This document shows, piece by piece, positions 1 through 64,000 of a stretch of DNA of 64,000 bases. The notes under the pieces were generated by a model. It was not told where the DNA came from, searched no databases, and saw only the letters and a program-made list of their open reading frames with translations. The position numbers were made by a program, and so were the translations under genes. Location: NCBI GenBank assembly GCA_002412935.1, contig DHWA01000013.1, positions 6,954-70,953 on the forward strand, given 5' to 3'. The stretch is from Patescibacteria group bacterium UBA5194. Its GTDB lineage: Bacteria; Patescibacteriota; Gracilibacteria; BD1-5; UBA6164. Numbering within the stretch: position 1 is the stretch's first letter; the number at the start of each line of letters is the position of its first letter.

Positions 1-1
1 T

Positions 2-658
2 TCTGTGGCTATAGTAATTGTTTGAGCTTATTTATTTTTTAATGTACAAAAAACTAATAGTCCTGGTGAAAATGAATCTACAAAAATAAATACTTGATTT
101 ACTCAAACTGGAAGTGAAAGATTAACTAAAACAGATACAAAAACAGACTCTGAATCTATGAATTTATGGCAAAAATTTAGTGCAGGAGAAAAAGTAAATC
201 TAAAATGTGAAATTGAAACAGAGCAAGAATGATGAAAAATAAAACAAATAGTTTATATATCGTCTCCAAACATAAGAATGGATATGAATGTAGCAAATAA
301 AGCTTGAGATAATGAAAGTCATATGATAATGGATTCGCAATATTCATATATCTGGGGAGCTAATGGACCAGCTATGAAAATGAAAAACGTAAAAGATGAT
401 GCAAATAAAGATGTAGAAAATATTCCTGAAAATAATACAGAAAAAAATCCTGAACAAGATATGAAAAATAATCTTGAAAATATCCCCTACAATAAATGTA
501 GTGAGTGGATAGTTGATGATTCTATGTTTAAACTTCCTGCATGAACAGAATTTATGGATATGGAAACATTACAAGAGGATATGATGAATCAAGCAACAAA
601 ATGAATGACAGAGGAACAAATCAATATGTTAAAAAGTAGTATGCCTACAAATAATTAA
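2..658 (+). CDS. hypothetical membrane-anchored protein, 5' end outside window
   Basis: Frame is open from the window edge to TAA 656-658 once TGA is read as sense. Extends track ORF 323-544 in both directions. Has an N-terminal hydrophobic stretch SVAIVIVGAYLFF. Confidence 0.5.
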
Positions 659-670
659 AATATACTTACA

Positions 671-1378
671 ATGAGATATGAAAAATTAGATATTTTCAGA
701 GGAATTGCAATTTTGCTTATGATTTTATTTCATATCAATTATTCACTATCAGATATTTTTTCAATAGATTTTCTAAATTTTTCTGAACTATTTCGGCTTC
801 TACTATGAAAAATATGAGTATTACTATTTATAAGCATTTCTTGAGTTTCATTTTTTCTAGCTGAAAAAAAGTATTGAGATAAAATCTATAAAAAATATGT
901 AAAATACTCTATTTTTCTTTGAATAATAGCCTCTTTAATAACTTGATTTACATATTTTTTTATTCCCTGACAACTTATTGTTTTTGGTATTCTACATTTT
1001 TTTTCACTCTCTTTTTTACTAATGATTTTTTTTCGTAAATTGAGATACTTAAATTTTCTCCTTGGAATTATTATAATTTTAATTCCAGTATTTTTTACAA
1101 TGGAAACTAATTTTCATTATTTATTTTTCTTATGATTTACCTACCCATCCTTTTATTCTGCAGATTTCTACCCAATAATTCCATATTTTTGAGTATTTCT
1201 TCTAGCTTATTCTAGCTCTATTTTTCTAGATAAAAAACAAGTATTATGAAATATATTTTGATGAAAACACACTTGAATTATAAGTAATTTTTTGAAATTT
1301 ATGTGAAAAAATTCACTTATAATCTATTTAATTCACCAACCAATAATTATTTTTATTATCTATTTATTAACCTACTAA
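671..1378 (+). CDS. DUF1624 / heparan-alpha-glucosaminide N-acetyltransferase-like integral membrane protein
   Basis: Code-25 ORF of 235 aa. Starts MRYEKLDIFRGIAILLMILFH, typical of the family N-terminus. Multiple hydrophobic helices and many in-frame TGA codons. Confidence 0.55.
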
Positions 1379-1381
1379 ATT

Positions 1382-2032
1382 ATGTCTCACCAAGTTAACT
1401 ATGCTAAAATAAAACATTGATATGTTCGTATACTATCAGATTGAACGCTAAAACTTTCTATTCCCCTTAGACTAAAAGATGATAAGGATTTTGAAGAAAA
1501 ACTTTTAGAAAAATGAAAAATCTTGATGGAAAAAATAAAAGAAACAAATCATAGAAAAATAGAAACTATTTGAGATGATTTTATAGTTATTTTTGGTGAA
1601 AAAATTAAGAAAACTGATTTTTTAGAAAATAGTATACAAAATATAGAATATAAAATGCAAAAATGACAAAGTTTAAACAAAAATAAACAATTATCCAATT
1701 TTACAACATTCACTTCTAAATACTTAAAAAATATTTTAGAACAAGAATCAATTTTAATTCTTGATAAATATTCTAAACTTTTATGAGTTCCTTATGATAA
1801 ACTTTATATAAAAGATTTAAAATCAAAACGGTGAAGTTGTTCTAGAATTCAAAAAATAGTTATAAATTTAAAACTTGTCCATCTTCCAAAGGTATTTTTA
1901 GAATATGTAATAATTCACGAGGCTTGTCACCTAAAAGTAAAAAACCACTCTCATATTTTTTGGAAACATGTAGAATCTTTTCATCCAGAATACAAAGAAA
2001 CAAGAAAAGAACTAAAAAAATATGAAATCTAA
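1382..2032 (+). CDS. DUF45 (YgjP-like) zinc-dependent metallohydrolase
   Basis: Code-25 ORF of 216 aa. C-terminal motif YVIIHEACHLKVKNHSHIFW followed by PEYKETRKELK matches the HExxH core of DUF45/M48-like hydrolases. Confidence 0.7.
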
Positions 2033-2109
2033 ATAGTCAATAAAAAACTATTGTATTTTTAAAAAAATAAGTAAAATATTAATTACTTATCATATAACTT
2101 TATAAAAAT

Positions 2110-2565
2110 ATGGATAATAAATGAGATTACTATAGATTTATACAATCTAAATGGGCTCCTTTTTTATTGTGAATTTTATTTATAGGAGTATTTTATGCTA
2201 TTTACTTTATTTGATGAAATAAAATTCTCACTCCTATCATTAGTCCTAGTGTAAATGATTTTATTAAAAAATTCTGAAATTTTATTCCAGCTTTGTACTG
2301 AATAATATTAACTATAATTTTGTACTTATTAATTTTGATAAAATGGGTTATTCGTCTCAATTTTTGGATTGTTAGTTTTTTACTTATATGGTTAGTTTTT
2401 TGATTTAATCTATTTTTCTGAATACAATTATACTTTTTTGAACCAAGATATACAGAAGTTGCAATCTATATAATAGATAGTTTTAGTAAAGCTATGATTT
2501 GAGCAGGTGCTTCTGTTTTACTTGCTAGTATAATCTTAGTTTTTATAAAGATAAAAAAATCTTAA
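2110..2565 (+). CDS. hypothetical small integral membrane protein
   Basis: Code-25 ORF of 151 aa with about 4 hydrophobic segments. No recognisable motif. Confidence 0.45.
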
Positions 2566-2584
2566 TTTTTAATTTTTCGAAATT

Positions 2585-3892
2585 ATGAAACAACATATAA
2601 ATAAAATATTAATCTGAATATTTTTAACATTTTTTTTAAGTTCTTGTGATTCTGTATTAACTTGAATTGGTAATCTTATGTGTACATGGGCTCCTGATAG
2701 TGATCATTGTTTTCAATTTACTGCAGTTCAATCATGATCTCCAGATGCATGTGAAAAAATAAAATGAACAAAATTTAAAGATACTTGAAGTAATCCTCCA
2801 CGTGATAAATGTTATATGACTGTTGCAACAAATAAAGAAGATCCTTCTATTTGTAACAAAATTAAATGATGACTTTTATCATATACTCCTGATGAATGTA
2901 TAAAATGAGTTTGACAAAAAATCCTTGATGAGACTGTAGAAAAAGATGATTTAAATGGGTGTAAAAAATTGTCTACATTCTCTGGTTTATATCAAAGTCA
3001 ATATGATGAATGTAAAGCTAAACTTGCAACAGTAGAAAAAATAAATGATAAAGATTCTAAAATAGATGATTTGATTTCTCAATTAAAATCAGATCCAGGA
3101 AATAAAGATCTAAAAAAACAACTAGATGATTTAAAAAAGCAAAAACAATTGACTTATGAGATGATGCCTGAAGTACAAAAATGACAATATTTTAAAGAAA
3201 AAAGAGAAGCTATAATGTGAGATATTGAAGATGAAGATGTAAAATCAGCTATTTCAAAAGAGTTTACAGCATATAAATCTGGTGAACCAAATATAATAAA
3301 TCAACTTGATAAATTACAAGAAATCACAAAAAAACAAGAAATGATAAAATCAGCTGATGAAAAAGCTAATGAGTTAGTTGATAAAATGAAAGAACAACTA
3401 GATTGAATAGTACAAGAAAAACAAGATGAAATCGTATGAGCTATGTGAGATAAAGCTCAAGAACGGATCGAAAAAAATGGTTGAGCTCAACTAAAATATG
3501 CCCTAAGTGACCTAAAATGGACTATGGATAAGTATGAAAAATGAAGTGCTATGTATGAATCAGCTAAATGAAAATATGACAAAATAAAATGAGTATATGA
3601 TGAAGTTATGTGAGTATACAATAGAGTTGACCAAGTAAATAAGATGCTAGCTGAATGAAAAATAGATGCCTGAAAAGCAAAAGTACTAAAGTGAGCAGTA
3701 TTACTTGATAAATGACTAGAATATGCAACTGGATATGTACCAGTTTTTGGTAGTACAATATCAACAATAAGTAAAGAAACTTTCTGAGTTGTAATAGAAC
3801 TTGCTAAAAAAAGAGCAGAGAGATCAACTGCACTTGATAAATGTTTTGATGATCCTGCTAATTGTGATACTGATAAAATAAGTGCTTATTAA
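2585..3892 (+). CDS. hypothetical lipoprotein with Cys-rich N-domain and long coiled-coil region
   Basis: 435-aa ORF. Signal peptide ends in the lipobox-like FLSSC. Contains track ORF 2969-3184. Charged heptad-like sequence through most of its length. Confidence 0.6.
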
Positions 3893-3965
3893 AATCCTAT
3901 TGACTTTTAAATAAAAGGTGCTATATTACACAATATAACATCTTTTATTTTTTTACTGTTCTATT

Positions 3966-4199
3966 ATGTATTGAACAAAACAAGATATACTTATATGAGA
4001 ATGAACCTATATGAGAATAGGTGATGAAGTATTTCAAGCTAGATGAAATTTTTATGTTGGTTTAGAAAAGAAATCATTAAAAGAAATTATACAAAAAAAA
4101 TGAAATCCTGATATTTTCAAAGTTGAAGAATACGAAACTCTAGATTCAAATATAGGTAGAATAAAAATAAGACTCCAAGATATTTTAGTTGAAAACTAA
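3966..4199 (+). CDS. hypothetical small protein
   Basis: 77-aa code-25 ORF with no motif. Called only from open frame and position. Confidence 0.3.
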
Positions 4200-4270
4200 T
4201 AAAATTAATTTGACAAAATCCTAAAACCAAATACCCTAAATATATAAATTTACTAAATTAAAAAAAGTAT

Positions 4271-4345
4271 ATGACTAATTTATTTACAACATCTTTAAGA
4301 AGAAGACCATTTTCACAAATGAAAATGGTTGCTATTGCTGTGTAA
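4271..4345 (+). CDS. candidate 24-aa leader peptide with three consecutive Arg codons (MTNLFTTSLRRRPFSQMKMVAIAV)
   Basis: ATG 4271 to TAA 4343-4345. AGA AGA AGA at 4298-4306. Lies directly upstream of the terminator hairpin and the arg operon. Confidence 0.35.
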   Translation: MTNLFTTSLRRRPFSQMKMVAIAV

Positions 4346-4400
4346 ATAAATTATACATCATAAAAGAGCTATTTTCATAAATAGCTCTTTTTATTTTTTT
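4307..4400 (+). promoter_or_regulatory. candidate transcription attenuator (1:2 hairpin, 2:3 antiterminator, 3:4 terminator) in front of argG
   Basis: 1:2 pairing is CCATTTTC (4307-4314) with GAAAATGG (4321-4328). 3:4 pairing is the 13-bp stem AAAAGAGCTATTT (4362-4374) with AAATAGCTCTTTT (4379-4391), followed by a T-run. 2:3 alternative is GAAAATGGTT (4321-4330) pairing with AGCTATTTTC (4367-4376). The argG ATG is only about 13 nt after the T-run. Confidence 0.45.
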
Positions 4401-4412
4401 AAATTTTTAAAT

Positions 4413-5663
4413 ATGGAAAATACAACTACTTACAAAAAAGTTGCTTCACATGAAGCAATAAAATGAGAATTTGATAAATGTTTACTTTTGTATTCAGGTG
4501 GACTTGATACATCTATGATGCTAAAATGGATACAAGAAGAATACAATTGTAAAGTAATTGCCCTAACAATTGATATCTGACAAACAGCAGATGACCTAGA
4601 AGCAATTAAACAAAAAGCATTTTATCTATGAGCACTAGATGCTGTTGTCATAGATGCAAAAGATGAATTTGCAGAAGTACTTCTTTCAAAAGCTATAAAA
4701 GCAAATGCAGATTATCAATGATGATATGCACTAAGTACTCCTCTTGGTAGGGTTATTATATCTGAAATTGCTGTAAAAATAGCAGAAAAATATGATTGTA
4801 AAGTCATAGCTCACGGATGTACTTGAAAATGAAATGATCAAGTTCGTTTTGAATGATATATAACAACTTTAAATCCAAAGATGAAAACAATTGCTCCAGT
4901 AAGGGAATGGTCTATGTGAAGGGATGAACAAATAGAATATGCTGAAAAAAATTGAATTCCTGTAAAACAAAAAAAAGATAAACCCTATTCGTATGATGAA
5001 AATATGTGGTGAAATACTTGAGAATGATGAGAAATAGAAAATCCAGAATTTACACCTAAATTTGCAAATATTCTACAATGGTGTAAAACTATAGAAGAAG
5101 CAGTTGATAAAACAGAAGAAATAACAATCTGATTTGAAAAATGAATTCCTACAAGTCTAAATTGAGAAAATAAAAAATTATCAACTTTGATTATGGAATT
5201 GAATAAATTATGAGCAAATCATGGAATATGAGTATTCCCTCTTATAGAAGACAGGCTTGTATGATTAAAAGTTCGTGGAGTCTATGAAAATCCAGCAGCA
5301 ACTATACTTATAAAAGCACACAAAAATCTAGAACAACTAGTTTCTACAAGGGAAGAAAATGAATTAAAAACTCTTATAGATACAAAATGGGCATACCTAA
5401 CTTATGCAGCAAAATGGTATGATCCAGTAATGAAAAATATCATCTCATATATCGATATGCAAAATGAAAAAGTAAGTGGGACAGTTACCATAAAACTATA
5501 CAAATGAAATGTAATTGTAGCAAACTTAACTTCAAAATATTCTCTTTTTGATGCAAATCTTGCTACTTTCAACAAATGTATGAGCTTCAATCAAAACTCT
5601 AGTGCATGATTTATAGAAATCTATAATCTAGCTCAAAAAACAGCTTACAATGTAATGAAGTAA
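4413..5663 (+). CDS. argG: argininosuccinate synthase
   Basis: 416 aa. N-terminal [13 protein letters not shown]-binding motif. TGA falls at conserved Gly positions (for example DIGQ). Followed by argF and argH. Confidence 0.9.
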
Positions 5664-5681
5664 TTCTTAATTATACAGACT

Positions 5682-6605
5682 ATGAAACATTTTTTAACAC
5701 TCAGTGATTTCTCTAAAGAAGAAATTTTGGAGATACTAGAACTAGCTTTCCATATCAAACAAGAAACAAAAGCATGAATTTTTAAAGATTATATGAAGAA
5801 AAAAACTCTCGGAATGATATTTGAAAAATCTTCAACAAGAACAAGAGTAAGTTTTGAAACTTGAATCTATCAACTTGGATGACAATGATTATTTCTATCA
5901 TCAAACGATATCCAATTAGGAAGATGAGAACCATTAAAAGATACTTCAAGAGTTCTCTCAACTATGGTAGATATGGTTATGCTTAGAACTTTTGGTCAAG
6001 AAAGACTAGAAGAATTTGCAAAATATTCAAGTATTCCTGTAATTAATTGACTAAGTGATGAATTTCATCCAGTACAAATAATGGCAGATTATATGACTAT
6101 AATAGAACAAAATAAACAAGATAATTTAGTTATTGCTTATATCTGAGATTGAAATAATATAGCACATTCTTGGTTAAATCTAGCATCAAAAATAGGTTTT
6201 GAACTGAGAATTGCCACACCAAAGTGATATGAAGTAAATCAAAATATTTTAGAAAATGCTCTTTTGAAAGCTGAAAAAAGTTGAGCTAAAATTACAATTA
6301 GTAATAATCCAAAAGAAATAGTAAAATGAGCAACAGTAGTTACAACAGATACTTGGGTGTCTATGTGACAAGAAGATGAAAAAGAAAAAAAAATAGCAGA
6401 CTTTAAATGATTTATAGTTGATGAAAACTTAATGAAATTATCTCATAAAGATTCAATTTTTCTACACTGTTTACCTGCTTACAGAGGTTATGAAGTAAGT
6501 GAAAATGTCTTGGAATGAAGCCAAAGTGTAGTTTGGCAAGAAGCAGAAAATAGACTTCATGTTCAAAAATGAATTATGGTATGGCTTCAAATGAAGCAAA
6601 AATAA
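5682..6605 (+). CDS. argF: ornithine carbamoyltransferase
   Basis: 307 aa. [10 protein letters not shown] carbamoyl-phosphate motif, HPVQ motif and HCLP near the C-terminus. Operon context with argG and argH. Confidence 0.9.
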
Positions 6606-6628
6606 AATATAATTTAACTTTAAATTTT

Positions 6629-7819
6629 ATGAAAAAAATATGGCAAAAAAATAGTACTCAGAGTGTGAATTCCCTTATCGAAGATTATACTGTATGAATT
6701 GATTATTTAATTGATATGCAATTAATCTCGTACGATATAATCTGATCAAAAGCTCATGTTAAAATGCTAAATAAAATCTGAGTTTTAACTGATTCTGAGA
6801 AAGATTCTCTTTTACAATGATTAGATGAAATCTGAGAATTAGTGAAAAAATGAGATTTCACAATATTAAAATCAGAAGAAGATTGTCATACAGCAATTGA
6901 ATCTTATCTAACAAAAAAATACCCTAGTATTTGAACAAAAGTCCATACTTGAAGGTCAAGAAATGATCAAATCCTAGTTACTACAAGGTTATTTACAATG
7001 GATAAAGTTTCTAAAATTATAGAATCTATAGAAACACTAATAAACTCTTTTGAAAACAAAATAAAAGAAATCTGAGAAATAAAAATGCCTGGTTATACAC
7101 ATATGCAAAAAGCTATGCCCTCAAGTGTATGAATGTGGCTTTGATCAATTCACGATTCTATACAAGATGATTTACTCCTAGTAAAAACAGCTCTAGAAAT
7201 CAATAATCAAAACCCTCTTTGAAGTGTTGCTTGATTTTGAGAAAATGTATTTTGATTAGATAAAGAATTTACAGCAAAAGAATTATGATTTAAAAAAGTC
7301 CAATCAAACCCAATGTATGCCAGTTACAGCAGGTGAAAATTTGAGAATATTATTCTACAATCTCTTAGCCAAGTGATGATGGATCTATGAAAATTTGCTT
7401 CTGATATGGTATTATTTTGAACCAAAGAATTTGATTATTTTACTCTACCAAATGAGTTTAAAACTGGGTCAAGTGTAATGCCTCAAAAGAAAAACTTGGA
7501 TGTGATGGAACTTGTTAGGTGAAATTCCAATTTATTTCAAGGTTATGAATACCAAGTAAAAGAAATATTTAAAAACTTAATGAGCTGATACAACAGGGAT
7601 TTTCAACTTACAAAAGAACCATATCTAAAATGAATAAAATTAGCTTTGGATACTATTGATATTTGCAATCTAGTTGTAAATAATCTATGAGTTAATAAAT
7701 CTAAATTAGAACTTGCTTGTTCAGAAGAATTGTATGCTACAGAAGAAGCTTACAAACTTGTAAAAGCCTGAGCAAGTTTTAGGGATGCTTATAAGATTGT
7801 ATGAGAGAAATATCTGTAG
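6629..7819 (+). CDS. argH: argininosuccinate lyase
   Basis: 396 aa. GRSRNDQ and SSVMPQKKN fumarate-lyase signatures. Confidence 0.9.
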
Positions 7820-7844
7820 AAATAATAATAGTATTATTACTTCC

Positions 7845-7938
7845 TGTCATTCTGAGGCTTTTACGAAGAATCCCTTAAGCATTTTTTTATGATATAATCC
7901 TAGTTTAAGGGATTCTTAATTTCATTTAGTATAATACA
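7845..7938. mobile_element. TGTCAT-family MITE-like palindromic element, right arm decayed
   Basis: Left arm is TGTCATTCTGAGGCTTTTACGAAGAATCCCTTAAG. The right arm TTAAGGGATTCTTAATTTCATTTAGTATAATACA is a degraded inverted copy. Confidence 0.6.
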
Positions 7939-7945
7939 ATTTAGT

Positions 7946-8264
7946 CTTACTTTTGAATCCAAAAGTAGCAAAAGATTTAAGGGGACGTCGTTCCCCTTAA
8001 AAACCCCTGAAGCGTTTCCCGGTTTCTGGGTTCATATCACAAATTATGTTTTTATTTAAGTCATAGTTTTACCTTTCAATTGACCACTTAGTGAAAATAA
8101 GGACTTTTATTTATTATAAAATTTAACTTACTATATTGGTAAACTTATAGAAATATGGGGGTTTGGGGGGCGAGACGATAGTGAGTACTTACAGAAAGCA
8201 CAAAACACTAATTCTGAAATTCGAGCCCCCAAATCTTTTGCTTACTTTTGGATTCAAAAGTAAG
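7946..8264. mobile_element. second MITE-like element (about 319 bp) with about 39-bp terminal inverted repeats and a GC-rich core
   Basis: Left TIR is CTTACTTTTGAATCCAAAAGTAGCAAAAGATTTAAGGGG (7946-7984). The right TIR (8226-8264) is its near-perfect reverse complement. Each TIR holds its own 8-bp hairpin. The core contains G/C runs that are unusual for this genome. Confidence 0.6.
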
Positions 8265-8385
8265 AAGTAATTGAATTATCTAAAATAAACTTAAATTTTA
8301 ATTTAAACTAAATTATTTATAATAAGAATTTACAAAAATAATAATATAGATAAAATAAAATCTCAAATACTTAAAAAATCCTCTT

Positions 8386-10113
8386 ATGAAAAAACCAGAA
8401 AAAAACAAAAAATGAAACCTATTAAATCTACTTAAACCATATACCTGGCTTATAATATGAATACTTGTACTTACTATCCTAAGTAATGGTTTAAATCTTA
8501 CGATTCCAAAAATTATATCATCATCTATTGATGCCTATACAAAATGAAATTTAAATCTATATATAACTATTATAGAATTTTTTGTAATATCTGTTTTTAT
8601 ATTTTTGTTCACTTATATGCAAAATATTATGCAGGTTTATACTTCTGAAATAGTAGCAAAAGATCTGAGAGAAAAACTTATAAAAAAAATCTCACTTCAA
8701 GATTATAATTATATCCAGACTGTGAGTCCTTCAAAACTACTTACAAACCTGACTTCTGATGTTGACTCAGTAAAATCATTTGTCTCTCAGGCTATCGCTT
8801 CAATTATATCTTCTATTTTTTTGATAATCTGAGCAAGTGTGCTTCTTATTATGATAGATTGGCAACTTGCTTTAGCTGTCCTTAGTATAGTCCCTATAAT
8901 CTGAGGTACTTTTGCTTTTATCCTTTCTAAAGTTAGTAAACTATTCAAGATGACCCAAGAAACTATTGACTGGTTAAATAGAATTATAAATGAAAGTATC
9001 CTAGGATCAGCTCTGATTAGACTTCTCAACTCTCAAACTTTTGAATATAAAAAATTTATAGAAGCAAATGAAAAATCAAAAGAAATCTGATTTGCAATCT
9101 TGGGATTTTTCGCAACTCTTATTCCGATAATAATGTTTTTCTCAAACCTTGCAATTTTGATAATTTTGGTACTTTGAGGACATTTTGTAATCCTTGGAAC
9201 TATGAGTCTTGGTAATTTTGCAGCATTTAATGCTTACTTATCAATCCTTATCTTCCCTATCATAATAATCTGATTTATGAGTACTGTTATAGCTCAAGCA
9301 TCTGCTTCTTATGGTCGTATTTTGGAAGTACTTAATTCCGAAGAAGAAAAAGACGAATGAACTATAGTAAAAAAACTAAATTGAGATATAAGTATGGAAA
9401 ATATTGGTTTAAATTTCTGAGATAAATGTGTACTAAGAAATATCAATTTTCAAATAAAACCAAAAACAAGAACTGCAATAATAGGACCAACTGCAGCAGG
9501 AAAAACTCAGCTTCTAAATATATTGACTGGTCTAATAAAACCAAGTACTTGATTAATCAAGTATGACTCAAATAATCTAAATCAATATGATAAAAAATCA
9601 TTTTACGAACAAATTGGATTAGTATTTCAAGACAGTAATCTTTTCAATCTATCTCTTAGAGAAAATATAGCATTTAGTGATACTGTAAAAGATATAGACA
9701 TAAAAAAAGCTATAGATACCGCAGAACTTAGAGATTTGATAGACTCTCTACCAAATTGATTAGATACAATAGTTTCAGAAAGATGAACTAGTCTATCAGG
9801 ATGACAAAAACAAAGAATTATGCTAGCTAGAGCACTAGCTGTAAATCCAAAAATACTTCTACTAGATGATTTCACTGCTAGACTTGATGTAAAAACTGAG
9901 AAAAAGATTCTAGATAATGTAAGAGAAAATTACCCTGAAATTACTCTTATATCTGTAACCCAGAAAATAGAACCAATAAAAGATTATGATACTATAATAT
10001 TATTGATGGAATGAGAAATATTAGCAATTTGAAAACACGAAGAACTTATAAAAACATCTCCAGAATATATCCAAATTTTTAATTCACAATTAAGTACAAA
10101 CAATGAATACTAA
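8386..10113 (+). CDS. ABC exporter, fused permease/ATPase (MsbA/MdlB type)
   Basis: 575 aa. Six-helix TMD. Walker A GPTAAGKT, signature LSGGQKQR, Walker B ILLLDD. Joins track ORFs 8605-8832 and 9820-10014. Confidence 0.85.
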
Positions 10114-11872
10114 TTACAAACTTAAAACAGGTAAAGAAAAAAATAAAAAAGGGAAAAAGATGAAGTCTTCACTGAAAAAACTTCTTCCCCTATTAAAAGA
10201 CGAGAAATCAAAACTATGGATAACTTTTGTAACAGTTATTATCAATTCTGTTGCTAGTCTAATCTCGCCTATTATCATCTGAATAACTATTGATACATAT
10301 ATAAAATCAAAAGATTATCATGGTATACTAATCAATTCTATGTGGCTTTTAGCAATCTATATAATCTGAAGTCTTGCTCTTTTTATCCAAACAAAATCTA
10401 TGTGATGAGTTTGAAGAAGACTTTTATTTAGCTTGAGAAATGTCATTTTTAATAAACTTCAAGAATTGCCTATTGAGTTTTTTAATCAAAACAAAGCTGG
10501 AGATCTAATCTCGAGAATTAACAATGATACAGATAAATTAAATCAGTTTATATCACAAGCATTGATGCAGTTTATGAGAAACTTTTTTTTAATCCTTTGA
10601 ACTGGTATTTTTATACTTTTTCTAAATTTTAAACTGGCGATTGCAACTCTAGTACCCGCAATACTGGTTCTCATAATATCTAGGACTTTATCTCCACGGG
10701 TTAAGAGAAAAAATCTAGAAAGTCTACAAGCAACTTGAAATATAAGCTCTGAAATACAAGAAAGTTTGAGTAGCTTCAAAGTTATAATTGCATTTAATCG
10801 TCTGGATTATTTTAAAAAGAAGTTTGAGATATCAAATAAAGAAAACTACAAAGCTTCCCTATGAGCTTGAATTGCCAACAATACCTATACTCCAATATAC
10901 TGATTTGCATCAAATCTAGCTTCTCTAATCACTTTATGTTACTGACTATATCTAATATCTACTTGAAATATCACAATAGGTCTACTTATAAGTTTCCAAA
11001 TTTATGTAACAAATTTCTATTCTCCACTTCTACAAATTGCTTCTATCTGGGCATCATTTCAACAATCTCTAGCCTCTCTTGATAGAATCTGGGAGGTTGT
11101 ATGACTTAATACAAATATAAAGATTATTGAGTCTGAAAAAACTATAAAAAACAATTCTTTACTAGAATTTAAAAATGTATTTTTCCGTTATCCTGAGTGA
11201 GAAAATATCCTAAAAGATATAAATTTCACACTAAAAAAATGAAAAACTTATGCTCTAGTATGACCAACAGGTTGATGAAAAACAACAACAGCTTCTCTTA
11301 TGGCAAGACTTTATGATCCATCTGAATGAACTATACTACTTGATTGAAAAGATATCCGTTCATACAAACATAATGATAGAGCCAAAAAAATAGGGTTTAT
11401 ATTACAAGAACCATTCTTGTTTTCATGAACTATCAAAGACAATATAATCTACTGAAATGACAAATATCAAGATTATACAAACAAAGACCTAAGCGAAGTT
11501 TTGAAAAAAGCAGATTTATACAATCTAGTATCCAAGTTTGACAAATGACTAGACACAGAGATCACCACAAGTTCCGAATCTATAAGTCTATGACAAAAGC
11601 AACTCATAGCATTTGTAAGAGCCTTCCTAAGAAATCCCGAACTACTTATACTAGATGAAGCCACAGCCAATATAGACACAGTCACAGAACAACTACTGGA
11701 CGAAATACTTAGTAAATTACCAAAAACTACAACAAAAGTTATCATCGCACACAGGCTAAATACTATCAAAAATGCCGATGAAATATTCTTTGTAAATTCA
11801 TGAGTTATAACAGTAGCACATTCTATGGAAAATGCAATGGAGATGCTGTTTAGTGGGAGGAGAGAGGGGTAG
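10103..11872 (+). CDS. ABC exporter, fused permease/ATPase, partner of the preceding gene
   Basis: 589 aa. Overlaps the upstream gene by 11 nt. Walker A GPTGGGKTT has three Gly encoded by TGA (11261-11287). Signature LSLGQKQ and Walker B LLILDEA. Confidence 0.85.
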
Positions 11873-11881
11873 GAAATCTTC

Positions 11882-11916
11882 TGTCATACTGAATGAAACG
11901 AAGTATCCCTTTAACA
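11882..11916. repeat. solo left arm of a TGTCAT-family element
   Basis: TGTCATACTGAATGAAACGAAGTATCCCTTTAA sits 10 nt after the ABC stop codon. No matching right arm nearby. Confidence 0.5.
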
Positions 11917-12080
11917 TTAATAAAAAATAGAGAAAATTGCTTAATAGACGATAATAATTATTCTATGTTTTAATTAATAGCAAAAAATTAAAATATAAAA
12001 ATTTGATTTTAGAAAAATATGTATATACTAAGTGTATATTATATATTTTTTGAAAGTAATTTATATTTTAACTTAGGGTT

Positions 12081-12938
12081 ATGATTGATAAAAATATTTC
12101 AATTTTCGAATGAAAAAAAATCAGAAAAATTTATGATGAGAAAAAAGAAAAATGGTATTTTTCAGTTATAGATATAGTTTGAGCTTTGATAGAACAAGAG
12201 GATTATAATAAAAATAGAAAGTATTGGAATAAATTAGCTGAAAGGCTCAGAAATGAATGAAGTGAAGTGGTGACAAATTGTCACCAGTTGAAAATGTTAG
12301 CAAAAGATAATAAAATGAGATTAACAGATGTAGCAGATGTAGAAATTTTATTAAGGATTATTCAAACAGTTCCAAGTAAAAAAGCTGAACCTATCAAGTT
12401 ATGGTTAGCTCGTGTAGGTTATGAAAGAATGCAAGAGATAACTGATCCTGAAAAATCTCTAGACAGAGCAAGAGAAAATTGGTTAAAATGATGAAGAAGT
12501 GAACAATGGATTACAAGGAGAATGGCATGACAAGAAACTAGAAATAAGCTTACTAGTTATTGGGATGAAAACGGAGTAGAAAAGTGAGAAGAATTTGCTA
12601 TTTTAACCAATATTATTCATAGTGAATGGACTTGATTATCAGTTAAAGAACATAAACAACTTAAAAATCTAAAATCACAAAATCTAAGAGATCATATGAC
12701 AGAAGCAGAGCTTATATTTACTGCTTTAGCAGAATTGTCTACTAGAGAGATAGCAGATACTATGAAAACAAAATGACTTAAAGAAAATAAAATCCCTGCA
12801 AAAAAATGATGAGAAATAGCAAAAAATGCTAGAAAAGAATTAGAAAATAAGACTTGAAAAAAGGTAGTAAGTGGAAAGAATTTTTTGGAATATGTAAAAG
12901 AGAAAAAAAAGATTGAAGGTAGGGAAACAAAAAAATAG
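12081..12938 (+). CDS. Bro-N / DinD-like (DNA-damage-inducible protein D family) protein
   Basis: 285 aa. N-terminal Bro-N-like segment FEGKKIRKIYDEKKEKWYFSVIDIVGAL. Contains track ORF 12267-12491. Confidence 0.65.
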
Positions 12939-13115
12939 CTCCCAGTCTACAAGAGATCATTTCGCTGAGGTGAGCGACCTCCAAAAATATCATAATCAAT
13001 ATGGAAATATTGCTTTAATGGGAGGAGAGAAAGTTAGAGATGTATTTTGAAATATATAGTTGATTTTTTTATAAAAATCTTTATTATATACAAAGTATAC
13101 TTTAACTCATAATCA

Positions 13116-15437
13116 ATGCCCTACTCAGAATCAGATACAAGAGCAAAATATATAGACCCTCAACTTAAAAATAGTAACTGGGAAGAAATAAGTATTATAA
13201 GAGAATACTATTTTACTGACTGAAGAAAAGCACTTTGATGAAAAAGATGAAAAAGAAAATTTGCTGATTATATACTGACTTTCAAATGAGTAAAACTTGC
13301 AATCATAGAAGCTAAAAAAGAAGAATTAGACCCAACAGAATGACTAGAACAAGTTAAAGAATACTGTAAAATCCTTAATTTGAGATTTGTTTATTCTACA
13401 AATTGAAAAAAGATTTATGAATTTGATTTAGAAACTTGAAAAGGAGATTTTGTAGATAAGTACCCTGCTCCAGAAGAACTATATAATAAAGTTTACTCAG
13501 AAAGAAATCTTGCAAAAGAAACTCTTCTAAGTGAACCTTTTTTATTGTCTGATAAAAAACCTAGATATTATCAAGAAATAGCTATAAATAAGACTATGGA
13601 AGCTATTTGAAACTGAGAAAATAGGATTTTACTAACTCTAGCTACTTGAACTTGAAAAACTGTTATAGCTTTTCAAACTGTTTATAAACTTTTCAATGCT
13701 AGATGGTCAAAAGATGGTATTTGAGTAAGAAGACCTAGAATATTATTTTTAGCAGATAGAAATATACTTGTAGACCAAGCAATGAATACTTTTAATCCAC
13801 TTGAAAAAGATATATTAAAAATCAATTGAGTTGAAATCAAAAAAAGATGATGAAAAGTCCCTATGAATGCAAATATTTTCTTTGCTATTTATCAAGCTTT
13901 GGTTTGATGAGTAGATGAAGAAAATCCAGATGAAGTAATTGAAGCATACTATAACAGATATCCAAAAGACTTTTTTGATATGATAATTATAGATGAATGT
14001 CATAGAGGCTGAGCTAGAGAAGATTGAAACTGGTCAGAAATATTAAAATACTTTGATAGTGCAATTCATCTATGACTTACAGCAACACCAAAAAGAGATG
14101 ACAATATAGATACATATAGATATTTTTGAAAACCTATTTATGAATACAGTTTAAAAGCTTGAATAGATGATTGATTTTTAACACCTTTTAAAATAAAAAG
14201 AATCAAGTTAAATATAGATGAACTAGTTTTAAATACTTGAGACCAGATAATAGAATGAACAGCTAAAAAAGATGTTTACTATACAAAAGATATGGAAAGA
14301 GAGATTATAATAGATGAAAGGTCTGATTTAATAGCTCAAACTATTTTACAACAAATCAATAAGATGGATAAAACCATAGTATTTTGTGTAGATCAAAGCC
14401 ATGCACTTAGAATAAGAGATAGTATAAATAAATATAAAACAGTTAAAGACTCTGATTATTGTGTAAGAGTTACAAGTAATGAATGAGAGATATGAAGAAC
14501 TTATTTAGAAAGATTTCAAGATAATGATAAAGATATACCAGTTATTCTTACAAGTTCACAAATGTTAACAACTTGAGTAGATGCCTTAAATGTAAGAAAT
14601 ATAGTACTTGTAAGGAATATTTGAAGCATAGTTGAGTATAAACAAATTATTTGAAGATGAACTCGTATATTTGACTGAAAAGATTATTTTACTATTCTTG
14701 ATTTTGTATGAGCTACAAATGATTTCAAAGATGAAGTTTGGGATTGATGACCAGAAGATGATGATAATTGTCATTCTGAACTTGTTTCAGAATCATCAAA
14801 ATGTAAAAATACTAATTATGAATCTGAAATAAATTCGCAGTGACAAGAAAAAGAAAAAAGATTATATGTTAAATTATGAGATAGTAGAGAAGTAAAAGTA
14901 ATAGATATAGAAACTAGATACCTTGACCCAATTACTTGAAAACACTTGAGTTCAGAAGACTTTTTAAAGAAGATAATTTGAGATTTACCAACTTTTTACA
15001 AAGATGAACATCAATTAAGAGAATTATGGAGTAATCCAGAAACTAGAGATGAATTATTGTATAAATTATCTCAAATATGACTTGATACAGAGCAATTAGA
15101 TGACTTAAAGAGAATATTTGAAGCTGAGGACTCAGATATATTTGATGTACTTGCTCACTTGTCTTTTGATAGTGATATAAAGTACAGGTCTGAAAGGTCT
15201 ATTTATTGAGAAGAAATAGTTGATAATTACGAAAGTATTAAAGCTCGTGAATTTTTAGAATTTTTACTTACTTTGTATGTGAAAAATTGAATTTTAGAGT
15301 TTAGAAAGGATAAATTAGCAAGTAAAATAGCTTTGTTTAATAAATGACAATCAAGAGAGATAGCAAGTGAATTTGGTTGAATTGAAGAGCTTAAAAATGC
15401 TTATTATGAATTGCAAAGGAGTTTATATGTTAAGTAA
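13116..15437 (+). CDS. hsdR: type I restriction enzyme R subunit
   Basis: 773 aa. N-terminal nuclease region, helicase motif I LATGTGKT, motif II DECHRG, TATP, QMLTTGVD, and an EcoEI-type C-terminal region. Confidence 0.9.
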
Positions 15438-15441
15438 ATAA
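15343..15441 (+). repeat. 99-bp direct repeat, copy 1 (authentic 3' end of hsdR)
   Basis: 98/99 identical to 16260-16358. Confidence 0.85.
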
Positions 15442-15442
15442 T

Positions 15443-16072
15443 ATGCTTGTATTTATTGATGAAAGTTGAGATAGTTGATTTAAATTTAATAAATGAAGTA
15501 GTGAAATATTTACTATTATTTTAGTTGTATTTAATGAAAATGATGAGGCAAAAGCTTGTGATACAAGAATTGAATTATTAAAAAGAGAAATATTTGGAGA
15601 TATAAATGAAGAATTTCATTTTAAAAGAAATTCAGATAATGTAAGAAAACAATTTTTTGAAGCAATGATTCCATATAGCTTTTTCTATTATTGATTTGTT
15701 TTAAATAAAAAAAAGTTATATTGAGAATGATTTAGAAGTAAAGAATCATTTTATAAAATATTAAGTTGATATATATTTGAAAATGCAAAGGAAAAATTGG
15801 ATAATGCAAAAATAATTATTGATAAAAATTGAAATAACGAATTTAGAAATAGTTTAGCAAAATACCTAAAAACAAAGATGAATAATAGTAATATAAAAAG
15901 AATAAAAGAAGTAAAAATGCAGGATTCACATAAAAATAATTTATTACAATTAGCTGATTATGTTGCATCTTGATTAAATCGTCTATATAATACTTGAAAA
16001 AATAGGAGTGAATATGATTACATAAAAAAAATCTCTTCAAAAGAGATTTATGTTCAAATTTGGCCTAAATAA
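15443..16072 (+). CDS. DUF3800 family protein (paralog A)
   Basis: 209 aa. Starts MLVFIDESGDSG (DUF3800 DESG motif). C-terminal LLQLADYVA motif. Confidence 0.7.
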
Positions 16073-16079
16073 TTGGAGA

Positions 16080-16157
16080 ATCCTACTCTATCCAAATTAT
16101 ACCAGAAAGGTAAGGTGTGGAACGCACAAGCGATAAACGCTACAGTTCGAGTAGGAT
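16080..16157. other. GC-enriched structured element of unknown function
   Basis: 9-bp closing stem ATCCTACTC / GAGTAGGAT encloses sub-hairpins such as AGCGATAAACGCT. Lies in the 3' flank of the DUF3800-A cassette. Does not fold as a tRNA. Confidence 0.35.
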
Positions 16158-16259
16158 ACAATTCCACTAGAATTATAATTTAAAATGTAATAAAAGTCAA
16201 ATTATTATTTTACACTATAAAAATAATAATTATGAAGAAATAGAAAAAAATATTTAATG

Positions 16260-16358
16260 AATGACAATCAAGAGAGATAGCAAGTGAATTTGGTTGAATT
16301 GAAGAGCTTAAAAATGCTTATTATGAGTTGCAAAGGAGTTTATATGTTAAGTAAATAA
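16260..16358 (+). repeat. 99-bp direct repeat, copy 2 (orphan duplicate of the hsdR 3' end)
   Basis: One mismatch against 15343-15441. Not preceded by an hsdR reading frame. Confidence 0.85.
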
Positions 16359-16366
16359 GATAAAGT

Positions 16367-17074
16367 ATGATTGAAAATAAAAATATTTATAACATTTATC
16401 TTGATGAAAGCAGTATTGATAATCCTAAAAATCATTTTATGGTAATAGGATGAATTTTTATGCAAAGAAATTTAAGAGATGAAATAAAAAATAAAATAAA
16501 AGATTTAAGAAAAAAACATGATTTTTATCCAGAATTAAAATGGACAAAATTAAACAAAAAAAATATCCCCTTTGCTAAAGACATAATAGATTTATTTTTT
16601 AGTTATTCAAAAGATGATTTACAATTTCATTGTATAGTTGTTGATAAGACATTAGTTGCTTACGATGTTTATCATTCTGAAGATAAAGAATTAGCATTTT
16701 ACAAGTTTATTTATCAATTACTACAAAATAAATTTAAAAATGACGGCATATATTACTTATTTTTAGATTACAAGCAAAATAGTGATAAAAATAGACTAAA
16801 AGAATTAGAAAAATTTTTATCAATTATAGCTGAAAAAAAATATCATAATACAGAAATAAAACATATTCAATCATATTGTTCAAAAGAAGTACAACTTATA
16901 CAATTAGCAGATTTTTTTACATGAGCAGTATGATACATAAAAAATTGATTATGAGTTTCTGAAGCTAAAAAAGAAATTGTTAATTATATTGCAGAAAAAT
17001 TAAACAAACAAAATTTAGATTTTAAATCTAAGAGAGAAGAAAAAAAATTTAATATCTTTCAAATTAATTTATAA
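16367..17074 (+). CDS. DUF3800 family protein (paralog B)
   Basis: 235 aa. IYLDESS motif near the N-terminus and LIQLADFFTGAV near the C-terminus. Contains the longest track ORF, 16460-16924. Confidence 0.7.
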
Positions 17075-17083
17075 AATGAAAAT

Positions 17084-17545
17084 ATGCTAGAAACTACTCC
17101 GTGATTACTTATAAAATGAGAAGAAATTCATTATCTAGAAAAGTTTAAAGATATTTTTAAGGATGATAATAAAATTATACTTCCAGAGAAGAACAATAAG
17201 CCTGTATTAATTTTTACTAATAAAGAAACTTCAATTTATCATATATGGAGATGATGATGATATGCCTGACTGAAAGAAGATGAATTTAATTTTAATGATC
17301 CACAATTTTATAGAAGAGCCCAAAGAATATTATGGATTAAATACTTATTAGAAAATCCTCAAATAAGACATATTTATAGAGATAAAAATAATTGATACTT
17401 ATGTTTTGTTTCGAATGAACTTGAATATAGTGTTGTTATAAAAGAAGTTAAAACTAGTTTTATGCTTATTACTGCATACCATACATATAATACATATTGA
17501 TACATGAGTAATGAAAAAAGATTTGAAAGAGTTTATTCAATATAA
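17084..17545 (+). CDS. hypothetical protein (153 aa), defense-island context
   Basis: Code-25 ORF starting 10 nt after DUF3800-B. I recognise no motif. Confidence 0.45.
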
Positions 17546-17577
17546 AAGAGGTTGATGAATGTCCTTCACAACCTCTT
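17546..17577 (+). terminator. stem-loop after the 17084-17545 gene
   Basis: 9-bp stem AAGAGGTTG / CAACCTCTT begins right after the stop. No clear T-run, so termination is uncertain. Confidence 0.35.
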
Positions 17578-17737
17578 AAAACAGAGTACTGGGAGAATAT
17601 CTTGCGATATATACTATGAAGTATACTCCCTTATGTAATTAACAGTATACTCTAATTATCCATTATTACAAATATGCCTTCATTAGGGCACTTAAGTAAG
17701 TAAAAATATAAACAAAATAAATATAAAAAGAGCTTAA

Positions 17738-17762
17738 TTGTACAAAAAATTTGTACAAAAAA
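17738..17762 (+). promoter_or_regulatory. tandem TTGTACAAAAAA x2 (palindromic TGTACA cores), possible operator
   Basis: Two exact 12-mers with 13-nt spacing, about 48 nt upstream of the HEPN gene ATG. Confidence 0.3.
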
Positions 17763-17809
17763 TAGATATTTTGGCTTTAAATAAGCAATACTAGTATTAA
17801 TTAATTGAT

Positions 17810-18601
17810 ATGGATAAACAAACTCAAATGAAAGTTTGATATAGAAAAGAAATTTGCGATAAACATGATTGGAGAATCAAACATATATGAAATTTGGAAT
17901 CAGAGCTCGAAAAAGTACCTGGAAATGATAAAACATTTGATTGGGAAGTATGAAGTATTTTTGTTGCATCAGAACAATTTATTTTCGATAGAAAAAGGAT
18001 TGGTTTAACAAAACCAGAGATGACAGCAGTTTATATCAATATATCAAATAATCATTTTCAAGAATCAAGAAAAATGTTATTTTGAATCAAAAAAGATAAT
18101 ACTTGATTCTATTATTTTGAATGAAATTGATTTGATTTATTAGAAAATATAATAGTTTCAACAGTTTTTGCAGTTTCTGCATTAGAAGTATTTTTTAACC
18201 AATTTTTAATTAATAGTAATGATAATGATATACTAGTAACTACACTTAATAAGGAATGAAAAAAAATATGATTATTAAAAAAAGATTTAGAATGGTTATG
18301 AATTGAAGAAAAAATATTAGTCATTTTGCCTTTAATCTTTAAAACACAAAATAGTGATATGCAAAAAATATCATCAAAATTAAAACAACTTAATAAATTA
18401 AGAAACAGAATAATTCATCTTAAAAGTATAGATATAAAAAATACTACAGATATAAAAACCCCATCAACAATTCGGAAACAATTATTTGACCAAACTAAAG
18501 ATAATCCTGCTTTTATATCTAAAGAAATCATAAAATTTTTTTATGATCAATCTAAAAATGAATATCCTAGATGGCTTAGATTATTACCTTTTAAAAAATA
18601 A
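17810..18601 (+). CDS. HEPN-motif protein (263 aa)
   Basis: Code-25 ORF. R-x4-H motif RNRIIH at 18401-18418 sits in the context LNKLRNRIIHLK. The stop overlaps the ATG of the RT gene (TAATG). Confidence 0.55.
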
Positions 18602-20787
18602 TGAATATAAACACTGAAATAACTCTAAATGATATAAGAGAAATATTATTAAAATATAGTTTTGAGAATAATGAAAAATATTATTATTATTCAAGAAAAA
18701 ACAATATCTGAAACTTAATGTATGATCATTTCTTTAAGAGATTATACCACATTTTTTCTGATGTTTCATTAACAGATGATGATGAATGAGTCAAAGAGTT
18801 CATAAAAGCTATTAAATATTGTAATACTGATTATTTGTATGATATATTTGATGTAAAAGCTAATTTAAACTTCTCTGAAAGAAATTATAGGATTACAAAT
18901 TTTTATAATGTAATTCTATATGAAATCTATGTAAATAAAATTTTTAAACAATTAGCATATCTATCACATAAAAATAATTTAACAAATTATTTGATATTAG
19001 ATAAATATTTCTGATATTTTTCTAGTGTAAACTATTCTATAGATTCAGAAAATAATATATCATCATTAGATTACCAACATTATGATGTAAATTGGATATT
19101 ATTTGAAGAGAAAAAGAAAGAACTTTTGAAAGGTAATAACGAATATATTGAAACTGATATAAAATGATTTTATGATAATATAAATCATGAAATTTTGATT
19201 GAAAAATTAAAATATATTTTTCATAAGTATTGAAATGAAAATATTGATAATTTTTTATATATATTTTCTAACATATTATACAAAGTAAACTGATATAAAA
19301 AATCTTGAATTCCTCAGTGAGTTATTGCATCAGATATAATTGCTAATCTTTTTATTTGGTTAATATTATTTAATGATAAAGATTTATATGATTTTAAACA
19401 AGAAAATTGATTTTATAGTTTATATTGATTAAAATGTATAAATTATAATGATGATTTTATTTTTTGTGGTAATAATTTAGATACTATTTTTAATAAAGAA
19501 ATTAAAAAAATATTTAAAAACAATAGTTTAACTTTGAGCTTAGAAAAAACCACTTGAATATTAGATTCTTTTAGTTATAAATTTTATGATGAAATAGATT
19601 ATAATAAAATTATTAGTAATGATAAGATTGAAATTACAAAATTAAAAAATTTATTTATAACTGAATTAGAAAAAAATATAGATAAAATAGATATAAAATT
19701 ATTGAAAAGAAATTTTAAATGGATTCATAATATTAAAAGTGCAAAACCAACTGTAAAAAAATCATTTGTGAAATGAATATTTAAAATATTATTTGAAGAT
19801 ATTGATTGAAAAAAGAAATATGAAAAAATAAAAAAAATTTATCTTTTACTTGTTATATCACCAAGCAATTTTGTATATTTAATAATTATATTAGAGGAAT
19901 TTTTTCAAGAGAAGTATAATAAATCTTTTGAAAAATTATTGCTTCAAAAAATATTTATTCATTATAATTACTATGTTACAGATTCATTATTAGTTAAATT
20001 TTATAGTGACTTAAACAACTCTTACCATAATCTAGGCTACAAAGAACTAAAATCATTTTTATTTAATTTAATAAATAAAAATAATAATAAAGCTATTAAA
20101 TCTTTTTTAGATAATGATAAGAAACCTTTAGATTTAATAATTAAAGATAACGGTTTGATATGATTACATAACCTAATATATGGAAATAATGATATTAAAC
20201 GATTTAAAGAAAATATATTGTGAATAAAACTATATTCATTATTCTGAATAAACATTAACTATGATAACATTAACTCATTTTTTGAGAGAAATTGAAATGA
20301 CAAAATTATAAAAAATGTTAAATTAAAACTAAATCATATCATTGATGATTTGATAATAATAAAAAACATATCTCCAAATTTTTACTTAAAAAATCCTTCT
20401 TTTATTGCTGACCTATATTCGGTTTTAAACATATTATTAACTTTATTATTTTTTATTATTGATAATAAAATTATTGAAGTAAAGATAGATTGAGGAAATG
20501 AGGAAGGTTTTATTCAAACAAAAAAAGATAAGATTGAAAACAAATTTATTAAAGTTTGATTAAGAAAATATATAAATGACTTTGATACTAATCATATAAG
20601 TATGTTATATTATATTGCTAAAAAAAGAGCAATTTATAACCATAAAGAGATAGATATTGATAAAGATATAAATTTTTTAGTTTATAAAAAAAACAATGAT
20701 TTAAATACTTTTTATAATTGAATTTCAAGTCTGATAATCTATATTTTAAATTTAATAGATAAAGAAGTATTAAGTAATAAAATTTAA
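18601..20787 (+). CDS. AbiA-like reverse transcriptase with C-terminal HEPN motif
   Basis: 728 aa. RT motifs TDIKGFYDNINHE and GIPQGVIASDIIANLFI. Catalytic YNDD at 19444-19455. C-terminal R-x4-H (KRAIYNH) at 20626-20643. Confidence 0.75.
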
Positions 20788-20848
20788 AATAATCTTTACT
20801 TTAAGCCAAAAATCAATATACTACTAAAGATAAATAATAATATAAAAT

Positions 20849-22048
20849 ATGCCCTACCCAATAAAAAAGCTTTGAGAAATAACAATATTAATTACAAAAT
20901 GATCTACTCCAACTTCTTATTGATTTAAATATTTGAATAGTTGAGTAAGTTTTATTAAAATTGAAAATATCTCAAATTGAAAAATTATAAAAGATTCAAT
21001 TCATTGTTTTATTTCGGAAGAAGCAAATATATTTCAAAAAAGAAGTATTTTAAATGAGTGAGATTTATTAATATCAATAGCTTGAACAATATGAACTGTA
21101 GCAGTTGTTAATAATAATATTCTTCCAGCAAATACAAATCAAGCCTTAGCAATTGTAAGATGATATAATCAGTATACAACTTCAAATTATTTACAATTTG
21201 TATTATCATCAAATCTTTCTAAAGATTTTAAAGATAAAGCAAGATGAGGAGCTTTACAGAATATATCATTAGAAGATATAAAAAACATTCCAATCCCCCT
21301 ACCCCCACTCCCAACCCAAAAACTCATAGTTCAAAAACTAGATGAATCATTTGAAAAAATAGATAAAAGTATAGAAATCACAAAAAAAAATTTAGAAAAT
21401 CTAGAACAACTAAATAAAAGTGTTTTAGAAGAAGTTTTTAAAAAGTGAGAATATGATATTAAAACTATTGATGATATTTCTCATAATGTTCAATATTGAT
21501 ATACTTGAAAAACAATTGAAAAGTGAAATTATAAGTATTTAAGAATTACAGATATACAAGATAACAACATAATTTGGGCTAATGTTCCTTATGTTGATAT
21601 CACTGAAAAAGAATCTAATAAATATAAATTAAACAAGTGAGATATTGTTTTTGCAAGAACATGAGCAACTGTTTGAAAGTCTTGTTTAATAGATGAAGTT
21701 TGAGTTGGTAATGTATTTGCTTCCTATTTGATAAGAATTATTTGAAAACAAAATCTAGTGAATCCAAATTTTATGCAATATTTCTTTTATAGTAAAAATT
21801 ATTGGGAGCAAATATGACTTGATGTTGTTTGAGCTGCTCAACCAAATTTTAATTGAACAAAACTAAAGCAAGTAAAAATCCCACTTCCACCACTTCCAAA
21901 ACAAAAAGAAATAGTTACATATTTAGATCAAATATTTGAAAAAAATAAATCTCTAAAAAGTGAGTATGAAAGAAAATTAAAAGATTTAGAAGAACTAAAA
22001 CAGAGCTTGTTGAAAGAAGCCTTTGAATGAAAATTGGTAAAAGAATAA
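20849..22048 (+). CDS. hsdS: type I restriction-modification specificity subunit
   Basis: 399 aa. Two target-recognition halves, each followed by conserved IP(I/L)PLPPLP(T/K)Q and coiled-coil spacers. Confidence 0.85.
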
Positions 22049-22105
22049 TTTGTAGAAATATATATTTTGTATATAATACGAATATATTATAATTTATAAA
22101 ACAAT

Positions 22106-23116
22106 ATGAAAGAATTAAATATAAAAGAAAATATTACTGAATTTTTACTTTATAAAACTTCAAATGGAGATATAAAAGTAGAAGTTTTTTTAAAAGATGA
22201 AAATATTTGGTTATCTCAAAAGAAAATTTGAGAATTATTTAATATAGATAGAAGTGTAATAACAAAACATATTAAAAATATTTTTGAAACAGAAGAATTA
22301 GAGAAAAATTCAGTATGTGCAAATTTTGCACATACTGCTGAAGATTGAAAAATTTATAACACAAATTTTTATAATCTTGATGCTATTATTGCAATTTGAT
22401 ATAGAGTAAACAGTAAGAGAGCAACTGATTTTCGTATTTGGTCAAATAAAATCTTAAAAGAATATATAATAAAATGATACTCAATGGATGTGGAAAAATT
22501 AAAAAATCCAAATAATCCATTTTGAAAAGATTACTTTGAAGAACAATTAGAAATAATCAGAGATATCAGAAGTAGTGAAAGAAGATTTTATCAAAAAATT
22601 ACTGATATTTATTCTAGTTGTTCTATTGATTATGATAAAAACTCAGAAATTACAAAAACATTTTTTGCAACGGTACAAAATAAATTGCATTGGGCAATAG
22701 TCTGAAAAACTGCTGCTGAAATAGTTTATTCAAGAGCTAATCATAAAGAAAATAAAATGTGATTAACATCTTGGAAAAATTCTCCAAATTGAAAAATAAG
22801 AAAAATAGATGTAAGTATTGCAAAAAATTATTTAGATGAAAAAGAATTAAAACCATTAAATAGAATTGTAACAATGTATCTTGATTATGCTGAACTACAA
22901 GCTGAAAATCATAAAGCAATGACAATGTTAGATTGGGTATGAAAATTAGATAGTTTTTTAAAATTTAATGAAAAAAATATTTTAGAAAATTCTTGAAAAG
23001 TTACAACTGAAATAGCTAAAAGTTTTGCTGAAAATGAATTTGAAAAATATAAACTAATTCAAGATAAAACATATTTATCAGACTTTGATAATGAAATTAA
23101 AAAACTAAATTTATAA
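22106..23116 (+). CDS. RhuM-family protein
   Basis: 336 aa. Segments NLDAIIAIGYRVNSKRATDFRIW and ERRFYQKITDIY are typical of RhuM proteins, which commonly sit inside type I R-M operons. Confidence 0.7.
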
Positions 23117-23132
23117 ACTTATTTAAACACTT

Positions 23133-24557
23133 ATGAAACAAAAAATAGCAAGAATAAAAGATGTACTTCGTACTGATTCATGAATTTCTTGAGCAATGTG
23201 ATATACTGAACAAGTTTCGTGGATACTTTTTTTGAAGTTCCTTGACGATTATGAACAAAGAGAGTCTGATAATGCTTTGCTTGATTGAAAAGAATATAAG
23301 TATTTACTAGAAGAAAAATACAGATGGAGTATTTGGATAAAACAACAAAAATGATATATTGCATGAGATGATTTAAAAGACTTTGTTAATAACAACCTTT
23401 TTCCTTATTTGAAGTCTTTTAGAAATATAACTGATGATTATCATTCTATAAAGTATAAAATTTGAGAAATTTTCTTTTTTATCAATAACAAAATAGAAGA
23501 TTGAAACAATATTAAAGAAGTAGTTGATTTAGTTGATTGACTAAGCTTTCAAAAACAAGAAGATTTATTTGACCTTTCAAATGTCTATGAAGATTTATTG
23601 AAAGATATGTGAAATGCTTGATGAAATAATTGAGAATTTTATACTCCTAGAAGTATCATAAAAATAATGGTAGATAGTGTAGATCCAAAAATATGACAAA
23701 CTATATATGACCCTGCAGCTTGAAGTTGTTGATTTTTGATTGAAGCATTTAATCATATAAATACACAAGAAAAAACAGATAAACAATTAGAGTTTTTACA
23801 TAATCAAACTTTATTCTGAAATGAAAAAACCCCTCTAGCTTATGTAATGTGAGTTATGAATATGATACTTCACAGTATCAGTAATCCAAATATTAAAAAA
23901 ACAGATACATTAGCTCAAAATATTAAATCATTTCAAGAGAAAGATAGATATGATGTTATTCTTGCAAATCCTCCTTTTGGTTGAAAAATAAAATCTCAAG
24001 TACAAATAAACTTTCCAATTAGAACAAATGCAACAGAAATGCTTTTTTTACAACATATATTGAAGAGTGTAAAATTATGAGGTAAAGTATGAATCATTGT
24101 ACCTGAATGAGTTTTATTTAATTCTTGAAGTGCTTTTTGAGAAGTTAAGAAATGGCTTTTAGAAGATTTTAATCTTCATAGCATAGTAAGTCTTCCTGCT
24201 TGAGTATTCCTACCTTATGCCTGAGTTAAAACAAATGTAATTTTCTTTAATAGAGAATGAAAAACAAGTGATATATGGTATTATGAAATAGATTTAGGAA
24301 GAACTCTTACAAAAAATAAGCCTATAACTTATGATGATATAAAACATATTCCAGCGATGCTCCACAAAAGAGAAGTTTGACCAAATTCTTGGATTGTAAA
24401 AATAGAAGACATAAAAGATTATGACCTATCAGCAAAAAATCCAAACAAAGCAAAAGAAAAAGCACTCAGAACACCAAAAGAGATATTTGAAGAATTAAAA
24501 GAAAACGATAAAGTTATAAATAGTTTACTTGGAGAATTAAATGAGATTTTGAAATAA
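23133..24557 (+). CDS. hsdM: type I restriction-modification DNA methyltransferase subunit
   Basis: 474 aa. HsdM N-terminal domain, AdoMet motif DPAAGSCGF, and catalytic NPPFG with the Gly encoded by TGA. Confidence 0.9.
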
Positions 24558-24564
24558 TAGATTT

Positions 24565-24592
24565 AAAGAAGTATGTAAAAATACTTCTTTTT
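24565..24592 (+). terminator. rho-independent terminator after hsdM
   Basis: 10-bp stem AAAGAAGTAT / ATACTTCTTT, 6-nt loop, then TT. Confidence 0.6.
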
Positions 24593-24671
24593 ACTCCCCT
24601 CAAAAATCCATAATTAAATTTGCAAAATTTTATTATTGTATATAATAAGTATATGAAAATATAATTTATTT

Positions 24672-24700
24672 TTGACTTTATACCTAATTTGGAATATACT
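24672..24700 (+). promoter_or_regulatory. sigma70-like promoter candidate, possibly giving a leaderless transcript
   Basis: TTGACT, 17 nt, TATACT. The -10 ends 5 nt before ATG 24705. Confidence 0.3.
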
Positions 24701-24704
24701 GTAT

Positions 24705-25127
24705 ATGAAAATTAAATATTATGATGACGAAGATATAGAAAATAGGTTACTTAGTTTGTTTGAAGAAATAAAAAAAGAAGAAAAACAATTTTCTATTATG
24801 CAAATATTGGAACATATAAAAAATAATAATTAATCCCCAAATCCACCATATGCAAGACCATTAAAATGACATGAAAATGAATTATTTGAAATAAAAATCA
24901 AATTTTGAGACGATTTATATAGAATTAACTACTTTCTAGATAAAGATAATTGATTTATAATTATTTTAAATTGGTATTATAAACCTGATGGGAGAAATAG
25001 TTCAGATAATTATAACAAATCTAAGAAAAATAAATTAGATAAAATTATTTCTGAAAAGATAGAGGAGGCTTTAAAAATGAAAGAAAATTACTTTTTAAAT
25101 ATATGAAAATATGAGCTTTACAAGTAA
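24705..25127 (+). pseudogene. HigB/Gp49-like toxin gene interrupted by an in-frame TAA
   Basis: A single frame encodes MKIKYYDDEDIENRLL...HIKNNN, then TAA (24831-24833), then SPNPPYARPLKGHENELFEIKIKFGDDLYRINYFLDKDNGFIIILNWYYKP. The stop falls inside the conserved core. Confidence 0.55.
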
Positions 25128-25803
25128 AGACTTATCAAAATTGATAAACTCAAAAGAATTTGCAGACTATAAAGAAAAAAATTATAGATATATAATTTTA
25201 TGAGAAAAAATCTATGCTAGAAGAAAAGATTTATGATTGACTCAAAGCAAACTTTGAGAACTTTCACAAATCCCACAAAATAAAATAAGTGAATTAGAAT
25301 CATGAACTTATTGAGAACCATGAATTGAAATTATCGAAAAACTTTCAAAAGCTTTAAATATTTGATTAGAATATTTATTTTATGATAGTATTACAAGAAA
25401 AACAGTTGAATTATATAATTATATATTATCAAAACTTGAAAATGTTCCTGATATAATGCAATTTATGAAATTACCATACTTTATAGATTTAAATCTAATA
25501 AAAAATAATTTTAAACAAGCTACAAATTTTGAATATATTAGATGGAATTACTGACCATTTGATAAAAAAGTCTATGTTTATCAGACATTATTTTCTTTTA
25601 ATAATGAGAAATGAATAAAGAATCTAAAGTTTATTTATTTATCTAATGAAGAAATAAAAATCATTGATGAAACACTTTCTGCCTTACCAAAAGAAAATTG
25701 AGAAGAATTAAAAAAACTTTCTTATGAAACAAAACCAATGAAAAATTTATGAGTTTGTTTGTGAGATAATAAATGTATGTGAAAAGTTTTAGAATTGAAA
25801 TAA
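25111..25803 (+). CDS. XRE-HTH plus DUF4065 (Panacea/SocA-like) antitoxin-type protein
   Basis: 230 aa. HTH segment LGLTQSKLGELSQIPQNKISELESG, then a DUF4065-like C-domain. Overlaps the toxin relic by 17 nt. Confidence 0.65.
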
Positions 25804-26071
25804 TATTTTATAGAATCAATTTTCTTAGTTTATCCTAATTTATTAACTACTATTTATGAATTCAAAAGAACAATCATACAAAGAAATAGTTATTTCTTGA
25901 ATATTTGAAGATTTGAAAGATGAACAAGATTTGTATGATGAATATAAATAAACTAAAATATTAAATCATAGTTATTTCCATTTTAAAATATGTAGAAGTA
26001 TTTGAATGAAGATTGGTTAAAGAATAATATAAAATTTTACTTTGACTTTATTTTAAAAAATATTAAACTAT

Positions 26072-26107
26072 TCGTGAAAAATATACATATTACTATGTTT
26101 TTCACGA
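26072..26107. repeat. inverted repeat TCGTGAAAAA-N16-TTTTTCACGA, 30 nt upstream of fic
   Basis: Perfect 10-bp arms. Nearly the same palindrome recurs at 26977-27016. Confidence 0.6.
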
Positions 26108-26136
26108 TAAAATTTTAAATATTTATTTTTAAAATT

Positions 26137-27018
26137 ATGATAAATCAAACTACAAAAGATAAAATTATTAAACTTTTTGAACAATATGAAATTATTAGTG
26201 AGTGAAAAGAAAAAGCTTTAAAAGAGATAACTTTGGCTGAAATTCCAGAAATGATTTATAATTCAAATGCAATAGAAAATTCCACTTTAAGTTTAAAAGA
26301 TACAGAAGATATTTTGATTTATAATACTATAAAAAAAGATTATAATATAAGAGAAGTATATGAAGCAAAAAATTTGGCTGAAATCACTAAAGAGCTTTTA
26401 GAAACAGATACAGAAAAACTTTCTATTTCTTTAATTTTATCTTTACATAAAACGTTACTAACTCATATCAACAATAGTTATGCTTGAAGGTTTAGAAGAA
26501 ATGATGAATGGGTAAGGATATGAACTCACTTGTGAGCAAATCCTGATTTTGTAGATAATTTAATGAACAAATTAATAAAAGATTACAATAATAAAAAACA
26601 AGAATATTTTTTAGATAATATAGCTTATTTTCATGCAGAATTTGAAACAATTCATCCATTTTGTGATTGAAATGGTAGAATTTGAAGAGTACTTATAAAC
26701 TTTCAACTTATGCAACTTTGATATCCACCAATTATAGTACAAAATAAAAGTAAAAGACAAGATTATTATCCAAATTTTCAAAAATACCAAGATAAAGATA
26801 AATTTGATTCTTTTACAGAGGTTTTTTCTTTACTTTTAATAGAATCATTAAATAAGAGAATAACTATATTAACCTCAAAAAAAATAGTTACTTTAAGTGA
26901 ATGGTGTAAGAAAAATAATAAAAATGCTCCAAGTTATTTAAATAAGGCCAAAAGACAAACTATCCCAGCATTTAGAATTCGTGAAAAATGGTCTATTTCC
27001 GAAGATTTTCACGAATAA
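26137..27018 (+). CDS. fic: Fic-domain protein (class II: own inhibitory helix)
   Basis: 293 aa. Active-site HPFCDGNGRIGR at 26653-26688. N-terminal inhibitory motif SNAIEN at 26263-26280. Confidence 0.85.
26977..27016. repeat. inverted repeat ATTCGTGAAAA-N18-TTTTCACGAAT at the 3' end of fic
   Basis: Perfect 11-bp arms sharing the core of the 26072-26107 palindrome. Overlaps the last codons of fic. Confidence 0.6.
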
Positions 27019-27050
27019 ATCTAAACTTTAGTAATAATTAAAACTAACAA

Positions 27051-27188
27051 AATAACCTATAACTTATTTGGATAGTAAAAGTAGAAGAAAACAAAGAGAA
27101 TGATAAATTTATAAATGGTTTACTAGGAGAATTAAATATGATTTTGAAATAATAGATTTAAAGAAGTATGTAAAAATACTTCTTTTTT
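27051..27188 (+). pseudogene. internally deleted relic of the hsdM 3' end plus a copy of its terminator
   Basis: AATAACCTATAACTTAT..TTGGATAGTAAAAGTAGAAGA..GATAAATTTATAAATGGTTTACTAGGAGAATTAAATATGATTTTGAAATAATAGATTTAAAGAAGTATGTAAAAATACTTCTTT parallels the last roughly 270 bp of hsdM (24300-24592), with two internal deletions. Confidence 0.65.
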
Positions 27189-27326
27189 TATACAATATCA
27201 TACATTAAATGTATAATTAATTATCTATTTTATACCTATATAGCATACTTTTGTAATAAAAAGTTGCTTTTTTGTTATTTTTGTATACATTACTAATACA
27301 ATTATATACCTTATTAAAATATTATT

Positions 27327-28100
27327 ATGACTACAAATTCTATAAATCTAGGTGATAAACTTAAAGATTTGAGAAATAAAACTTGAGTTTCTCAAGAAGA
27401 TGTTGCCAATTATATTTGAGTTAGTAGATTAACCTATATAAATATAGAAAATTGAAAAAGAGAAGTGAAAGACTTAGAGATTAAGAAAATCGCTGAATTT
27501 TTTGAGAAATCAATAAGTGATTTTATAGAGAAAAAACAAGAAATAAATAGTACCAGTGATAAAAATTATAAATTGAAACAATTAATATTGTATATATCAA
27601 AAAAAACTCAAAATATAGATAGTTTTTGAAAAACAGTTTTAAATAAATTGCTGTATTTTAGTGATTTTAATTATTACGAATGGACTTATGAAACTATTAC
27701 ATGAGTTAATTATAAGAAATTACCTTTTTGACCAGTTCCTGAAAATATATCTGATATTCTTGATGAGATGGTAAGTGAATCATTGATAGCTATTACAGAA
27801 ACTACATATCATAATTACACTCAACAAAAAATTATTCCTTTAGTTGAAGCAAATTTAGATTTTTTAAATGATATTGATGAAAAATCTGCTAAAAAAACTA
27901 AATACGATAATTTACCTAAATCAATTCAGATTATTAATGATGTCTTAAATAAGTTTAAACATCATAAAGCAAGTGAAATTAGCGAATGGTCTCATATGGA
28001 TACACCATATAAGTCTAGCAAAAATATATGAGATATTATTAGACCCTGACTTGTTTTTTATAGAAGTGAGCCTTTTATAGTTAATCCTAATAATTTATAA
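27327..28100 (+). CDS. XRE-HTH plus DUF4065 (Panacea/SocA-like) antitoxin-type protein, second copy
   Basis: 257 aa. HTH segment VSQEDVANYIGVSRLTYINIENG, then KLLYFSDFNYYEW, typical of DUF4065. Contains track ORF 27768-28031. Confidence 0.65.
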
Positions 28101-28163
28101 ACTATGATATTTAAAGAATTACAAGAATTTGAAAAAGAATTAAAAAATATTATTCTAAACCAA

Positions 28164-28195
28164 AAAAGAAGTAACTACCGTTACTTCTTTTTTAC
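28164..28195 (+). terminator. rho-independent terminator
   Basis: 12-bp stem AAAAGAAGTAAC / GTTACTTCTTTT, 4-nt loop, then a T-run. Confidence 0.6.
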
Positions 28196-28273
28196 CTCTT
28201 CCCCCCCTTCATTTATTGTAATTTAAAAACATATATGATAAAATATTTACAGTAATTTGTTCAAATATTTTAT

Positions 28274-30037
28274 ATGTGAAATTCAAGAAAATTAAATGAG
28301 TTAGCAGCTACGGCAATTTGTTGAAATGATATAAGTTCTTCGGTCTTGTATGTTTCTGCTTTGTCTATTTATTTTGCTGGACAATATGCTTGGATAACTC
28401 TTTTAATTGTGGTCTGAGTATTGTATCTGTATCGTAAAATCTATGGAGAAGTTGTAGGAGCTTTACCTCTAAATGGTTGAGCTTACAATGCCCTACTCAA
28501 TACTACAAGTAAGGCAACTGCATCTTTTGCTGCAGCTTTAACTATATTGTCATATATAGCGACTGCTGTAATTTGAGCCAATGAAGCAATTCATTATCTG
28601 CATTATAGCTTTTCATTTCTTCCCTTAATTATCTCAACCATTATCTTACTCGTATTCTTTGCTCTTTTAGCAATGTCATGAATGAAAGAATCCTCTTTTG
28701 TTGCGATATTTTTATTTCTATTTCATTTATTGTCTTTGATAATTTTATCACTTTTTATCATATATTATCTATACCAAACCGGATTATGACAATTTTTCAG
28801 TAATTATAATTTACCACTAACAAATAATTGAAGTATCATTTCTGCTATATTTTTTGGTTTTGCTGCTTCAATGCTTGGAGTCTCAGGGTTTGAAAGTTCT
28901 GCCAATTTTGTAGAACAACAACAAGAATGAGTATTTCCAAAAACTCTGAGAAATATGTGGATTATAGTAAGTATTATAAATCCTCTTATAGCTATATTTG
29001 CATTATCTTTGTTTACTCTTCCGGTTCTAACTTCTGATGCCTATCAAAATACTCTACTCATTCAAATGTGAAAATTAGTTTGAAATAATAGTCTAGCTTT
29101 TCTAATTTCTATCGATGCATTTTTGGTATTGAGTGGTTCTGTTTTGACAAGTTTTATATGAGTATCATGACTATTTGAAAGAATAACTCTTGATAGAATC
29201 CTACCTCAATACTTTATCAAAAAAAATAAAAGATGAAGTTCTTATAGAATTATCACGATGTTTTTACTTCTTTGTATCTCAATCTTATTAATCACAAAAT
29301 GAAATGTTAAATTATTAGCTTGAGTGTATTCTATCTCATTTTTAGCAGTTATGAGTCTTTTTTGAATTGGTAACATATTATTAAAAGTATTTAGATCTAA
29401 AATCCCAAGACCTGAAATTGCTTCTTGGTTTTCCGTATTTATTGCAATAACATTAACTATCACAGCTCTAATTGGTAATATCTTGATAAAACCAGCTGAC
29501 TCTTTGCCTAGCAATTTATCTATCTTTTTAATATATTTCATCCCTACAATAATACTTATTAGCATAATGTTGAATAGGATTTTCTTACTTAAATTAATAA
29601 TACATTTCTTACAATTTATATTTGAGCCAATAAAAACATTTGTTTATAAATCAAATCTAATAATTTTAAATACCATAAATAAAATCAATAAACAAGAATT
29701 TGTATTTTTTACAAAAGGTGATAGTTTATCAAATCTAAACAAAGTAATGCTTTATATCCTAGAAAATGAAAATACAAAAAGAATAAAATTTGTTACAGTT
29801 TTACCCCCTTGAGAAATAGTATCAAATGAACTTAAACAAAAAATCAAATTTTTAGATGAGGAATATACAGAAATCACTGTAGATTTCAGAGTACTTCACT
29901 GAGAATTTTGACCAAAATTGATTCACGAATTATCACAAAAACGGAAAATCCCAGTAAATTTTATGTTTATATGATCTCCAAGTTACAAATTTCCATATAG
30001 AATTGAAGAATTGGGTTGAGTAAGGTTGATAATATAA
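28274..30037 (+). CDS. APC-superfamily amino acid/polyamine permease with C-terminal cytoplasmic domain
   Basis: 587 aa. About 12 TM helices. N-terminal NELAATAICGNDISSS motif. Includes track ORF 29483-29812. Confidence 0.75.
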
Positions 30038-30124
30038 TAACTTGCATTATTTAAATAATAACTTGCATTTAAAAATTAAAATAATATAATAATCATTAAT
30101 CTAAGAGATTATATAACTTGCATT
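30037..30124 (+). promoter_or_regulatory. three direct copies of ATAACTTGCATT upstream of the HTH-Fic-like gene
   Basis: Exact 12-mers at 30037-30048, 30058-30069 and 30113-30124. The last ends 23 nt before the ATG. Confidence 0.4.
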
Positions 30125-30146
30125 TTTATTATTTATGTTGCATAAT

Positions 30147-31169
30147 ATGAAAACTAATACTACTCTAAATCAAATATTTGATTTAATATTATCAAAAGAA
30201 GAAACTCCTTATAATTTAATCATTTCTAAATTCCCTAATATTGCTGAATCAACTATTACGAGAAATCTAAATAAACTTATTACTGAATGAAAAATCATAA
30301 AGAATAAAATTTGAAAAAATACTTTTTATAAAGCTATTTGAAGTGATTTTATCTTGAATTATCTAAATAAACCGTTTTTTGAAAGAGAAAAAAAATCTTA
30401 CAATTTCGATTTTCTCATGAATTATAAACCAAACCAAACAAGTTTTTTATGAGAAAAATATAAGGTAATACAAGAAAAATATTTAAATCAAAACATACTT
30501 TCAACTTATGATTATAAACAAAATTTAAGAGCAATAGAAAATTTACTTATAGATTTAAGTTTTTCTTCTTCAAAACTTGAATGAAATACTTATAGTTACT
30601 TAGATACTGAAATACTTATAAAATATAATAGTGTCGCAGAATGAAAAAGCCAAGTAGAAACTCAAATGATTCTAAATCATAAAAATGCTATAAAATATAT
30701 TATAGATAACAGAAAAGAAATAAATTATACAAAACAAGAATTTCAAAATATTCACTACTTACTTTGAAAATGACTTTTAATAGAAGATTATTTATGAAAA
30801 ATCAGAACTTCTGAAGTAAGTATTTGAGGTTCAGCATATACTCCGCTTGATAATAAATTTCAACTTGAAGAACAATTTGAGATATTTTTAGATAAGTTAA
30901 ATCAGATTAAAAATCCTTTTGAACAAACTCTTTTTATACTTGTTTTTATTCCATATTTTCAAATATTTATGGATATAAACAAAAGGACTTCCAGAATAAG
31001 TGCAAATTTACCTCTTATAAAAAACTGATTAAATCCTTTTAGTTTTCTTCAGATAAAAGACAGAGATTATATAAATGCTATCTTAGCAATTTATGAACTA
31101 AATGATGTAAATTTAATGAAAGATTTATTTGTAGATAATTATATATTGAATTTAAAGAGGTATATTTAA
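30147..31169 (+). CDS. winged-HTH plus Fic-fold protein with degenerate active-site motif
   Basis: 340 aa. N-terminal HTH-like ISKFPNIAESTITRNLNKL. QIFMDINKRTSR (30960-30995) stands in place of HPFxxGNGRxxR. Confidence 0.6.
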
Positions 31170-31208
31170 GCAATTTTATTCTCCTTGCAATTCCTACTCT
31201 CATAACTT

Positions 31209-31258
31209 AAAAATCTACTACAGATAAATATTTTTATATTTACCCATAGTAGATTTTT
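31209..31258. terminator. 12-bp inverted repeat hairpin between the Fic-like gene and the tRNA
   Basis: AAAAATCTACTA-N26-TAGTAGATTTTT. A/T runs on both sides would allow bidirectional termination. Confidence 0.45.
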
Positions 31259-31261
31259 AGT

Positions 31262-31338
31262 TGGCAAGGACCGTAGGAATTGCACCTACGCCTACTGGCT
31301 TCGGAGGCCGGTCACTCTTCTAATTAAGCTAGGTCCTT
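31262..31338 (-). tRNA. tRNA-Arg(CCG)-like gene with atypical features
   Basis: The reverse complement folds with a 7-bp acceptor AAGGACC/GGTCCTT, a D-arm GCTT..GAGT, anticodon loop CTCCGAA (anticodon CCG), a 5-nt variable loop, T-stem GTAGG/CCTAC, discriminator G and encoded CCA. Atypical points: T-loop TGCAATT (G at position 55), a C-A mismatch, and an extra pair in the anticodon stem. Confidence 0.5.
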
Positions 31339-31450
31339 ATATTTGCAAGACTATTATATAAAAAATCTAATATTTTCAAAATAAACTTTCAAAAATTGTA
31401 TTTATTTCTATAATTATTATAGATGACAAAAATACTCTTAACCCCTACCC

Positions 31451-33274
31451 ATGCAAAAACAACAAATAATCGACGAAATAATAAACTTATCTTTAGAAAG
31501 AAACATCACCACTAAAGATGAATTTCATAAAACCCAAAATGAAGTCTACAAAAAATACAAACTTCCAGAGTGAATTACTGGAATTGATATCCTTGAAAGA
31601 TACAACGAACATGTAAAAAATAAAACAGTTAGAGATAGTAATGATTTCAGAAAAGTTTTGAGAAAGAGATGAGTAAGAAGCCTTTCTGGAGTAACTGTTA
31701 TTTCCCTACTTACAGAGTTTTTTGGTTGTCCTGGAAAATGTATCTATTGTCCAACATTTGAATGATTACCAAAATCATATATCCCAAATGAGCCTGCAGT
31801 TCAAAGAGCAAAACTAAATAAATTTGATCCAATTATGCAGATTCATAATAGACTTAGATCACTTGAAATCACAGGACATAAAATAGAAAAAAATGATGTG
31901 AGAATCATAGGTGGGACTTGGAGTTGTTATCCGAAAAAATATCAAGAAGATTTTATAAAAGGTATCTATGATGCTTTCAATACTTTTGATGAGATGAAAG
32001 AACAAATAGATGAAAATGTAATTTCAGGTGATAAGTTTTCAAGCTTTACAATGAAAGAATGATACAATTTAAAATTATCAAAAGACTTAGAAGAAGCAAA
32101 GAAAATCAATGAAACAACAAAATATAGAGTCATCTGAATTGCAATTGAAACTCGCCCAGATTGGGTAAATATAGAAGAAATTGCTAGACTAAGAAGATAT
32201 GGAGTTACAAGAGTTGAAATAGGTTATCAGACAACTATTGATGAAATAAATATATTAAATAAAAGATGACATACAAACAAAGAAAGTATTCTTGCTACTA
32301 AATTACTCAAGGATGCATGATTTAAAGTTGTTGCTCATATAATGCCCAATTTACTTTGAAGTACTCCTGAGCTTGATAAAAAAGCATTTAAAGAAGTATT
32401 TGAGAACCCCGACTTTAGACCAGATGAGTTAAAAATCTATCCTATGGTCGTTACAGATAAATCAGAATTAACAGAAATATGGAAAAAATGATGATTTAAA
32501 GCATACGATGATGAGACACTTATAAATTTGATGTGTGATTTAGAAGAAATGGTTCCAGAATATGTAAGGATAAATAGAACTTACAGAGACATCCCAGCTT
32601 CACAAATACTTCACGGTTCAACTCTCAGTAATCTAAGACAAATAGTTGAAAATAGAATGAAAGATAAATGAATAAAATTACAAGACATAAGAAATAGAGA
32701 AATAAAAGACAAAATCAATGACCCATCTAGAGCAGTTTTACACACTATAAAATATGAAGCAAGTGGTTGAACAGAATATTTTATGACTTTTGAAGATAGT
32801 GAAGATAGAACTATTTTTAGTTTACTTAGGTTGAGATTGCCAGGAAAAAGTTTTTCTGTCATCCTCGGGCTTGACCCGGGGATCTCTAGCAAGGAAAAAC
32901 TAGAAAAAGAAAGTAATGGCACAGATATTTTAAAAAGCACTTTATCAAAAGATGAATTTATAAATTCTAGTGAGTTCATAGATTCCGGATCAAGTCCGGA
33001 ATGACAAAACTGCGAATCTATTCTCCCAGAACTATCTTGAGCAGCACTAATCAGAGAAATCCACACATTTTGAGATCAATTAAGTATCTGAGAAGTTGGA
33101 AGTACTTTTTGACAACATATAGGTTTTGGAAAACGCCTTATTGCTGAATCTGAAAAAATAGCAATAGAAAATTGATTCAAAAAAATGGCTGTTATAGCCT
33201 GAGTTTGAGTAAGAGAATATTATAAAAAGAGATGATATGAGCTAGAATGAGAGTATATGGTAAAAAGTTTGTAA
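31451..33274 (+). CDS. Elp3-like radical-SAM / GNAT acetyltransferase-domain protein, carrying a 50-codon repeat-derived insertion
   Basis: 607 aa. CPGKCIYCP radical-SAM cluster motif. C-terminal GNAT region (HIGFGKRLI). Joins track ORFs 31835-32062 and 32783-33004. Confidence 0.85.
32857..33006. mobile_element. TGTCAT-family element inserted in frame in the elp3-like CDS (150 bp = 50 codons)
   Basis: Left arm is TGTCATCCTCGGGCTTGACCCGGGGATCT. Right arm is AGATTCCGGATCAAGTCCGGAATGACA. Translated as VILGLDPGISS...DSGSSPEGQ. Confidence 0.75.
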
Positions 33275-33325
33275 TTTTTTAAAAAAGTCTATAATTAAAT
33301 TACTTTAGTTTTTAACTTTTTGTAT

Positions 33326-33757
33326 ATGAAAATTAAATCTAACTTAGTTAAAAGAATAGCTATTTGAAAAGCTATTTGATTAGTGTTCTGATGAATTGCG
33401 TTCCTTCTTATTCCAAGTATTTTTGGTGATGCTGATTTGTTTTTAAGATTCTGAGTTTGGCTTTGGTATATAACACTATGAGCTTTAATCTGAATTTTTT
33501 GAGTTATGAATTATAACCCTCTTCTTAAAATATCTATGCCTTATTGGGGTAGATGAATTTTGTTATGATGATGGATGAATTTTGTTTTAGTATTATTTAT
33601 ACATGATAAATTAATTTCTCTTATGCAAAATTCAATACTACAATGATATTCACCTTTTTGGTTAATTATAGAATGAATGATATTTTGATTAATTACTGAT
33701 TATTTTGCAACTAAATATATTTGAGAATGAAAAGACTTACTTAAAGAGAAAAAATAA
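33326..33757 (+). CDS. hypothetical integral membrane protein
   Basis: 143-aa code-25 ORF with four hydrophobic segments. Confidence 0.45.
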
Positions 33758-33782
33758 ATTTTTATTTTGATAAACCAGTAAA

Positions 33783-33816
33783 AAAAAAGTAAAACTTAAA
33801 TAGTTTTACTTTTTTT
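33783..33816. terminator. bidirectional terminator between convergent genes
   Basis: Stem AAAAAGTAAAAC / GTTTTACTTTTT flanked by A- and T-runs. Confidence 0.55.
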
Positions 33817-34792
33817 ATGAATAAATTCACGTGGTATCAATAAGTACATTGCTTATTCAAAGTTCACCCACTTTTTCATGTAATTCTTTCACATAAAAAA
33901 GTGGCATTCTTACGCAACCATGAGAAGCAGGATTTCAATTTATTGGTCAATCACTTCAGTGAATCCATTCTTTTCAATCAATATGCACTGCATAAGGCAT
34001 AACTGCTCATCATTTTTCAAAAATCTTTTTCTTTATATCTACTTTAGGATATTCTGTTGAATAATGATGTTTATCAGGAGTTTTTTTTCAAGTAGTTTTT
34101 AATCTAGAAGTTTTATGATCAGGTAAGCCTGGTGAAACATAAGTAGCAAGAAATAATTCACCATCAACATAAAAACTCAAAACATTTTTACCATCTATTT
34201 TCGAAACAATAATTTTATTGATTTTTTCATCAATAGAGTCAGGTACTTTTCAAAAAAGATTTTCGTTTATAAGAGTATTTTCTTTATTTAATCAGACATC
34301 TTTTCCATAATAAGTATTTGTACTAAATACATTCAAATTTCTATATAAAGCTTTAGGATATTTTGAATATCATAACATCTCGTTATATATTGAAAGTCTT
34401 TTTTTTGATATTTCATCTAATTTATCCTGATTTTTCGAATAATAATCAAGGTAGATTTGTTTTAAAGTAGCAGATCATAAAACTCAATCTTGAGATTTTA
34501 TAGGAAAACCAAACTCTTTTTGTAGGCTCTTTATCTTATTTGTAAAATCGTCACTATTATCAGAAATACTAAAGAATTTTGTAAAAAAATCTATTTCTAT
34601 TTTTCAAACAGATGAAATAGATTTTTCATATTTTTCATTATTTTTAACATCTAATACATCTTCAACTTTAACTTTAGTAGTATCAATACCAAATTTGGTA
34701 TCGTCATCAATTTCTCAAGCCTTAGTTAAATCTGGTAATAAAAATAAAAATCAAACTCATCAAATTCATTTTAAAAAATCCCTTCTATCCAT
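33815..34792 (-). CDS. L,D-transpeptidase (YkuD domain) with Tat-type signal
   Basis: 325 aa. N-terminus MDRRDFLKGIGGVGFL (twin-arginine motif). Catalytic HGS...ASHGCVRM near the C-terminus. Confidence 0.8.
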
Positions 34793-34896
34793 ATTGTAAA
34801 AACTATAATAGTTTAAAAATTAAAACTTAAACAAAAAAAAAGATATGATGAAAAACATCATATCTTTTTAATCTATTTTGCAACTTTTTTTGATGC

Positions 34897-37800
34897 TATA
34901 TATTCTCAGATAAAATCTCAAATTAGAGGAGCTTGTTTTCTAAATAAATTAGAACCAAAACTTACAATTGTTCAGACATTTATCAAATCATTTTTATTTT
35001 GTATATAAGTTCTATTATTAACAAGATTTTCTATATCACCATACAGACTTCAATTTATTACCAATTTATTATCAGTAGGTTCTGACATAATTTTTCATCA
35101 AATTACTATAAATGTTCAATTTATTTTTGTTACATTTGATGCAATAATTATATTTCATCATTTTACTACAAAAGCTATATTATCAGTATAAGTTATATTA
35201 TGATTAATATATAGATTTCATCATTCTACAATATATGTTTTTTCTCAAGTTCATGGAATATTTGGATTTATAGTTAAACTTCAATTTTTAACGATAAATA
35301 CATTACTTAAACCATTATATTTAGTAAGTGTATCTGATGTAGTTTTATTTCAAGTTGTTTGACTTGTTGTAACTTTTGTTAAATTTGATTCTGTCTTAGA
35401 TGTCTGTCAAGAAGATATCTTTGTTACAGATGTATTATCACTTACATTTTTTGTATAACTTGAAGTACTTCATGTTGAAACTCAAACTCAAACAAAGTTT
35501 TTATTTTTATCTTGATCACTATATCAATCTGATGCAACTTTATTTATATCAGCTGTTACTTTACTATTTTTGATAAGAGAAGTTCATCCTCATACTGTTG
35601 CAATTGCTGGTTTAGATACTCTTACTTTCAAAGGTGTAGAGAAAAATGCATTAGGAAATCATTGTAGAGTAGTTTTTAAAATAGTATCTTTATAACTTGT
35701 ACTATCTGTTATTTTTAATCATTTTATATTTATAGTGTTTCAACCATTTAATGATTCAAAAGTTTTTGAAATTCAAGGACGTAACCATCATATTTTTTGA
35801 GCTGAACAAATTCCTGTAAATCAAGTATTATCAGAATTTAATAAAACAGAACTATCAGTATTATATACACATAAAGGATAATCTAAATACAATTCTTCTC
35901 CAGAATCATTTCATATATAAGGATTAGATCCAAATACTGTAAAAGGATTACTTCAAGCTCAAATAATTACTTGTCAATAAGGTCTAAAAAAGATATTTCA
36001 TTCTCATGGATATGTCAAAATCATTCATAATGCTCATGGATAAGTAAAATTTAAAGTTTTACAATCAACACACCAAAATGGAAATTTTAATATTCAACCA
36101 ACAAGAGATGCTTCACAAACTTCATTTACTCATTGATCATTTGGTCTTTGAATAACTCAATCTCAACAAAATCATTTTCAACCTCCGCCACCGCCTCCTC
36201 CGCCACCTCCTCATGAAGAAAGTTTTATATTACAAGTAGGGCTAGTTACATTTGGTATTCATGATGTTGCTCCATTTCAAACATAACATTTAGGGTTAAA
36301 AGTTGCAATAGAATTAAATACACAAGTAAAGTTTCAAATTCTTGTATTATTTTGTGTAGCAGTTGTTCAATCTCAACATTCTACTTTAACAATTTCAGTA
36401 TTTGCACTTCATATACAAGTTACTCATACATTTGTTCAAATCGGATAAGTATTATTTGCTGTAGCTCAAGATTGTGATAATTCAATTCTTATACAATCAG
36501 GTTGACTTCATCCTGATGATGGAGAACCTCTACTTGCATTACAAGTTACGGTACTAGAATTTTCATTACAAGTCCAACTTGTAGATCATCATTGTAATGG
36601 AAAAACTGGTGGGTTTGGACTTACTATTGCTCAAGTACTACAAAAAGTTAGAGCTCACCAACTAGTAGTAGTATAAGGAAATACATATCATCCTGCTGTT
36701 CAACAAGTAGGTCAACTTGGTATCAAAACAACAGTTGTATCTGTGTCAGTTACAGGTAAATTACTTGTTACTCATACTCAATTTACTGTTGCACTATTTG
36801 TATATCATACTGTTGTATTGTTTCTACTACATATATATTCAAAATATTCGCCTGGTTCCAATATATTATTTGTATGGTTTCCTAATCATCACATTGTAAA
36901 ACTAGACCAAGTTGAAGGATATGTTCCTGGAAGTGTGACACTTCATGCACAATTTGGAGCTACAGCATCTGTTAACACTATATTTTTTAAACTTTCTGTA
37001 AAATTATTTGTTACTCTAATCCTAAATATTGCTCAACTAGATATTCTTACAGTTTGAGTATCATTTCATACAACTCAATCCAAATCAGCTGGATTTGCAT
37101 CTCTTTTATCTATTTGTATCGATGGAGTTGGAGTTGTTCATCATACTATTATTGGTTTTTGACAAGCTACACTCGTAATACTTCAGTTTATTGTACATCT
37201 AGCCGTATATGATCAAGTATTTGTAAATGTATATGTACCAGTATTACTATTTATTGTATTTATAATTATTGCTCCACTATATACATCTATTCTATAACTT
37301 GTTGCATTTGTAGCATTACAAGTAAATGCACTCGTTAATGGAGTATTTCAAGTATTAGGAATTGCTGTTAAATTATTACAAGTTGCTACTGTTTCTCTTT
37401 GACAAGTTGCACTACAACCATCTCAATTTATATTGTTTCAGTCATCACAGATTTCTCAATGAGATAAGTCTAAAACTGAATCTCAACAAAAAGCAGGATA
37501 ATTTAATACACATTCTTTATGTATTTTTTTTGTCCAACTTCAAATATTATAATAATTTATATTGTACTGAGTTTCCCATAATGGATAACTTCTTCAATTA
37601 GTCCTAACTGCCTGTGATAAATTTGCAAATTTTATGAAAAAAATTGGTTGTGATTGTAGTATCAATCAAGAAGTATTTGGTAAAAATTTTATAAATGTGT
37701 CTCAGGCTCAATCAAGGAAAAATTCTCAATTATTATTATTTCAATCACTTAAATTTGAAGACCAAACAAATCATCCTGGTCATTTTTCAATTTCTCAGTT

Positions 37801-38055
37801 AGTGTAAAAAGCTCTTATATTTACAGGATTTGTATTTTCATCAGGATAAATATAATTACCTACACTTCAAGCATTCCAAACATCTGATAGATTTCTTACT
37901 CAATTTCATAAATAGATATTAGTTGTTTCTTTAAAACATTGATTACAGTCTGAACTAAAGTTAGAACTAGTTCAACAACTAACTGGTATTACAGCTCAAA
38001 AAGTTATTTTTGGAACTATAACAATCAAAATTATGAATAAGATTTTTTTATACAT
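34897..38055 (-). CDS. large secreted surface protein with Cys-rich repeats, DUF11-like region and a 12-Gly run
   Basis: 1052 aa. I checked every codon of the frame for TAA/TAG. Signal peptide MYKKILFIILIVIVP. FCGDSVLDLSHGEICDDGNNINGDGCSATCQ repeat. Gly12 encoded at 36178-36213. Confidence 0.7.
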
Positions 38056-38080
38056 ATATAAGTATTAAAAAAATTAAAAT

Positions 38081-38302
38081 TTATTTTCTTTTTACATCAT
38101 TTAAAATCTCTAAATTATCTTTATTTACTTCTATTTCTTTAACTTCAATTACATTATCTAAGTCATTAATTCAAATTCATTTTTCTTGAATATTTTCGAT
38201 TTTATTAAAATTATCAGATTTTTTATTATATATAAAAAATAAAATAAATAGTAATAATATTATAGAAATTATAGTTAAAGAAATGATTAATTTTTTTTTC
38301 AT
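38081..38302 (-). CDS. hypothetical small membrane-anchored protein
   Basis: 73 aa. N-terminal TM segment MKKKLIISLTIISIILLLFILFFIY. Confidence 0.4.
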
Positions 38303-38353
38303 ATTTTTTATATTATATATAGTAAATATATTATGTCAAATGTTTTATTATAT

Positions 38354-41152
38354 TTATCTTCATGGATTATTCGGATCAGTAGAAGGTGGAATAGATGGAG
38401 TAGGTGGTTCTACTGGAATTGGAGTAATTGGTTCAACAATAGGCGTTCATGGTTCTGTAATTGGTTCTGTTGTTGGTTCTTGGCCAGGAGTAGTTGTAGG
38501 TGAAGTTGGTTCAGTTGGTTTTTCTGGTGGTGGTGTTGGTTTTTCTGGTGGTGGTGTTGGTTTTTCTGATTCTGTAGGCTTTTCTTCTTTCTTCTCTTCT
38601 TCTCTATTTCATACATAAGCACCTACTAAATTTACAGTACTATGAATAGGATTATATACATTTATGTGTGAAGCTTCTCAACCTCCAGGTACTTCAGTAA
38701 CAGTAGTCTCTTTTGTTTTAACAATAGGTAATATTCTATCATCAAAACCTTGAGGATCTTTATAATAATTTAATTCTATTGTTCAAGCATCTATTCAAGT
38801 TATTAAATCATTTTTTACTTGTTCTGATATATTTTTTAATCAAGAAATTGTTTTTTTAAATGCTTCGATTTTAGATTTATCTGTTATAGGAACTAAAACA
38901 GGTTTTCAATTAACTGTTAATATACTTAGATTTGTATATAAAGTATCTATTCATTTCACAGTTTTTCATTCAACATTTTTACTAGAAACAGCATCAAATC
39001 AAATTCATTGTATTTTAGTTTCTCAAATTTGTCATTTTCATTTACTTAATTCATTATAATATTTATCTGATTCTTCTTGTAAACTAAAACCAAACATACC
39101 ATCAAAACTTTTTCTTCTATCTTTATCATTATTTATAAATTTGTTCAAGTTTGTATTCCAAGATTTGATATCTCAACCATTAAAATCACTTGCTTTTTTC
39201 ATATATTGAGACAAAGTTGATATAACAACCATTTTTTCATTCTCAGTTTTTACTGTTTCTAAAAATCATTTTAAATCTACTTTTTTAAGAGCTTTAACTC
39301 ATCAAGCCAATTGTTCTAATCATTCCCATCTTGTATTTAAATCATTCTTTGGATCCATAAATTTTAAAGCTCCTTTGTTATAACGAGTTTTTGGTGAAAA
39401 TGCTTTTTCAAGTAATTCCAATTTTGTATTTAAATCTAATTTTCATTCAAAACCTGGTTTCATATAATCAGTTTTTTCACTTGTTGTAGTTGATGTTTTT
39501 TTAATTATAGTTTTTTGTTTCTTATTTCCTTTTAAACCATAAGTATCCTTTTCTTCCCATTTAGTACTATGTTTTTCTCAATGAACCAATACTAAAGGTA
39601 TTGGTAAAAATCCTGCTACAAATAATAATCAAGCTCATCCTCAAGTAAATTGAAATCATTCTGCATTTTGATATAAAGCTCTCTTATAATTTACTAATGC
39701 TCATTCTATTAATGGTTTCATATGTCATCAATTTGCTTTATACATAGAAGCAAGTCTTTCATAGATTATTTTATTTGCTGGTTCATCTTTAAAACTACTT
39801 TGATCAAAAGATTTTCAATCTATAATCTCTTTAGAAACTTTATCAAGTATTTCTGACATTTTCTTTTCTGATTCTTTAATTCATTTTTCTGTTTTTTCAC
39901 TTACTTTTGTAAAATCTATAGCAATAGATTGTCATACTGGAGTTAATCATCCTATCAAAGTAACTTTTGCTGATTTATCAATCTCATTTGGAAATAATTT
40001 TTTAAATTCTCCTATATCTCATTCTTTCAATACTCAAGAAGCTGAAATTATAGGTATAAAATTCACAGCTCATACATCTACTCTCAATCTTTCATTATCA
40101 GATTTATATATATTCTTAGCTATTCAAACTCAAGGAACTCAATCAATTATACCAAAAGACAATGAATCTATAAGTTTTGCTGTTGCTTCTTTTATATCAA
40201 AAGTAACTCAAACTCAAAAACTTGAACCAACCAAAACTCACACAGCTTGTAATTTAATTAGTTTTTTTGTTTCAGGAGGTAATTTTTTAAATCCCTCATT
40301 TTCTTCAAATATTTTATCTACTTCTCTTTCTGCTTCTGTTTCTACTTTTAATGTTTTTGATCTTTCTGTTTCAAATTTTTTCAATGCTTCTGGATCTCTT
40401 ATCATCTCTCAAGGATTTAATGTATCTTTTGATAAAAGCAATGTTCATAATCTATCTTTAAATTCTGATCTTGCATTAAAATAATTATTTTGAAAAGATG
40501 TATTAAATTCTTGAAGTGAAGAATAACCTAAATTTTTTAATAGATTTTCTAATTCTTCTGGTGTTTTTATAGCATCAAAAATTTGTTTTTCTTGAGTTAC
40601 AAAATGAACATTATCATCAAGTAATCAATCTTGATTATAATCAAAGATAATACCCAAGCTATCTTTGAAATCTTTTGATTGTTTTAAATTTAATTGAGTA
40701 TTATACACATTTTCTATTAATTGAATTAATGATGCCATTTCTTCTCATCAAAAAGCTCAATCTGCTTCATATCAATTTTTAATAAACTCATCTTTTAATT
40801 CTCCTATATTAAAGGGAGTAAAAGAATATCATTTACCATCTGAATTTAAATTATTAGCTTTTTGAATTCTATCTATATTATCATAAAAGACTTTTAACTG
40901 TTCAAATGACATCCCCTTAACAAGTGATTCATAAGAAGAATAATTAACTTCTTTTTTTAATCAAGCATAATCAATTTTTCAACCAAAAGTTCAAGTAACA
41001 TATGAATTAGTTTCTTCTTTAGTTTTTAAAGATGCTTCAACTTTTCCTTTATGTTCTAATAAATCATTTTTTGTTTTTTTAATTATTTCAAATGATTTAG
41101 TTGATTTACCTTCTAAACTATCATAATCTCACCCATATACTTCATTACTCAT
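38354..41152 (-). CDS. hypothetical 932-aa protein with internal hydrophobic segments and a Pro/Thr/Glu-rich C-terminus
   Basis: Frame checked codon by codon. No N-terminal signal peptide (MSNEVYGGDYDS). C-terminal repeats EKPTPPP. Confidence 0.65.
38517..38570. repeat. 21-bp tandem repeat x about 2.5 inside the CDS
   Basis: GGTTTTTCTGGTGGTGGTGTT repeated. Encodes EKPTPPP on the minus strand. Confidence 0.8.
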
Positions 41153-41283
41153 AATTCTATAATTAAAATATAAATTTGTTTTTATTTTTATTATTTACTC
41201 TATTATAATATCATATTAAAAAATATTAGTCTATAATTTTAGCTTGACAAATATTATAATATATTTTATATATATTTTTAAAA

Positions 41284-41314
41284 CAAAAAAATCTACCTTG
41301 TTAACAAGGTAGAT
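41284..41314 (-). terminator. rho-independent terminator after the LPXTG gene
   Basis: Perfect 24-nt palindrome ATCTACCTTGTTAACAAGGTAGAT, followed on the minus strand by a T-run. Confidence 0.6.
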
Positions 41315-41339
41315 TTCTGATATATCTAATTACTAAAAA

Positions 41340-42038
41340 TTAACTATTTTTTCTTTTTAACCCAAATAATCCAAGACCTAGAAGTAATGCAATAAGCACT
41401 AGAAGTATATGTTCTGGTCCAGTTTGAGGAAGTTTTTTAACTGGTGCATTTTCTACAACTATAGGAGCAGGTGTAGTACTTGGAACTCCTGATTTGAAAA
41501 GTACACATTCTCTATGTTCAATTTGATCTATAGCAACTTCATTATTTACTATATCATGAGACATAACAGAAAATAAAAGTAAACCTATATTTTGTCATCT
41601 TGCTACAGTATTTTTATCCAATTTATATGCATATCAAGTTTTTGATTCAATCCGACTAACTTGCCCTGAAGGATTTATAACATAAGCTTCTTGTCCAGAA
41701 GAAAATGTAGTTTCAAAATCTTTTGTATATTGCCAAAAGTTGTCAGCAGAAGGAGTTTGAGACCAAGTAACTTTATCTCATCCTAAATTAATCATAGAAG
41801 GCATAGTTTGTTCTTCTTTATATAAAAGTTTAGGATTAGTTGTTTTATTTATAAATATATCATTTATAAATCCAAAAGCTTCTCCTTGTCCTTTTTCTCA
41901 TCCATTAAAACATTGATTACAAGTATTTTGTGCAAATACTGGATCACTATTACATTCTACTTCAGTATATGCAGCTCCAACTGATTGAAGAGTTAATCAA
42001 AATATAATTGCTCCAGTTAATAATTTGTTAGTTTTCAT
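41340..42038 (-). CDS. LPXTG-anchored (sortase substrate) surface protein
   Basis: 232 aa. Signal peptide. C-terminal LPQTG (41418-41432), then a hydrophobic helix and KRKNS tail. Extends track ORF 41340-41564. Confidence 0.75.
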
Positions 42039-42132
42039 AAAAAAATTAAATTAATAATAAATTACTTTGTCATATTAACATCAAATTTACTTATAGTCAA
42101 AATTTTATACTATTTTTTACTATATTTCGACT

Positions 42133-43296
42133 TTACTTTTTCACTATTTTATTCACTATTAATTGTTGGAAGATTGTAAATATAGTAGATATCCCCCAAT
42201 ATATTCAAACTCAAGCCAATAATGAATATGTAAAAACTCAAACCATAGCAGGTAATCAATAAAGCATAAACTTATTTAATAAATCTGGATCTGGCATAAA
42301 ACTACTATAATTTGAAGCATCTTTTTTCTTTTCTAAAACAACTCATTTAGCATTTGATTTATTATTTGCTAGAGATAATTTAACTTGTATAAACTGAATC
42401 ACTGCAATAAATATTCATAAAGATATTCAAGTAACTCATCAAACGCCCAACAAATCCATACCAAAAAAATTATGCCCTATACTATCTAAATTAAAATTTC
42501 ATAATTTATCATATATATAATATACGTTTGAATAATCTTTTATATTTATAAATATACGGTAAATAACTAAAAGTATAGGCATTTGAATAATCAGTAATCA
42601 ACAAGATCAAAATGGATTTACACTTTCTTCCTTATATAATTTCATCATTTCAACTCAAAGTGCTTGTGAATTTCATTTATGTTTTTCTTGAATTGCTTTT
42701 ATTTTTGGTTGTATTGCTTGAAGCTTTCTTTGAGAAAGCATCATCTTATGTTGTGGGTAAAGCAAGAATAACCTAATAATTATTGTTATAGTAATTATAG
42801 CCCATCATAGAGAGTTATTAAAAAGGATAATAAAAAATATCGTCAGATTATACAAAGGCGCATAAATTAGTCATACAAAAATCTTTGAAATAATTCATTT
42901 ATTTTTTATTTCTGTTTGTGTTATATACTCTTTTTTATCTAGTTTTATAAGATAGTTGTATGTTCATTCATTCAAGAATTGATTATAATATTTGTTATAT
43001 TCTATAGTTTCTTTTGTATTAGGTTTTATATCTAAATCTTTACAAAATTCTTTTGGGAAAACCAATTTTTCTCAAGAGTAATTTATAGCTATATCATTAC
43101 AAGTATTTAATTTAACTGATTTATCAGTATTATTTGTTATAAGTAAGCTAGGTGAAGCTGGAATAGTATATGATGTTTTTGAAGATTTAAATGTCAAAAC
43201 TCATGTTGTTGTATTTTCTTTATCCTTAAAAAATACATTTACTACTAAAATAGTAAGTAAAAAAATTATCAGGAAATTTAAAATTTTGTCTTTCAT
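42133..43296 (-). CDS. yidC: membrane protein insertase YidC
   Basis: 387 aa. Conserved core QRKLQAIQPKIKAIQEKHK...MMKLYKEESVNPFGSC..LIIQMPIL. Positioned downstream of rnpA. Confidence 0.85.
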
Positions 43297-43354
43297 TATT
43301 GTATTTAATTAATAAATATTTGTTTTTGAATTTTTTTATCCCATTTATTATTAT

Positions 43355-43459
43355 TGTCATTCCCTAGAAATAGGGAATCTTCCTTATATTGCATCTAATA
43401 TTATAATCATAGACATTTTTAATACAAGGTAGATTATCGGGTCAAGCCCGATAATGACA
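43355..43459. mobile_element. TGTCAT-family element with non-identical (hybrid) arms
   Basis: Left arm is TGTCATTCCCTAGAAATAGGGAATCTTCC. Right arm is TAGATTATCGGGTCAAGCCCGATAATGACA. Intergenic, between yidC and rnpA. Confidence 0.7.
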
Positions 43460-43465
43460 AACTTT

Positions 43466-43915
43466 TTATCATTTTATGTTCATCATTTTTTTCAATAAAA
43501 ATTTCACATCATTATCAAATCAATTTATACTCTCTAAATTATTTTTTTCAAGTTTAGTTTGTTTTTTTAGAACAAAAATTAGGTCATAGTGAATTGATAG
43601 TTTAGAGTTGTCAGTTTGGAATTGTCATTGCGAGGTACGAAGCAATCCATTCTCTATATTGTTTCAAGTTTCCTGGATTGCTTTGCTATCGCTCGCAATG
43701 ACATATGATGTTACCATATCATAAAATCTTCTTCTAAAAAAGTTTCTTTTTACGCTTGAATCTACATTTTTTCATGAAATTATAATTGCAAATCTATTAT
43801 GTTTCAATTTATTTTTATTATAATTCAAAACTAATCAATATGAAAAAAAAGGTTTTCAATATTTCAAAACCTTTTTTACTTCATTTTCCTTCAATCTATA
43901 ATCTTTAGAAATCAT
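43466..43915 (-). CDS. rnpA: RNase P protein component, carrying a 27-codon repeat-derived insertion
   Basis: 149 aa. KNVDSSVKRNFFRRRFYD matches the RNR-motif region. Lies 14 nt downstream of rpmH. Confidence 0.75.
43623..43703. mobile_element. TGTCAT-family element inserted in frame in rnpA (81 bp = 27 codons)
   Basis: TGTCATTGCGAGGTACGAAGCAATCC...GGATTGCTTTGCTATCGCTCGCAATGACA. Read on the minus strand as VIASDSKAIQETGNNIENGLLRTSQGQ. Confidence 0.75.
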
Positions 43916-43929
43916 AAAAGCACTAAATA

Positions 43930-44160
43930 TTATTTTATGTAATTTCCTTTACCATCAAATCTAGCTTTTCTAGGACTTCCTCAAGCTATAATATGCATTT
44001 TAGCTTTTCAGTTAACTTCTTGAAATCTTTTTGGATAAGATACTGTTAATTCATATCTTCATTTTCTTCTTCTATTTCTCAAAACTTTTCAACCGTCTAT
44101 AGTTCTTTGTAAAAAACCATGAACTCTAAGTCTCTTTCTTTTTTTAAATTTTCCTAACAT
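43930..44160 (-). CDS. rpmH: ribosomal protein L34 with an unusual roughly 30-aa C-terminal extension
   Basis: MLGKFKKRKRLRVHGFLQRTIDGGKVLRNRRRKGRYELTV is a normal L34, with the conserved KGR Gly encoded by TGA. The frame then continues for a total of 76 aa. Confidence 0.8.
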
Positions 44161-44317
44161 AAATACTGTAATTAACAATTAATAGTTATACCGCTCCCTG
44201 GTACAGGACAATTAATAATCTAAACTGAAAAATCAGATTTAATATAATTATTAAATTCAGAGCAAATTTTATATATATTTAACAAAAAGTCAAAATAAAA
44301 ATTTTATTTTAGTGAAA

Positions 44318-45538
44318 TTATAATTTTCTTCTTAAAAAAGCAGGAACAGAATCTATTTCTTCTTGCATTTGATTTTTTACTGTAGAAGGTGTAGATGGTG
44401 TATTATATGTATTTGTTTGAGTCATAGGTCTAGCTTCATTTATAGGTTTTCTACCAAAACTTCAACTTCTAAGTAATTCTCATTTTTTTTCTAAGAATTT
44501 TTTATTTGTTTCTTCATTAAATCAAGTAGCCACAACAGTTATTTTGATTTGTCCATCATAATCAGGAACTATACTTGTTCCAAATATTATATTTGCATCT
44601 GGATCTACTGATTCAGTAATAATTTTAGCTGCTTCATCAACCTCAAACATTGATAAATCATTTCATCAAGTTATATTTAGAAGTAATCATTTTGCTCAAG
44701 CTATAGATAAATCAAGAAGTGGACTATCCATTGCAGCACGTGCTGCTTCTACTGCTCTATTTTCTCCAGAACCATAACCTATTCACATCAAAGCTGATCA
44801 TGCATTTCTCATTACTGATTTTATATCTGCAAAATCAAGATTTATAATTCAAGGATTAGTTATTAAATCAGAAATTCATTGAACTCATTGACTAAGTACT
44901 TCATCAACAATTGAGAAAGCATCAAGCATAGGAGTTTTTTTGTCAATTATAGAAAGGATTCTATCATTTGGAATAGTTATAAGAGTATCTACTTTTTCTT
45001 TCAATTCTTCAAATCAATCAATTGCTTTTGCAGCTCTGTTTTGTCATTCAAAAGAAAATGGTTTAGTAACAACTCATACAGTCAATGCTCATAATTCTTT
45101 TGCAATTTCAGCAATAACTGGGGCAGCTCAAGTTCAAGTTCATCAACCAAGACCACAAGTTATAAATACCATATGTGCTCATTCAAGCATCGCCCTAATT
45201 TCATCTCTTGATTCTTCTGCTGCTTTTTTACCTATTTGAGGATCAGCTCAAGCTCACAATCATAAAGTCACCATTTTTCCAAGATTTAGCTTTTGATTTG
45301 CATAAGATGAAAACAATGCTTGTGAATCAGTATTCATAGCAATAAATTCTACTCTTTCAAAACCTCATTGAATCATTCTATTTACAGTATTTGTTCATCC
45401 TCCACCTACTCAAACTACTATTATTTTTGCAATTGGTGAAATTGATTTAGAAATCAAAATTTCTTCTGGTCAGTTATGTTCTATTTTACTTCAATTATTC
45501 ATAAGTAAATTTTTTAATCTATCTTCTCTCTTTATCAT
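44318..45538 (-). CDS. ftsZ: cell division protein FtsZ
   Basis: 406 aa. Tubulin signature GGGTGTG at 45128-45148 has four of its Gly encoded by TGA. NTDSQAL and C-terminal [10 protein letters not shown] peptide. Confidence 0.92.
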
Positions 45539-45674
45539 ATTATGTGTTATTAAAAATTAAATGTTTATTATTAATAGCTGAAAATTTCCAGAGCTCAGTT
45601 TTTTTTTTATTTTTATTCTTTTTTTTCTTCTATTTTTTCTTTCTTCTTTAATCTTTAGTCTTTATCTTATTTTT

Positions 45675-45700
45675 CCTACATTCTATATTCTGCATTCTGC
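45675..45700. repeat. NNATTCT heptamer run (TCCTACATTCTATATTCTGCATTCT)
   Basis: Abuts the ftsA stop codon. Related runs occur at 54391, 55061 and 57811. Confidence 0.5.
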
Positions 45701-46936
45701 CTACGGTATTATTTTCTTAAATATCTTCATTATAGAATGAAACATTCAAGAAAAGTTTATAGAAACCCCTGAAGGTCAAGCCGAATATTTATTTGCTAAA
45801 ATCAACGTTCCTATAACTGAAGCAAAAATTGGATCACTTATAGTAGTATCTGTTACACTATTTTTTTCTACTGGAAGTCATATAAAAGCAGGTAATCTCA
45901 ACACTTCTTTTGTTAATTCAATCAATCATCTTGCTTTAACTCATCATCCAACAAGTATTGCTCATTCTGGTAACAATCAATCTTTTCAAGCTTTTCTTAA
46001 TTCATCTCTTACAAAATATAATATCTCTTCATATCTTGCTGTTGCAATTTGTGATAAATAAATTTTAGAAACTTTTCAATCTTCATTTTGATTAAATCTA
46101 TATAAATCAACTTCTTCATCAGATACTGATTGTTTTTTATCTAATGCCAACTCCATATATTCTACTTTCATTTTTTCAGCAGTATCAATTGATGTTCTAA
46201 CTCATAAAGCTATATCATTTGTAACATTTGTTGATCAAAATGGAATTACAGAAGCATATTTTAAAACTCATTCTTCATAAACAGTAACTCAAGTTGTTGA
46301 TGATCATATATCTATACAAACAACTCAAAGTTCTTTTTGTCTTTTAGTTAAAACTCATTCAGCAGAAGCTATTATATTTGGATAAATATCAAAAATCTCT
46401 ATTCCTACATCAGCAATTGCTTTTTTTATATTATTTAACATATTAACATTTATAGAAAATATGTTAGCAACTACTTCCAATTTTCTAGCTGACATTCATA
46501 TAGGATTTTTTACTCAAGCCTCTAAATCAACTACAAAATATTCAGGAAGTACTTTTAAAATCTCTCTATTAGGTAATTCTACTCAATTTTTAGCCATTTC
46601 CATAGCTCTATCTAAATCATCATGTGTAATTTCACTTCAAGCAATAGCTATAACTCATTTACTTTTAATAACTTCAAAAGATGATGAATTAAAAGATATA
46701 TAAACTCATGACACTTGTTCTCCAGCCATTCTCTCAGCTTCTTCAAGAGACTTATCTAAATTATTTTTGAATTCTTCCATATCTAAAATATTTCATTTTT
46801 TTATGGCATTGGATACAGAAATTCAAACTCACAAAACATGGAAATCATTTGTATTTTCTGTATCAAATCTTCAGATAACTGTTTTAATATTAGCACTTCA
46901 AATATCTATTGATGTAATTGTTCATTCGTAACTCAT
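45701..46936 (-). CDS. ftsA: cell division protein FtsA
   Basis: 411 aa. Actin-fold motifs SIDIGSANIK, CIDIGSSTTG, ILVGGG. Immediately upstream of ftsZ. Confidence 0.88.
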
Positions 46937-47246
46937 AATTTTAATTAGTAATTAAAAATTAATAATTTTAGTTTTTGTAACTCTATATATCTATATATAT
47001 TAACTTTATGTTATATTTTTTTATACAATTATTTTCCCTTAAAATAAAGAAAAGTTATATATATACCATTAATTTAACTTGGTAAATTATATTGACTTGT
47101 TTTCTTTTTTCAAAAGTACTTTTAAAGTTGTGTTAAAAAACCTTTAGAAACACAGTATATCACTACATTTAAAATTTAGAATATTAAAAGAATAAAAATT
47201 TTGATTAAATTTAATTTTTTATATAATAAAGAAAAATAAAATTAAT

Positions 47247-47349
47247 TGTCATACTCGTGCTCACGTGCCCCTTGTGGGTATGACACGAGTATCCAGTGAA
47301 CTAAATATTGCTTGTACACTAGATTATCGGGTCAAGCCCGATAATGACA
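47247..47349. mobile_element. TGTCAT-family element with hybrid arms
   Basis: Left arm is TGTCATACTCGTG...CACGAGTATCC. Right arm is TAGATTATCGGGTCAAGCCCGATAATGACA. Lies in the ftsA/ftsE divergent intergenic region. Confidence 0.7.
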
Positions 47350-47419
47350 GGATGATAATTTTCTATTTATTTAGTTATTCCTTAAATTTTTATTAACTTA
47401 CTCTCTTAATCCTTATATT

Positions 47420-48100
47420 ATGAAAATTGAAAATCTAACATTGGCTTTTTCTAATAAAACTGTAGTAAAAAATGTAAACATAGAAATAAATCCTAGTGAA
47501 TTTATATTTTTAATATGACTTAGTTGATCAGGAAAAACAAGTATAATTAGATCTATTATATGAGATTTTAAACCAGTCTCATGAGATATAATCTTGGATG
47601 GTTGAGAACCATTATACAAAAACTTAAATGATAAACTTCTTTCTGTTTACAGAAGAAATATATGAGTTATATTTCAAGATTATAAATTGATGGAATCAAA
47701 AAGTGTCTATGAAAATGTAGCTTTTGCTATGGAAGTTTGTTGATATAATGATAAATACATACAAAAAAAAGTTCCAGAAACTCTAGAACAAGTAAAAATA
47801 TTGTCAAAAAAAGATAAGTTTGTATCAGAATTATCATGAGGAGAAAAACAAAGAGTATCTATTGCTAGAGCATTAGTTCACAATCCAAGTATAATTATAT
47901 GAGATGAACCTACTTGAAATCTAGACCCAATCACAGCCATGGATGTAATGAATATATTTGTAGATTTAAATAAAGAATGAAAAACTATAATTATAGCTAC
48001 TCACGATAAAAACATAGTAGACAAACTCAAAAAAAGAGTAGTAGTTTTCAAAGACAAAGAAATGGTTTCAGATAAAAAGAATGGAGTTTATGAATTGTAA
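47420..48100 (+). CDS. ftsE: cell division ABC ATPase FtsE
   Basis: 226 aa. Walker A GLSGSGKTS, signature LSGGEKQR, Walker B IIIGDEPTGNLD. Confidence 0.85.
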
Positions 48101-48547
48101 TTAATCTTTATTAATCAAATATTGTAATCTCTTATAATGAGTTTTTACAACAAATGAAGTATCTCTTATTTTTGAATCTATATAAGGATCTTTAGATCAT
48201 TTTTCTTTAAAACTATATAATTCAAATAATCTATTTACATTATAAATAAAGCTTCAATATGCTTTTATAACATCAAATCAAGTATAATAGCTAAATTCAT
48301 CATTTTCTATTTTTATTAAGATTTCTTTTTTTACCACATTGTTTACTGTTTTCATATAATTATACATATTATTGTATTTTGTCGTTTTTAAATTTACATA
48401 CTTTATAGATATAGCATCTAAATCTGTTTTTTGTATACCATATTCTAAATCAAGCATATCAGAAATTTCTCATTCTGACGCATTTACAAAATTAGCTATT
48501 GAAAAAATCGAAACAAAGATTATAATGAGACTTACAACTTTTTTCAT
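48101..48547 (-). CDS. hypothetical secreted protein
   Basis: 148 aa with signal peptide MKKVVSLIIIFVSIFSIANFVNA. Its stop codon abuts the ftsE stop. Confidence 0.45.
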
Positions 48548-48610
48548 AATTTATATTTTAAAAAGTAAATTAATTACCTTATACTTATTTTTTAATTATT
48601 GTCAAGTAAA

Positions 48611-49339
48611 ATGAATAAAAATTATTATGAAACTCTTTGAGTTACAAAAACAGCAAGTGAAGATGAGATAAAAAAAGCTTTTAGAAAACTCGCTATGAAA
48701 TATCACCCAGATAGAAACAAATGAGATAAAGCTACTGAAAGCAAATTTAAAGAAATAAATGAAGCATACAGTGTACTTTCTGATAAAGAAAAGAAAAAAC
48801 AGTATGATACTTTTTGATCAGATTTTTCTTGATTTAATGGTGCATCTTGAAATCCATTCGCAGGATGATGAAATCGTTCTTATACTACTTCTGATTTTTC
48901 ATGATTTGAAGATATATTTGGATGATTTGCTTGAAATAATTCAAGAAGTAAAAAAGCTAGTTCTTTTGATTTTTCAGATATATTTTGATGATTTAATTCT
49001 AGTAATCAAAGACAACAAGATGATTATTCTTCAAATTATCAAAAACAACCTCCAAAAAAAGAAGAATCTCTTGATGTGGAAAAAACCTATGAAGTACCTA
49101 TTTTTGACTTAATTTTAGGTTGTAGTATAGAAGTAGAATGAACAAACAAGAAAAAAGTAAAATTAAAAATCCCAGCAAACACAAAACCTTGAATTAAATT
49201 TAGAGTCAAAGATTTAGGAATTTCAAAAAATTGAAAAATATGAAATCTAATTGTGAAAATAGAAGCAAGAATGCCAAAACATATATCAGATGTTGATAAA
49301 AGCTTACTTGAAAGAATAAGAGAAAATATTGGGTATTAA
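48611..49339 (+). CDS. J-domain co-chaperone (CbpA/DnaJ-like, no zinc finger)
   Basis: 242 aa. J-domain with KYHPDRNKG, a G/F-rich linker with most Gly as TGA, and a single C-terminal substrate-binding-like domain. Confidence 0.8.
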
Positions 49340-49558
49340 GACTCTTGTTTAGAATCTCACAATATAAAATTAATAAAATTTTTAATATATTCAATTGTAA
49401 ATCATTGTTCTCATAGTGTTCAAGACATCTTTACTCTTCACTTTTCTAATCAGTGAGGAAATACACTTATTTCAAGAAAATTATCTTGGTAAGTATCACA
49501 TTTAACAACTTCTCAAAATTTTTTTAATCAATGCATTTTGTAAATTTATATAATTATA

Positions 49559-49585
49559 AGAACCTCCAAAAAAGGTTCTATTTTT
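49559..49585 (+). terminator. stem-loop AGAACCT-N7-AGGTTCT followed by a T-run
   Basis: 7-bp perfect stem, then ATTTTT. Lies about 220 nt downstream of the J-domain gene. Confidence 0.4.
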
Positions 49586-49661
49586 CTAAAACAATTATTG
49601 TTATAATTATTTTTAGATTAAAGTCAAAAAAGATTTAGAATTTATTTATGGAATACTCCCT

Positions 49662-49769
49662 TGTCATCCTGAGAGTAACGAAGGATCCCTTGAATACGGT
49701 ATTTTCTAAGTTTCATTATAAATATAGTAAACCGTGTCTAAGGGATTCTTCATTTCATTCAGAATGACA
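49662..49769. mobile_element. complete TGTCAT-family element (intergenic)
   Basis: TGTCATCCTGAGAGTAACGAAGGATCCCTTGAA...CTAAGGGATTCTTCATTTCATTCAGAATGACA, with about 32-nt inverted arms. Confidence 0.8.
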
Positions 49770-49793
49770 GAACTCTCAAGTTCTACCCCCTAA

Positions 49794-50354
49794 TTATTCT
49801 ATTCTCATCAACTTTTCCTTAATTATTTGATCAAATCAACTCAATTTAAAAATATCTTTTAGTTTATTTTTATTTATAAACTTCAATACTTTTTGAACTA
49901 ATTCATCTGGGTGCTTCAAATCTAATTCTCAGAGTAGATTAATTACTTTTAATCTGGATAAAATCAATTTCATTTCATCTATATTTTTTGTTTCATTTAC
50001 TTCCTCAACTATTTCAAATACATCTTTGAATACAAGTCATTCTGGAAGTTTATGATAAACTATTCAAATTATTATTATATATTCATTTATAGTAGCATAA
50101 TCCCTTCATTCATATCTAAACTCTGATTTTATTTTTATATTTTTGATTTTGTGAATATCTCTTTGTTCTTTTGTTTCTATTTCACAATTTATTATATATC
50201 CTAGATCCATTGTTTTCTCTTTTTTATGCTCTTTTTTTTGTACTTTTATTCTACCATAATCAAAAGTAAAGATATCGTAGATAAAATCCTTGTCTTTTAC
50301 CTTAGATATTTTTAAAATTATTGCTTTTGTTTTAAAAAGAGTCATAAATAACAT
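49794..50354 (-). CDS. recO: DNA repair protein RecO (short form)
   Basis: 186 aa. N-terminal OB-fold-like TKAIILKISKVKDKDFIYDIFTFDYGRIKV. Extends track ORF 50106-50354 through a TGA. Confidence 0.65.
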
Positions 50355-50596
50355 TTAATTACTAATAATTAAAATGATATTTTTTTATTTTCATTTAGCA
50401 AATAATTTTCATATAAGTGCTTTAATAAAAGCTCCTTATGTGTATCGAAATACCCAATATTTTATATATAAAATACTTTTATAAAAAAGTCCAAGCAAAA
50501 ATATACAAAAAATTGGATTTTTTTAAACTTTTTCTATACAATACTCTAGCTTTAATTTTAAAAGCTTATATTTTAATTTATAACTTTATATTTAAT

Positions 50597-51334
50597 ATGA
50601 TAAATATTAAGAAACAATGATTTACATTGGTGGAACTGATAGTTGTTATCACAATCCTTGCTATCCTTTGAAGTATAGCTTTTATATCTTTACAAGGTTA
50701 TAGTTCAGATGCTAGAAACTCTAAAAGAACTAGTGATCTAAGTTCTATACAAAGTTCTCTAACTGTTAAACAAACTTCTGGAACTGATCTAAATGCATTT
50801 GTAGATTCAAATGCTAGAAATCTCCTTACTACTGTTCCTATAGCATGAGTTACTAATGCACCTGCTGGTACTTATAAAGCTTGAACTATTAATTACAATG
50901 CCTTGGATATGAAACAAGCTGATTTCCAAGATCCTCAATCTAATGTTTCATATGCAATATGAATAACTACTTGAGCTGGTTGAGCATATCAAATAGCTGC
51001 ATCTATGGAACAATCAGGATGATCAAAAGTTGCAAGAGTAGTTTGAAATTGGATGAATAGAAGTGCTACAACTTATAACACTGTTGCTACTTGAAGTACT
51101 GTTGTATTAAATTCACCTGGTGATGTAAACAGATTTAAACTTGGTGATACTTTAAATTTATGAGGAGCTATTACATGAACTGTAAATAGAGTTTCTGCTG
51201 ATGGTATGACTTTAACTTTATCAACAGGTTCAACTAGTACTGCTATAAGACTTAATTTTGCTGAATCTGAAGGACTTATAGGTAGTGGTAGTACAATTTT
51301 AGTTAAAGATAATTTATCTGTTCTTCCTTACTAA
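50597..51334 (+). CDS. type IV pilin / pseudopilin
   Basis: 245 aa. Prepilin motif KKQG-FTLVELIVVITILAIL, with the invariant cleavage-site Gly encoded by TGA 50618-50620. Confidence 0.8.
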
Positions 51335-51360
51335 TCTTTAGTAAATTAAACTTAAATTTA

Positions 51361-51398
51361 AAAAAGAACTTTCCGATGGAAAGTTCTTTTTTTTATGG
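51361..51398. terminator. bidirectional rho-independent terminator
   Basis: 13-bp stem AAAAGAACTTTCC / GGAAAGTTCTTTT flanked by A- and T-runs. Sits between convergent genes. Confidence 0.65.
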
Positions 51399-51406
51399 AT
51401 ATTTTT

Positions 51407-52327
51407 TTACAACTCCACTTTTTCCTTATACTCTTTCATAAATCTCTTTTCAAAATCTTTTTTTGTGAAAGTATGATTTTGAGTACCATACTTTTCTATA
51501 CAATAACTCGCTGTTAGACATCACAATTTTGCTGAGACTTCCCAAGTATAGGAATTATGTAATCAAGTTATTAATCAAGCTCTAAATGCATCTCAAGCTC
51601 AAGTTGGGTCAGCTACATTTATATTTTTTAGAGCATTTACTTTTTGTTCTTTTTTCTTGTCTATTATTTTTACTCCATCTTTTCACATAGTTACTATTAT
51701 CTTATCGAGTTTTTTCTTTAAATCTTCTTCACTCATAGAAGTCTTATCTAAAAATAAACTGTATTCATAATCATTTAATATAAGATAATTACTATATTCC
51801 AGACAATCTATCAATTCTTCTTTTGTAAAACTTGTAATCATCTGCCCTGGATCAAAAAAAGTTTTTATTTTTAATTCATAACTTTGTTTTAGATGTTTCA
51901 TCATAACTATTTTATCATTTGGTGAAACAATACTATAAGATATATCTATTGCTGGTACATTTTGAGTATTTTCAGCACTTAAAGCACCAGGATAAAATGC
52001 ATTGATTTGATTATTATCTTTGTCATTAATTATATAACAAGAAGCAGTTTGCATATCTTTGATTTTATACAAGTTAGAATAATCTATCAATTTACTTTTT
52101 TCTTTAAAATCATCTCAGACTACTCAAAGCAGTATAGATTTTTCTCATAAAAGTCCTATATTGTAAGCTATATTGTGTCCTGTTCATCATTTTTGTTTTG
52201 TAAGACTTGGTGTGAAAAAGCTCACATTGAGCATATGTATCTTATCAGGTAATATATGGTTTTTAAAACTATCTCAAAAATCCATTATATAATCATAAGC
52301 CATCGATCCAGAAACAAGTATTTTCAT
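51407..52327 (-). CDS. PfkB-family carbohydrate/nucleoside kinase
   Basis: 306 aa. GGTGHNIAYN N-motif and DPTGAGDAF catalytic motif. Extends track ORF 51683-52090. Confidence 0.8.
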
Positions 52328-52369
52328 AAAAAAAATTGGTAAAATTATAAAGTTTTAAAAGTAAATGTA

Positions 52370-52509
52370 TGTCATTCCCGAGAAGTCGGGAATCTTCATT
52401 ATATTGTAGCTAAGAAATAGTGGATTAAATATTTTTTAATATTTTTAGTTCAGTTTTATTGATTGACTATTTTTATACAAAGTAGATTCCCGCCTTCGCG
52501 GGAATGACA
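52370..52509. mobile_element. complete TGTCAT-family element, CCCG-hairpin arm type
   Basis: TGTCATTCCCGAGAAGTCGGGAATCTTC...GTAGATTCCCGCCTTCGCGGGAATGACA. The left half is about 90 percent identical to 53999-54132. Confidence 0.8.
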
Positions 52510-52643
52510 ATAAAGAAAAAAATTAAATTTTTAACTATCACTTTTTATTTTAAAGCTTTTTAAATATAAACAAAAATATATTATTTCAAAGTTTATTTTG
52601 CTTTTTTTATATTTGATTTATACTTAAGAAATATTTACTATCT

Positions 52644-52733
52644 TGTCATCCTGAATATAATGAAGGATCCCTTAAACTTGGTATTTTCACAAAACAATGT
52701 AAATGGATTCTTCGCAAAAGCTCTACAATGACA
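52644..52733. mobile_element. complete TGTCAT-family element (90 bp)
   Basis: TGTCATCCTGAATATAATGAAGGATCCCTTAA...GGATTCTTCGCAAAAGCTCTACAATGACA. Confidence 0.75.
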
Positions 52734-52762
52734 ACCGAATATTAATCTCTAACACAAATTAA

Positions 52763-53989
52763 ATGAAAATCGCAATACTTCACGAAATGCTTATAAAACT
52801 TGGTTGAGCTGAAAAAGTTGTAGAAAAAATTGCTTCTATTTTTCCTGATGCTCCGATTTTTACTCTGATTTACGATGAAGAAAAAGTATGAAAAATATTT
52901 CCAAAAGATAAAGTAAAAGTAGCTTCATCTACTCAGAGAATTTATAATATTACAAAAAATCAAAGATTTTGTCTTCCTTTTATGCCTAGAGCTGTTGAAA
53001 GTCTTGATTTTTCAGATTATGATGTAGTTATTTGTTCTTCTTCTGGATTTGCACATTGAGCAATTACCAAACCAGAAACTAAATTTATCGTTTACTATCA
53101 TTCTCCTGCAAGATATCTATGGGATTGGACCAATGAATACAAAAAAGATATTGGTTTTGATAAGTGATTAAAATGATATATATTAAATAAATTATTTTTG
53201 AGTCTTAGAATGTGGGATGTAATTGCATCATCTAGAGTGGATATAAATCTAGCAAATAGTAAAAATTCTGCTTCTAGAGTACAAAAATATTACAGAAAAA
53301 CTTGTGAAATACTTTATCCTCCTATCGAAACAAAGAGATTTAAGAAAGAAATCAATAAAGTATGAGTTTTGGAAACTATACTGTCATCCTGAACGAATGT
53401 GAAGGATCCCTTAAGCAAGGTAATCACTAAAAAATCAAGTTCAAGGGATTCTTCGTTACTCTCAGAATGACAAACAGTAAATAATATAACATATTACATA
53501 ATTATATCAGCACTAACCGAATTTAAAAAAATAGAAATAGCAATAGAATGATTCAACAAAATGCCTGACAAAAATCTGGTTATAATTTGAGATTGAAATT
53601 ATAGAGAAACTTTGAAAAATAAAGTAAATTGAAATAATATAATTTTTACATGAGCTAGATACTCTGATGAACTTGTAGAGTTAGTTCAATGAAGTCTAGG
53701 GCTCATATTTCCATGAGAAGAAGATTTCTGAATAGTTCCAATTGAAGCAATGGCAGCAGGAAAACCTATCTTTGCATATGCTTGAGGATGATTACTTGAA
53801 ACTGTAATTGATAACAAAACTTGAAGCTTTTTCCAAGATAAGACTTGATATGATTTTGTCCCAAAATTTGCAGAATTTGATCAAAAAGTTAACTCATGAT
53901 TTTTTGACAAAAAATTTATAACAAAACATGCCCTAAAATTTGATGAATCTTTATTTGAGAAAAGGATTAAAGAGATTGTAAATTGATAA
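52763..53989 (+). CDS. GT4-family glycosyltransferase carrying a roughly 30-codon repeat-derived insertion
   Basis: 408 aa. EEDFGIVPIEAMAAGKPIFAY is the GT-B C-domain motif. The frame is uninterrupted through the inserted element. Confidence 0.8.
53382..53472. mobile_element. TGTCAT-family element inserted in frame in the glycosyltransferase CDS
   Basis: TGTCATCCTGAACGAATGTGAAGGATCCCTTAAGC...CAAGGGATTCTTCGTTACTCTCAGAATGACA. Translated as LSSGTNVKDPLSKVITKKSSSRDSSLLSEGQ. Confidence 0.75.
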
Positions 53990-53998
53990 ACTAATATA

Positions 53999-54132
53999 TG
54001 TCATTCCCGAGAAATCGGGAATCTTCATTATATTGTAGCTAAGAAATAGTGAATTAATATTATTTTTAGATACTACTATTTATCTATTATTGTTATTATA
54101 CAAGGTAGATTCCCTTCTTCAAGGGAATGACA
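53999..54132. mobile_element. complete TGTCAT-family element, CCCG-hairpin arm type
   Basis: TGTCATTCCCGAGAAATCGGGAATCTTC...GGTAGATTCCCTTCTTCAAGGGAATGACA. Confidence 0.8.
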
Positions 54133-54181
54133 TACTTTTCTATTTTTATAATGCATTTCACGATGTGTATCATAGAGATTT

Positions 54182-54288
54182 TTAAGGGGGTAACTTCGCC
54201 GTAATACGAAGCACAATAAAAATAGTCTCATCAGCGAAGATTTACCCTCTTAAATTCTTTTTGCTACTTTTTGGAATCAAAAAGTAAG
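54182..54288. mobile_element. short relative of the 7946-8264 element
   Basis: TTAAGGGGGTAACTTCGCC...GCGAAGATTTACCCTCTTAA palindrome, followed by ATTCTTTTTGCTACTTTTTGGAATCAAAAAGTAAG, which resembles the right TIR of the 7946-8264 element. Confidence 0.5.
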
Positions 54289-54310
54289 AGATAAGTAAAT
54301 ACAATATAGT

Positions 54311-54386
54311 AAATGGATTGCTTCGAAAAAACTCGCAATGACAAAAAGTAAATACAAGGAAGATTCCCGCCTTCGCGGGAATGACA
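54311..54386. repeat. two solo right arms of TGTCAT-family elements
   Basis: AAATGGATTGCTTCGAAAAAACTCGCAATGACA (54311-54343) and GGAAGATTCCCGCCTTCGCGGGAATGACA (54358-54386). Confidence 0.65.
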
Positions 54387-54390
54387 TTAA

Positions 54391-54422
54391 TTCCTAAATT
54401 CTATATTCTACATTCTTTATTC
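54391..54422. repeat. NNATTCT heptamer run (TTCCTAAATTCTATATTCTACATTCTTTATTC)
   Basis: Ends at the recR stop codon. Shares TTCCTA-ATTCTATATTCT-CATTCT with 45675-45700. Confidence 0.5.
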
Positions 54423-54424
54423 AT

Positions 54425-55033
54425 CTAAATCTCCTTCCTCTCCTTTATAGCATTCAATATAGTAATATTATCCGCATATTCAATATATCCTGAGCTTAAT
54501 CATCTACTCAAACGAGTTATTTTAACCTTGTAACTTAATCAAATTTTACTGATTTCTTCCTTTATGTAAGCTGTTGTAGCTTCTCATTCTATGTTTGGAT
54601 TTGTAGCTATCAAAAGCTCTATTTTATTTTCACTATTTTCTATCCTTGCAAACAATTTTTTGAAGTTTAAATCAGCAGCAAAAACTCAATTAATCGGAGA
54701 AATTGATCACCCAAGTATATGATAAACTCAATTGTATCATCCTGTTTGTTCTATCGTAAGTAAATCTAAATATTCTTCAACTACACAAATCATATTTTTT
54801 TCACGAATTACAGAAGCGCAAATCTTGCAAGATTCTTGACCTGCATTCATAAGAGATCCACATATAGGGCACTTAGATATTTTTGATTTTAAATCATCCA
54901 AACTACTTTTAAAATTTTCTATATAATCTGATTTTGCGTTTAACAAAAAAAAAGCCAATTTTGTAGCAGTCTTTTCTCATATTCAAGGCAATAAACTTAT
55001 GTTATTTATCAATCTTTTTAGAACTTCGGGCAT
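54425..55033 (-). CDS. recR: recombination protein RecR
   Basis: 202 aa. HhH LPGIGEKTA, C4 zinc finger CPICGS...CKICAS, Toprim region. Extends track ORF 54737-54958. Confidence 0.85.
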
Positions 55034-55060
55034 TTTTTTAAATTAGATTATAGTATTTTT

Positions 55061-55082
55061 TGCATTCTACATTCTTTATTCT
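55061..55082. repeat. NNATTCT heptamer run (TGCATTCTACATTCTTTATTCT)
   Basis: Lies 28-50 nt upstream of the recR start on the minus strand, next to a TATAAT box. Confidence 0.45.
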
Positions 55083-55176
55083 AAAAATCAAAATTTTTAA
55101 TTAAAAATTAGACACAAAAAAAAGTTTATATATAATGAAAAAATATAATTTATTTTAATTCATAATAAATATAAAA

Positions 55177-55608
55177 ATGAAAGAAGTTACAAGATGTATA
55201 ATAAAAAATAAAGAGTGAAATATACTTTTAATAAGACATAAATGATCTGAATCATGGACTTTGCCCGGATGACATGTAGAAAATAAAGAAAACATATATA
55301 ATGCAATAAAAAGAGAAATAAAGGAAGAACTCGGTGTAAGTCTAAAAATACTTTGATATAAAATATGATTTGAAGTAAAAAAAATAAAAGAAAAACCACT
55401 ACCACTATGTGTATACAAAGTAGATTATACAAATAGAAAATGAAAAAAAGTAACAAAACTTGAATACATATTTCTAGGTAAAATAAAAGATGAAATAATA
55501 AAAACTCAAATAGATGAAGTTGATGAATTTAAATGGTTTTCTGTAGATGAAATAGAAAATCTAGAAAATACTTTTGATCAAATTAAAGAAATTATAAAAA
55601 TTGTATAG
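55177..55608 (+). CDS. NUDIX hydrolase
   Basis: 143 aa. Nudix box GGHVENKENIYNAIKREIKEELG, with the second Gly encoded by TGA. Confidence 0.8.
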
Positions 55609-55613
55609 ATTTT

Positions 55614-55707
55614 TGTCATTGCGAGTTTTTACGAAGCAATTCAGAAATCATTGATTTAACAATAAAACACTATTTAAGGGATTCTTCGCTAATCGCTCAG
55701 AATGACA
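55614..55707. mobile_element. TGTCAT-family element with arms from two different subtypes
   Basis: Left arm TGTCATTGCGAGTTTTTACGAAGCAAT (GCAA type). Right arm TTAAGGGATTCTTCGCTAATCGCTCAGAATGACA (GGATCCC type). Confidence 0.7.
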
Positions 55708-55736
55708 GTTTTTCAGTGTTTACTTAATTAAAAAAT

Positions 55737-57404
55737 ATGTCCAACTTACTTTTATATGTTTTATTTTTCTTTATTTCATTAATTCATTCTAGTTTTCTAA
55801 ACTATTTTTGATTTGATTTTAATTCATTAGTTAATTGAAATTTTGAATTTACAAAAGTTATATTTTTTGATATTATTTCATCATTAATTATAATTTCATT
55901 TTTAATTGAAAAATCCTTCAAAAAAGAAAAAATCAAGATATACTACCCTATAATCTTGATTTTTATAATTGCCCTATCATTTATATCTACTTTTTTTTCT
56001 ATATCTTCTTTTATATCACTTTTTTGAAATACAAATAAAGCACATTGACTTATATTTATATGAAATTTAATTTGAATTTTTATAGTTTTATCAAACAAAA
56101 ATAAAGAAGAATTAAATAAGTTTTTAAGAGTTTTTTTGTTATCTTTATTTATAGTTTTCATTTTAGGAATAAAAGAATTATATTTGCCCTCTTTAAACTA
56201 TCAAGAAACTGTCAATAAAGCTGTTTCCAGCTTTTGAAATAATCAATTTTTAGCTTTAAGTACCATACTTATCATTCCTCTATTCTTCAAAAAATATAAA
56301 TCAAAATACAATTTTTTAGTGATATTTTTCTTATTATTTGTGCTAATACTTACAAAATCACTTATTTGAATTAGTATTTTTTTATCATATCTTTGTTTTA
56401 AATTTTTATGAAAAAAGAAATGATTTTTATTCTCATTCTTAGGTTTTATTATTTGATCTCTTGTTGTATTTTTTTATTTTCCTGAAAAACTGCATTCTCT
56501 TTTTTCTAGATTTTATATTTGGCAAAATGTATTAAATTTATACATATCTTCATTTAAAAATATATTATTTTGATATGGTTTTGAAACTCTGGATTTGATT
56601 TTTCCAAAAGAAAAAAATCCTTATCTTTATATCTTTGAAAATTACTGATTTATAGCTGATAGAAGTCATAATTTATGGCTTGATATACTTTATTCTACTT
56701 GAATTTTATGATTTTCTCTGACTTTATATATCACTTTTAAGATTTTAAAAATTTCTAAAAATACATATTATTATGATATATTTTTGTTGTTTTTTATTTT
56801 TGTGTTTTTCAATTTTGCATCAGTAGTACATTATTTGTTTTTACTAATTATCTTAGCTTTGTTTTTGAAAAAAGATGATTTAAAAATAGATACAAGCAAA
56901 TTTAAGATAAACATTTTTTATTTTATTTTCATAATTTTCTCTATATTTTCAATCATTTACAGTACTAAATTTTTTATAGCAGAAGTATATTACAAAAAAT
57001 GAAATCTAAGCAAGTCTATCGAAAGTTTTAATTATCCTGAATATTATTTTGAAGTATGAAGCTATAATAAATGACTAAAATATTATAATAATTTTATCCC
57101 TCTAGATTATTACAAAAATCTGATACCAAAAGATTTAAATAATCTAATTACTAATTGTGAAAGCTTTGTAAACAGTTATCCAATTGCTGAAAATTATTTA
57201 TGGTGTGGGGAAATTTTAGAAAGAGAAAACTATAAAAAAGAAAGTCTTGTTTTTTATAAAAACTGACTTTCTAAACTACCAGATTTGCGGAATAAGGAAT
57301 CTACATATTATTATAATTTCTTTGTAAAATATACAATTTCTTGAAATAGATTTTTCAATGAAAAATACTGAAATTTGAGAGAAATAATAAATCTAAGGAA
57401 GTAA
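55737..57404 (+). CDS. O-antigen ligase (Wzy_C)-like polytopic membrane protein with C-terminal soluble domain
   Basis: 555 aa. More than 10 TM helices. ADRSHNLWLDILYSTG motif. Contains track ORF 56784-57002. Confidence 0.65.
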
Positions 57405-57779
57405 TTTTAAATTTTCTTCTATTCTTCTTATTATTTGTTTATTGATTATATTATCATCATTATTTATCATCTCAATTAAATCAGAAAGTGTTAAAACTAT
57501 TAATTCTAAATTAGTAATAGCTTTTACTGTTGCAGTTCTAGCTTCTTCATTTAATAAAGCTATCTCTCAAAACATTTCTCAATCTGATAACTCAGCTATT
57601 TTATTTCAATTTATTTCAACTTCTACTATTCAAGATTTTATTATATATGATTTTCAATTAGACAATTCTCATTCATTAAAAACTACATCTCAACTATTAA
57701 AAGTCTCTACCTGAGCATAAGATAATATTTTTTCAACTACTTCATTATCAATTCAATCAAATATTTTTAAGTTAGCCAT
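57393..57779 (-). CDS. cyclic-nucleotide-binding domain protein
   Basis: 128 aa. GEMFGEIALLNEEARTATVKA is the cNMP phosphate-binding cassette. Its 3' end overlaps the convergent gene by 12 nt. Confidence 0.7.
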
Positions 57780-57810
57780 AAATTATAAATTAGGAGTTAA
57801 TGGTGGGTTT

Positions 57811-57831
57811 TCTGATTCTGCATTCTATTCT
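57811..57831. repeat. NNATTCT heptamer run (TCTGATTCTGCATTCTATTCT)
   Basis: Lies between the mutL stop and the cNMP-binding gene start. Confidence 0.4.
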
Positions 57832-57865
57832 AATATATTTCTCAAAAAAAAACAAGTAATTTATA

Positions 57866-59812
57866 TTATCTATCGTATTTTTTCTTCAAATCTTGTAGAG
57901 TTAATTCAGAAACAGAAGGTCTTCAATGTGGACAAGTTGAACTATATGACAAGACACTGTCATTAAGTAATTTATTCATCTCAAATAGATTTAATTTATT
58001 ACCGAATTTGATTGCTGATCTACAAGCTGTATAAGCACATATTTTATTTCTTACTTCCTCTAAATTCATAGATTTTCAAGTATTAAATTCTCATATATCA
58101 CTAATTATTCACAAAAAAATGTTTTTTATATCTTCTTTTTTAATAAAATTTGGAATAGCACTTAAAAGTACACTTGAAGTAGACAATATTTCAAAATCAA
58201 ATCCCATATCCAAAAAGATTTGTCTATATTGTGTCAATATCGAAATTTCTTTTCCAGTAAGATTTAAATTTTCTTGAATTAAAAGTTGTTGAGATTGTGT
58301 ATCTAGATCTTTTTTTATAAGTTTTTCATAAATTATTCTTTCTGCTAGTGCATGCTGATCAAGGATTATCAATTTATCATCTTTTTCAACAATTATATAA
58401 CTATTAAAAACTTGCCCTACTATTTTTCATAGAGATGTATAATGTAAATCAGAATTTACACCTAAATCACTTCAAGTAAAATCTTTTAAAAAATGTTTTG
58501 TAAACTCAATGGAATCTTTTATTGTATTTTGTGCTGGATTTGTAGATACATCTTTATATGGAGAATATGATTTGAATTTTGTTCCGGAACCTGTGTAATA
58601 TATATTATGTCATTCCCTTGAAGAAGGGAATCTTCATTGTATTGTTTCCTTTTGTCATTCACTATGTTGTCATTGCGATACTGCCAGAGTACAGGGAGTA
58701 CGAAGCAATCCATTCACTATATTGTTTCATGTTTTCTGGATTGCTTCGTTACTCTCGCAATGACAGTTTTCTTCTCAATTATCACTTTCATCTATATTAA
58801 CCAAACTACTATTTTCCAACTTACTCAAAATAGCATTATAAAAAGCTCTGTATATTTCTTGTTCTCTTGCAAACCTGATTTCTTGTTTTCTTGGATGTAC
58901 ATTTACATCGATTTCTTCGGGATTTATTTCTAAATTTAATATATATCCTGGAAAATTATTGTGTGGGATGAACCTACGATATGCTTCATTTATTGCTCTA
59001 TAAATAAGAGGTGAACTTATAATTCTCCCATTTACAAATATTGCTTGTCTATTTTTATTTAGAAAATGAATCTTTGGAGTTGAGATAAATCAATTTATAT
59101 TAAGTCATGAAAAAGAAAAATCTATACCTAACAAATTATTATAAAATTCTTCTCAATATATATTATAGATTCTTGTTTTTAAATCTTCATTTTCTTTGTA
59201 CTTAAAAATTATTTTTCAATTATTTACAAATTCAAATCAGATTTGTGGATGAGCAAGTGCAATATTATTTAGAAAATCACTTATGTGACTATATTCTGTT
59301 TTTTCTTTTTTAAGGTAGTTAATTCTTGCTGGAGTATTAAAAAATAATTCTTTAACAATTATTTTAGTTCATATGTTTATACTTTCTTCTTTTATATCTA
59401 ACTTTTCTCATCATATAACTTCTAAAGAGTATCATCCTTGTCATCCTGAACTTGATTCAGGATCTCTTGTTTTTGAAATTATCTTAAATTTTGAAACAGA
59501 TGATATAGACGCCAAAGCTTCTCACCTAAATCAAAAAGTCATAACTTTATGTAAATCTTCTAGATTTTTTATTTTTGAAGTAGTATGTTTTTCTGTAAGT
59601 ATAATTAAATCTTCTTTTTCTATTCCTACTCAATTATCACTTATAATTATCTCATCTATTCAACCTGAAGTGATTTCAACCTTTATACTAGTGCTTCAAG
59701 CATCTATACTATTTTCTACAAGTTCTTTAACTACTGAAACTGGTCTTTCAACTACTTCTCAAGCTGATATCTGATTTATAAGTATTTTATCTAGTTTAAT
59801 AATTTTTGACAT
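57866..59812 (-). CDS. mutL: DNA mismatch repair protein MutL with repeat-derived insertions
   Basis: 648 aa. Frame checked codon by codon. GHKL motifs VVKELVENSIDAG, DNGVGI, GFRGEAL. C-terminal domain ILDQHALAERIIYE and CPHGRP. Confidence 0.85.
58608..58765. mobile_element. composite of one solo arm, one arm fragment and one complete TGTCAT-family element inside the mutL linker
   Basis: TGTCAT starts at 58608, 58653 and 58668. The complete element 58668-58765 has arms TGTCATTGCGATACTGCC...ACGAAGCAATCC and GGATTGCTTCGTTACTCTCGCAATGACA. The whole stretch is translated in frame. Confidence 0.75.
59439..59466. repeat. solo TGTCAT-family arm inside the mutL N-terminal domain
   Basis: TGTCATCCTGAACTTGATTCAGGATCTC, read on the minus strand as RDPESSSGGQ. 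Confidence 0.5.
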
Positions 59813-59843
59813 AAAAAAATCTTTAATAGTATTATTAAAGATT
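59811..59843 (-). terminator. stem-loop with T-run between the small membrane gene and mutL
   Basis: 10-bp stem AATCTTTAAT / ATTAAAGATT, followed on the minus strand by a T-run. Confidence 0.45.
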
Positions 59844-59872
59844 ATATTAAAATTTCTGTTTTAATAAAGAAA

Positions 59873-60100
59873 TTATTTTTGATTTTTTTTGAATTTTGAT
59901 TTTATAGCTTCTTTTACACTATTTGGTATACTTTCATAACTTTTTAATATTTGTTTTATTTTTGTATAATAAGAAGTTATCTCATCAACTACTGATAAGA
60001 TTCTAACAACTTTTACAAGTGCAATAACAAGAAGAGTACCAATTACAGACGTAAAAACAATAAGTACTATGTAAAGAGCTTCTAAAATTGTAATTGTCAT
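59873..60100 (-). CDS. hypothetical small membrane protein
   Basis: Track ORF of 75 aa with no TGA needed. One TM helix followed by an amphipathic tail. Confidence 0.5.
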   Translation of the reverse strand: MTITILEALYIVLIVFTSVIGTLLVIALVKVVRILSVVDEITSYYTKIKQILKSYESIPNSVKEAIKSKFKKNQK

Positions 60101-60158
60101 AAATTATAAATTTAGGAAATATATATTAGTAATATTTTAAAATATCTTAGAACATTAT

Positions 60159-60830
60159 TTATTTAGATATCTCTGAAATTATGTCAGAATCATTTATTAT
60201 ATTATTTGTATTATTTTGAGAACTGCTAGAAACCGGAACTTCAACTTTTTCTTCTGTTTTTGTGATATTTTCACCACTTCATACTTCACTTGTTACAACA
60301 ATATTAGATTGATTAGTAGAAACTGGTGAAACTTCTTTTTTTGTATCATCAATATCTTTTATAGATTTTTCTATATCAAGTGATAGACTTTTTACTATTT
60401 TATTTATTTTTTCTTCTGTTGCAACTACTTTTACAACTTTCTCATTTTCAAATAAAACTAAACTAGGTATAGAAACAATTTGGTACTTTGATAAATCAAG
60501 TCATTCTAAAGATGATTCAACTAATTTTATTCATATATTTCTAGTCCATGCTTTTGTATAAATAACTGGTAATTCATATAAAAATTTCTTGAAAAAATCA
60601 CTTTCTTTAGAAGCAAATATACAAATTATCTTTTTTGTTTCTTCTTTATTCGAACTTTCACTAAAATAATTTTTTGATTTTCATATAAAATCTTCTAACT
60701 CAAACAATGTCTTAATAGTAAAATTTGATTCAATCAATTTTTTTGCAGTTTTTTCAACTGTTTCATTATATAACTTTAAACTATCTGATTTTATAGAAGA
60801 AAATTTTTCTTTAAGTTTTGAGAAATCCAT
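60159..60830 (-). CDS. hypothetical protein with thioredoxin-fold-like segment lacking CxxC
   Basis: 223 aa. IVSIPSLVLFENEKVVKVV resembles the cis-Pro/beta region of thioredoxins. No redox cysteines. Confidence 0.4.
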
Positions 60831-61021
60831 TTTAAATAAATTAAAATATAAAAATGTCTATTATTATTGTACTATAAAATTATTGTTTTGTAAAATTTTT
60901 GTGTTTTATAATACTATATTTTTAATGTTTTTTGATTAAATTATTTGACTTTTTAAATATTTTTCTTTTAATAACAAAGAATAGTTAATTTATAATATTT
61001 TAATTAGTAATAAATAAATTT

Positions 61022-62578
61022 ATGGCATGAAAAATGGAGGATAAACAGTTTAAACATTATGAATGAAATGTACTTTGAGGTTGAGACTGAAATTCACATG
61101 CAACAAAATGAGGTGTTGATGAAGCAAATATAAGAACATCAGACTTTGTAAGATGATTATTAACTTGAAAGGATTGAGAAATTAGATTATGAAATTATAT
61201 CTTATCAATGTGAACAGACTGAGTATGAACGAAAATCCAGATTTATATGAGACAATTTGAAAATTATTTCCAAGAATATAATAAATCAGAGAAATCAGAA
61301 GAAAATTATAATATTGCATTAACAAGTACAATTGAATTATGTGATAGAATGTTAGCAGATTTAACTGCAATGCTATTTGATGATTGAATAAAATGAGAAA
61401 GATCAATAGCTTTTACTGATATAATTGATACAAACAATACAGATAATACACATGGAACAAGACCTGAAATATTTTTTAAAGCATTTAAAATATCTTTATG
61501 AAAAAGTATAATTGGTAAAGATTCTTTAAATTTAAATTGAGAAACTGCAAATTTATGAGAAAATTGAAAATTTGTAAGAGCCTTAGAAAGATATAGAAAA
61601 TCATGAGAACTTGCAAAAAAAGAAGTAACTAGATTAACAAATGAAATAAATAATCAAAGAAATCAATTAGCATTATTATATCCATCTTCTTCACCTGAAG
61701 TTAGATTAGCGACATCAAAGATAGAGAAAGGTATGCAGTCAAACAAAGATTGAAGAAGAAATATAATTGAAGAATTTAAATCAGCTAGAAAAGATATGAT
61801 AGATTTATGGAATGAATTAGAATTAAACCTTGCATGAACTTTTCTTTGAGTAAAAAAAGCTGAAAAAGTAACTAACAAATTGGTTAAAATGGAAGAATGA
61901 GATAAAATAATAGTTTTATCAGAAACAGAAACTAAAAACTGAATTATTTCCCCAAGATCAAATGGATTAACTTTAATTAGACAAAAATGTAAAGAATTAT
62001 TATGAGATAATTGGGAAAATAAAACATTTGAAGATTATTTATTAACTATAGGAAGTAAAGCATCTAAACTACCTAAAAAATTAAAACAAAAACTTGCATG
62101 ATTAAAAATGTGGGATATTGCGACTTGAGAAACTACTGTATTTAATAAATTTATTGCTGATGATTTATTAGGATGAATAAAATGAAAACCAATTGCAAAA
62201 ATATCAGGACTTAGACATTGAACATGAAATCCTCAATATAAATTACATTCAGGATTGGAATGAAGAGAAGATCTTATGATAGATATAGATATAAGTGAAT
62301 TAGAAAAAGCAGATATATTTACTTTATTACAAGTTGCTTTTGATTTAGATGATAAAACAGTTGCAAAGCCATGGAATATGTGAATTCCATATACAATATT
62401 TTGTAAACCATGAGAAGAAGATAAGATATTAGAACAAGCTAGAGAATCATGAATTACAGCAAATTTAGTATGAGAAATAAAGAAAAGATGAGAAGATGAT
62501 CCTTCTGTAAGAATAAAATGAGTGTGAATTTGAAAATCAGAAATTACATATTCTAAAGATAGAGAAAAAACTGTTTAA
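61022..62578 (+). CDS. AIR-synthase-related (PurM-like) protein with large insertions
   Basis: 518 aa. LSMGTDGVGTKIQI and DRMLADLTAMLFDDG resemble PurM N-domain motifs. The assignment is tentative. Confidence 0.5.
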
Positions 62579-62674
62579 TTAAAAAAAATTATAGTGCTTA
62601 TTTATTGATTTCTTACAAAATATAAAGTATACTTATTTATAGTTATATTTAATTTATATTTTAAATAAAATTAT

Positions 62675-62995
62675 ATGGAAAAATTTGATAAATCAGAAAC
62701 AACTAATTCTGTTGATAATATAAAACCTGAATCTGAAATAAAACCTATTAGTACTGAAAATTATAGAAAAAAGTTAGTTGAAATAAAAGAACAAGAACAA
62801 ATTGAAGATCCTGATAAAAATACTGCTGATGCTGATTTAGAAGCAGCGTTAGAATGAGTTGAAATGAATGATACTAAAAAACTAGAACATACTTTAGATA
62901 ATTCTGTTGTAATGAATGACATATGAAATACTCATATTATTAGTCCTGCTCAAAGAATCCTTCATAAACATGAAAACATGGAAATTCCTCAATAA
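62675..62995 (+). CDS. hypothetical acidic protein
   Basis: 106 aa. Extends track ORF 62675-62857 through TGA. Confidence 0.4.
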
Positions 62996-63020
62996 ATCAT
63001 AAAACATCTAATTAACAAAT

Positions 63021-63284
63021 ATGAGTAAAAAAGAAAATAAAAAAGTTGATTCTTTATCAATCAATAGAACAAATTTAGCAAATGAAAGAACTTTATTAGC
63101 TTATTGGAGAACATCTCTGACTTTTTTTGTACTATGAGGATTTCTTATAAAAACAATATATTGAACATTTTCCTTATTTTTTGGAATTATCTCAATAATA
63201 TTTTGAATATCTTTATTTATCTATTGAACTATAAGATATTTACAAGACAAAAAAACTATAAAGAAAAATGGAAATATATTGTAA
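63021..63284 (+). CDS. DUF202 (YidH-like) membrane protein
   Basis: 87 aa. NLANERTLLAYWRTSL motif followed by two TM helices. Confidence 0.65.
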
Positions 63285-63285
63285 A

Positions 63286-64000
63286 TTACAATATATTTTT
63301 TATTATCTTATAATAAGCATTTATCCCTACCATTGCAGCATTATCCATACTATAGATTTTTTTTATTGGATAGATAAATTTTATATTTTTTCAAATTATC
63401 AATTTTTCGATATATTCTTTTAGTCTATCATTTGCACTTACTCATCAGGCAAGCATCACAGTTTTTGTATTATATTTTTCTGTTGCATTTACAAGTTTTG
63501 TAGCTAATACTTCTGTAACTGCTTCCTGAAATTCATAAGCTATTTCTTGTTTATCTTCTAAAGTTAATTCTCCAGATTTCTCAATTCTTTTGTCTACTTC
63601 TCTTTTTACACTTGATTTCACTCCTGAAAAACTAAAATTTAACTCATCTTTTTGTAGCCAACTACGAGGAAAGAGATTTGAACTAAGTTCTTGCCCCCTT
63701 GACAAGGTGAATCCAGCAGTATGCTGGAGAGAAGGTACTCTGGAGTATAAAGGGGGTGTAGGGGGTTTTTCTTTATATTTCTCTGCCAACTCAGAAATAA
63801 TCGGACCACCGGGATATCAAAGTCACATCATCTTGGCTACTTTATCAAATGCTTCTCCAGCACTATCATCTTGAGTTCATCATACTTTATTGAAATCAAA
63901 CATATTTTTCATATAATAAATCTCATTGTGTCCACCTGAAACAGTTAGACAAACTAGAGGATAAGTTATATCCTTTTCTTTTCTCTCAATATAATTTGAA
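63286..64000 (-). CDS. tsaD: tRNA N6-adenosine threonylcarbamoyltransferase TsaD, 5' end outside window, with a GC-rich in-frame insertion
   Basis: [46 protein letters not shown] motifs. Extends track ORF 63445-63789 through TGA TGA. Confidence 0.85.
63694..63765. repeat. GC-rich palindromic segment inside tsaD
   Basis: CCCCCTT...AAGGGGG flanks, an internal CCAGCAGTATGCTGG hairpin, and trailing GTAGGGGG. Encodes extra residues between [15 protein letters not shown] and NLFPRS. Confidence 0.5.

Follow-up and report, generated by a model that had tools for sequence, protein, structure and literature searches.

Across a stretch of 64,000 nucleotides of a Gracilibacteria genome (hereafter, the window; 25% GC, with TGA read as glycine), short palindromic sequences that begin with TGTCAT and end with ATGACA recur many times, and the question raised by this locus is what these repeats are and what moves them. 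The initial annotation had considered them MITE-like elements mobilised in trans by a transposase such as IS200/IS605 TnpA or an IS630 enzyme. Here, the elements were delimited, compared with related genomes, and set against known repeat systems and the enzymes tied to them.

The repeats are built from hairpin arms of four classes

The window contains approximately 29 arms with the structure TGTC-[AT-stem-loop-stem-AT]-C. TGTCAT occurs 72 times in the window compared to 43.7 expected (72 was reached in 0 of 100 shuffles), and a scan with the descriptor GTCAT, a stem of at least 5 bp and ATC returned 30 matches, whereas 100 Markov shuffles averaged 4.4 and never exceeded 10. Approximately 27 of these 30 matches are true arms, and two further arms are imperfect, one at 55614 on the plus strand (ATT for ATC) and one at 52733 on the minus strand (a single stem mismatch). 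The repeats are thus real, and each position listed in the initial annotation, which claimed at least 17 copies, carries one. The arms are also the GC-rich islands that had been described (45% GC vs 25% in the window), and the dense cluster noted at 43-59 kb holds 24 of the 29 arms (43.3-59.5 kb).

Most arms are paired as inverted doublets, in elements of 81-158 bp. The earlier description of 80-150 bp units running from TGTCAT to ATGACA fits 11 doublets (81-150 bp), but not a composite of 158 bp (58608-58765), two right halves, the solo arms at 11882, 14769 and 59439, or a decayed class B doublet at 7845-7935, 26 nt past the stop of an ArgH-like gene, which retains an intact left arm (TGTCATTCTGAGGCTTTTACGAAGAATC) beside a decayed right one (...AAGGGATTCTTAATTTCATTTAGTATAATAC). 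The stems form four covarying classes (A-D) that are freely combined, so that the stem types proposed to be interchangeable indeed occur mixed within single doublets: the element at 43355-43459, between rnpA and yidC, pairs a class A left arm with a class D right arm, and the element at 55614-55707, 6 nt past a NUDIX stop, pairs class C with class B. At 47247-47349, in the divergent spacer between ftsA and an ABC gene, the left arm combines a ATACTCGTG/CACGAGTAT stem with a 24-nt loop, and the right arm is class D. The other intergenic copies are a solo class B arm (11882-11907, plus strand) 10 nt past an ABC transporter gene stop, a class B doublet (49662-49769) 25 nt from a recO-like stop, a class A doublet (52370-52509) in the spacer between pfkB and a glycosyltransferase (GT) gene, a class B/hybrid doublet (52644-52733) in a glycosyltransferase gene leader, following the conserved promoter-like TTGATTTATACTTAA, and an array of whole and half units at 53999-54386. 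This array comprises a class A doublet (53999-54132) 10 nt past the glycosyltransferase stop and two right halves on the minus strand, one of class C (54300-54343, an arm plus a subterminal segment) and one of class A (54352-54386).

Seven intergenic copies begin 6-39 nt from a stop codon, one copy lies in a conserved leader, and the hairpins are stable, all of which would suit immobile cis-regulatory or structural motifs such as terminators, mRNA stabilisers or protein-binding sites. However, no T-run follows the hairpins, the elements have no Rfam match even at E values up to 1, other copies lie within coding sequences, and the same units are found at non-orthologous places in other genomes.

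The arms conserve a hairpin and match the Ssn-related motif

In the 29 trimmed arms, TGTCAT and AT are invariant, and at least 90% have a C after the palindrome. In other bacteria, the Ssn-related motif (SRM) is the binding and cleavage signal of Ssn, a small GIY-YIG nuclease; the 3 nt located 5' of the palindrome are critical for cleavage by SsnA, and the C after the palindrome is critical for its binding (Chenal et al. 2025, PMC11893778). The conserved flanks of the arms are these same critical positions. The exact dRS3 sequence (ATTCCC-N8-GGGAAT) was matched seven times vs 0 expected, including both arms of the 52370-52509 doublet, and two arms lie 2-3 mismatches from the 28-nt consensus of the Neisseria Transformation Sequence (NTS) vs 0 expected, namely the right arm of that doublet (2 mismatches) and the arm of the right half at 54352-54386 (3 mismatches), which also fits the published degenerate SRM expression. 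This expression was matched by 3 of the 29 arms vs 0 in 30 shuffles, and the stems of the remaining 26 are A+T-richer or internally mismatched. Furthermore, a relative genome carries TGTCATACTCGGGCTTGACCCGAGTATC, identical to the N. wadsworthii NTSvar bar its first base.

Hairpin structure is what is conserved in the arms. In the arm alignment, 83.6% of cells are paired compared to 62.1% in shuffles, and 50 cells are changed on both sides compared to 15.8 in shuffles (reached in 0 of 500); covariation was seen in 6 of 8 pairs, whereas slid controls were 19-50% paired. Folded as single-stranded DNA, the elements have z-scores of -1.9 to -9.3, and the doublets can fold as two hairpins or as one long hairpin. 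Taken together, the sequence data indicate that the arms are SRM hairpins, and not a lineage-specific motif.

This architecture also resembles that of REP/REPIN-type doublets, non-autonomous inverted pairs of imperfect palindromes of approximately 25 nt that are kept by a RAYT, a domesticated IS200/IS605-like tyrosine transposase; many copies of the family in the window likewise sit just beyond stop codons, both modes of folding are likewise available, both kinds of repeat are tied to a single small enzyme gene flanked by repeats, and the analogy has been drawn by Chenal et al. 2025 (PMC11893778). However, the enzyme belongs to the HUH/Y1 superfamily for REPs and to the GIY-YIG superfamily for arms of the type found here, and no Y1 transposase was detected among the scanned window proteins or in the Pfam lists examined. 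REPINs normally have two like arms, whereas units in the window often combine two unlike ones. The 5' signature differs as well, being TGTCA in these elements, which lack the GTAG/GTGG tetranucleotide that REPs reportedly bear (an observation said to go back to Nunvar et al. in 2010). With the arms matching the SRM/NTS motif instead, a RAYT-dependent origin is very improbable.

Copies within genes are translated through recoded TGA

The copies are not all intergenic, as six loci (four doublets and two solo arms, in the genes for Elp3, MutL, RnpA, a glycosyltransferase and HsdR) lie in frame within coding sequences; the arm at 14769, the recoded TGA and the in-frame copies were lacking from the initial annotation. 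A doublet with two class D arms (32857-33006) occupies a loop of Elp3 (CDS 31451-33274) that has 62 residues here vs 7 in PDB 6iaz, a class C doublet (43623-43703) lies in rnpA (CDS 43466-43915, minus strand), and a class B doublet (53382-53472) lies in the interdomain linker of a glycosyltransferase (CDS 52763-53989). The composite at 58608-58765 is in the linker of MutL (CDS 57866-59812, minus strand) and consists of a class A left arm, the hairpin-less remnant TGTCATTCACTATGT, and a class C doublet with an enlarged left-arm loop. Both solo arms are class D and on the plus strand: one (14769-14795, loop CTTGT) is translated as CHSELVSES in an HsdR-like CDS (13116-15437), and the other (59439-59466), in the MutL ATPase domain, has the minus-strand translation DPESSSGG.

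Only the frame in use is free of TAA and TAG, and it carries 1-5 TGA codons; the ATGACA terminus contains TGA, as do some stems. X-to-G correspondences in the translations show that TGA is glycine, and the elements inside genes are translatable only because of this reassignment. The elements are scattered between and inside essential genes of the genome of an uncultured Gracilibacteria organism.

Element sites are polymorphic among relatives

In LH_M95, a syntenic relative with 88% nucleotide identity over 20 kb, eight element loci are absent, three are shared, and one has other arms; most of the larger gaps (at least 100 nt) in the alignment contain the absent elements. LH_M95 is without the elements at 43355-43459, 47247-47349, 49662-49769 and 55614-55707, lacks the 52370-52509 doublet (as do L117 and L118) and the 53999-54132 doublet, where the GT gene and recR abut, and is 18 nt shorter at the 59439-59466 site. 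The 52644-52733 doublet is present in LH_M95, but absent from L117, L118 and L245. The GT linker doublet (53382-53472) is nearly identical in LH_M95, both being class B, whereas L245 has a class C doublet at this site and L117 and L118 have none. In rnpA, the doublet is kept in LH_M95, but decayed, and the MutL linker site (58608-58765) has different arms there. The Elp3 insert is missing from most of 120 homologues; an orthologue at 82% identity is empty, one at 85% identity is filled with left arms that differ, and arm classes differ at this site between the window and P0001. Presence/absence polymorphism at orthologous loci, which had been suggested as a check, was therefore found. These empty sites largely refute the cis-motif explanation already, and immobile motifs are accordingly a very unlikely account of the family.

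The same organism sampled elsewhere is 99-100% identical, and its elements are identical, while divergence among copies within one subfamily amounts to 9-18%. Turnover becomes apparent only in the comparison with the 88%-identical relative, and hence the recent activity proposed in the initial annotation is only weakly indicated.

Loss and gain of sites would also be expected of classical MITEs, i.e., deletion derivatives of insertion sequences moved in trans by a DDE or HUH transposase (IS630/Tc1, IS200/IS605 or similar) encoded elsewhere. Terminal inverted symmetry, a size of 81-158 bp and the lack of coding capacity agree with such an origin, and one insertion adjoins the fixed pentanucleotide TGACA without duplication, in the manner of IS200/IS605 insertion beside a target. 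However, target-site duplications of more than 2 nt flank 0 of 12 doublets and composites, TA flanks are likewise seen in 0 of 12, and neither the window nor the syntenic relatives yielded a transposase. The element ends are symmetric hairpins and match no insertion sequence, whereas IS200/IS605 ends are asymmetric, and doublets with arms of different classes, which are frequent, are not expected of deletion derivatives of a single insertion sequence.

An alternative without a dedicated enzyme is that homologous or illegitimate recombination, such as might follow natural transformation among related strains, spreads and swaps the hairpin doublets, and that selection leaves only harmless sites. 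The different arm classes found at one site in relatives (Elp3, the GT linker and the MutL linker), the chimeric arm pairs, the hairpin-less and half elements, and a nearby dprA gene, which suggests competence for DNA uptake, are all in keeping with this process. It leaves unexplained the invariant flanking GTC and 3' C with covarying stems, as well as the identity of arms across phyla and their tight linkage to Ssn-type genes elsewhere. Recombination is consequently unlikely to be the whole explanation, and may well supplement, rather than replace, an enzyme-dependent process.

Arms occur in many phyla and adjoin Ssn-type genes

Copies were also found beyond the window and in other genomes. 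A 31-nt class A pattern with 24 specified bases matched at least 109 stretches, and the matches listed include Gracilibacteria, Peribacteria, other CPR, Devosia, Fibrobacter, Rickettsiales, Ignavibacteria, Planctomycetota and Acidobacteria. In Rickettsiales MAGs, class A arms are often paired as doublets, and full-length class B elements (81% identical) are found at non-syntenic places in other Gracilibacteria.

A small GIY-YIG (Ssn-type) gene is flanked by arms in Ignavibacteria and Acidobacteria; in L034, L109 and L101, arms of the form TGTCATTCCC...GGGAATC lie on both sides of genes annotated as "GIY-YIG nuclease family protein". Moreover, in two Patescibacteria contigs a TGTCAT...ATGACA doublet is positioned directly 3' of an Ssn-type gene, starting within approximately 5-12 nt of its stop (L243 4300-4385 and L244 4349-4455). 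The occurrence of arms with the same 24 specified bases in many phyla, and a linked gene that, where seen, encodes a GIY-YIG protein and not a transposase, further argue against transposase-mobilised MITEs, which we consider unlikely. The broader proposal of short palindromic elements without coding capacity that need a factor in trans is supported.

However, no Ssn/GIY-YIG gene was found in the 64-kb window plus 6 kb beyond (approximately 70 kb; tblastn, and HMM searches of six-frame ORFs with TGA as sense), in the Pfam lists of neighbouring assemblies, or in any of the 8-21 kb Gracilibacteria loci examined. Among the best 120 relatives of a Patescibacteria Ssn-type protein, none is named Gracilibacteria and none has the W-for-G recoding signature. 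In N. meningitidis, altering the palindrome while keeping the hairpin abolished SsnA activity (Chenal et al. 2025, PMC11893778), so that an enzyme acting on all four stem classes would have to be tolerant, unless several enzymes are involved. The only indel boundary that was cleanly resolved falls between the hairpin and TGACA, unlike the N. meningitidis SsnA cut site, which is 3 nt 5' of the NTS (PMC11893778). Transposition by Ssn was raised by Chenal et al. as a hypothesis only, and has never been demonstrated (PMC11893778).

Discussion

Altogether, these data make it probable that the arms are SRM hairpins paired into non-autonomous, Ssn-type units that are gained, lost and exchanged, and that are translated within genes by means of TGA as glycine. 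Each arm corresponds to an SRM (NTS/dRS3 in Neisseria), a single-stranded DNA hairpin with (T)GTC on its 5' side and C on its 3' side, and inverted pairs of arms about a spacer of 30-90 nt form the units, similar to Neisseria intergenic mosaic elements (NIMEs) and Rickettsia palindromic elements (RPEs). Gain, loss and exchange would proceed over evolutionary time, with units persisting at the least harmful sites, i.e., beside stop codons, in leaders, and in permissive protein loops and linkers. The genome presumably encodes an Ssn, and this enzyme, or single-stranded DNA processing at the hairpins, may drive the spread of the units.

The likeness to the SRM/NTS/dRS3 system of Neisseria extends from the 5' (C/T)GTCAT, the imperfect palindrome and the 3' C to the abundance, clustering and use of both orientations. 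Distinct from that system, the family occurs in a CPR bacterium that uses genetic code 25, a group unmentioned in the main text of PMC11893778, and four stem classes coexist, mostly in short doublets and with several copies translated in genes. NIMEs, reportedly described by Parkhill et al. in 2000 as repeat segments bounded by dRS3 inverted repeats, are similar in having short spacers between inverted dRS3-type hairpins and a modular, mosaic make-up with arrays of whole and half units; however, the elements in the window also occur within coding sequences, include arms beyond the dRS3 class, and show no evidence of phage or IS110-type integration into arms. Correia elements and other bacterial MITEs share the size, terminal inverted repeats, absence of coding capacity and variable occupancy among strains and species, but here a hairpin and a few flanking bases are conserved rather than a transposase-binding terminal inverted repeat.

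RPEs (ten families) are comparable by description as palindromic units of approximately 100-150 bp in several families that lie in frame in genes, although translation of the inserts here depends on TGA as a sense codon. The ends of RPEs may be SRM-like, which we take as a lead only. RPEs occur in unrelated housekeeping genes at structurally tolerant places (reviewed in PMC10969869), and Rickettsia belongs to the genera in which SRMs number over 300 (PMC11893778). The repeats of this Gracilibacteria genome thus belong among the known SRM/NIME/RPE-like elements, and by analogy with Neisseria, their sites may modulate the processing of incoming single-stranded DNA.

Structure and abundance of the arms

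Every copy listed in the initial annotation was borne out by inspection of the sequence, and one solo arm at 14769 was absent from that list. An arm denotes one TGTC-hairpin-C unit, and a doublet an inverted pair of arms. The hexamer TGTCAT occurs 72 times in the window against 43.7 expected, a count reached in 0 of 100 shuffles, and a structural descriptor (GTCAT with a stem of at least 5 bp beginning at the A, followed by ATC) returned 30 sites, compared with 4.4 on average and at most 10 in first-order Markov shuffles. About 27 of these 30 sites are true arms, and 2 more arms carry one defect each. The subfamilies were recovered independently by a repeat finder, both as direct repeats (D1, D3, D6, D11, D12 and D17) and as inverted repeats (I4, I9, I10, I14, I16, I20 and I21). 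The arms were also described correctly as GC-rich islands, with 45% G+C compared to 25% in the window.

Each arm consists of TGTC, a hairpin that opens and closes with AT, and a C. Because a whole-arm MAFFT alignment (A1) placed stems of unequal length out of register, the structural descriptor and a loop-trimmed, gap-free alignment (A2) were used. All 29 arms share TGTCAT and the closing AT without variation, the palindrome is directly followed by a C in at least 90% of them (the one exception being 55614+), and the stem reaches at least 5 bp in 27 of 29. The interchangeable stem types proposed initially resolve into four classes, which are mixed within single doublets. Class A has the stem ATTCCC-N8-GGGAAT; class B has ATYCTGAR...GAAGRAT followed by CCCTT; class C has ATTGCGAG...CGAAGCAAT followed by CCA; and class D has a CTTGA loop on a fully paired stem (ATTATCGGG, ATCCTCGGG, ATTCCGGA, ATCCTGAA and ATTCTGAA). 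The conserved feature of the arms is their structure. Across the 29-arm alignment, standard pairs occupy 83.6% of cells compared to 62.1% in shuffles, and both sides of a pair have changed in 50 cells compared to 15.8 in shuffles, with 0 of 500 shuffles as high. Covariation was found in 6 of 8 stem pairs, and sliding the partner column lowered pairing to 19-50%. Rfam searches at the gathering threshold and at E-values up to 1 returned nothing relevant.

Doublets, partial elements and breakpoints

The arms are usually arranged as inverted doublets of 81-150 bp, and the segments adjoining the arms are complementary, so that a single-stranded doublet can form one long hairpin or, alternatively, a local hairpin at each arm (folding z-scores for the elements of -1.9 to -9.3). 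Unlike arms are often paired, as in the A/D doublet at 43355-43459 and the C/B doublet at 55614-55707. Partial and complex forms include half elements at 54300-54343 and 54352-54386, a decayed copy at 7845-7935, and a composite at 58608-58765, and a hairpin-less remnant, TGTCATTCACTATGT, lies at 58653-58667 and reads TGTCA followed directly by TTCACTATGT. Both in this remnant and in the Elp3 indel, as seen against locus L110, the break falls exactly at the junction of TGTCA (or TGACA) with the hairpin.

Presence, absence and exchange among relatives

Presence and absence at orthologous loci, a comparison proposed in the initial annotation, was found both as filled and empty Elp3 alleles and as eight loci absent from the closest genome found, the Gracilibacteria MAG LH_M95 (JAGXIW01). 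Among 120 Elp3 homologues compared, most are 557-569 amino acids long and carry no insert. The Elp3 of LH_M95, 82% identical, is empty; an 85%-identical Elp3 is filled, with the same class D right arm and with other left arms, one degenerate and one class A-like; and a 74%-identical Elp3 has a shorter doublet. The empty allele reads CCAGGAAAAAGC directly followed by TGACAAAAC, and the filled allele of the window reads CCAGGAAAAAGT, then an insert running from TTTTC TGTCATCC to GTCCGGAA, then TGACAAAAC. The 150-nt difference ends exactly before a TGACA that is also found in the empty allele, and nothing is duplicated. Elp3 is the only cleanly resolved target site (n = 1), as the intergenic empty sites of LH_M95 are AT-rich and give no single-base alignment, and the empty sites of a glycosyltransferase (GT) gene in loci L117 and L118 have diverged too far to reveal a target.

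Over 21 kb, LH_M95 is syntenic with window positions 42-64 kb and 88% identical. The eight absent loci are 43355, 47247, 49662, 52370, 53999, 55614, the 54300/54352 halves taken together as a single locus, and the 59439 solo arm, and most of the larger gaps (at least 100 nt) of LH_M95 relative to the window contain these absent elements. LH_M95 also lacks the class A arm of the composite at 58608, and its MutL linker carries other arms. Copies common to both genomes are 43623 (decayed in LH_M95), 52644 and 53382 (nearly identical). One arm that seemed specific to LH_M95, at position 7031 of locus L114, was rejected as a chance match inside dnaJ. Relatives at 72-74% identity have neither the copy in the GT leader nor that within the GT gene, and in the JAEMOK assembly the same GT site is occupied by a class C doublet, while a class B doublet stands elsewhere, within the pfkB-GT spacer. 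Two other Gracilibacteria genomes contain full-length class B elements of 81% identity at positions that are not syntenic. At three or four sites the arm class differs from one related genome to another, which points to exchange between copies or repeated insertion beside resident arms.

Recent activity had been proposed from the density of copies. The turnover is real; however, it is not demonstrably recent, because copies within subfamilies differ by 9-18% and no strain-level polymorphism was found among other assemblies of the same organism (99-100% identical). In one assembly of 99.05% identity the MutL elements align without gaps, and the other assemblies are 100% identical.

The initial annotation had interpreted the family as MITE-like elements mobilised in trans, for example by a transposase. 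No flanking direct repeat longer than 2 nt was found at 12 of 12 doublets or composites, none of the 12 has TA flanks, the Elp3 pair shows no duplication, and no transposase, Y1/TnpA included, was found in the window or the syntenic loci. These data argue against a transposase-mobilised MITE. Palindrome-associated elements derived from IS200/IS605 insert 3' of a fixed tetra- or pentanucleotide without duplication, have asymmetric subterminal hairpins and go with a TnpA. Here the single resolved insertion (Elp3, n = 1) abuts a pre-existing TGACA without duplication, the ends are symmetric, and no TnpA was seen in the window or the syntenic loci. REP/REPIN doublets served by a RAYT are an unlikely alternative. 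REP sequences are defined by a GTAG-type tetranucleotide 5' of the palindrome, and the RAYT gene is flanked by the repeat; here, however, the 5' signature is TGTCA, and a Y1 transposase was not seen in the window or the syntenic loci.

Copies within genes and the reassigned TGA codon

The host belongs to the Gracilibacteria, and the closest named homologues are from Candidatus Gracilibacteria. Only 4 ORFs of at least 150 amino acids are present in the window under the standard code, compared to 60 when TGA is read as sense, and where the Elp3 orthologue has TGA, the solved Elp3 structures have glycine, which establishes genetic code 25. The majority of copies are situated either 6-39 nt from a stop codon or in spacers between divergent genes, and the copy at 52644-52733 occupies the leader of the GT gene (52763-53989), downstream of a conserved promoter-like sequence. 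Six loci are read through in frame within coding sequences: Elp3 (32857-33006), the glycosyltransferase (53382-53472), RnpA (43623-43703), MutL (58608-58765, plus the solo arm at 59439) and, as a solo arm at 14769, an HsdR-like protein.

In Elp3, GT, RnpA and MutL the conserved domains are intact on either side of the in-frame units, and the inserts lie between conserved blocks. The Elp3 insert provides 62 residues where the Methanocaldococcus structure 6iaz has 7; the MutL insert falls between the DNA_mis_repair and MutL_C domains, the GT insert between the two Rossmann-like halves of the protein, and the RnpA insert after profile position 67 of 109. Insert peptides predicted from translation include AIQKTGNNIVNGLLR and DSSLLSEGQ. 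The frame used in each of the four full in-gene copies is the only one free of TAA and TAG, and the used frames contain 1-5 TGA codons, including the TGA of the ATGACA terminus; under the standard code, all of the frames used in Elp3, MutL, RnpA and GT would be closed. In 11 doublets, code 25 leaves 22 of the 66 frames open and the standard code 10 of 66, and the 3 doublets without any open frame are all intergenic.

Unrelated insertions occupy the same Elp3 loop, at the site equivalent to window positions 32850-33010, in several homologues (P0004, P0005, P0077, P0084, P0086 and others), with peptides such as SPLLVGEGLGVR and PPNPL in other Gracilibacteria. The loop is thus a general sink for insertions.

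Relationship to Ssn-related motifs

The 28-nt Neisseria NTS, CGTCATTCCCGCGMAVGCGGGAATCYRG, contains dRS3, ATTCCC-N8-GGGAAT, and is one form of the Ssn-related motif (SRM) associated with the small GIY-YIG nuclease Ssn (Chenal et al. 2025, PMC11893778). SsnA is a 94-amino acid GIY-YIG protein of family cd10448 that binds and cuts NTS only as single-stranded DNA; binding depends chiefly on the C that follows the palindrome, and cutting on the three bases that precede the palindrome (PMC11893778). The SRM definition combines a 5' flank of HGTCWY directly before the palindrome, an imperfect palindrome that forms a hairpin in single-stranded DNA, and a 3' C. All three are found here, with TGTCAT in 29 of 29 arms as the flank. 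Furthermore, the window contains 7 exact matches to dRS3 and 2 matches to the NTS consensus with 2-3 mismatches, and none of either is expected by chance; a relative carries the N. wadsworthii NTSvar except for its first base. The published degenerate SRM expression fits 3 of 29 arms compared to 0 in shuffles, with classes B and C and the A+T-rich stems of class D outside it.

The motif dRS3 is present at both ends of the doublets at 52370-52509 and 53999-54132 and at one end only of 43355 and 58608, and the remaining doublets have other stem classes. The two doublets with dRS3 at both ends resemble NIMEs in being short segments bounded by inverted dRS3; however, NIMEs are intergenic by definition, unlike the six loci within coding sequences here. 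The in-gene copies share with Rickettsia palindromic elements (RPEs) a palindromic unit, about 100-150 bp long in RPEs, that stands in frame in unrelated protein genes without destroying them, and in-frame palindromic insertions are already known from those elements (PMC10969869). The ends of RPEs may themselves be SRM-like.

Confinement of the copies to the window, considered in the initial annotation, is ruled out, as the class A arm (search pattern of 31 nt) was found in at least 109 genome stretches. The taxa among the matches listed include Gracilibacteria, Peribacteria, Paceibacteria and Saccharibacteria within the Candidate Phyla Radiation (CPR), as well as Devosia, Fibrobacter, Rickettsiales, Ignavibacteria, Planctomycetota, Nitrospirales and Acidobacteria. 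Doublets are common in Rickettsiales, Devosia, Ignavibacteria and CPR loci, but not in Fibrobacter loci. SRMs flank 71% of ssn genes across many phyla, more than 300 SRMs are present in each of Rickettsia, Wolbachia and Neisseria, and the NTS-ssnA-NTS layout resembles an insertion sequence (PMC11893778). Among the matched loci, two Ignavibacteriaceae contigs and one Acidobacteriaceae contig (L034, L109 and L101) carry small GIY-YIG genes with TGTCATTCCC...GGGAATC arms on either side. In two Patescibacteria loci (L243 4300-4385 and L244 4349-4455), the start of a TGTCAT...ATGACA doublet is no more than approximately 5-12 nt from the stop codon of a GIY-YIG (Ssn-type) gene encoding 95-114 amino acids, with no arm on the 5' side. 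The L243 doublet, TGTCATTGCGAG...CTCGCAATGACA, has the class C form, and the stems of the L244 doublet, ATTCTGGAG...ATAGAAT, are outside the four classes of the window.

Searches for an ssn gene in the host returned no candidate. With GIY-YIG consensus sequences as queries, tblastn found nothing in the window below E = 0.5. HMMs trained on 6 and on 120 members of the family were applied to the ORFs of all six frames, translated with TGA as a sense codon, and gave no match in the window or the Gracilibacteria loci. The 6 kb beyond the window contains no ssn gene. Among the best 120 of 7,822 relatives of a Patescibacteria Ssn-type protein, several are from Patescibacteria and none is assignable to Gracilibacteria, and a metagenome scan with the unspecific GGGAATCTNCNTTNTAT gave mostly random-looking matches and no GIY-YIG gene in the loci examined. 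The approximately 70 kb covered, out of a genome of probably about 1 Mb, is too little to call ssn absent. A dprA gene (DNA_processg_A) is located approximately 6 kb past the 3' end of the window (L120 2600-3673), and its proximity may point to single-stranded DNA being taken up and processed, the context in which Neisseria Ssn operates.

Other features of the window

A conserved non-coding stretch of approximately 110 nt at 8152-8262, upstream of an ABC transporter gene, has a GGGGG...CCCCC closing stem and a terminal hairpin, CTTACTTTTGGATTCAAAAGTAAG. Over the 201-nt alignment window 8100-8300, it is 84% identical to Ca. Altimarinus DYHI01000009.1 (L041 7388-7514), with a sharp drop outside the core; it has no Rfam match and is a candidate small RNA or leader. 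Positions 13116-31169 form a defence island, in which only one solo arm is found. The island contains type I restriction-modification genes (HsdR, HsdS and HsdM), two DUF3800 proteins, Fic proteins, two HTH plus SocA/Panacea antitoxin-like proteins and, at 18601-20787, a 728-amino acid protein with a reverse-transcriptase domain. Direct repeats at 15336-15444/16253-16361 (109 nt, 97%) and 24489-24592/27084-27187 (104 nt, 90%) duplicate the 3' ends of hsdR and hsdM beside inserted defence genes, which suggests cassette insertions. The only RNA gene detected in the window, tRNA-Arg(CCG) at 31262-31338 on the reverse strand, is located just upstream of Elp3.

Discussion

The best supported reading is that the elements are SRM hairpins organised as non-autonomous doublets and form one system with the Ssn nuclease. 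Doublets turn over on an evolutionary time scale, selection would filter them to gene ends, leaders and permissive protein loops, and recoded TGA would permit their survival in frame. An Ssn may be encoded in this genome, its activity or that of a partner may spread the doublets, and the sites may affect what becomes of single-stranded DNA entering the cell, as they do in Neisseria. It should be noted that some observations complicate this reading, including the differing arm classes at shared sites described above. N. meningitidis SsnA cuts 3 nt 5' of the motif (PMC11893778), whereas the Elp3 and remnant breakpoints fall between the hairpin and TGACA or TGTCA; and altering the stem while keeping the hairpin abolished activity in N. 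meningitidis (PMC11893778), whereas four stem classes coexist here. A more specific proposal, which we consider rather unlikely, is that the doublets are non-autonomous partners of a hitherto unrecognised kind of mobile element driven by a GIY-YIG single-stranded DNA nuclease, with SRM-ssn-SRM as the autonomous form. Such an element would move, or be exchanged, by a single-stranded route, with cutting between TGTCA and the hairpin and joining beside TGACA without duplication, and lineages that read TGA as glycine would open their coding sequences to the family and thereby gain new protein loops.

The hairpin, the enzyme family, hairpin-bounded doublets (NIMEs) and in-frame palindromic insertions (RPEs) were already known separately. 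What is new is the group of the host, a set of four arm classes that occur together and combine freely, a single family that brings together NIME-like, RPE-like and SRM features, and in-gene copies that depend on a reassigned stop codon. The Ssn/SRM system, described only in 2025, is extended into the CPR, and reading TGA as sense leaves about twice as many element frames open (22 versus 10). NIME-like doublets, RPE-like in-frame insertions and SRM hairpins appear to be one thing in a single genome, which suggests that long-puzzling repeat families share one hairpin module, and the filled and empty alleles, together with the sites that carry different arms in related genomes, provide substrates for asking whether Ssn nucleases only cut incoming DNA or also move these elements.

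What the first reader, a model, noticed from the sequence alone, without database searches (positions are those of the whole stretch)
32857..33006. A 150-bp TGTCAT element is translated as 50 extra residues inside the Elp3-like enzyme
Seen in sequence:
- The element, with arms TGTCATCCTCGGGCTTGACCCGGGGATCT and AGATTCCGGATCAAGTCCGGAATGACA, lies within the C-terminal GNAT region.
- It sits between ...LLRLRLPGKSFS and NCESILPELSGAALIREIHTFG...
- Its length is exactly 50 codons with no TAA or TAG, and the downstream conserved sequence stays in frame.

Established knowledge: in-frame insertion of palindromic repeats into protein genes is documented for Rickettsia palindromic elements.

Inference: the same phenomenon occurs here in a CPR genome. 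I am not aware of it having been described there.
Basis: partly seen in the sequence, partly recalled or inferred. Interest (0 to 1): 0.65.

Follow-up and report, generated by a model that had tools for sequence, protein, structure and literature searches.

The report
Hairpin-repeat insertion translated inside Elp3
A 150-base pair of inverted hairpin repeats, of the same widespread repeat family as the Rickettsia palindromic elements and the Neisseria dRS3/NTS repeats, sits in frame in a loop of an apparently working tRNA-modifying enzyme of a bacterium that reads TGA as glycine; this extends a known phenomenon to a new lineage.

Summary
Window 32857-33006 is TGTCAT-hairpin-ATCT, then 94 bp, then AGAT-hairpin-ATGACA. 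It lies in frame, with no TAA or TAG, in a 607-aa Elp3 gene (31451-33274) read with code 25 (TGA = Gly).

- **Orthologs.** Most have a 9-11-residue loop here. The 95%-identical ortholog P0002 has no element and keeps only TGACA.
- **Gene status.** The gene is under purifying selection (dN/dS 0.10-0.21). AlphaFold models of two orthologs with related inserts give a disordered loop. A metatranscriptome contig of a close relative runs through its insert.
- **What it is.** It is a head-to-head dimer of (C/T)GTC-tagged REP hairpins, also called Ssn-related motifs. This family includes Neisseria dRS3/NTS and Rickettsia RPE-4/-6. Its partner gene is a about 95-aa GIY-YIG single-strand nuclease (Ssn). 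I found arm-ssn-arm units across phyla, including on code-25 contigs with an almost identical arm.
- **Other copies.** The window holds at least six more in-frame copies, in HsdR, MutL (two), RnpA and a glycosyltransferase.

It is a new member of a known kind, not a new phenomenon.

The parts
31451..33274 (+). Host gene: Elp3-type radical SAM/GNAT tRNA U34 modification enzyme, 607 aa when TGA is read as Gly
   Evidence: Translation with table 25. Pfam Radical_SAM and Radical_SAM_C. PDB Elp3 chains at E = 1e-105. dN/dS 0.10-0.21 against three orthologs.
32857..33006 (+). The 150-bp element: a head-to-head dimer of two tagged hairpin repeats around a 94-bp spacer, read in frame as VILGLD...SSPEGQ
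   Evidence: As single-stranded DNA it folds at -21.9 kcal/mol, z = -4.1, with each arm forming its own hairpin.
32857..32885 (+). Left arm: tag TGTCAT, stem CCTCGGG, loop CTTGA, stem CCCGGGG, tail ATCT
   Evidence: Matches the published degenerate Ssn-related-motif pattern (32857-32887), with 0 matches in 30 simulated windows. Depth in the source metagenome is about 1465 against 68 on the flanks.
32886..32979 (+). Spacer, A+T-rich and essentially single-copy, encoding a Lys/Glu/Ser-rich stretch
   Evidence: Depth 94-107 against 68 on the flanks in run X1. No other copy in the window. It does not align with the spacer at the same site in L001.
32980..33006 (-). Right arm (read on the minus strand: TGTCAT TCCGGA CTTGA TCCGGA ATCT)
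   Evidence: Identical 27/27 at the same Elp3 site in L001 and L005, although dS is 0.34 and 0.85. It is 25/27 identical to the arms next to an ssn gene on the code-25 contig L144, and the two differences form one compensatory stem pair. Depth is about 1346 against 67.
33002..33004 (+). In-frame TGA inside the ATGACA tag, read as Gly
   Evidence: With table 11 the ORF stops here. With table 25 it continues into the conserved C-terminus.
14769..14845 (+). Family copy in frame in the type I restriction subunit HsdR (NCHSELVSESSKCKNTNYESEINSQGQ)
   Evidence: Pfam places it between Helicase_C (410-518) and EcoEI_R_C (614-771). Its first 40 nt are 95% identical to the left part of the Elp3 insert of L005.
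43355..43459 (.). Intergenic 105-bp dimer
43623..43703 (-). 81-bp dimer in frame in the RNase P protein gene (VIASDSKAIQETGNNIENGLLRTSQGQ)
   Evidence: Pfam Ribonuclease_P matches only residues 4-67 (profile positions 3-67 of 109).
47247..47349 (.). Intergenic dimer; the stem of its left arm (TGTCAT ACTCGTG ... CACGAGT ATC) resembles the published NTSvar
   Evidence: NTSvar is CGTCATACTCGGGNNNNNCCCGAGTATC (PMC11893778).
52370..52509 (.). Intergenic 140-bp dimer with canonical NTS-like arms
   Evidence: The arm 52482-52509 matches the SRM pattern.
53382..53472 (+). 91-bp dimer in frame in a GT4 glycosyltransferase (LSSGTNVKDP...SSLLSEGQ)
   Evidence: It lies between Glyco_transf_4 (14-192) and Glycos_transf_1 (244-362).
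53999..54386 (.). Intergenic cluster: a 134-bp dimer (53999-54132) followed by further arms ending at 54343 and 54386
   Evidence: The arm 54359-54386 matches the SRM pattern.
55614..55642 (+). Solitary intergenic arm of the TGCGAG...GAAGCAAT type
58608..58765 (-). 158-bp composite of several arms in frame in the MutL linker (CHCESNEAIQ...FPSSREGH)
59439..59467 (-). Solitary arm in frame in a loop of the MutL ATPase domain (RDPESSSGGQ)
   Evidence: Aligned to E. coli MutL, this loop is 6 residues longer.

Best explanation
The 150-bp segment is a non-autonomous copy of a tagged hairpin repeat. This family has been called CGTC-tagged REP, Ssn-related motif (SRM), dRS3/NTS in Neisseria, and RPE-4/-6 in Rickettsia. 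Two arms lie head to head, each being tag (C/T)GTCAT, a 6-9 bp stem-loop and ATC, around a 94-bp spacer.

It lies in the connection between the strand LLRLRLP and the helix and strand LLPEL...ALIREIHTFG of the Elp3 acetyltransferase domain. It is transcribed and translated as about 50 extra, probably disordered, residues. It persists because this loop tolerates length changes; the enzyme remains under purifying selection.

- **Shown:** the anatomy, the family resemblance, the indel against orthologs, selection on the gene, and the reading-through of sister copies.
- **Inferred:**
  - The arms act as single-stranded DNA hairpins.
  - They are multiplied or exchanged through the small GIY-YIG nuclease Ssn, whose gene is found between such arms, including in code-25 bacteria.
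  - The site evolves by turnover anchored on the arms, not by point mutation.
  - The insert has no function of its own in Elp3.
For: **Anatomy and repetition**
- Thirteen canonical arms lie in 64 kb, out of 72 TGTCAT hexamers.
- The published SRM pattern hits the window 3 times, including the left arm, against 0 in simulations.
- Arm depth is about 20 times flank depth in the source metagenome, and hundreds of times in two groundwater metagenomes. The spacer is near single-copy.

**Family**
- TGTCATTCCC-N8-GGGAATC occurs in more than 120 genome loci from most bacterial phyla, including a Rickettsia and a Tisiphia endosymbiont.
- Stems are kept by compensatory changes: C-G 128, T-A 17, unpaired 4.
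- The literature equates this family with dRS3/NTS and RPE-4/-6.

**Partner gene**
- All five close relatives of a 92-96-aa GIY-YIG ORF found in those loci have such an arm within about 150 nt upstream, and four also have one downstream.
- 77 of 92 metagenome loci picked by an arm plus a YYVYI motif carry the gene. Five of them are intact only in code 25, with TGA at conserved Gly residues.
- L144 has arms 25/27 identical to the Elp3 right arm.

**Insertion, not native sequence**
-.

**Functional gene**
-.

**Loop**
- pLDDT is below 50 over 468-491 of P0006 and about 28 over 467-513 of P0001, between confident secondary-structure elements. The models match Elp3 structures with a target-normalised TM-score of 0.78-0.91.

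**Read through**
- Sister copies inside HsdR (77 bp), the glycosyltransferase (91 bp) and MutL (158 and 29 bp) are not multiples of three. The downstream domains are in frame only if those copies are translated.
- An RNA-run contig joins the P0001-type spacer, the right arm and downstream Elp3.
Against: - There is no peptide evidence.
- The RNA evidence is one assembled contig from a relative, and DNA carry-over cannot be excluded.
Low pLDDT is compatible with a surface loop but does not prove one.
- The insert ends only 17 residues before the Glu/His pair that corresponds to DmcElp3 E386/H388, so an effect on activity is possible.
- No ssn gene lies in the window or in the four related Gracilibacteria-type loci searched.
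- Mobility of these repeats by Ssn has not been demonstrated by anyone; the 2025 paper only raises it.
- The right arm misses the published SRM pattern by one base.
Confidence: 0.8

Rival explanations
1. The segment is removed before the protein is made, as an intron-like RNA, by translational bypass, or as an intein.
For: It has inverted ends and folds stably as RNA (-42 kcal/mol, z = -4.3). Its length is an exact multiple of three.
Against: - No Rfam family reaches threshold anywhere near it.
- Fifty residues without intein motifs is far too short for an intein.
- The frame is kept open, which removal would not require.
- Sister copies of 77, 91, 158 and 29 bp inside other genes would break the frame if cut out at the tags.
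- An RNA-run contig retains the related insert.
Confidence: 0.03
2. The gene is a decaying pseudogene, and the open frame is luck.
For: An A+T-rich genome with only two stop codons leaves about 6% of such shuffled inserts open. 20% of all 150-nt frames in the window are open.
Against: - dN/dS is 0.10-0.21 across 557-601 codons.
- Columns invariant across 40 sequences include the radical-SAM cysteines and the R-E-x-H-T-F motif.
- Orthologs with inserts at the same site are also intact.
Confidence: 0.04
3. It is an ordinary MITE moved by a DDE transposase that recognises the terminal inverted repeats as double-stranded DNA.
For: The ends are inverted (TGTCAT...ATGACA), the size is 50-160 bp, and there are many copies.
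Against: - No target-site duplication appears in 49 paired elements from many genomes.
- The arm stems vary freely but stay paired. This points to recognition of a folded single strand.
- Solitary arms and same-orientation arrays exist.
- The only gene seen between such arms is a GIY-YIG nuclease.
- SsnA binds NTS only as single-stranded DNA (PMC11893778).
Confidence: 0.07
4. History of the site, version A: one ancient insertion in the ancestor of the window, P0001, P0002, P0007 and P0006. It later decayed to the bare tag in P0002 and P0007. The right arm was held unchanged by selection or by gene conversion from other copies.

Version B: repeated insertion beside a pre-existing TGACA.
For: **For A:** window and L001 share the same left junction, AAAAGTT(T/C)TTCT(G/A)TCAT. 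The tag-derived Gly-Gln is absent from the sister orthologs P0003 and P0010 and from other, more distant orthologs.

**For B:**
- The right arm is 27/27 identical at dS 0.85. That is about 2e-4 even under protein-like constraint (my estimate).
- The left arms and spacers at the same site are unrelated.
- Two lineages independently retain exactly (A)TGACA.
Against: Each version needs something unproven. A needs strong constraint on a 27-nt arm inside a disordered loop, plus two deletions that stop at the tag. B needs nucleotide-precise re-insertion by a mechanism nobody has shown. The present data cannot separate them.
Confidence: 0.5

Closest known systems
Rickettsia palindromic elements (RPE), in particular RPE-4 and RPE-6 of R. 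conorii
   Same: - Short palindromic repeats inserted in frame in functional protein genes as well as between genes, adding 20-50 residues at tolerated sites.
- Di Nocera et al. 2013 (PMC3733652) state that R. conorii RPEs end in CGTC, and that their CGTC-1 and CGTC-4 families are RPE-6 and RPE-4.
- The same two arm types as in this window occur as 98-130-bp pairs in a Rickettsia endosymbiont chromosome, L100.
   Different: - The host is a code-25 candidate-phyla-radiation bacterium, not an alphaproteobacterium.
- The tag starts with T in 12 of 13 arms.
- The tag is read in the frame A|TGA|CA, which is a stop in Rickettsia.
- I did not compare with RPE consensus sequences directly, because none was available as text. 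Similarity to the longer RPE-1 is not tested.
Neisseria dRS3 / NTS repeats and the Ssn-related motifs with their GIY-YIG single-strand nuclease SsnA (Chenal et al. 2025, PMC11893778)
   Same: - The arm plan is CGTCAT, then a hairpin ATTCCC-N8-GGGAAT, then C. Window arms such as TGTCATTCCCGCGAAGGCGGGAATCT differ from NTS only at the first base and in the tail.
- One window arm has the NTSvar stem.
- The architecture arm-ssn-arm was recovered here independently, including in code-25 contigs.
   Different: - In N. meningitidis only 2% of NTS lie inside genes. Here about half of the elements do (7 in-frame sites in 64 kb).
- No ssn gene lies in this window.
- The role shown in Neisseria (limiting integration of transforming DNA) is not tested here.
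- Patescibacteria are not mentioned in that paper.
GTAG-tagged REP / REPIN elements with RAYT (IS200/IS605-type tyrosine transposases)
   Same: Tagged hairpins, mostly as inverted dimers, with no target duplication. They are thought to act as single-stranded DNA. A single-copy gene flanked by the repeats is the presumed mobilising enzyme. Intragenic copies have been reported.
   Different: The tag is different (GTAG) and the enzyme family is different (HUH/Y1, not GIY-YIG). No RAYT was seen next to these arms.
Neisseria intergenic mosaic elements (variable segments bounded by dRS3)
   Same: A conserved arm bounds unrelated interiors at one locus: the right arm is identical, while the left arm and spacer differ in window, L001 and L005. 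This is my own recollection of that literature, used as a lead only.
   Different: Here the mosaic lies inside a coding sequence and stays in frame.

Membership tests
Ssn-related motif (SRM) / NTS repeats | Match to the published degenerate pattern HGTCWY N(0-2) YYVSBRH N(0-5) WNVSBRG N(0-2) RNCYNB | tested here: met
   Left arm 32857-32887 matches, as do 52482-52509 and 54359-54386. There are 0 matches in 30 first-order Markov simulations of the window. The right arm fails at one position (A where the pattern asks G).
Ssn-related motif (SRM) / NTS repeats | An oriented tag 5' of a hairpin whose pairing is maintained, and a C just after the palindrome | tested here: met
   All 13 canonical window arms are TGTCAT, a perfect stem of at least 6 bp, then ATC. 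Compensatory changes appear in 149 arms from other genomes.
Ssn-related motif (SRM) / NTS repeats | Physical association with a single-domain GIY-YIG ssn gene | tested here: inconclusive
   Met in other genomes and in code-25 metagenomic contigs with near-identical arms. No ssn gene lies in the window or in loci L001-L005. L126-L128 were not searched. The rest of this genome was not available.
Ssn-related motif (SRM) / NTS repeats | Bound and cut by the cognate Ssn as single-stranded DNA only | not testable with these tools
   This is biochemistry. It is known only for a few Ssn/NTS pairs (PMC11893778).
CGTC-tagged REP superfamily (Di Nocera et al. 2013) | A 20-40-bp stem-loop with an unpaired CGTC tetranucleotide at one end | tested here: inconclusive
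   The tag is TGTC in 12 of 13 window arms and CGTC in the L001 arm at the same site. The size and the unpaired tag fit, and the SRM pattern allows T at this position.
CGTC-tagged REP superfamily (Di Nocera et al. 2013) | Many copies, mostly as head-to-head dimers, with some inside genes | tested here: met
   The window holds eight dimers or composites plus solitary arms. Five of them lie within ORFs.
Rickettsia palindromic elements | In-frame insertion in functional protein genes at sites that tolerate it | tested here: met
   - Elp3.
- HsdR linker, glycosyltransferase linker, MutL linker and loop, and RnpA.
Rickettsia palindromic elements | Sequence similarity to a named RPE consensus | not tested
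The link rests on statements in PMC3733652 and on like arms in the Rickettsia locus L100.
MITE of a DDE transposon | Target-site duplication flanking the terminal inverted repeats | tested here: not met
   No direct repeats flank 49 paired elements. The flanks show only a weak pyrimidine bias 5' of the tag.
Self-splicing intron or other described RNA family | Match to a curated RNA family | tested here: not met
   The Rfam gathering-threshold scan of the whole window found only one tRNA.
Elp3 (host gene) | Radical SAM domain plus a C-terminal GNAT domain, homologous to solved Elp3 structures | tested here: met

The most novel reading that the evidence does not exclude
In bacteria that read TGA as glycine, the tag of these repeats (ATGACA) can be translated in the frame A|TGA|CA. 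This frame yields Ser/Gly/Pro/Glu/Gln-rich, loop-friendly peptides.

The reassignment may therefore have turned coding sequence into a permissive sink for the repeats. It may even be a target-rich one: TGA-CAx is a common Gly-Gln codon pair, and 'empty' sites keep TGACA.

The arms might then serve as anchors for swapping the DNA between them. That would create fast-evolving disordered loops in housekeeping proteins such as Elp3, MutL and RnpA.
Probability: 0.15. Interest if true: 0.6.

Novelty: new member of a known kind. Interest (0 to 1): 0.42.

Why it matters
**Reach of the repeat family.** The tagged-hairpin family behind the Rickettsia palindromic elements and Neisseria dRS3/NTS reaches the candidate phyla radiation. 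There, in a very compact genome, roughly half of the copies are carried inside essential genes and read through.

**Material for the mobility question.** These data bear on whether the recently discovered Ssn single-strand nucleases actually move these repeats:
- filled, remnant and differently filled alleles of one site;
- an arm conserved 27/27 across dS 0.85;
- arm-ssn-arm units in the same kind of organism.

**Annotation warnings.**
- In code-25 genomes read with the standard code, these genes are split at the tag's TGA.
- The repeat-derived peptides (…SGSSPEGQ, CHPELVSGS…, VIPAEAGI…) will seed spurious protein families.

Tried and rejected
- **Structure of the window's own Elp3.** I modelled the orthologs P0006 and P0001 instead.
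- **RNA runs on L001.** The RNA evidence therefore comes only from the contigs laid on the window.
- **Acetyl-CoA blocking loop.** I thought the insert might be this loop. It is not. That loop is DmcElp3 390-406, just downstream, whereas the insert maps to about 373-381.
- **Alignment of the arms.** The MAFFT alignment put arms of different stem and loop lengths out of register. I did not use it for pair counting and counted pairs directly instead.
- **Target-site duplication.** None was found.
- **A frame rule for the tag.** All six in-gene sites of the window read A|TGA|CA. Background TGACA is already 49% in that phase, and an arm in the code-25 contig L204 uses another phase. I report this as an unexplained tendency, not a rule.
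- **Literature.** Searches for palindromic elements in Gracilibacteria or CPR, and for a GIY-YIG link to RPEs, found nothing. The key papers surfaced only when I searched for the DNA string itself and for RPE terms.
- **Full Pfam annotation of the window.** It was prepared but not run. Only ten ORFs near elements were printed, and five were scanned.
Full report
**1. The observation.**
The sequence at 32857-33006 is exactly as described. The left arm is TGTCATCCTCGGGCTTGACCCGGGGATCT, followed by 94 A+T-rich bases, then the right arm AGATTCCGGATCAAGTCCGGAATGACA. Each arm is unique in the window at up to three mismatches and absent from shuffles.

The window has 25% G+C and uses TGA as a sense codon. 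Its 55 long ORFs contain 914 in-frame TGA against 332 GGN codons. The 22 TGA codons of the gene in question align with Gly in 224 of 264 cells of NCBI-annotated orthologs.

Read with table 25, 31451-33274 is one 607-aa ORF. The element begins at the third position of a codon, is 150 nt long, and has no TAA or TAG in the frame used. Its one TGA (33002-33004) lies inside the terminal ATGACA. Only two of its six frames are open, and 5.8% of shuffles are open in the frame used.

**2. The host gene.**
Pfam finds Radical_SAM and Radical_SAM_C. The best PDB matches are Elp3 from Methanocaldococcus infernus and Dehalococcoides mccartyi (E about 1e-105 and 1e-100), followed by eukaryotic Elp3.

In those alignments, query residues 469-532 face only 7-8 residues of the solved proteins. 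The insert lies between the strand ...LLRLRLP and the segment LLPEL...ALIREIHTFG. The Glu and His of that segment correspond to DmcElp3 E386 and H388. It is not the acetyl-CoA blocking loop (Dmc 390-406), which follows immediately downstream (PMC6367351).

**3. Orthologs.**
A protein search returned 2,425 homologs. The 120 best are 62-85% identical, and the named ones are Elp3 of candidate Gracilibacteria-type bacteria.

At this position 63 of the 102 sequences for which the loop could be delimited (the query and 101 of these homologs) have 9-11 residues. The window has 60, the longest of these. Outside the loop, the window is 95.2% identical to P0001 and 94.6% to P0002. A neighbour-joining tree gives (P0002,(P0001,window)), then P0004/P0005, P0007 and P0006.

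DNA at the site:

| Locus (protein) | State of the site |
|---|---|
| Window | AAAAGTTTTTC, then TGTCAT...ATGACA, then AAACTGCGAA |
| L001/L002 (P0001) | Same two junctions and a right arm identical 27/27. The left side holds a degenerate arm plus a different arm (CGTCATTCCTGCGGAGGCAGGAATCT). The spacer does not align. |
| L003/L004 (P0002) | No element; reads AAAAGC-TGACAAAAC, so five bases of the tag remain. |
| L126 (P0007) | Keeps ATGACAAAAT next to an unrelated hairpin repeat (CCCCC...GGGGG). |
| L127 (P0004) | Carries yet another hairpin repeat (CCTCTCC...GGAGAGG). |
| L005 (P0006, 79% identical) | A 77-bp element with a third kind of left arm and the same 27-nt right arm. |

The loop is therefore a repeated landing or survival place for hairpin repeats.

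**4. The gene is alive and the insert is read.**
- dN/dS is 0.18, 0.13 and 0.21 for the window against L001, L003 and L005.
- The element is not an assembly artefact. In the source metagenome the spacer has the same depth as the flanks (about 69 against 67-68). A contig from another sample runs through flank, arm, spacer and arm. Independent assemblies hold the related insert.
- A contig from a metatranscriptome run joins the P0001-type spacer, the right arm and 320 nt of downstream Elp3. The caveat is that DNA can be present in such runs.
- AlphaFold models of the orthologs P0006 (pTM 0.80) and P0001 (pTM 0.76) place the insert in a stretch of pLDDT below 50 (468-491) and about 28 (467-513). 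This stretch lies between a confident strand (455-463) and a helix and strand. The P0001 model superposes on solved Elp3 structures.
- The window's own protein could not be modelled.

**5. What the element is.**
The window holds 13 canonical arms, each of the form TGTCAT, a perfect stem of 6-9 bp, a loop (GAAR or CTTGA/CTTGT) and ATCT, plus variant arms. The stems differ from arm to arm but always pair.

Each arm of the Elp3 element folds on itself. It is therefore a head-to-head dimer of stem-loops, not one long palindrome.

In the source metagenome the arms have about 20 times the depth of the flanks. In two groundwater metagenomes the excess is hundreds-fold. Some contigs there join the two arms directly without the spacer.

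These come from most bacterial phyla and one Nanoarchaeota bin. They include Saccharibacteria, Paceibacteria, Coxiellaceae, Tisiphia and a Rickettsia endosymbiont. In the 149 arms recovered, the two free stem pairs are Watson-Crick in 144 and 145 cases, with 17 and 5 double (compensatory) changes. Many arms form inverted pairs 52-140 bp long, and none shows a target-site duplication.

**6. The partner gene.**
All five close members of a 92-96-aa ORF family found in those loci have such an arm within about 150 nt upstream, and four also have one downstream; one of them is frameshifted. Pfam calls it GIY-YIG.

Searching papers for the DNA string itself led to Chenal et al. 2025 (PMC11893778). 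They define:
- NTS, CGTCATTCCCGCGMAVGCGGGAATCYRG, which contains Neisseria dRS3;
- NTSvar;
- a degenerate Ssn-related motif (SRM).

They show that the GIY-YIG protein SsnA binds NTS only as single-stranded DNA and cuts a few bases upstream. They note that NTS-ssnA-NTS looks like an insertion sequence. They also report that Rickettsia and Wolbachia are SRM-rich and that only 2% of NTS lie inside genes in N. meningitidis.

Di Nocera et al. 2013 (PMC3733652) had classified the same repeats as CGTC-tagged REPs. They equated them with dRS3 and with R. conorii RPE-4 and RPE-6, found them mostly as head-to-head dimers, and listed intragenic copies in several species, many in replication and repair genes. 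They found no transposase.

The published SRM pattern matches the left arm of the Elp3 element and two other window arms, and none in simulations. The right arm misses by one base.

**7. Does this kind of organism have the partner?**
No ssn gene is in the window or in loci L001-L005.

A metagenome scan for an arm followed by a YYVYI-coding motif gave 92 loci, 77 of them with the Ssn ORF. Five low-G+C contigs carry Ssn ORFs that are intact only in code 25. These have one to four TGA codons at conserved glycines, including the Gly of the YIG motif. The contigs as a whole are code 25.

On L144 (23% G+C) the gene is preceded by TGTCATTCCGGCCTTAGAGCCGGAATCT. That first copy is 25/27 identical to the Elp3 right arm, and the two differences form one compensatory pair. 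Code-25 bacteria therefore do carry arm-ssn-arm units of the same arm subfamily. Whether this particular genome does is unknown.

**8. The phenomenon is genome-wide here.**
The window has further in-frame copies:

| Gene | Copy | Position in the protein |
|---|---|---|
| HsdR | 77 bp | Linker between helicase and C-terminal domains |
| RNase P protein | 81 bp | Splits the Pfam match |
| GT4 glycosyltransferase | 91 bp | Interdomain linker |
| MutL | 158-bp composite | Linker |
| MutL | 29-bp solitary arm | Loop of the ATPase domain |

Several of these lengths are not multiples of three, yet the downstream domains are in frame. These copies must therefore be translated, not removed. Intergenic copies have stops in most frames. 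The picture is insertion or gain anywhere, followed by survival only in loops and linkers and only when open.

**9. How it most likely works.**
- **Shown:** a tagged-hairpin dimer of the SRM/CGTC-REP family is present in frame in a length-tolerant loop of a constrained Elp3 gene, in a lineage where the family's nuclease gene exists.
- **Inferred:** the arms act as single-stranded DNA hairpins, and Ssn (or recombination between arms) multiplies and exchanges them.

The site shows turnover anchored on the arm. The right arm is unchanged over dS 0.85, which I estimate at about 2e-4 even under protein-like constraint. Meanwhile the left arm and spacer have been replaced.

Two histories remain open: one old insertion with decay to the tag in P0002 and P0007, or repeated insertion beside a resident TGACA. 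I see no evidence that the insert does anything for Elp3.

**10. Comparison and novelty.**
The element works like an RPE, and on published statements it belongs to the same superfamily as RPE-4/-6 and dRS3/NTS. It is not a DDE-type MITE (no duplication; structure-conserving arms), and it matches no described RNA family. In-frame REP insertions and the Ssn link are both published.

What appears new:
- the lineage (a code-25 candidate-phyla-radiation bacterium; nothing in the held literature);
- the density of coding copies;
- the recurrent use of one Elp3 loop by several repeat families;
- the reading of the tag's TGA as glycine.

All six in-gene sites of the window use that frame. However, background TGACA is already 49% in that phase, and one arm on another code-25 contig differs. 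This remains an unexplained tendency.

**Verdict:** observation confirmed, interpretation supported, a new member of a known kind.

Noticed in passing
window 14769-14845, 43623-43703, 53382-53472, 58608-58765, 59439-59467: Five more copies or fragments of the same repeat family are translated in frame. They lie in HsdR, the RNase P protein, a GT4 glycosyltransferase and MutL (a composite in the linker and a solitary arm in an ATPase-domain loop). Several have lengths that are not multiples of three.
   Followed up: partly
window, all in-gene ATGACA tags (e.g. 33001-33006, 14840-14845, 43623-43628, 53467-53472): In all six in-gene sites of the window the tag is read as A|TGA|CAx (Gly-Gln or Gly-His). 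This frame would be a stop in the standard code. Background TGACA in coding sequence is 49% in that phase, and one arm on the code-25 contig L204 uses another phase. The cause is unknown.
   Followed up: partly
window 32980-33006 versus L001 4125-4151 and L005 5305-5331: The 27-nt right arm is identical in three genomes whose Elp3 genes differ by dS 0.34 and 0.85. The left arm and spacer at the same site are unrelated. This indicates either strong constraint or repeated replacement.
   Followed up: partly
L126 and L127, Elp3 loop (orthologs P0007 and P0004); also P0051, P0077, P0084, P0086, P0090: Other, unrelated G+C-rich hairpin repeats (CCCCC...GGGGG, and CCTCTCC...GGAGAGG giving peptides such as SPLLVGEELRVR and PPNPLLNKEGE) occupy the same Elp3 loop in other lineages. 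Of the 102 loops that could be delimited, 28 have 16 or more residues.
   Followed up: partly
window 47247-47293: One arm has the stem of the Neisseria wadsworthii NTSvar (ACTCG.G...C.CGAGT ATC), but with a 23-nt loop that itself contains a small hairpin.
   Followed up: no
window 53999-54386 and 58608-58765: These are compound clusters in which arms of different subfamilies are nested or abutted. The subfamilies are TCCCxx-GAAR-xxGGGA and TGCGAG...GAAGCAATCC / GGATTGCTTCG...CTCGCA. They resemble the mosaic repeat clusters described in Neisseria and Wolbachia.
   Followed up: no
L144 575-790: Downstream of a code-25 ssn gene, four right-arm copies stand in the same orientation at a regular spacing of about 73 bp (about 47 nt between copies). 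This is an array, not a dimer.
   Followed up: no
window 7845-7984 and 8141-8294; L003 9692-9921: A different inverted repeat (69-nt arms, 75% complementary, 241 nt apart) in the window matches, at 78-89%, a stretch just upstream of Elp3 in the relative L003. It is probably another mobile repeat family.
   Followed up: no
window Elp3 residues about 178-205 (about 31982-32065): A second extra segment of about 27 residues appears relative to archaeal and Dehalococcoides Elp3. It is shared by all the Gracilibacteria-type orthologs, so it is a lineage feature and not a recent insertion.
   Followed up: no
window 32611-33066, minus strand: A 151-aa antisense ORF spans the element under the standard code. 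It is most likely spurious, since the minus-strand frame of the element happens to be open.
   Followed up: no
window 31262-31338 (minus strand); 13116-24557: tRNA-Arg(CCG) lies just upstream of Elp3. A type I restriction-modification region (HsdR here; methylase, specificity-subunit and Fic genes by synteny with L003 and L005) is rearranged between the relatives.
   Followed up: no
database proteins P0001, P0002, P0004 and many 'lgn' entries: Many database translations of these genes carry W where G is expected, because TGA was read with code 4. This would mislead alignments and structure predictions of code-25 proteins.
   Followed up: no

What the first reader, a model, noticed from the sequence alone, without database searches (positions are those of the whole stretch)
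43623..43703. An 81-bp TGTCAT element is translated inside the RNase P protein gene rnpA
Seen in sequence: on the minus strand rnpA reads ...KRNFFRRRFYDMVTSY, then VIASDSKAIQETGNNIENGLLRTSQGQ, then FQTDNSKLSIHYDLIFVLKK... The middle 27 codons are a complete palindromic element (TGTCATTGCGAG...CTCGCAATGACA). A second element (43355-43459) starts 7 nt after the rnpA stop.

Inference: even a small, essential, highly basic RNA-binding protein tolerates the insertion. This argues that the element-encoded peptide is structurally benign, or that the insertion is very recent.
Basis: partly seen in the sequence, partly recalled or inferred. Interest (0 to 1): 0.65.

Follow-up and report, generated by a model that had tools for sequence, protein, structure and literature searches.

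The report
Hairpin repeat translated inside rnpA
An 81-base pair of known bacterial hairpin repeats (CGTC/TGTC-tagged REPs, the DNA motifs cut by the small Ssn nuclease) sits in frame in a variable surface loop of the RNase P protein gene of a Gracilibacteria genome that reads TGA as glycine; this is a new host and a new gene for a known kind of element.

Summary
rnpA (43915-43466, minus strand) is open only if TGA is read as glycine. It carries an 81-bp element (43623-43703) between the RNR helix and strand beta4.

The element is two inverted hairpin modules, each TGTC + ATTGC-loop-GCAAT + CCA. This is the architecture of the published CGTC/TGTC-tagged REPs (Di Nocera 2013). That superfamily includes Rickettsia RPE-4/-6 and Neisseria dRS3/NTS, the ssDNA motifs bound and cut by the roughly 95-aa GIY-YIG nuclease SsnA (Chenal 2025).

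- Other modules in the window match the Neisseria NTS almost letter for letter.
- The nearest relative MAG encodes an ssn gene flanked by the same modules.
- The source metagenome holds two ssn contigs at the window's depth.
- A short dimer next to an ssn unit in another Gracilibacteria MAG is visibly a deletion derivative of that unit. The window's long-stem dimers share such a unit's ends.

The same element, in the same frame, sits in rnpA of three further lineages. Two others carry a different repeat type there, one a decayed copy, and three are empty. Every filled allele stays in frame and stop-free, so the insert is very probably translated and tolerated, and it is not very recent.

This is a new member of a known kind. 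One feature is unexplained: the 3' module is nearly always read in the TGA frame.

The parts
43466..43915 (-). rnpA, RNase P protein component, 149 aa under code 25 (TGA = Gly), stop TAA 43466-43468
   Evidence: PF00825; homologs and rpmH-rnpA-yidC synteny; fold.
43623..43703 (.). 81-bp head-to-head dimer of two short-stem TGTC-tagged hairpin modules. It is translated as residues about 71-98 (YVIASDSKAIQETGNNIENGLLRTSQGQ).
43674..43703 (-). Module at the mRNA-5' side: TGTC | ATTGC | GAGCGATAGCAAA | GCAAT | CCA (tag, stem, loop, stem, tail)
   Evidence: Tag, stems and the C after the stem are invariant in the four orthologous copies.
43650..43673 (.). AT-rich 24-nt spacer between the two modules. 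It is the most variable part of the element.
43623..43649 (+). Module at the mRNA-3' side (it lies on the + strand): TGTC | ATTGC | GAGGTACGAA | GCAAT | CCA. Its end ...CAATGACA is read as CAA TGA CAA (Gln-Gly-Gln).
43664..43666 (-). In-frame TGA (Gly) codon inside the element. The second one is at 43625-43627.
43355..43459 (.). 105-bp long-stem dimer between rnpA and yidC. Its ends are TGTC-ATTCCCTA-gaaa-TAGGGAAT-CTTC and TGTC-ATTATCGGG-cttga-CCCGATAAT-CTAC. It is absent from the relatives L001 and L002.
43930..44160 (-). rpmH (ribosomal protein L34), upstream neighbour of rnpA
42133..43296 (-). yidC (60KD_IMP), downstream neighbour of rnpA
58608..58765 (.). Cluster of modules in frame in mutL (aa 350-402, in the linker between the N- and C-terminal domains). 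It includes a 98-bp copy of the same short-stem dimer, 91% identical to the rnpA copy.
59439..59467 (+). Solo long-stem module in frame in the mutL ATPase domain (aa 116-125, RDPESSSGGQ)
53382..53472 (.). 91-bp short-stem dimer in frame in a glycosyltransferase gene (aa 207-237). L002 has it at the same site. L001 has a different insert there.
32857..33006 (.). 150-bp long-stem dimer in frame in an ELP3-like radical-SAM/acetyltransferase gene (aa 469-519)
14769..14797 (+). Solo long-stem module in frame in the type I restriction R-subunit-like gene (aa 552-561, CHSELVSESS)
52370..52509 (.). 140-bp intergenic long-stem dimer. Its left 35 nt match the left end of the ssn unit of the nearest relative MAG at 34/35. 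Its right module, TGTCATTCCCGCGAAGGCGGGAATCTAC, fits the Neisseria NTS consensus apart from the first and last letters.
   Evidence: PMC11893778.

Best explanation
The 81 bp are a head-to-head dimer of two TGTC-tagged hairpin repeats. They belong to the CGTC-tagged REP superfamily, also called Ssn-related motifs (SRM). The dimer became fixed in frame in the loop joining the RNR helix (alpha2) to strand beta4 of the RNase P protein.

It is transcribed and translated with the gene and adds about 27 residues of poorly constrained, probably flexible peptide to a loop that is naturally variable. RNase P function is therefore kept.

The insert is readable only because this organism decodes TGA as glycine. 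It contains two in-frame TGA codons, one of them made by the conserved terminal ...ATGACA.

The repeats themselves are DNA-level entities. What stays conserved between lineages is the tag, the stems and the C after the stem. These are the bases that the published SsnA nuclease needs for binding and cutting single-stranded DNA. The peptide is not conserved.

The family most likely spreads as a non-autonomous, deletion-derived relative of a roughly 370-410-bp unit, hairpin-ssn-hairpin, that encodes a 96-aa GIY-YIG nuclease.

Shown here:
- anatomy and family membership by architecture;
- presence/absence among relatives, and maintenance of the reading frame;
- ssn units with the same ends in the nearest relative;
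- a short dimer that is a deletion derivative of an ssn unit.

Inferred:
- that the insert is translated;
- that Ssn moves the repeats;
- that the short-stem type in rnpA is served by an Ssn in this organism.
For: Anatomy. Tag TGTC, a stem starting AT, a C/CCA tail and inverted pairing into dimers describe about 29 modules in the window. Stems differ between copies with full compensation: ATTGC/GCAAT, ATCCT/AGGAT, ATTCT/AGAAT, ATTCCCGA/TCGGGAAT, ATTATCGGG/CCCGATAAT. In L008 a double change, ATTAC/GTAAT, keeps the local hairpin while weakening the long end-to-end pairing.

Family.
- Di Nocera 2013 (PMC3733652) defines CGTC REPs by these features: the tag is 'changed to TGTC' in many repeats, AT occupies stem positions 1-2, the tail is CCA, and head-to-head dimers predominate. 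The paper equates them with RPE-4/-6 and dRS3 and lists in-frame intragenic dimers of 20-30 aa.
- Chenal 2025 (PMC11893778) gives the NTS as CGTCATTCCCGCGMAVGCGGGAATCYRG. Window 52509(-) and 54386(-) read TGTCATTCCCGCGAAGGCGGGAATCT...

The short-stem type.
- TGTCATTGCGAG-N4-9-GAAGCAATCC occurs in at least 120 GTDB species genomes of many phyla.
- It flanks single-domain GIY-YIG genes in L026, L053 and L094.

ssn in this lineage.
- L146 is a 25% GC contig in which the conserved Gly of YTGVT and DGF are TGA codons.
- L161 comes from GCA_041659565.1, the MAG that also holds L001, which is 92-96% identical to the window over syntenic genes.
- The left end of the L161 unit matches window 52370 at 34/35.
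- In L162 a 135-bp dimer next to the ssn unit keeps 37/40 nt of its left end and 50/50 nt of its right end, including the last ssn codons and the stop.
- Two ssn contigs in the source metagenome have depth 60-62, against 64.5-69 for the window.

Insertion in rnpA.
- Filled, same element and frame: window, L004, L006, L008.
- Long-stem type at the same loop: L005, L007.
- Half-decayed: L002.
- Empty: L001, L009, L010.
- All variable regions are multiples of 3 and stop-free.

Site. The loop aligns to E. coli RnpA 'RLRQH--ELPAM' between the RNR helix and beta4. In the AlphaFold model the core has pLDDT of about 90 or more and the insert below 50.

DNA rather than peptide is constrained. Element identity is 88-91% whatever the divergence of the host gene (80-96%), and 3-7 non-synonymous against 1-4 synonymous codon differences separate each pair of copies.
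Against: - No RNA or protein data show the insert in the mRNA or the protein. The only metatranscriptome with a relative has no contig across the element.
- The rnpA element does not fit the published SRM search pattern. Only 3 window modules do. Its 5-bp stem and 10-13-nt loop lie outside the 8-9/4-5 ranges of the four published CGTC families.
- No ssn gene lies in the window or in L001-L010. Assigning the two ssn contigs to this organism rests on depth alone.
- Filled and empty alleles do not differ by a clean 81-bp indel. A few flanking bases differ, and the empty alleles L001/L009 keep ATGACA at the right junction. The insertion chemistry therefore cannot be read off.
- Transposition by Ssn has never been demonstrated. 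The 2025 paper shows ssDNA cleavage and an effect on transformation, and only raises mobility as a hypothesis.
Confidence: 0.82

Rival explanations
1. The element is removed before translation, either by RNA-level splicing or processing or by programmed DNA excision, so RnpA is made without the 27 residues.
For: The element folds into a very stable hairpin. Direct RNA evidence is lacking.
Against: - All seven filled alleles, of six different lengths, are multiples of three and free of TAA/TAG in 25% GC DNA. That is not expected if the segment is removed.
- L002 has lost the left module yet is still in frame.
- There is no Rfam family, intron or ribozyme match.
- Published SsnA does not bind or cut RNA (PMC11893778).
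- No contig in the source metagenome skips the element.
Confidence: 0.05
2. The insertion is very recent, or this rnpA copy is dispensable or decaying, so tolerance says nothing about the protein.
For: The repeat family is clearly active or recently active: there are presence/absence differences between genomes 92-96% identical.
Against: - The same element and frame are found in lineages whose rnpA is 80% identical.
- Decayed (L002) and partly overwritten (L007) versions exist.
- All invariant RnpA residues and the RNR motif are intact.
- Synteny is canonical.
- There is a single rnpA in the window, and rnpA flank depth in the source metagenome equals the baseline.
Confidence: 0.06
3. The insert has been co-opted. 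Either the extra loop next to the RNR helix contributes to binding the RNase P RNA or substrate, or the hairpin DNA inside rnpA is kept for a DNA-level role, such as an Ssn cutting site that limits recombination of incoming DNA at the rpmH-rnpA-yidC locus.
For: - The element is more conserved (88-89%) than the host gene (80%) between the two clades, with the Ssn-critical bases invariant.
- The same loop is occupied by two different repeat types in different lineages.
- NTS/SsnA modulate transformation in Neisseria (PMC11893778).
Against: - Closely related genomes do without the insert (L001, L009, L010).
- The peptide evolves mostly by non-synonymous change.
- The same repeats sit in unrelated genes and in intergenic DNA.
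- Higher conservation can equally come from more recent spread, or from gene conversion among copies: the mutL paralogue is as similar as the orthologues.
Confidence: 0.07

Closest known systems
CGTC-tagged REPs (Di Nocera, De Gregorio and Rocco 2013, BMC Genomics 14:522; PMC3733652)
   Same: - Unpaired 5' tag CGTC, often TGTC.
- Stem beginning with AT.
- Short 3' tail, consensus CCA.
- Mostly head-to-head dimers.
- Many stem variants within one genome.
- Usually placed just downstream of genes, but also in frame inside genes, where a dimer encodes 20-30 aa.
- DNA repair genes are often hit; here it is mutL.
- The window's long-stem modules have exactly the 8 bp/4 nt and 9 bp/5 nt stem/loop geometries of families CGTC-1 and CGTC-3/4.
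   Different: - The rnpA element has a 5-bp stem and a 10-13-nt GAG...GAA loop, outside the four published families.
- The host is a CPR bacterium (Gracilibacteria) with 25% GC and the UGA = Gly code, a group not among the 8 phyla surveyed.
- The share of genes hit (5 of about 55 in this window) is high.
- That paper found no dedicated transposase.
NTS / Ssn-related motifs with the GIY-YIG ssDNA nuclease SsnA (Chenal et al. 2025, Nat Commun 16:2388; PMC11893778)
   Same: - Two window modules equal the Neisseria NTS consensus except for the first and last letters.
- 96-aa single-domain GIY-YIG genes flanked on both sides by the modules occur in the nearest relative MAG and in other Gracilibacteria.
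- The bases reported as critical (GTC before the stem, C after it) are the invariant ones in the rnpA copies.
   Different: - In N. meningitidis only 2% of NTS lie inside genes.
- The rnpA module type does not match the paper's degenerate SRM pattern.
- No biochemical data exist for any CPR Ssn.
- The paper proposes mobility only as a hypothesis. Here a short dimer that is a deletion derivative of an ssn unit is seen directly (L162).
Rickettsia palindromic elements (RPE; Ogata et al. 2000, Science 290:347, from my own knowledge; RPE-4 and RPE-6 are equated with CGTC-4 and CGTC-1 in PMC3733652)
   Same: Palindromic repeats inserted in frame in many conserved genes of a host-dependent bacterium with a small genome. 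They are kept open, encode surface peptides and leave the proteins apparently functional.
   Different: - RPE-1, the classic case, is a longer (about 100-150 bp), unrelated palindrome.
- Rickettsia uses the standard code, so the ATGACA end cannot be read in the TGA frame. Here that frame is used almost exclusively.
GTAG REPs / REPINs with RAYT (TnpA-REP) tyrosine transposases, and the IS200/IS605 family
   Same: The logic is the same: a conserved unpaired tetranucleotide next to a DNA hairpin, inverted doublets, recognition as single-stranded DNA, and a small enzyme gene flanked by its own repeats.
   Different: - The tag is TGTC/CGTC, not GTAG.
- The associated enzyme is a GIY-YIG nuclease, not an HUH/Y1 transposase.
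- No Y1 transposase gene was seen next to the modules in the loci examined.

Membership tests
CGTC-tagged REP superfamily (Di Nocera 2013) | Unpaired 5' tetranucleotide CGTC (TGTC or CCTC allowed) directly before the hairpin | tested here: met
   Both modules of the rnpA element and all roughly 29 structured modules in the window start with TGTC. Copies in other phyla start with TGTC or CGTC.
CGTC-tagged REP superfamily (Di Nocera 2013) | Stem with complementary A and T in first and second position | tested here: met
   ATTGC...GCAAT in rnpA. Every module listed with a stem of 5 bp or more and a C tail starts AT and ends AT.
CGTC-tagged REP superfamily (Di Nocera 2013) | Stem 8-9 bp and loop 4-5 nt | tested here: not met
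   The rnpA modules have a 5-bp stem and loops of 10 and 13 nt. The neighbouring element 43355-43459 and 13 other window modules do meet it (8/4 and 9/5). The paper notes deviant loops in Bradyrhizobium CGTC-1 and says smaller repeats may have been missed.
CGTC-tagged REP superfamily (Di Nocera 2013) | Short unpaired 3' tail, consensus CCA | tested here: met
   GCAAT-CCA(G/T) on both modules. The tail is invariant in the four orthologous copies.
CGTC-tagged REP superfamily (Di Nocera 2013) | Predominantly head-to-head dimers | tested here: met
   There are 11 dimers TGTCAT...ATGACA of 81-158 bp in the window, plus some solo modules.
Ssn-related motif (SRM) / Ssn system (Chenal 2025) | Match to the published degenerate pattern HGTCWYN(0-2)YYVSBRHN(0-5)WNVSBRGN(0-2)RNCYNB | tested here: not met
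   The rnpA modules do not match. Three window modules do (32857+, 52509-, 54386-), against 0.04 expected.
Ssn-related motif (SRM) / Ssn system (Chenal 2025) | The motif flanks genes for single-domain, roughly 95-aa GIY-YIG (cd10448-type) proteins | tested here: met
   The short-stem type flanks GIY-YIG genes in L026, L053 and L094 (PF01541). The long-stem type flanks ssn in the Gracilibacteria loci L146, L161 and L162. Assignment to cd10448 itself could not be checked, because no CDD search was available.
Ssn-related motif (SRM) / Ssn system (Chenal 2025) | An ssn gene is present in the genome that carries the repeats | tested here: inconclusive
   None lies in the 64-kb window. One is present in the nearest relative MAG, GCA_041659565.1. 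Two ssn-bearing contigs in the source metagenome have depth 60-62, against 64.5-69 for the window contig.
Ssn-related motif (SRM) / Ssn system (Chenal 2025) | Bound and cut by the cognate Ssn as single-stranded DNA, a few nt upstream of the tag | not testable with these tools
   This needs purified protein and oligonucleotides. Only indirect evidence is available: the GTC and the C after the stem are invariant in the rnpA copies.
GTAG REP / REPIN with RAYT | GTAG tag and an associated Y1 (HUH) transposase | tested here: not met
   The tag is TGTC. The recurrent neighbouring gene is GIY-YIG, and no other nuclease or transposase family recurs among the 504 neighbouring ORFs clustered.
Classical MITE of a DDE-transposase insertion sequence | Terminal inverted repeats plus a target-site duplication of fixed length | tested here: not met
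   Terminal inverted repeats are present, but flanking direct repeats are 0-2 nt and inconsistent across 11 dimers. Empty and filled sites differ by more than a clean insertion.
Self-splicing intron, ribozyme or other described RNA family | Match to a curated covariance model | tested here: not met
   Rfam 15 at gathering thresholds finds only a tRNA in the window. With permissive thresholds on 43300-43760 there are only chance-level hits, E of 0.2 or more.
Bacterial RNase P protein (RnpA, PF00825): the host gene | Pfam domain, RNR motif, alpha-beta sandwich fold, rpmH-rnpA-yidC context | tested here: met
   (RNFFRRRF invariant).

The most novel reading that the evidence does not exclude
In bacteria that read UGA as glycine, Ssn-type hairpin repeats have colonised coding sequence on an unusual scale. 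Five of about 55 genes in this window carry them, including essential rnpA and mutL.

The 3' module is read almost always in the frame A|TGA|CA: 14 of 16 cases, about 10-12 independent insertions. Under the standard code that frame would be a stop.

If this bias is real, there are two readings. Either the codon reassignment opened a niche for in-frame spread, or insertion or retention is frame-directed by a mechanism not yet described.

Together with the directly visible deletion derivative of an ssn unit, it would make the hairpin-ssn-hairpin unit a bona fide mobile element driven by a GIY-YIG ssDNA nuclease. That would be a transposition chemistry not yet demonstrated in bacteria.
Probability: 0.3. 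Interest if true: 0.65.

Novelty: new member of a known kind. Interest (0 to 1): 0.42.

Why it matters
- It extends a described repeat/nuclease system (CGTC REPs, Ssn-related motifs) to the Candidate Phyla Radiation and to an alternative genetic code.
- It shows that even the small, basic RNase P protein can carry such a repeat in a defined loop.
- It gives comparative material bearing on two open points in the literature: whether these repeats are mobile and what moves them. The material is filled, decayed, replaced and empty alleles, ssn units and a deletion derivative of one.
- Practically, annotators of Gracilibacteria and Absconditabacteria genomes should expect 10-50-residue repeat-encoded inserts in conserved proteins. 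They should not treat them as frameshifts, introns or assembly errors.

Tried and rejected
- Hammerhead or other ribozyme, or intron. The three-way and hairpin shapes suggested it, but Rfam gave nothing and the core motifs do not fit.
- RNA evidence for or against removal of the insert. One metatranscriptome (X20) holds a roughly 92% relative, but no contig crosses the element. This is inconclusive.
The database version, with Trp at TGA, was used instead.
- Single-sequence PDB search found nothing. The profile search gave weak but correct RnpA hits.
- Literature search for the literal sequence found only unrelated primers. 'Gracilibacteria + palindromic' found nothing relevant.
The search seeded with the L146 protein did.
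L146 was used instead.
- Target-site duplications: none.
- I tested whether stop codons inside the modules explain the TGA-frame bias. They do not: the last 45 nt are open about equally in all three frames.
- I could not decide between one old insertion with losses, repeated insertion at the same loop, and transfer of the filled loop by recombination. Element identity (88-91%) is flat across host divergence.
Full report
**1. What is in the sequence**

The window has 25% G+C, and long reading frames exist only if TGA is a sense codon. TGA means glycine. The neighbouring ftsZ has 29 in-frame TGA codons, and four of them fall on glycines of the invariant GGGTGTG signature. In a related contig, the conserved Gly of the GIY-YIG motifs YTGVT and DGF are also TGA.

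Homologs are named Candidatus Gracilibacteria by NCBI. The window comes from a hydrocarbon metagenome sequenced in 2014.

On the minus strand, rnpA runs from 43915 to 43466 and encodes 149 aa. It lies in the canonical rpmH-rnpA-yidC arrangement. It matches Pfam PF00825:
- with the insert, residues 4-67 only, 40 bits;
- with the 27 codons removed, residues 4-97 contiguously, 46 bits.

**2. The element**

It has a perfect 12-nt terminal inverted repeat and a second inverted pair. It folds at -33 kcal/mol with z = -6.9. Its 12-mer end occurs six times in the window against 0.07 expected.

It is not palindromic throughout. It is two inverted modules, each TGTC | ATTGC | 10-13-nt loop GAG...GAA | GCAAT | CCA, around a 24-nt AT-rich spacer.

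About 29 such modules lie in the window, as 11 inverted dimers of 81-158 bp and some solo copies. They come in two geometries:
- short-stem: 5-bp stem and long loop, as in rnpA;
- long-stem: 8 bp/4 nt or 9 bp/5 nt, as in the element 43355-43459 that starts at the 7th base after the rnpA stop.

Stems differ between copies with full compensation, while TGTC, the AT at the stem base and the following C stay fixed.

In the source metagenome, depth over the modules is 8-55 times the depth of the flanks. Copies therefore number in the tens at least.

**3. What it is**

These features are, point for point, the published definition of CGTC-tagged REPs (Di Nocera et al. 2013, PMC3733652):
- the tag is CGTC, often TGTC;
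- AT occupies stem positions 1-2;
- stems are 8-9 bp and loops 4-5 nt;
- the tail is CCA;
- head-to-head dimers predominate.

That paper equates them with Neisseria dRS3 and Rickettsia RPE-4/RPE-6. It documents in-frame intragenic dimers encoding 20-30 aa, often in DNA repair genes. It concludes that they 'apparently lack a dedicated transposase'.

Chenal et al. 2025 (PMC11893778) then showed two things. The Neisseria version, NTS = CGTCATTCCCGCGMAVGCGGGAATCYRG, is bound and cut by the 94-aa GIY-YIG nuclease SsnA. It acts only on single-stranded DNA and cuts a few nt upstream. Thousands of ssn homologs across phyla are flanked by such 'Ssn-related motifs'.

Window modules 52509(-) and 54386(-) read TGTCATTCCCGCGAAGGCGGGAATCT...

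The short-stem type of rnpA lies outside the published stem/loop ranges and outside the paper's degenerate search pattern. However, TGTCATTGCGAG-N4-9-GAAGCAATCC occurs in at least 120 species genomes. They range from Bradyrhizobium, Hymenobacter and Nostoc to Anaerolineae, Dehalococcoidia, Parcubacteria, Peregrinibacteria and Absconditabacteria. In L026, L053 and L094 this motif flanks single-domain GIY-YIG genes.

I therefore file the rnpA element as a variant member of this superfamily.

**4. The nuclease in this lineage**

No ssn gene lies in the window or in the rnpA loci of relatives.

A scan of metagenome contigs with a subterminal word of the window's long-stem dimers returned L146. It has 25% GC and uses code 25. 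It carries a 407-bp unit: TGTC-hairpin-CTTCATTATATT - ssn (96 aa) - ATACAAGGAAGATT-hairpin-GACA.

Its closest database relatives are Gracilibacteria proteins. One of them is in GCA_041659565.1, the MAG that also holds L001. That MAG is 92-96% identical to the window over syntenic genes. The left end of its ssn unit matches the window element at 52370 in 34 of 35 positions.

In L162 a 135-bp dimer beside the ssn unit keeps 37/40 nt of the unit's left end. It also keeps 50/50 nt of its right end, including the last ssn codons and the stop. That short dimer is a deletion derivative of the ssn unit.

The source metagenome contains two short contigs covering a whole ssn gene at depth 60-62. The window contig has depth 64.5-69. 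This suggests, but does not prove, two ssn copies in this very genome.

**5. The insertion in rnpA across relatives**

Among 115 homologs most are 111-130 aa, and about ten are 139-160 aa. DNA of ten loci shows the following:
- the same 81-bp short-stem dimer, same orientation and frame: window, L004, L006, L008;
- a long-stem dimer at the same loop: L005, and L007, which also retains the last 12 nt of the short-stem dimer;
- a copy whose left module has decayed: L002;
- no insert: L001, L009, L010.

The loci fall into two clades, 80% identical to each other in the conserved parts of the gene. Each clade has filled and empty alleles.

All variable regions (48-159 nt) are multiples of three and free of TAA/TAG.

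Filled and empty alleles do not differ by a clean 81-bp indel. The empty alleles L001/L009 keep AAA TGA CAA where the filled ones have the element's right end.

Orthologous copies are 88-91% identical whatever the host divergence, and the mutL paralogue in the window is as similar. Differences are mostly non-synonymous. The invariant columns are the tags, stems and tails.

In the source metagenome no contig skips the element. A groundwater relative carries the L001-type empty allele and also lacks the intergenic element.

**6. Where it sits in the protein**

A profile of the family aligns the variable stretch to E. coli RnpA 'RLRQH--ELPAM'. This is the end of the RNR helix and the connection to beta4.

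AlphaFold2 with 108 homologs gives mean pLDDT 81. The core scores about 90 or more, and residues 77-105 score below 50. The top 16 Foldseek hits are bacterial RNase P proteins.

This loop is the only hypervariable part of the protein in Gracilibacteria.

I did not map whether the loop points away from the RNA in the holoenzyme. That it does is an inference.

**7. Other genes, and the role of the code**

In-frame modules also lie in four other genes:
- an ELP3-like gene, aa 469-519;
- a glycosyltransferase, aa 207-237;
- mutL, aa 116-125 in the ATPase domain, where E. coli MutL has a shorter loop, and aa 350-402 in the inter-domain linker;
- an HsdR-like gene, aa 552-561.

Five of the six inserts contain in-frame TGA codons, and rnpA has two. 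Under the standard code these alleles would be null.

**8. An unexplained bias**

I examined about 200 kb of low-GC loci (below 31% G+C), most of which need TGA as a sense codon. In them, the 3' module (...ATGACA) inside long ORFs is read as A|TGA|CA (Gly-Gln) in 14 of 16 cases. That is roughly 10-12 independent insertions. The 5' module shows no frame preference.

Stop codons within the modules do not explain it.

This observation is post hoc and rests on few events. I report it as a lead.

**9. Verdict**

The insert is tolerated, very probably translated, and sits in a permissive loop. It is not a very recent event, and it is not a new kind of element.

It is a new member, with a variant hairpin geometry, of the CGTC-REP / Ssn-related-motif superfamily. 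It sits in a new host group and a new gene. The closest precedents are the in-frame RPE-4/-6 copies of Rickettsia conorii.

Mobilisation by Ssn remains an inference. The ssn units with matching ends and the deletion derivative seen here strengthen it.

Noticed in passing
window 44318-45538 (ftsZ, minus strand), and the whole window: The genome uses TGA as a glycine codon (code 25). ftsZ has 29 in-frame TGA codons, four of them in the GGGTGTG signature. Table-11 ORF calling shreds every gene.
   Followed up: yes
window ORFs, and about 200 kb of related low-GC loci (L001-L010, L133-L157): Inside genes the 3' module ...ATGACA is read as A|TGA|CA (Gly-Gln) in 14 of 16 cases, while the 5' module shows no frame bias. 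Stops inside the modules do not explain it.
   Followed up: partly
L162 2953-3330 and 3359-3493 (GCA_010119095.1): An ssn unit is followed by a 135-bp dimer that keeps the unit's left 40 nt (37/40) and right 50 nt (50/50), including the last ssn codons and the stop. This is a direct picture of a non-autonomous deletion derivative.
   Followed up: yes
L161 2956-3325 (GCA_041659565.1, the MAG that also holds L001): The ssn unit of the nearest relative sits between sufB and a short sufD-like ORF. Its left end equals window 52370-52404 at 34/35.
   Followed up: partly
window about 15000-32000: No hairpin modules lie between 14797 and 32857, although they average about one per 2 kb elsewhere. The stretch and the genes just before it hold type I restriction-modification, Fic-like, DUF3800-like and HTH genes, by my reading of the translations only. 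It may be a recently acquired island.
   Followed up: no
window 53376-53491, compared with L001 287-465 and L002 1233-1323: The same site of the glycosyltransferase gene carries a 91-bp short-stem dimer in the window and in L002. L001 has a different, longer insert there: a solo module between two CCCCCTT.AT.AAGGGGG hairpins. This is a second hot spot like the rnpA loop.
   Followed up: partly
L045 about 1825-2031 (Anaerolineae MAG): A tandem array of five short-stem half modules (TGTCATTGCGAGCGAAGCGAAGCAATCC) with a 34-37-nt period. The loops contain the GCGAAGC sequence known as an unusually stable DNA mini-hairpin (from my own knowledge).
   Followed up: no
L088 7911-7939 (Absconditabacteria MAG): A solo short-stem module reads NVIASDSEAIQ in one frame that stays open through the flanking sequence, the same peptide frame as in rnpA. 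I did not check that this lies in a real gene. If it does, in-frame copies also occur in the sister code-25 phylum.
   Followed up: no
window 47247-47349, compared with L001 6616-6699: The same intergenic dimer is 19 nt longer in the window because of an extra piece inside one hairpin loop (CACGTGCCCCTTGTGGGTA). L002 lacks the element.
   Followed up: partly
window 43622-43650, in run X1: The contigs of the source run break inside the rnpA element: one ends at 43650 and the next starts at 43622. This is typical repeat-induced fragmentation. Independent assemblies from other metagenomes confirm the join.
   Followed up: yes

What the first reader, a model, noticed from the sequence alone, without database searches (positions are those of the whole stretch)
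49662..55707. The element terminus ATGACA is always read as A-TGA-CA, and several intergenic copies keep that frame open
Seen in sequence:
- In all seven coding occurrences, the TGA inside the terminal ATGACA is an in-frame codon. These are Elp3-like (TGA at 33002-33004), glycosyltransferase (53468-53470), rnpA (TCA 43625-43627, minus strand) and mutL (58610, 58655, 58670 and 59441). They represent five independent insertion sites. The same frame at all five has a chance expectation of about 1 in 81.
- I translated three intergenic copies by hand in that same frame. 49662-49769 (35 codons), 52644-52733 (30 codons) and 55614-55707 (30 codons) are all free of TAA and TAG despite AT-rich interiors. 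They give related peptides (V/S-IL..KDPL....(R/G)(D/F)(S/F)..SEG).
- The CCCG-type copy 52370-52509 is not open in this frame.

Established knowledge: under the standard code this frame would end every host protein at the element border.

Inference: at least some subtypes are adapted to being translated, and specifically to a UGA = Gly host. Code 25 may be what makes coding-region colonisation by these repeats survivable.
Basis: partly seen in the sequence, partly recalled or inferred. Interest (0 to 1): 0.75.

Follow-up and report, generated by a model that had tools for sequence, protein, structure and literature searches.

The report
Palindromic repeats read through UGA-glycine
Small selfish palindromic DNA repeats of a known kind (REP/RPE-like) sit in frame inside housekeeping genes of this UGA=glycine bacterium and are always read through the TGA in their conserved end, which only this genetic code allows, but nothing shows that the repeats evolved for this.

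Summary
Every element-terminal ATGACA on the sense strand of a gene is read A|TGA|CA: 7/7 in the window and 16/16 in 257 kb from about 8 related Gracilibacteria. The sites are Elp3, RNase P protein, a GT4 glycosyltransferase, the MutL linker, the MutL N-domain and TsaD.

The elements are TGTC-headed members of the published CGTC-tagged REP superfamily, which includes Rickettsia RPE-4/6. Most are head-to-head dimers. The same hairpin occurs in nearly all standard-code phyla, so the ATGACA terminus is ancestral and is not an adaptation to code 25.

In standard-code hosts genic copies exist but are read AT|GAC|N or ATG|ACN. Code 25 is therefore not needed for genes to tolerate these repeats; it only opens a third frame.

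The adaptation idea is weak:
- Intergenic copies are open no more often than shuffles predict.
- Spacer pN/pS is about 1.
- An intergenic relative carries stops in that frame.

The frame constancy probably reflects few founding events. New elements reuse the same junction, 5' of an existing TGACA. Each subfamily is open in only one sense frame. A residual bias toward this frame remains unexplained.

Verdict: a new member of a known kind, of moderate interest.

The parts
31451..33274 (+). Elp3 (radical SAM/GNAT tRNA-modification enzyme), host gene of E1
   Evidence: Intact ORF under code 25. Pfam Radical_SAM 92-307 and Radical_SAM_C 324-404. 120 orthologs named Elp3.
32857..33006 (+). E1: 150-nt head-to-head REP dimer read V-I-L-G...S-S-P-E-G-Q; its TGA is at 33002-33004
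   Evidence: Only this sense frame is open. An ortholog (L210) lacks exactly 150 nt here and reads AAA AGC TGA CAA AAC.
43466..43915 (-). rnpA (RNase P protein), host gene of E3
   Evidence: The Pfam Ribonuclease_P match covers aa 4-67 only and stops two residues before the insert, which begins at aa 70. Relatives are 121 aa and lack the element.
43623..43703 (-). E3: 81-nt REP dimer (ATTGC-type) read VIASDSKAIQETGNNIENGLLRTSQGQ
   Evidence: Folds as DNA at -20.1 kcal/mol, z = -5.9.
52763..53989 (+). GT4-family glycosyltransferase, host gene of E8
   Evidence: Pfam Glyco_transf_4 14-192 and Glycos_transf_1 244-362; the insert lies at aa 207-237, between the two domains. Orthologs of 375-376 aa lack it.
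53382..53472 (+). E8: 91-nt REP dimer ('KDPL' type) read SSGTNVKDPLSKVITKKSSSRDSSLLSEGQ, with two in-frame TGA codons
   Evidence: Shared with relative L122, with 2 aa differences.
57866..59812 (-). mutL, host of a composite insert in the linker and of a solo REP in the N-terminal domain
   Evidence: Pfam HATPase_c_3 26-120, DNA_mis_repair 215-332, MutL_C 465-606. Alignment A1.
58608..58765 (-). MutL-linker composite: full dimer E11 (58668-58765), a 15-nt head remnant (58653-58667) and a half element (58608-58652), giving three in-frame TGA-CAx
   Evidence: Relatives carry different elements at the identical right junction. The half element is present in the window and L124 and absent in L121 and L122.
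59439..59464 (-). Solo REP hairpin in the MutL ATPase domain, read RDPESSSGGQ
   Evidence: Absent from L121, L122 and L124, which read IESLSG or FESLSG.
14769..14794 (+). Solo REP inside the 773-aa ORF 13116-15437, in TGTCAT orientation, read CHSELVSES
49662..49769 (.). E5: intergenic KDPL-type dimer; only the +A|TGA|CA frame is open
   Evidence: The DnaJ-RecO spacer that carries it is missing in relatives.
52370..52509 (.). E6: intergenic CCCG-type dimer (stem 8, loop 4); no open frame
   Evidence: DNA fold z = -9.3.
52644..52733 (.). E7: intergenic KDPL-type dimer with a degenerate 3' hairpin; 4 of 6 frames open
53999..54132 (.). E9: intergenic CCCG-type dimer; no open frame
54317..54386 (.). 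Two solo 3'-type REPs (54317-54343 and 54363-54386)
55614..55707 (.). E10: intergenic chimeric dimer (ATTGC 5' REP, ATTCT 3' REP); 3 of 6 frames open
   Evidence: Absent from the NUDIX-Wzy spacer of L121 and L122.
43355..43459 (.). E2: intergenic dimer; its 3' REP is ATTATCGGG (stem 9, loop 5), whose TAA closes the TGA frame
47247..47349 (.). E4: intergenic element with the same 3' REP as E2
7845..7873 (.). Solo REP just downstream of the ORF ending at 7819
11882..11908 (.). Solo REP 10 nt downstream of the 589-aa ORF ending at 11872

Best explanation
The repeats are TGTC-headed members of the CGTC-tagged REP superfamily, the group that includes Rickettsia RPE-4/6.

Anatomy (shown). Each unit is head TGTC, a hairpin whose stem starts with A-T, and a short tail. 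Most copies are head-to-head dimers of the form TGTCAT-hairpin-spacer-hairpin-ATGACA.

Location (shown). They are scattered in intergenic DNA. As 3n insertions they also sit in disordered linkers or loops of housekeeping genes, where they are translated as junk linker. Because UGA means Gly in this host, the frame A|TGA|CA through the conserved head is readable, and it adds ...E-G-Q.

Why the frame is constant (inferred). Three things combine:
1. Junction reuse. New or replacement elements lie immediately 5' of an existing TGACA head, so a site keeps the frame of its first colonisation.
2. Subfamily inheritance. In each genic copy examined in the window the spacer is open in only one sense-strand frame, and every genic copy of a given subfamily found here lies in one orientation and frame. 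Only insertions in that frame survive.
3. Purifying selection. Stops in essential genes are removed.

The terminus itself is ancestral and is not an adaptation to code 25. How the elements move is unknown.
For: Identity:
- Head, A-T stem start, stems of 8-9 bp with loops of 4-5 nt, tail and head-to-head dimers fit the description of CGTC REPs, including the stated TGTC variant.
- At least 11 different stem sequences all remain complementary. A synonymous compensatory double change occurs in a genic copy.
- The hairpin is present in more than 120 loci across phyla.

In-frame insertion:
- Host ORFs are intact.
- Orthologs lack the inserts: rnpA 121 aa, GT 375-376 aa, Elp3 559 aa, TsaD 327-334 aa.
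- The Elp3 filled site equals the empty site plus exactly 150 nt placed 5' of TGACAA.
- Inserts lie between Pfam domains.
- The REP segment of an Elp3 ortholog has pLDDT below 50 and no secondary structure, while its flanks are confident.

Frame:
- 16/16 genic termini use it.
- Among MutL-linker sequences, 13/106 orthologs show the ..[EQ]G/W-Q signature and 0 show ND or MT signatures.

Junction reuse:
- Three unrelated elements share the MutL junction ATGACA|A(C/T)AT.
- Two share the TsaD junction.
- Three share the Elp3 junction.

Subfamily inheritance:
- In every genic copy only the used sense frame is open.
- The E1-type element occurs in the same frame in Elp3, TsaD, LigA, UvrB and one more gene.

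No adaptation:
- Spacer pN/pS is 0.87-1.21.
- Intergenic openness matches shuffles.
Against: - Even with conservative counting, all three linked components (Elp3/TsaD/LigA/UvrB; rnpA/MutL linker/GT; the MutL N-terminal solo REP) chose the same frame. At subfamily level, 6-7 families did so.
- Intergenic dimers offer the AT|GAC|A frame as often as the TGA frame: 4/14 each in the window, 5/18 against 4/18 when the two L121 dimers are added.
- The terminal peptides of these two frames are equally hydrophilic (GRAVY -1.10 against -1.08).
- Standard-code hosts tolerate ...GND and ...GMT.
- A residual preference for the TGA frame is therefore not explained.
- The TGACAA at the 'empty' Elp3 site could be either a target or a deletion footprint.
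- TsaD empty sites have only K|Q (AAG CAA) with no TGA.
- Translation of the inserts has not been shown experimentally.
- My gene calls are ORF-based.
Confidence: 0.6

Rival explanations
1. Some subfamilies have evolved to be translated in a UGA=Gly host. The terminus and spacer are shaped so that the A|TGA|CA frame yields a benign peptide, and code 25 is what allows these repeats to colonise genes.
For: - 16/16 genic termini are in this frame.
- The E1-type element gives a recognisable peptide in at least five different genes.
- Its other open frame was not found inside any long protein.
- The TGA-frame terminal module has the fewest stops: 2/39, against 6/39 and 10/39.
Against: - The terminus is identical in standard-code phyla.
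- Genic copies exist in standard-code hosts.
- Spacer pN/pS is about 1.
- Intergenic copies are open at the chance rate, and other frames are open equally often.
- An intergenic relative has stops after the shared GISSKEK motif.
- The peptide search was frame-specific, so it cannot count as an unbiased census.
Confidence: 0.12
2. Target-site mechanism as the main cause. The elements integrate immediately 5' of a TGACA (REP-head-like) motif. In code-25 genes, permissive Gly-rich loops often carry this motif as TGA-CAA (Gly-Gln), so the frame is set by the target and not by the element.
For: - The Elp3 empty site AAA AGC TGA CAA AAC differs from the filled site by exactly 150 nt placed 5' of TGACAA.
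- The rnpA ortholog without the element has AAA TGA CAA at the site.
- The half element in MutL lies directly after a GAATGACAA and ends in GAATGACA.
- Seven of the eight genic termini in the window and its relatives, and the LigA and UvrB copies, are followed by A, giving Gly-Gln.
Against: - Non-element TGACA in long ORFs is in the TGA phase only 33/79 times (ND phase 32, MT phase 14). The target alone therefore predicts about 40-55%, not 100%.
- TsaD empty sites lack TGA.
- The MutL N-terminal site has no TGACA in relatives.
- The TGACAA in L210 may be a deletion remnant.
Confidence: 0.2
3. Coincidence of codon composition. ATGACA inside any coding sequence of this genome tends to lie with TGA in frame, because TGA (Gly) and CAA (Gln) are common codons. 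On this view there is nothing to explain.
For: 24/44 non-element ATGACA in long ORFs are in this phase. Independent events may be as few as three.
Against: - 16/16 termini and 13 MutL orthologs against 0 for the other frames exceed a 55% expectation, unless nearly all events are linked.
- 6-7 distinct subfamilies all use this frame.
Confidence: 0.08
4. The genic copies are not translated. Either they are removed from the RNA (intron-like) or they mark pseudogenes or assembly artefacts.
For: The elements fold strongly as single strands (z = -4 to -9).
Against: - Inserts are 3n, or the reading frame is otherwise preserved, and they are stop-free only in the host frame.
- The same insertions recur in independent assemblies.
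- The window and 18 loci carrying the hairpin match only tRNA and one Flavo-1 RNA in Rfam, none at an element.
- The host genes are essential housekeeping genes conserved on both sides of the insert.
Confidence: 0.03

Closest known systems
CGTC-tagged REPs (Di Nocera, De Gregorio & Rocco 2013, BMC Genomics 14:522; PMC3733652), including Rickettsia conorii RPE-6 (CGTC-1) and RPE-4 (CGTC-4) and Neisseria dRS3
   Same: - Head tetranucleotide CGTC, 'changed to TGTC ... in many repeats'.
- Stem begins with complementary A-T.
- Stems of 8-9 bp with loops of 4-5 nt.
- Short tail.
- Predominantly head-to-head dimers.
- Intragenic copies are common in DNA replication and repair genes (here MutL, LigA, UvrB).
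- No dedicated transposase is known.
- The encoded peptides are literally the same words, for example VIPAKAGI there and VIPAEAGI/VIPEKSGI here.
   Different: - The host is a code-25 CPR bacterium; that paper reported five phyla, mostly alpha-proteobacteria.
- A second hairpin class is present here (5-bp outer stem with a 10-13 nt interior, the TGTCATCCTGAGCGAAGCGAAGGATC type), and it is the form spread across many phyla.
- Tails are CTT/CTC/CCC and not CCA.
- The 3' head is read A|TGA|CA, which is impossible in the hosts of that paper, where it is read ..GND or ..GMT.
Rickettsia palindromic elements RPE-1 and relatives: 'protein-coding palindromes' (Ogata et al. 2000 Science 290:347; Ogata et al. 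2002 Genome Res), as summarised in PMC10969869
   Same: Palindromic repeats of about 100-150 bp are inserted in frame in unrelated housekeeping genes of an AT-rich, reduced-genome bacterium. Each family encodes a conserved peptide, meaning one frame is reused, and the inserts lie at positions compatible with the fold.
   Different: RPE-1 is a different sequence family in a standard-code host. The frame through an element-borne TGA is new. I did not test sequence homology to RPE-1.
REPIN/RAYT systems (GTAG-headed REP doublets mobilised by a HUH Y1 transposase)
   Same: Inverted REP doublet architecture, a conserved head tetranucleotide next to a variable hairpin, and single-strand folding.
   Different: The head is TGTC/CGTC and not GTAG. 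No RAYT or other transposase was found among the eight window ORFs tested. REPINs are almost entirely extragenic.
Opitutus terrae GTAG-17 REP dimers inside genes (Additional file 3 of PMC3733652)
   Same: Dozens of unrelated genes carry the same dimer read in one frame (VAGVADPGPGSASPA). This shows that one frame per subfamily is a general property of intragenic REPs.
   Different: A different head and family, a GC-rich standard-code host, and no stop-codon reassignment involved.

Membership tests
CGTC/TGTC-tagged REP superfamily | Conserved head tetranucleotide CGTC (often TGTC) at one end of the palindrome | tested here: met
   All termini are TGTC-AT.../...AT-GACA. One copy in L211 has CGTC. 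A proteobacterial MutL copy has CGTC/GACG.
CGTC/TGTC-tagged REP superfamily | Stem almost invariably starts with complementary A-T at positions 1-2 | tested here: met
   Every terminus found by the ATGACA-anchored search has a stem that starts with AT and ends with AT. The search itself requires this, so it cannot show exceptions; one CGTC copy in a standard-code MutL starts AC.
CGTC/TGTC-tagged REP superfamily | Stem of 8-9 bp and loop of 4-5 nt | tested here: inconclusive
   Met by the CCCG (8/4), CCGG (8/5), ATTATCGGG (9/5) and ATCCTGAA (8/5) types. Not met by the ATCCT, ATTCT and ATTGC types, which have a 5-bp outer stem and 10-13 nt between the arms.
CGTC/TGTC-tagged REP superfamily | Short unpaired tail (published consensus CCA) | tested here: inconclusive
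   A 3-nt tail is present, but it reads CTT/CTC/CCC (complement aag/gag/ggg/tag).
CGTC/TGTC-tagged REP superfamily | Predominantly head-to-head dimers | tested here: met
   11 dimers with heads outward in the window, against about 6 solo units.
RPE-like protein-coding palindromes | In-frame insertion in conserved genes, absent from orthologs | tested here: met
   Elp3, rnpA, GT, MutL, TsaD, LigA and UvrB.
RPE-like protein-coding palindromes | Insert lies in a surface loop or linker compatible with the fold | tested here: met
   Positions between Pfam domains. In the AF2 model of an Elp3 ortholog, the insert (residues 468-491) has pLDDT below 50 and no secondary structure, within an otherwise confident fold.
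RPE-like protein-coding palindromes | The inserted peptide is actually translated | not testable with these tools
   Needs proteomics. Only ORF integrity and conservation across assemblies are shown.
REPIN/RAYT | GTAG head and a cognate RAYT (Y1 HUH transposase) gene | tested here: not met
   The head is TGTC. No Y1_Tnp or other transposase domain was found in the eight unannotated window ORFs scanned. The rest of the genome was not available.
Classical MITE | Terminal inverted repeats plus a target-site duplication | tested here: inconclusive
   TIRs are present. No consistent direct repeat flanks the copies. The Elp3 filled/empty pair shows no duplication.
IS200/IS605-derived elements (PATE-like) | Subterminal hairpins, no TSD, and insertion next to a fixed tetra- or pentanucleotide that stays at the empty site | tested here: inconclusive
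   TGACA is retained at the Elp3 empty site and there is no TSD. TsaD empty sites lack it. No TnpA was seen.

The most novel reading that the evidence does not exclude
Reassigning UGA to Gly opened a reading frame through the conserved head of an ancient, pan-bacterial selfish palindrome. In code-25 bacteria the repeats then colonise genes preferentially or only in that newly legal frame, perhaps because the head-like target TGACA is now a Gly-Gln codon pair in flexible loops. A change of genetic code would thus have reshaped which transposon insertions a proteome tolerates. It would also make such genes unreadable after transfer to standard-code hosts.
Probability: 0.2. Interest if true: 0.7.

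Novelty: new member of a known kind. Interest (0 to 1): 0.45.

Why it matters
- It extends 'protein-coding palindromes' (REP/RPE) to Gracilibacteria, a Candidate Phyla Radiation group.
- It shows that the TGTC-headed hairpin is one of the most widely spread short repeats in bacteria.
- It is a concrete case where an alternative genetic code changes the fate of a selfish element: a frame that is a dead end everywhere else is the one used here.
- Practically, these repeats place extra in-frame TGA codons in housekeeping genes. Code-11 gene calling chops the genes exactly at the repeat; for example, 73-82 aa 'UvrB' and 'DNA ligase' fragments appear in public metagenome annotations.
- Recurrent insertion at the same linker sites (MutL, Elp3, TsaD) offers natural markers of permissive loops.

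Tried and rejected
- Rfam. No family matches the elements in the window or in 18 loci from other phyla.
- Hammerhead-like reading of CUGA...GAA. Rejected by inspection: the core positions do not fit.
- Full-text search for the repeat sequence. It returned only primers or nothing. No paper links Gracilibacteria to such repeats.
- Metagenome scan anchored on MutL, meant to collect code-25 DNA. It returned only standard-code MutL loci of 29-34% identity, because TGA breaks tblastn. I used these loci only as a control.
- Hydropathy as the reason for the frame. Rejected for TGA against GAC frames: GRAVY is -1.10 against -1.08. Only the ATG|ACA frame is more hydrophobic (+0.32).
- Selection on the peptide. 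pN/pS is about 1.
- Excess openness of intergenic copies. Not seen.
- Structure prediction of the window's own Elp3. I used ortholog P0126 instead.
- Clean nucleotide-level empty sites for the intergenic copies. The flanks are too diverged.
- Candidate transposase in the window. None was found.

Full report
**Host and genetic code**

The window is about 25% G+C. With TGA read as a sense codon it contains long intact genes. TGA means Gly: of the 28 in-frame TGA codons in MutL, 22 can be aligned to a standard-code MutL, 12 of them to Gly and none to Trp. In the pilin gene (coding from about 50598) a TGA sits at the Gly of the G|FTLVE prepilin cleavage motif (my translation of the sequence). MutL and Elp3 orthologs are annotated as Candidatus Gracilibacteria.

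**Check of the observation**

ATGACA is over-represented: 72 matches against 43.9 +/- 6.7 in shuffles. Pairing TGTCAT with ATGACA gives eleven dimers of 81-158 nt, plus solo units.

In the four host genes every element-terminal ATGACA on the sense strand lies in phase A|TGA|CA. The upstream TGTCAT is read in all three phases.

**What the elements are**

Each end has the form TGTC, then a hairpin whose stem begins with A-T, then a 3-nt tail. At least eleven different stem sequences are all self-complementary. Examples are ATTCCCGC/GCGGGAAT, ATTCCGGA/TCCGGAAT, ATTATCGGG/CCCGATAAT and ATCCTGAA/TTCAGGAT. The two ends of one element can differ by compensated changes, so it is the local hairpins that are conserved.

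[quoted passage not shown] R. conorii RPE-6 and RPE-4 are members.

A second class here has a 5-bp outer stem and 10-13 nt between the arms. It is the AT-rich form of TGTCATCCTGAGCGAAGCGAAGGATC. The loci come from Chloroflexota, Acidobacteriota, Bacteroidota, Clostridia, Planctomycetota, Cyanobacteria, Proteobacteria, Nitrospirota, Saccharibacteria and Parcubacteria, and the copies are usually inverted pairs. The window and 18 of these loci match only tRNA and one Flavo-1 RNA in Rfam, none at an element.

**The genic copies are real in-frame insertions**

Syntenic loci from relatives were fetched (MutL identity 92% down to 66%). They show the following:
- rnpA is 121 aa without E3.
- GT is 375-376 aa without E8. 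E8 is shared by the window and L122.
- TsaD is 327-334 aa when empty and 374-378 aa when filled.
- Elp3 is about 559 aa when empty.

At the Elp3 site the filled sequence equals the empty one (AAA AGC TGA CAA AAC) plus exactly 150 nt placed 5' of TGACAA.

The inserts lie between Pfam domains, or in rnpA's case two residues after the point where the domain match ends. In an AlphaFold model of an Elp3 ortholog with a REP dimer, residues 468-491, which are the insert, have pLDDT below 50 and no secondary structure, while the flanks are confident.

**Extension of the frame rule**

An automatic search looked for any hairpin whose 3' arm ends in the AT of ATGACA, inside the longest code-25 ORFs. Over 257 kb it found 16 sense-strand genic termini, all in phase A|TGA|CA. 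The 5' termini are read in phases 5:3:3.

Among 106 MutL orthologs, 13 show a ..[EQ]-G/W-Q signature in the linker and none show the ..ND or ..MT signatures.

A peptide search with the E1 translation found the same element in the same frame in UvrB and in NAD-dependent DNA ligase of other Gracilibacteria. I confirmed both at the DNA level. That search is frame-biased. The other open frame of E1 gave only two short ORFs and one chance LRR hit.

**Comparison with standard-code hosts**

Additional file 3 of the 2013 paper lists REP-encoded residues. 5' ends appear as VIPAKAGI, SFPRKRES or CHSRESGNP. 3' ends appear as ..DSRFRGND (AT|GAC|G) or ..IPAFAGMT (ATG|ACG). The TGA frame is never used.

- a proteobacterial MutL linker (..LDSGLRRNDG);
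- a Micavibrio MurB, between FAD_binding_4 and MurB_C (CHSEA...NAQDD);
- an Fe-ADH.

All three are read AT|GAC|N.

Code 25 is therefore not required for genes to tolerate these repeats, and the terminus is not a code-25 adaptation. What differs is that code-25 hosts use the frame that is closed elsewhere, and in this sample they use only that frame.

**Is the element adapted to translation?**

The evidence says no:
- Intergenic dimers are open in the TGA frame 4/14 times in the window, against 4/14 and 2/14 for the other two frames. With the two intergenic dimers of L121 the counts become 5/18, 4/18 and 2/18.
- With the terminal modules kept and the interiors shuffled, E5, E7 and E10 are open with probability 0.32, 0.40 and 0.29. 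Over seven copies, 10 frames are open against 7.7 expected.
- An intergenic relative of the genic E1 subfamily shares the GISSKEK start and then has two stops.
- Between copies in Elp3, LigA and UvrB the 32-codon spacer has pN/pS of 0.87-1.21, so only stops are selected against. The REP stems change by synonymous, compensatory substitutions.

**Why always this frame?**

In each genic copy the used frame is the only open one in that orientation. That is a proximate reason, but it could be either cause or consequence.

Two kinds of linkage reduce the number of independent events:
1. Shared junctions. Unrelated elements occupy the identical right junction in the MutL linker (three types), in TsaD (two) and in Elp3 (three 5' parts on one 3' REP). 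They also stack after existing heads, as in ...CAATGACA-ACATAGTGAATGACA-AAAG...GGGAATGACA. A site therefore keeps its first frame.
2. Shared subfamilies. One subfamily spreads to several genes in one frame: E1-type in Elp3, TsaD, LigA and UvrB; ATTGC-type in rnpA and MutL; KDPL-type in GT and MutL.

Linking sites and subfamilies leaves about three independent components. '1 in 81' is therefore too strong. In addition, background ATGACA in ORFs is in this phase 24/44 times.

A target preference for TGACA is suggested by the Elp3, rnpA and MutL junctions. However, genic TGACA is in the TGA phase only 33/79 times, and TsaD empty sites lack TGA. Hydropathy does not separate the TGA and GAC frames. 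A residual bias toward the TGA frame remains unexplained.

**Verdict**

This is a known kind of element (CGTC/TGTC REPs; RPE-like protein-coding palindromes) in a new host lineage. It has a code-dependent twist that is real but not shown to be adaptive. How the elements move remains unknown, as in the literature. No transposase was found among the window ORFs tested.

Noticed in passing
window 12081-28100: The ORFs here look like a defence island. Orthologous loci place type I R-M genes (HsdS, HsdM) and Fic here. Embedded in it are a 728-aa reverse transcriptase (RVT_1, 18601-20787), two DUF3800 proteins (15443-16072 and 16367-17074), a Bro-N protein (12081-12938) and two HTH+SocA_Panacea antitoxin-like proteins (25111-25803 and 27327-28100).
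   Followed up: partly
L121:15795-17084 (GT ortholog); Elp3 orthologs P0124, P0125, P0206; window 54180-54255: A second, unrelated palindromic repeat family also sits in frame in genes of relatives. It has CCCCCTT...AAGGGGG hairpins read as ..NPPTPLYQGGK....SPLDKGGK.. and ..SPLLVGEELRVR... The window has another G/C-cored inverted repeat, GGGGGTAACTTCGCCG...CAGCGAAGATTTACCCTC, between E9 and the solo REPs.
   Followed up: no
L139:~5960-6050 (standard-code proteobacterial MutL): A CGTC-1 REP dimer sits in the MutL linker of a 61% G+C proteobacterium and is read ..SPDSSLRRRPESSSSTNALDSGLRRNDG... This is the same protein region as in the window but in the AT|GAC|G frame. The MutL linker therefore appears to be a recurrent landing site across phyla.
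   Followed up: partly
P0019 (Gracilibacteria MutL), aligned to window MutL aa 116-127: A 27-aa-plus insertion of a different sequence (..SHSPHSVSTSLQLQDSRASTPSFTCPKGREEATIIDSGG..) lies at the same N-domain loop where the window has its solo REP.
   Followed up: no
L124 and L206 (both from assembly GCA_017973835.1): One MAG contains two different syntenic MutL loci, 85% and 71% identical to the window MutL. The bin probably mixes two related populations.
   Followed up: no
P0241-P0245; L213:10001-10249; L214:872-1093: Public JGI gene calls made with the standard code cut these genes at the TGA of the repeat. This leaves 65-82 aa 'hypothetical', 'UvrB' and 'NAD-dependent DNA ligase' fragments that end exactly at ...DSGSSPE.
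   Followed up: yes
window 7820-8385: This unusually long AT-rich intergenic region has a 69-nt imperfect inverted repeat (arms 7916-7984 and 8226-8294, 75% complementary) next to a solo REP at 7845-7873.
   Followed up: no
window 47247-47285: The 5' end of E4 is a 39-nt unit, TGTCATACTCGTGCTCACGTGCCCCTTGTGGGTATGACA. It has both heads on one short imperfect palindrome, unlike the other REP units.
   Followed up: no
window 49648-50058: A 136-aa ORF starts inside E5 (MEYSLVILRVTKDPL...) and overlaps the RecO-like gene on the other strand. It is absent from relatives, so it is most likely spurious and E5 is intergenic.
   Followed up: partly
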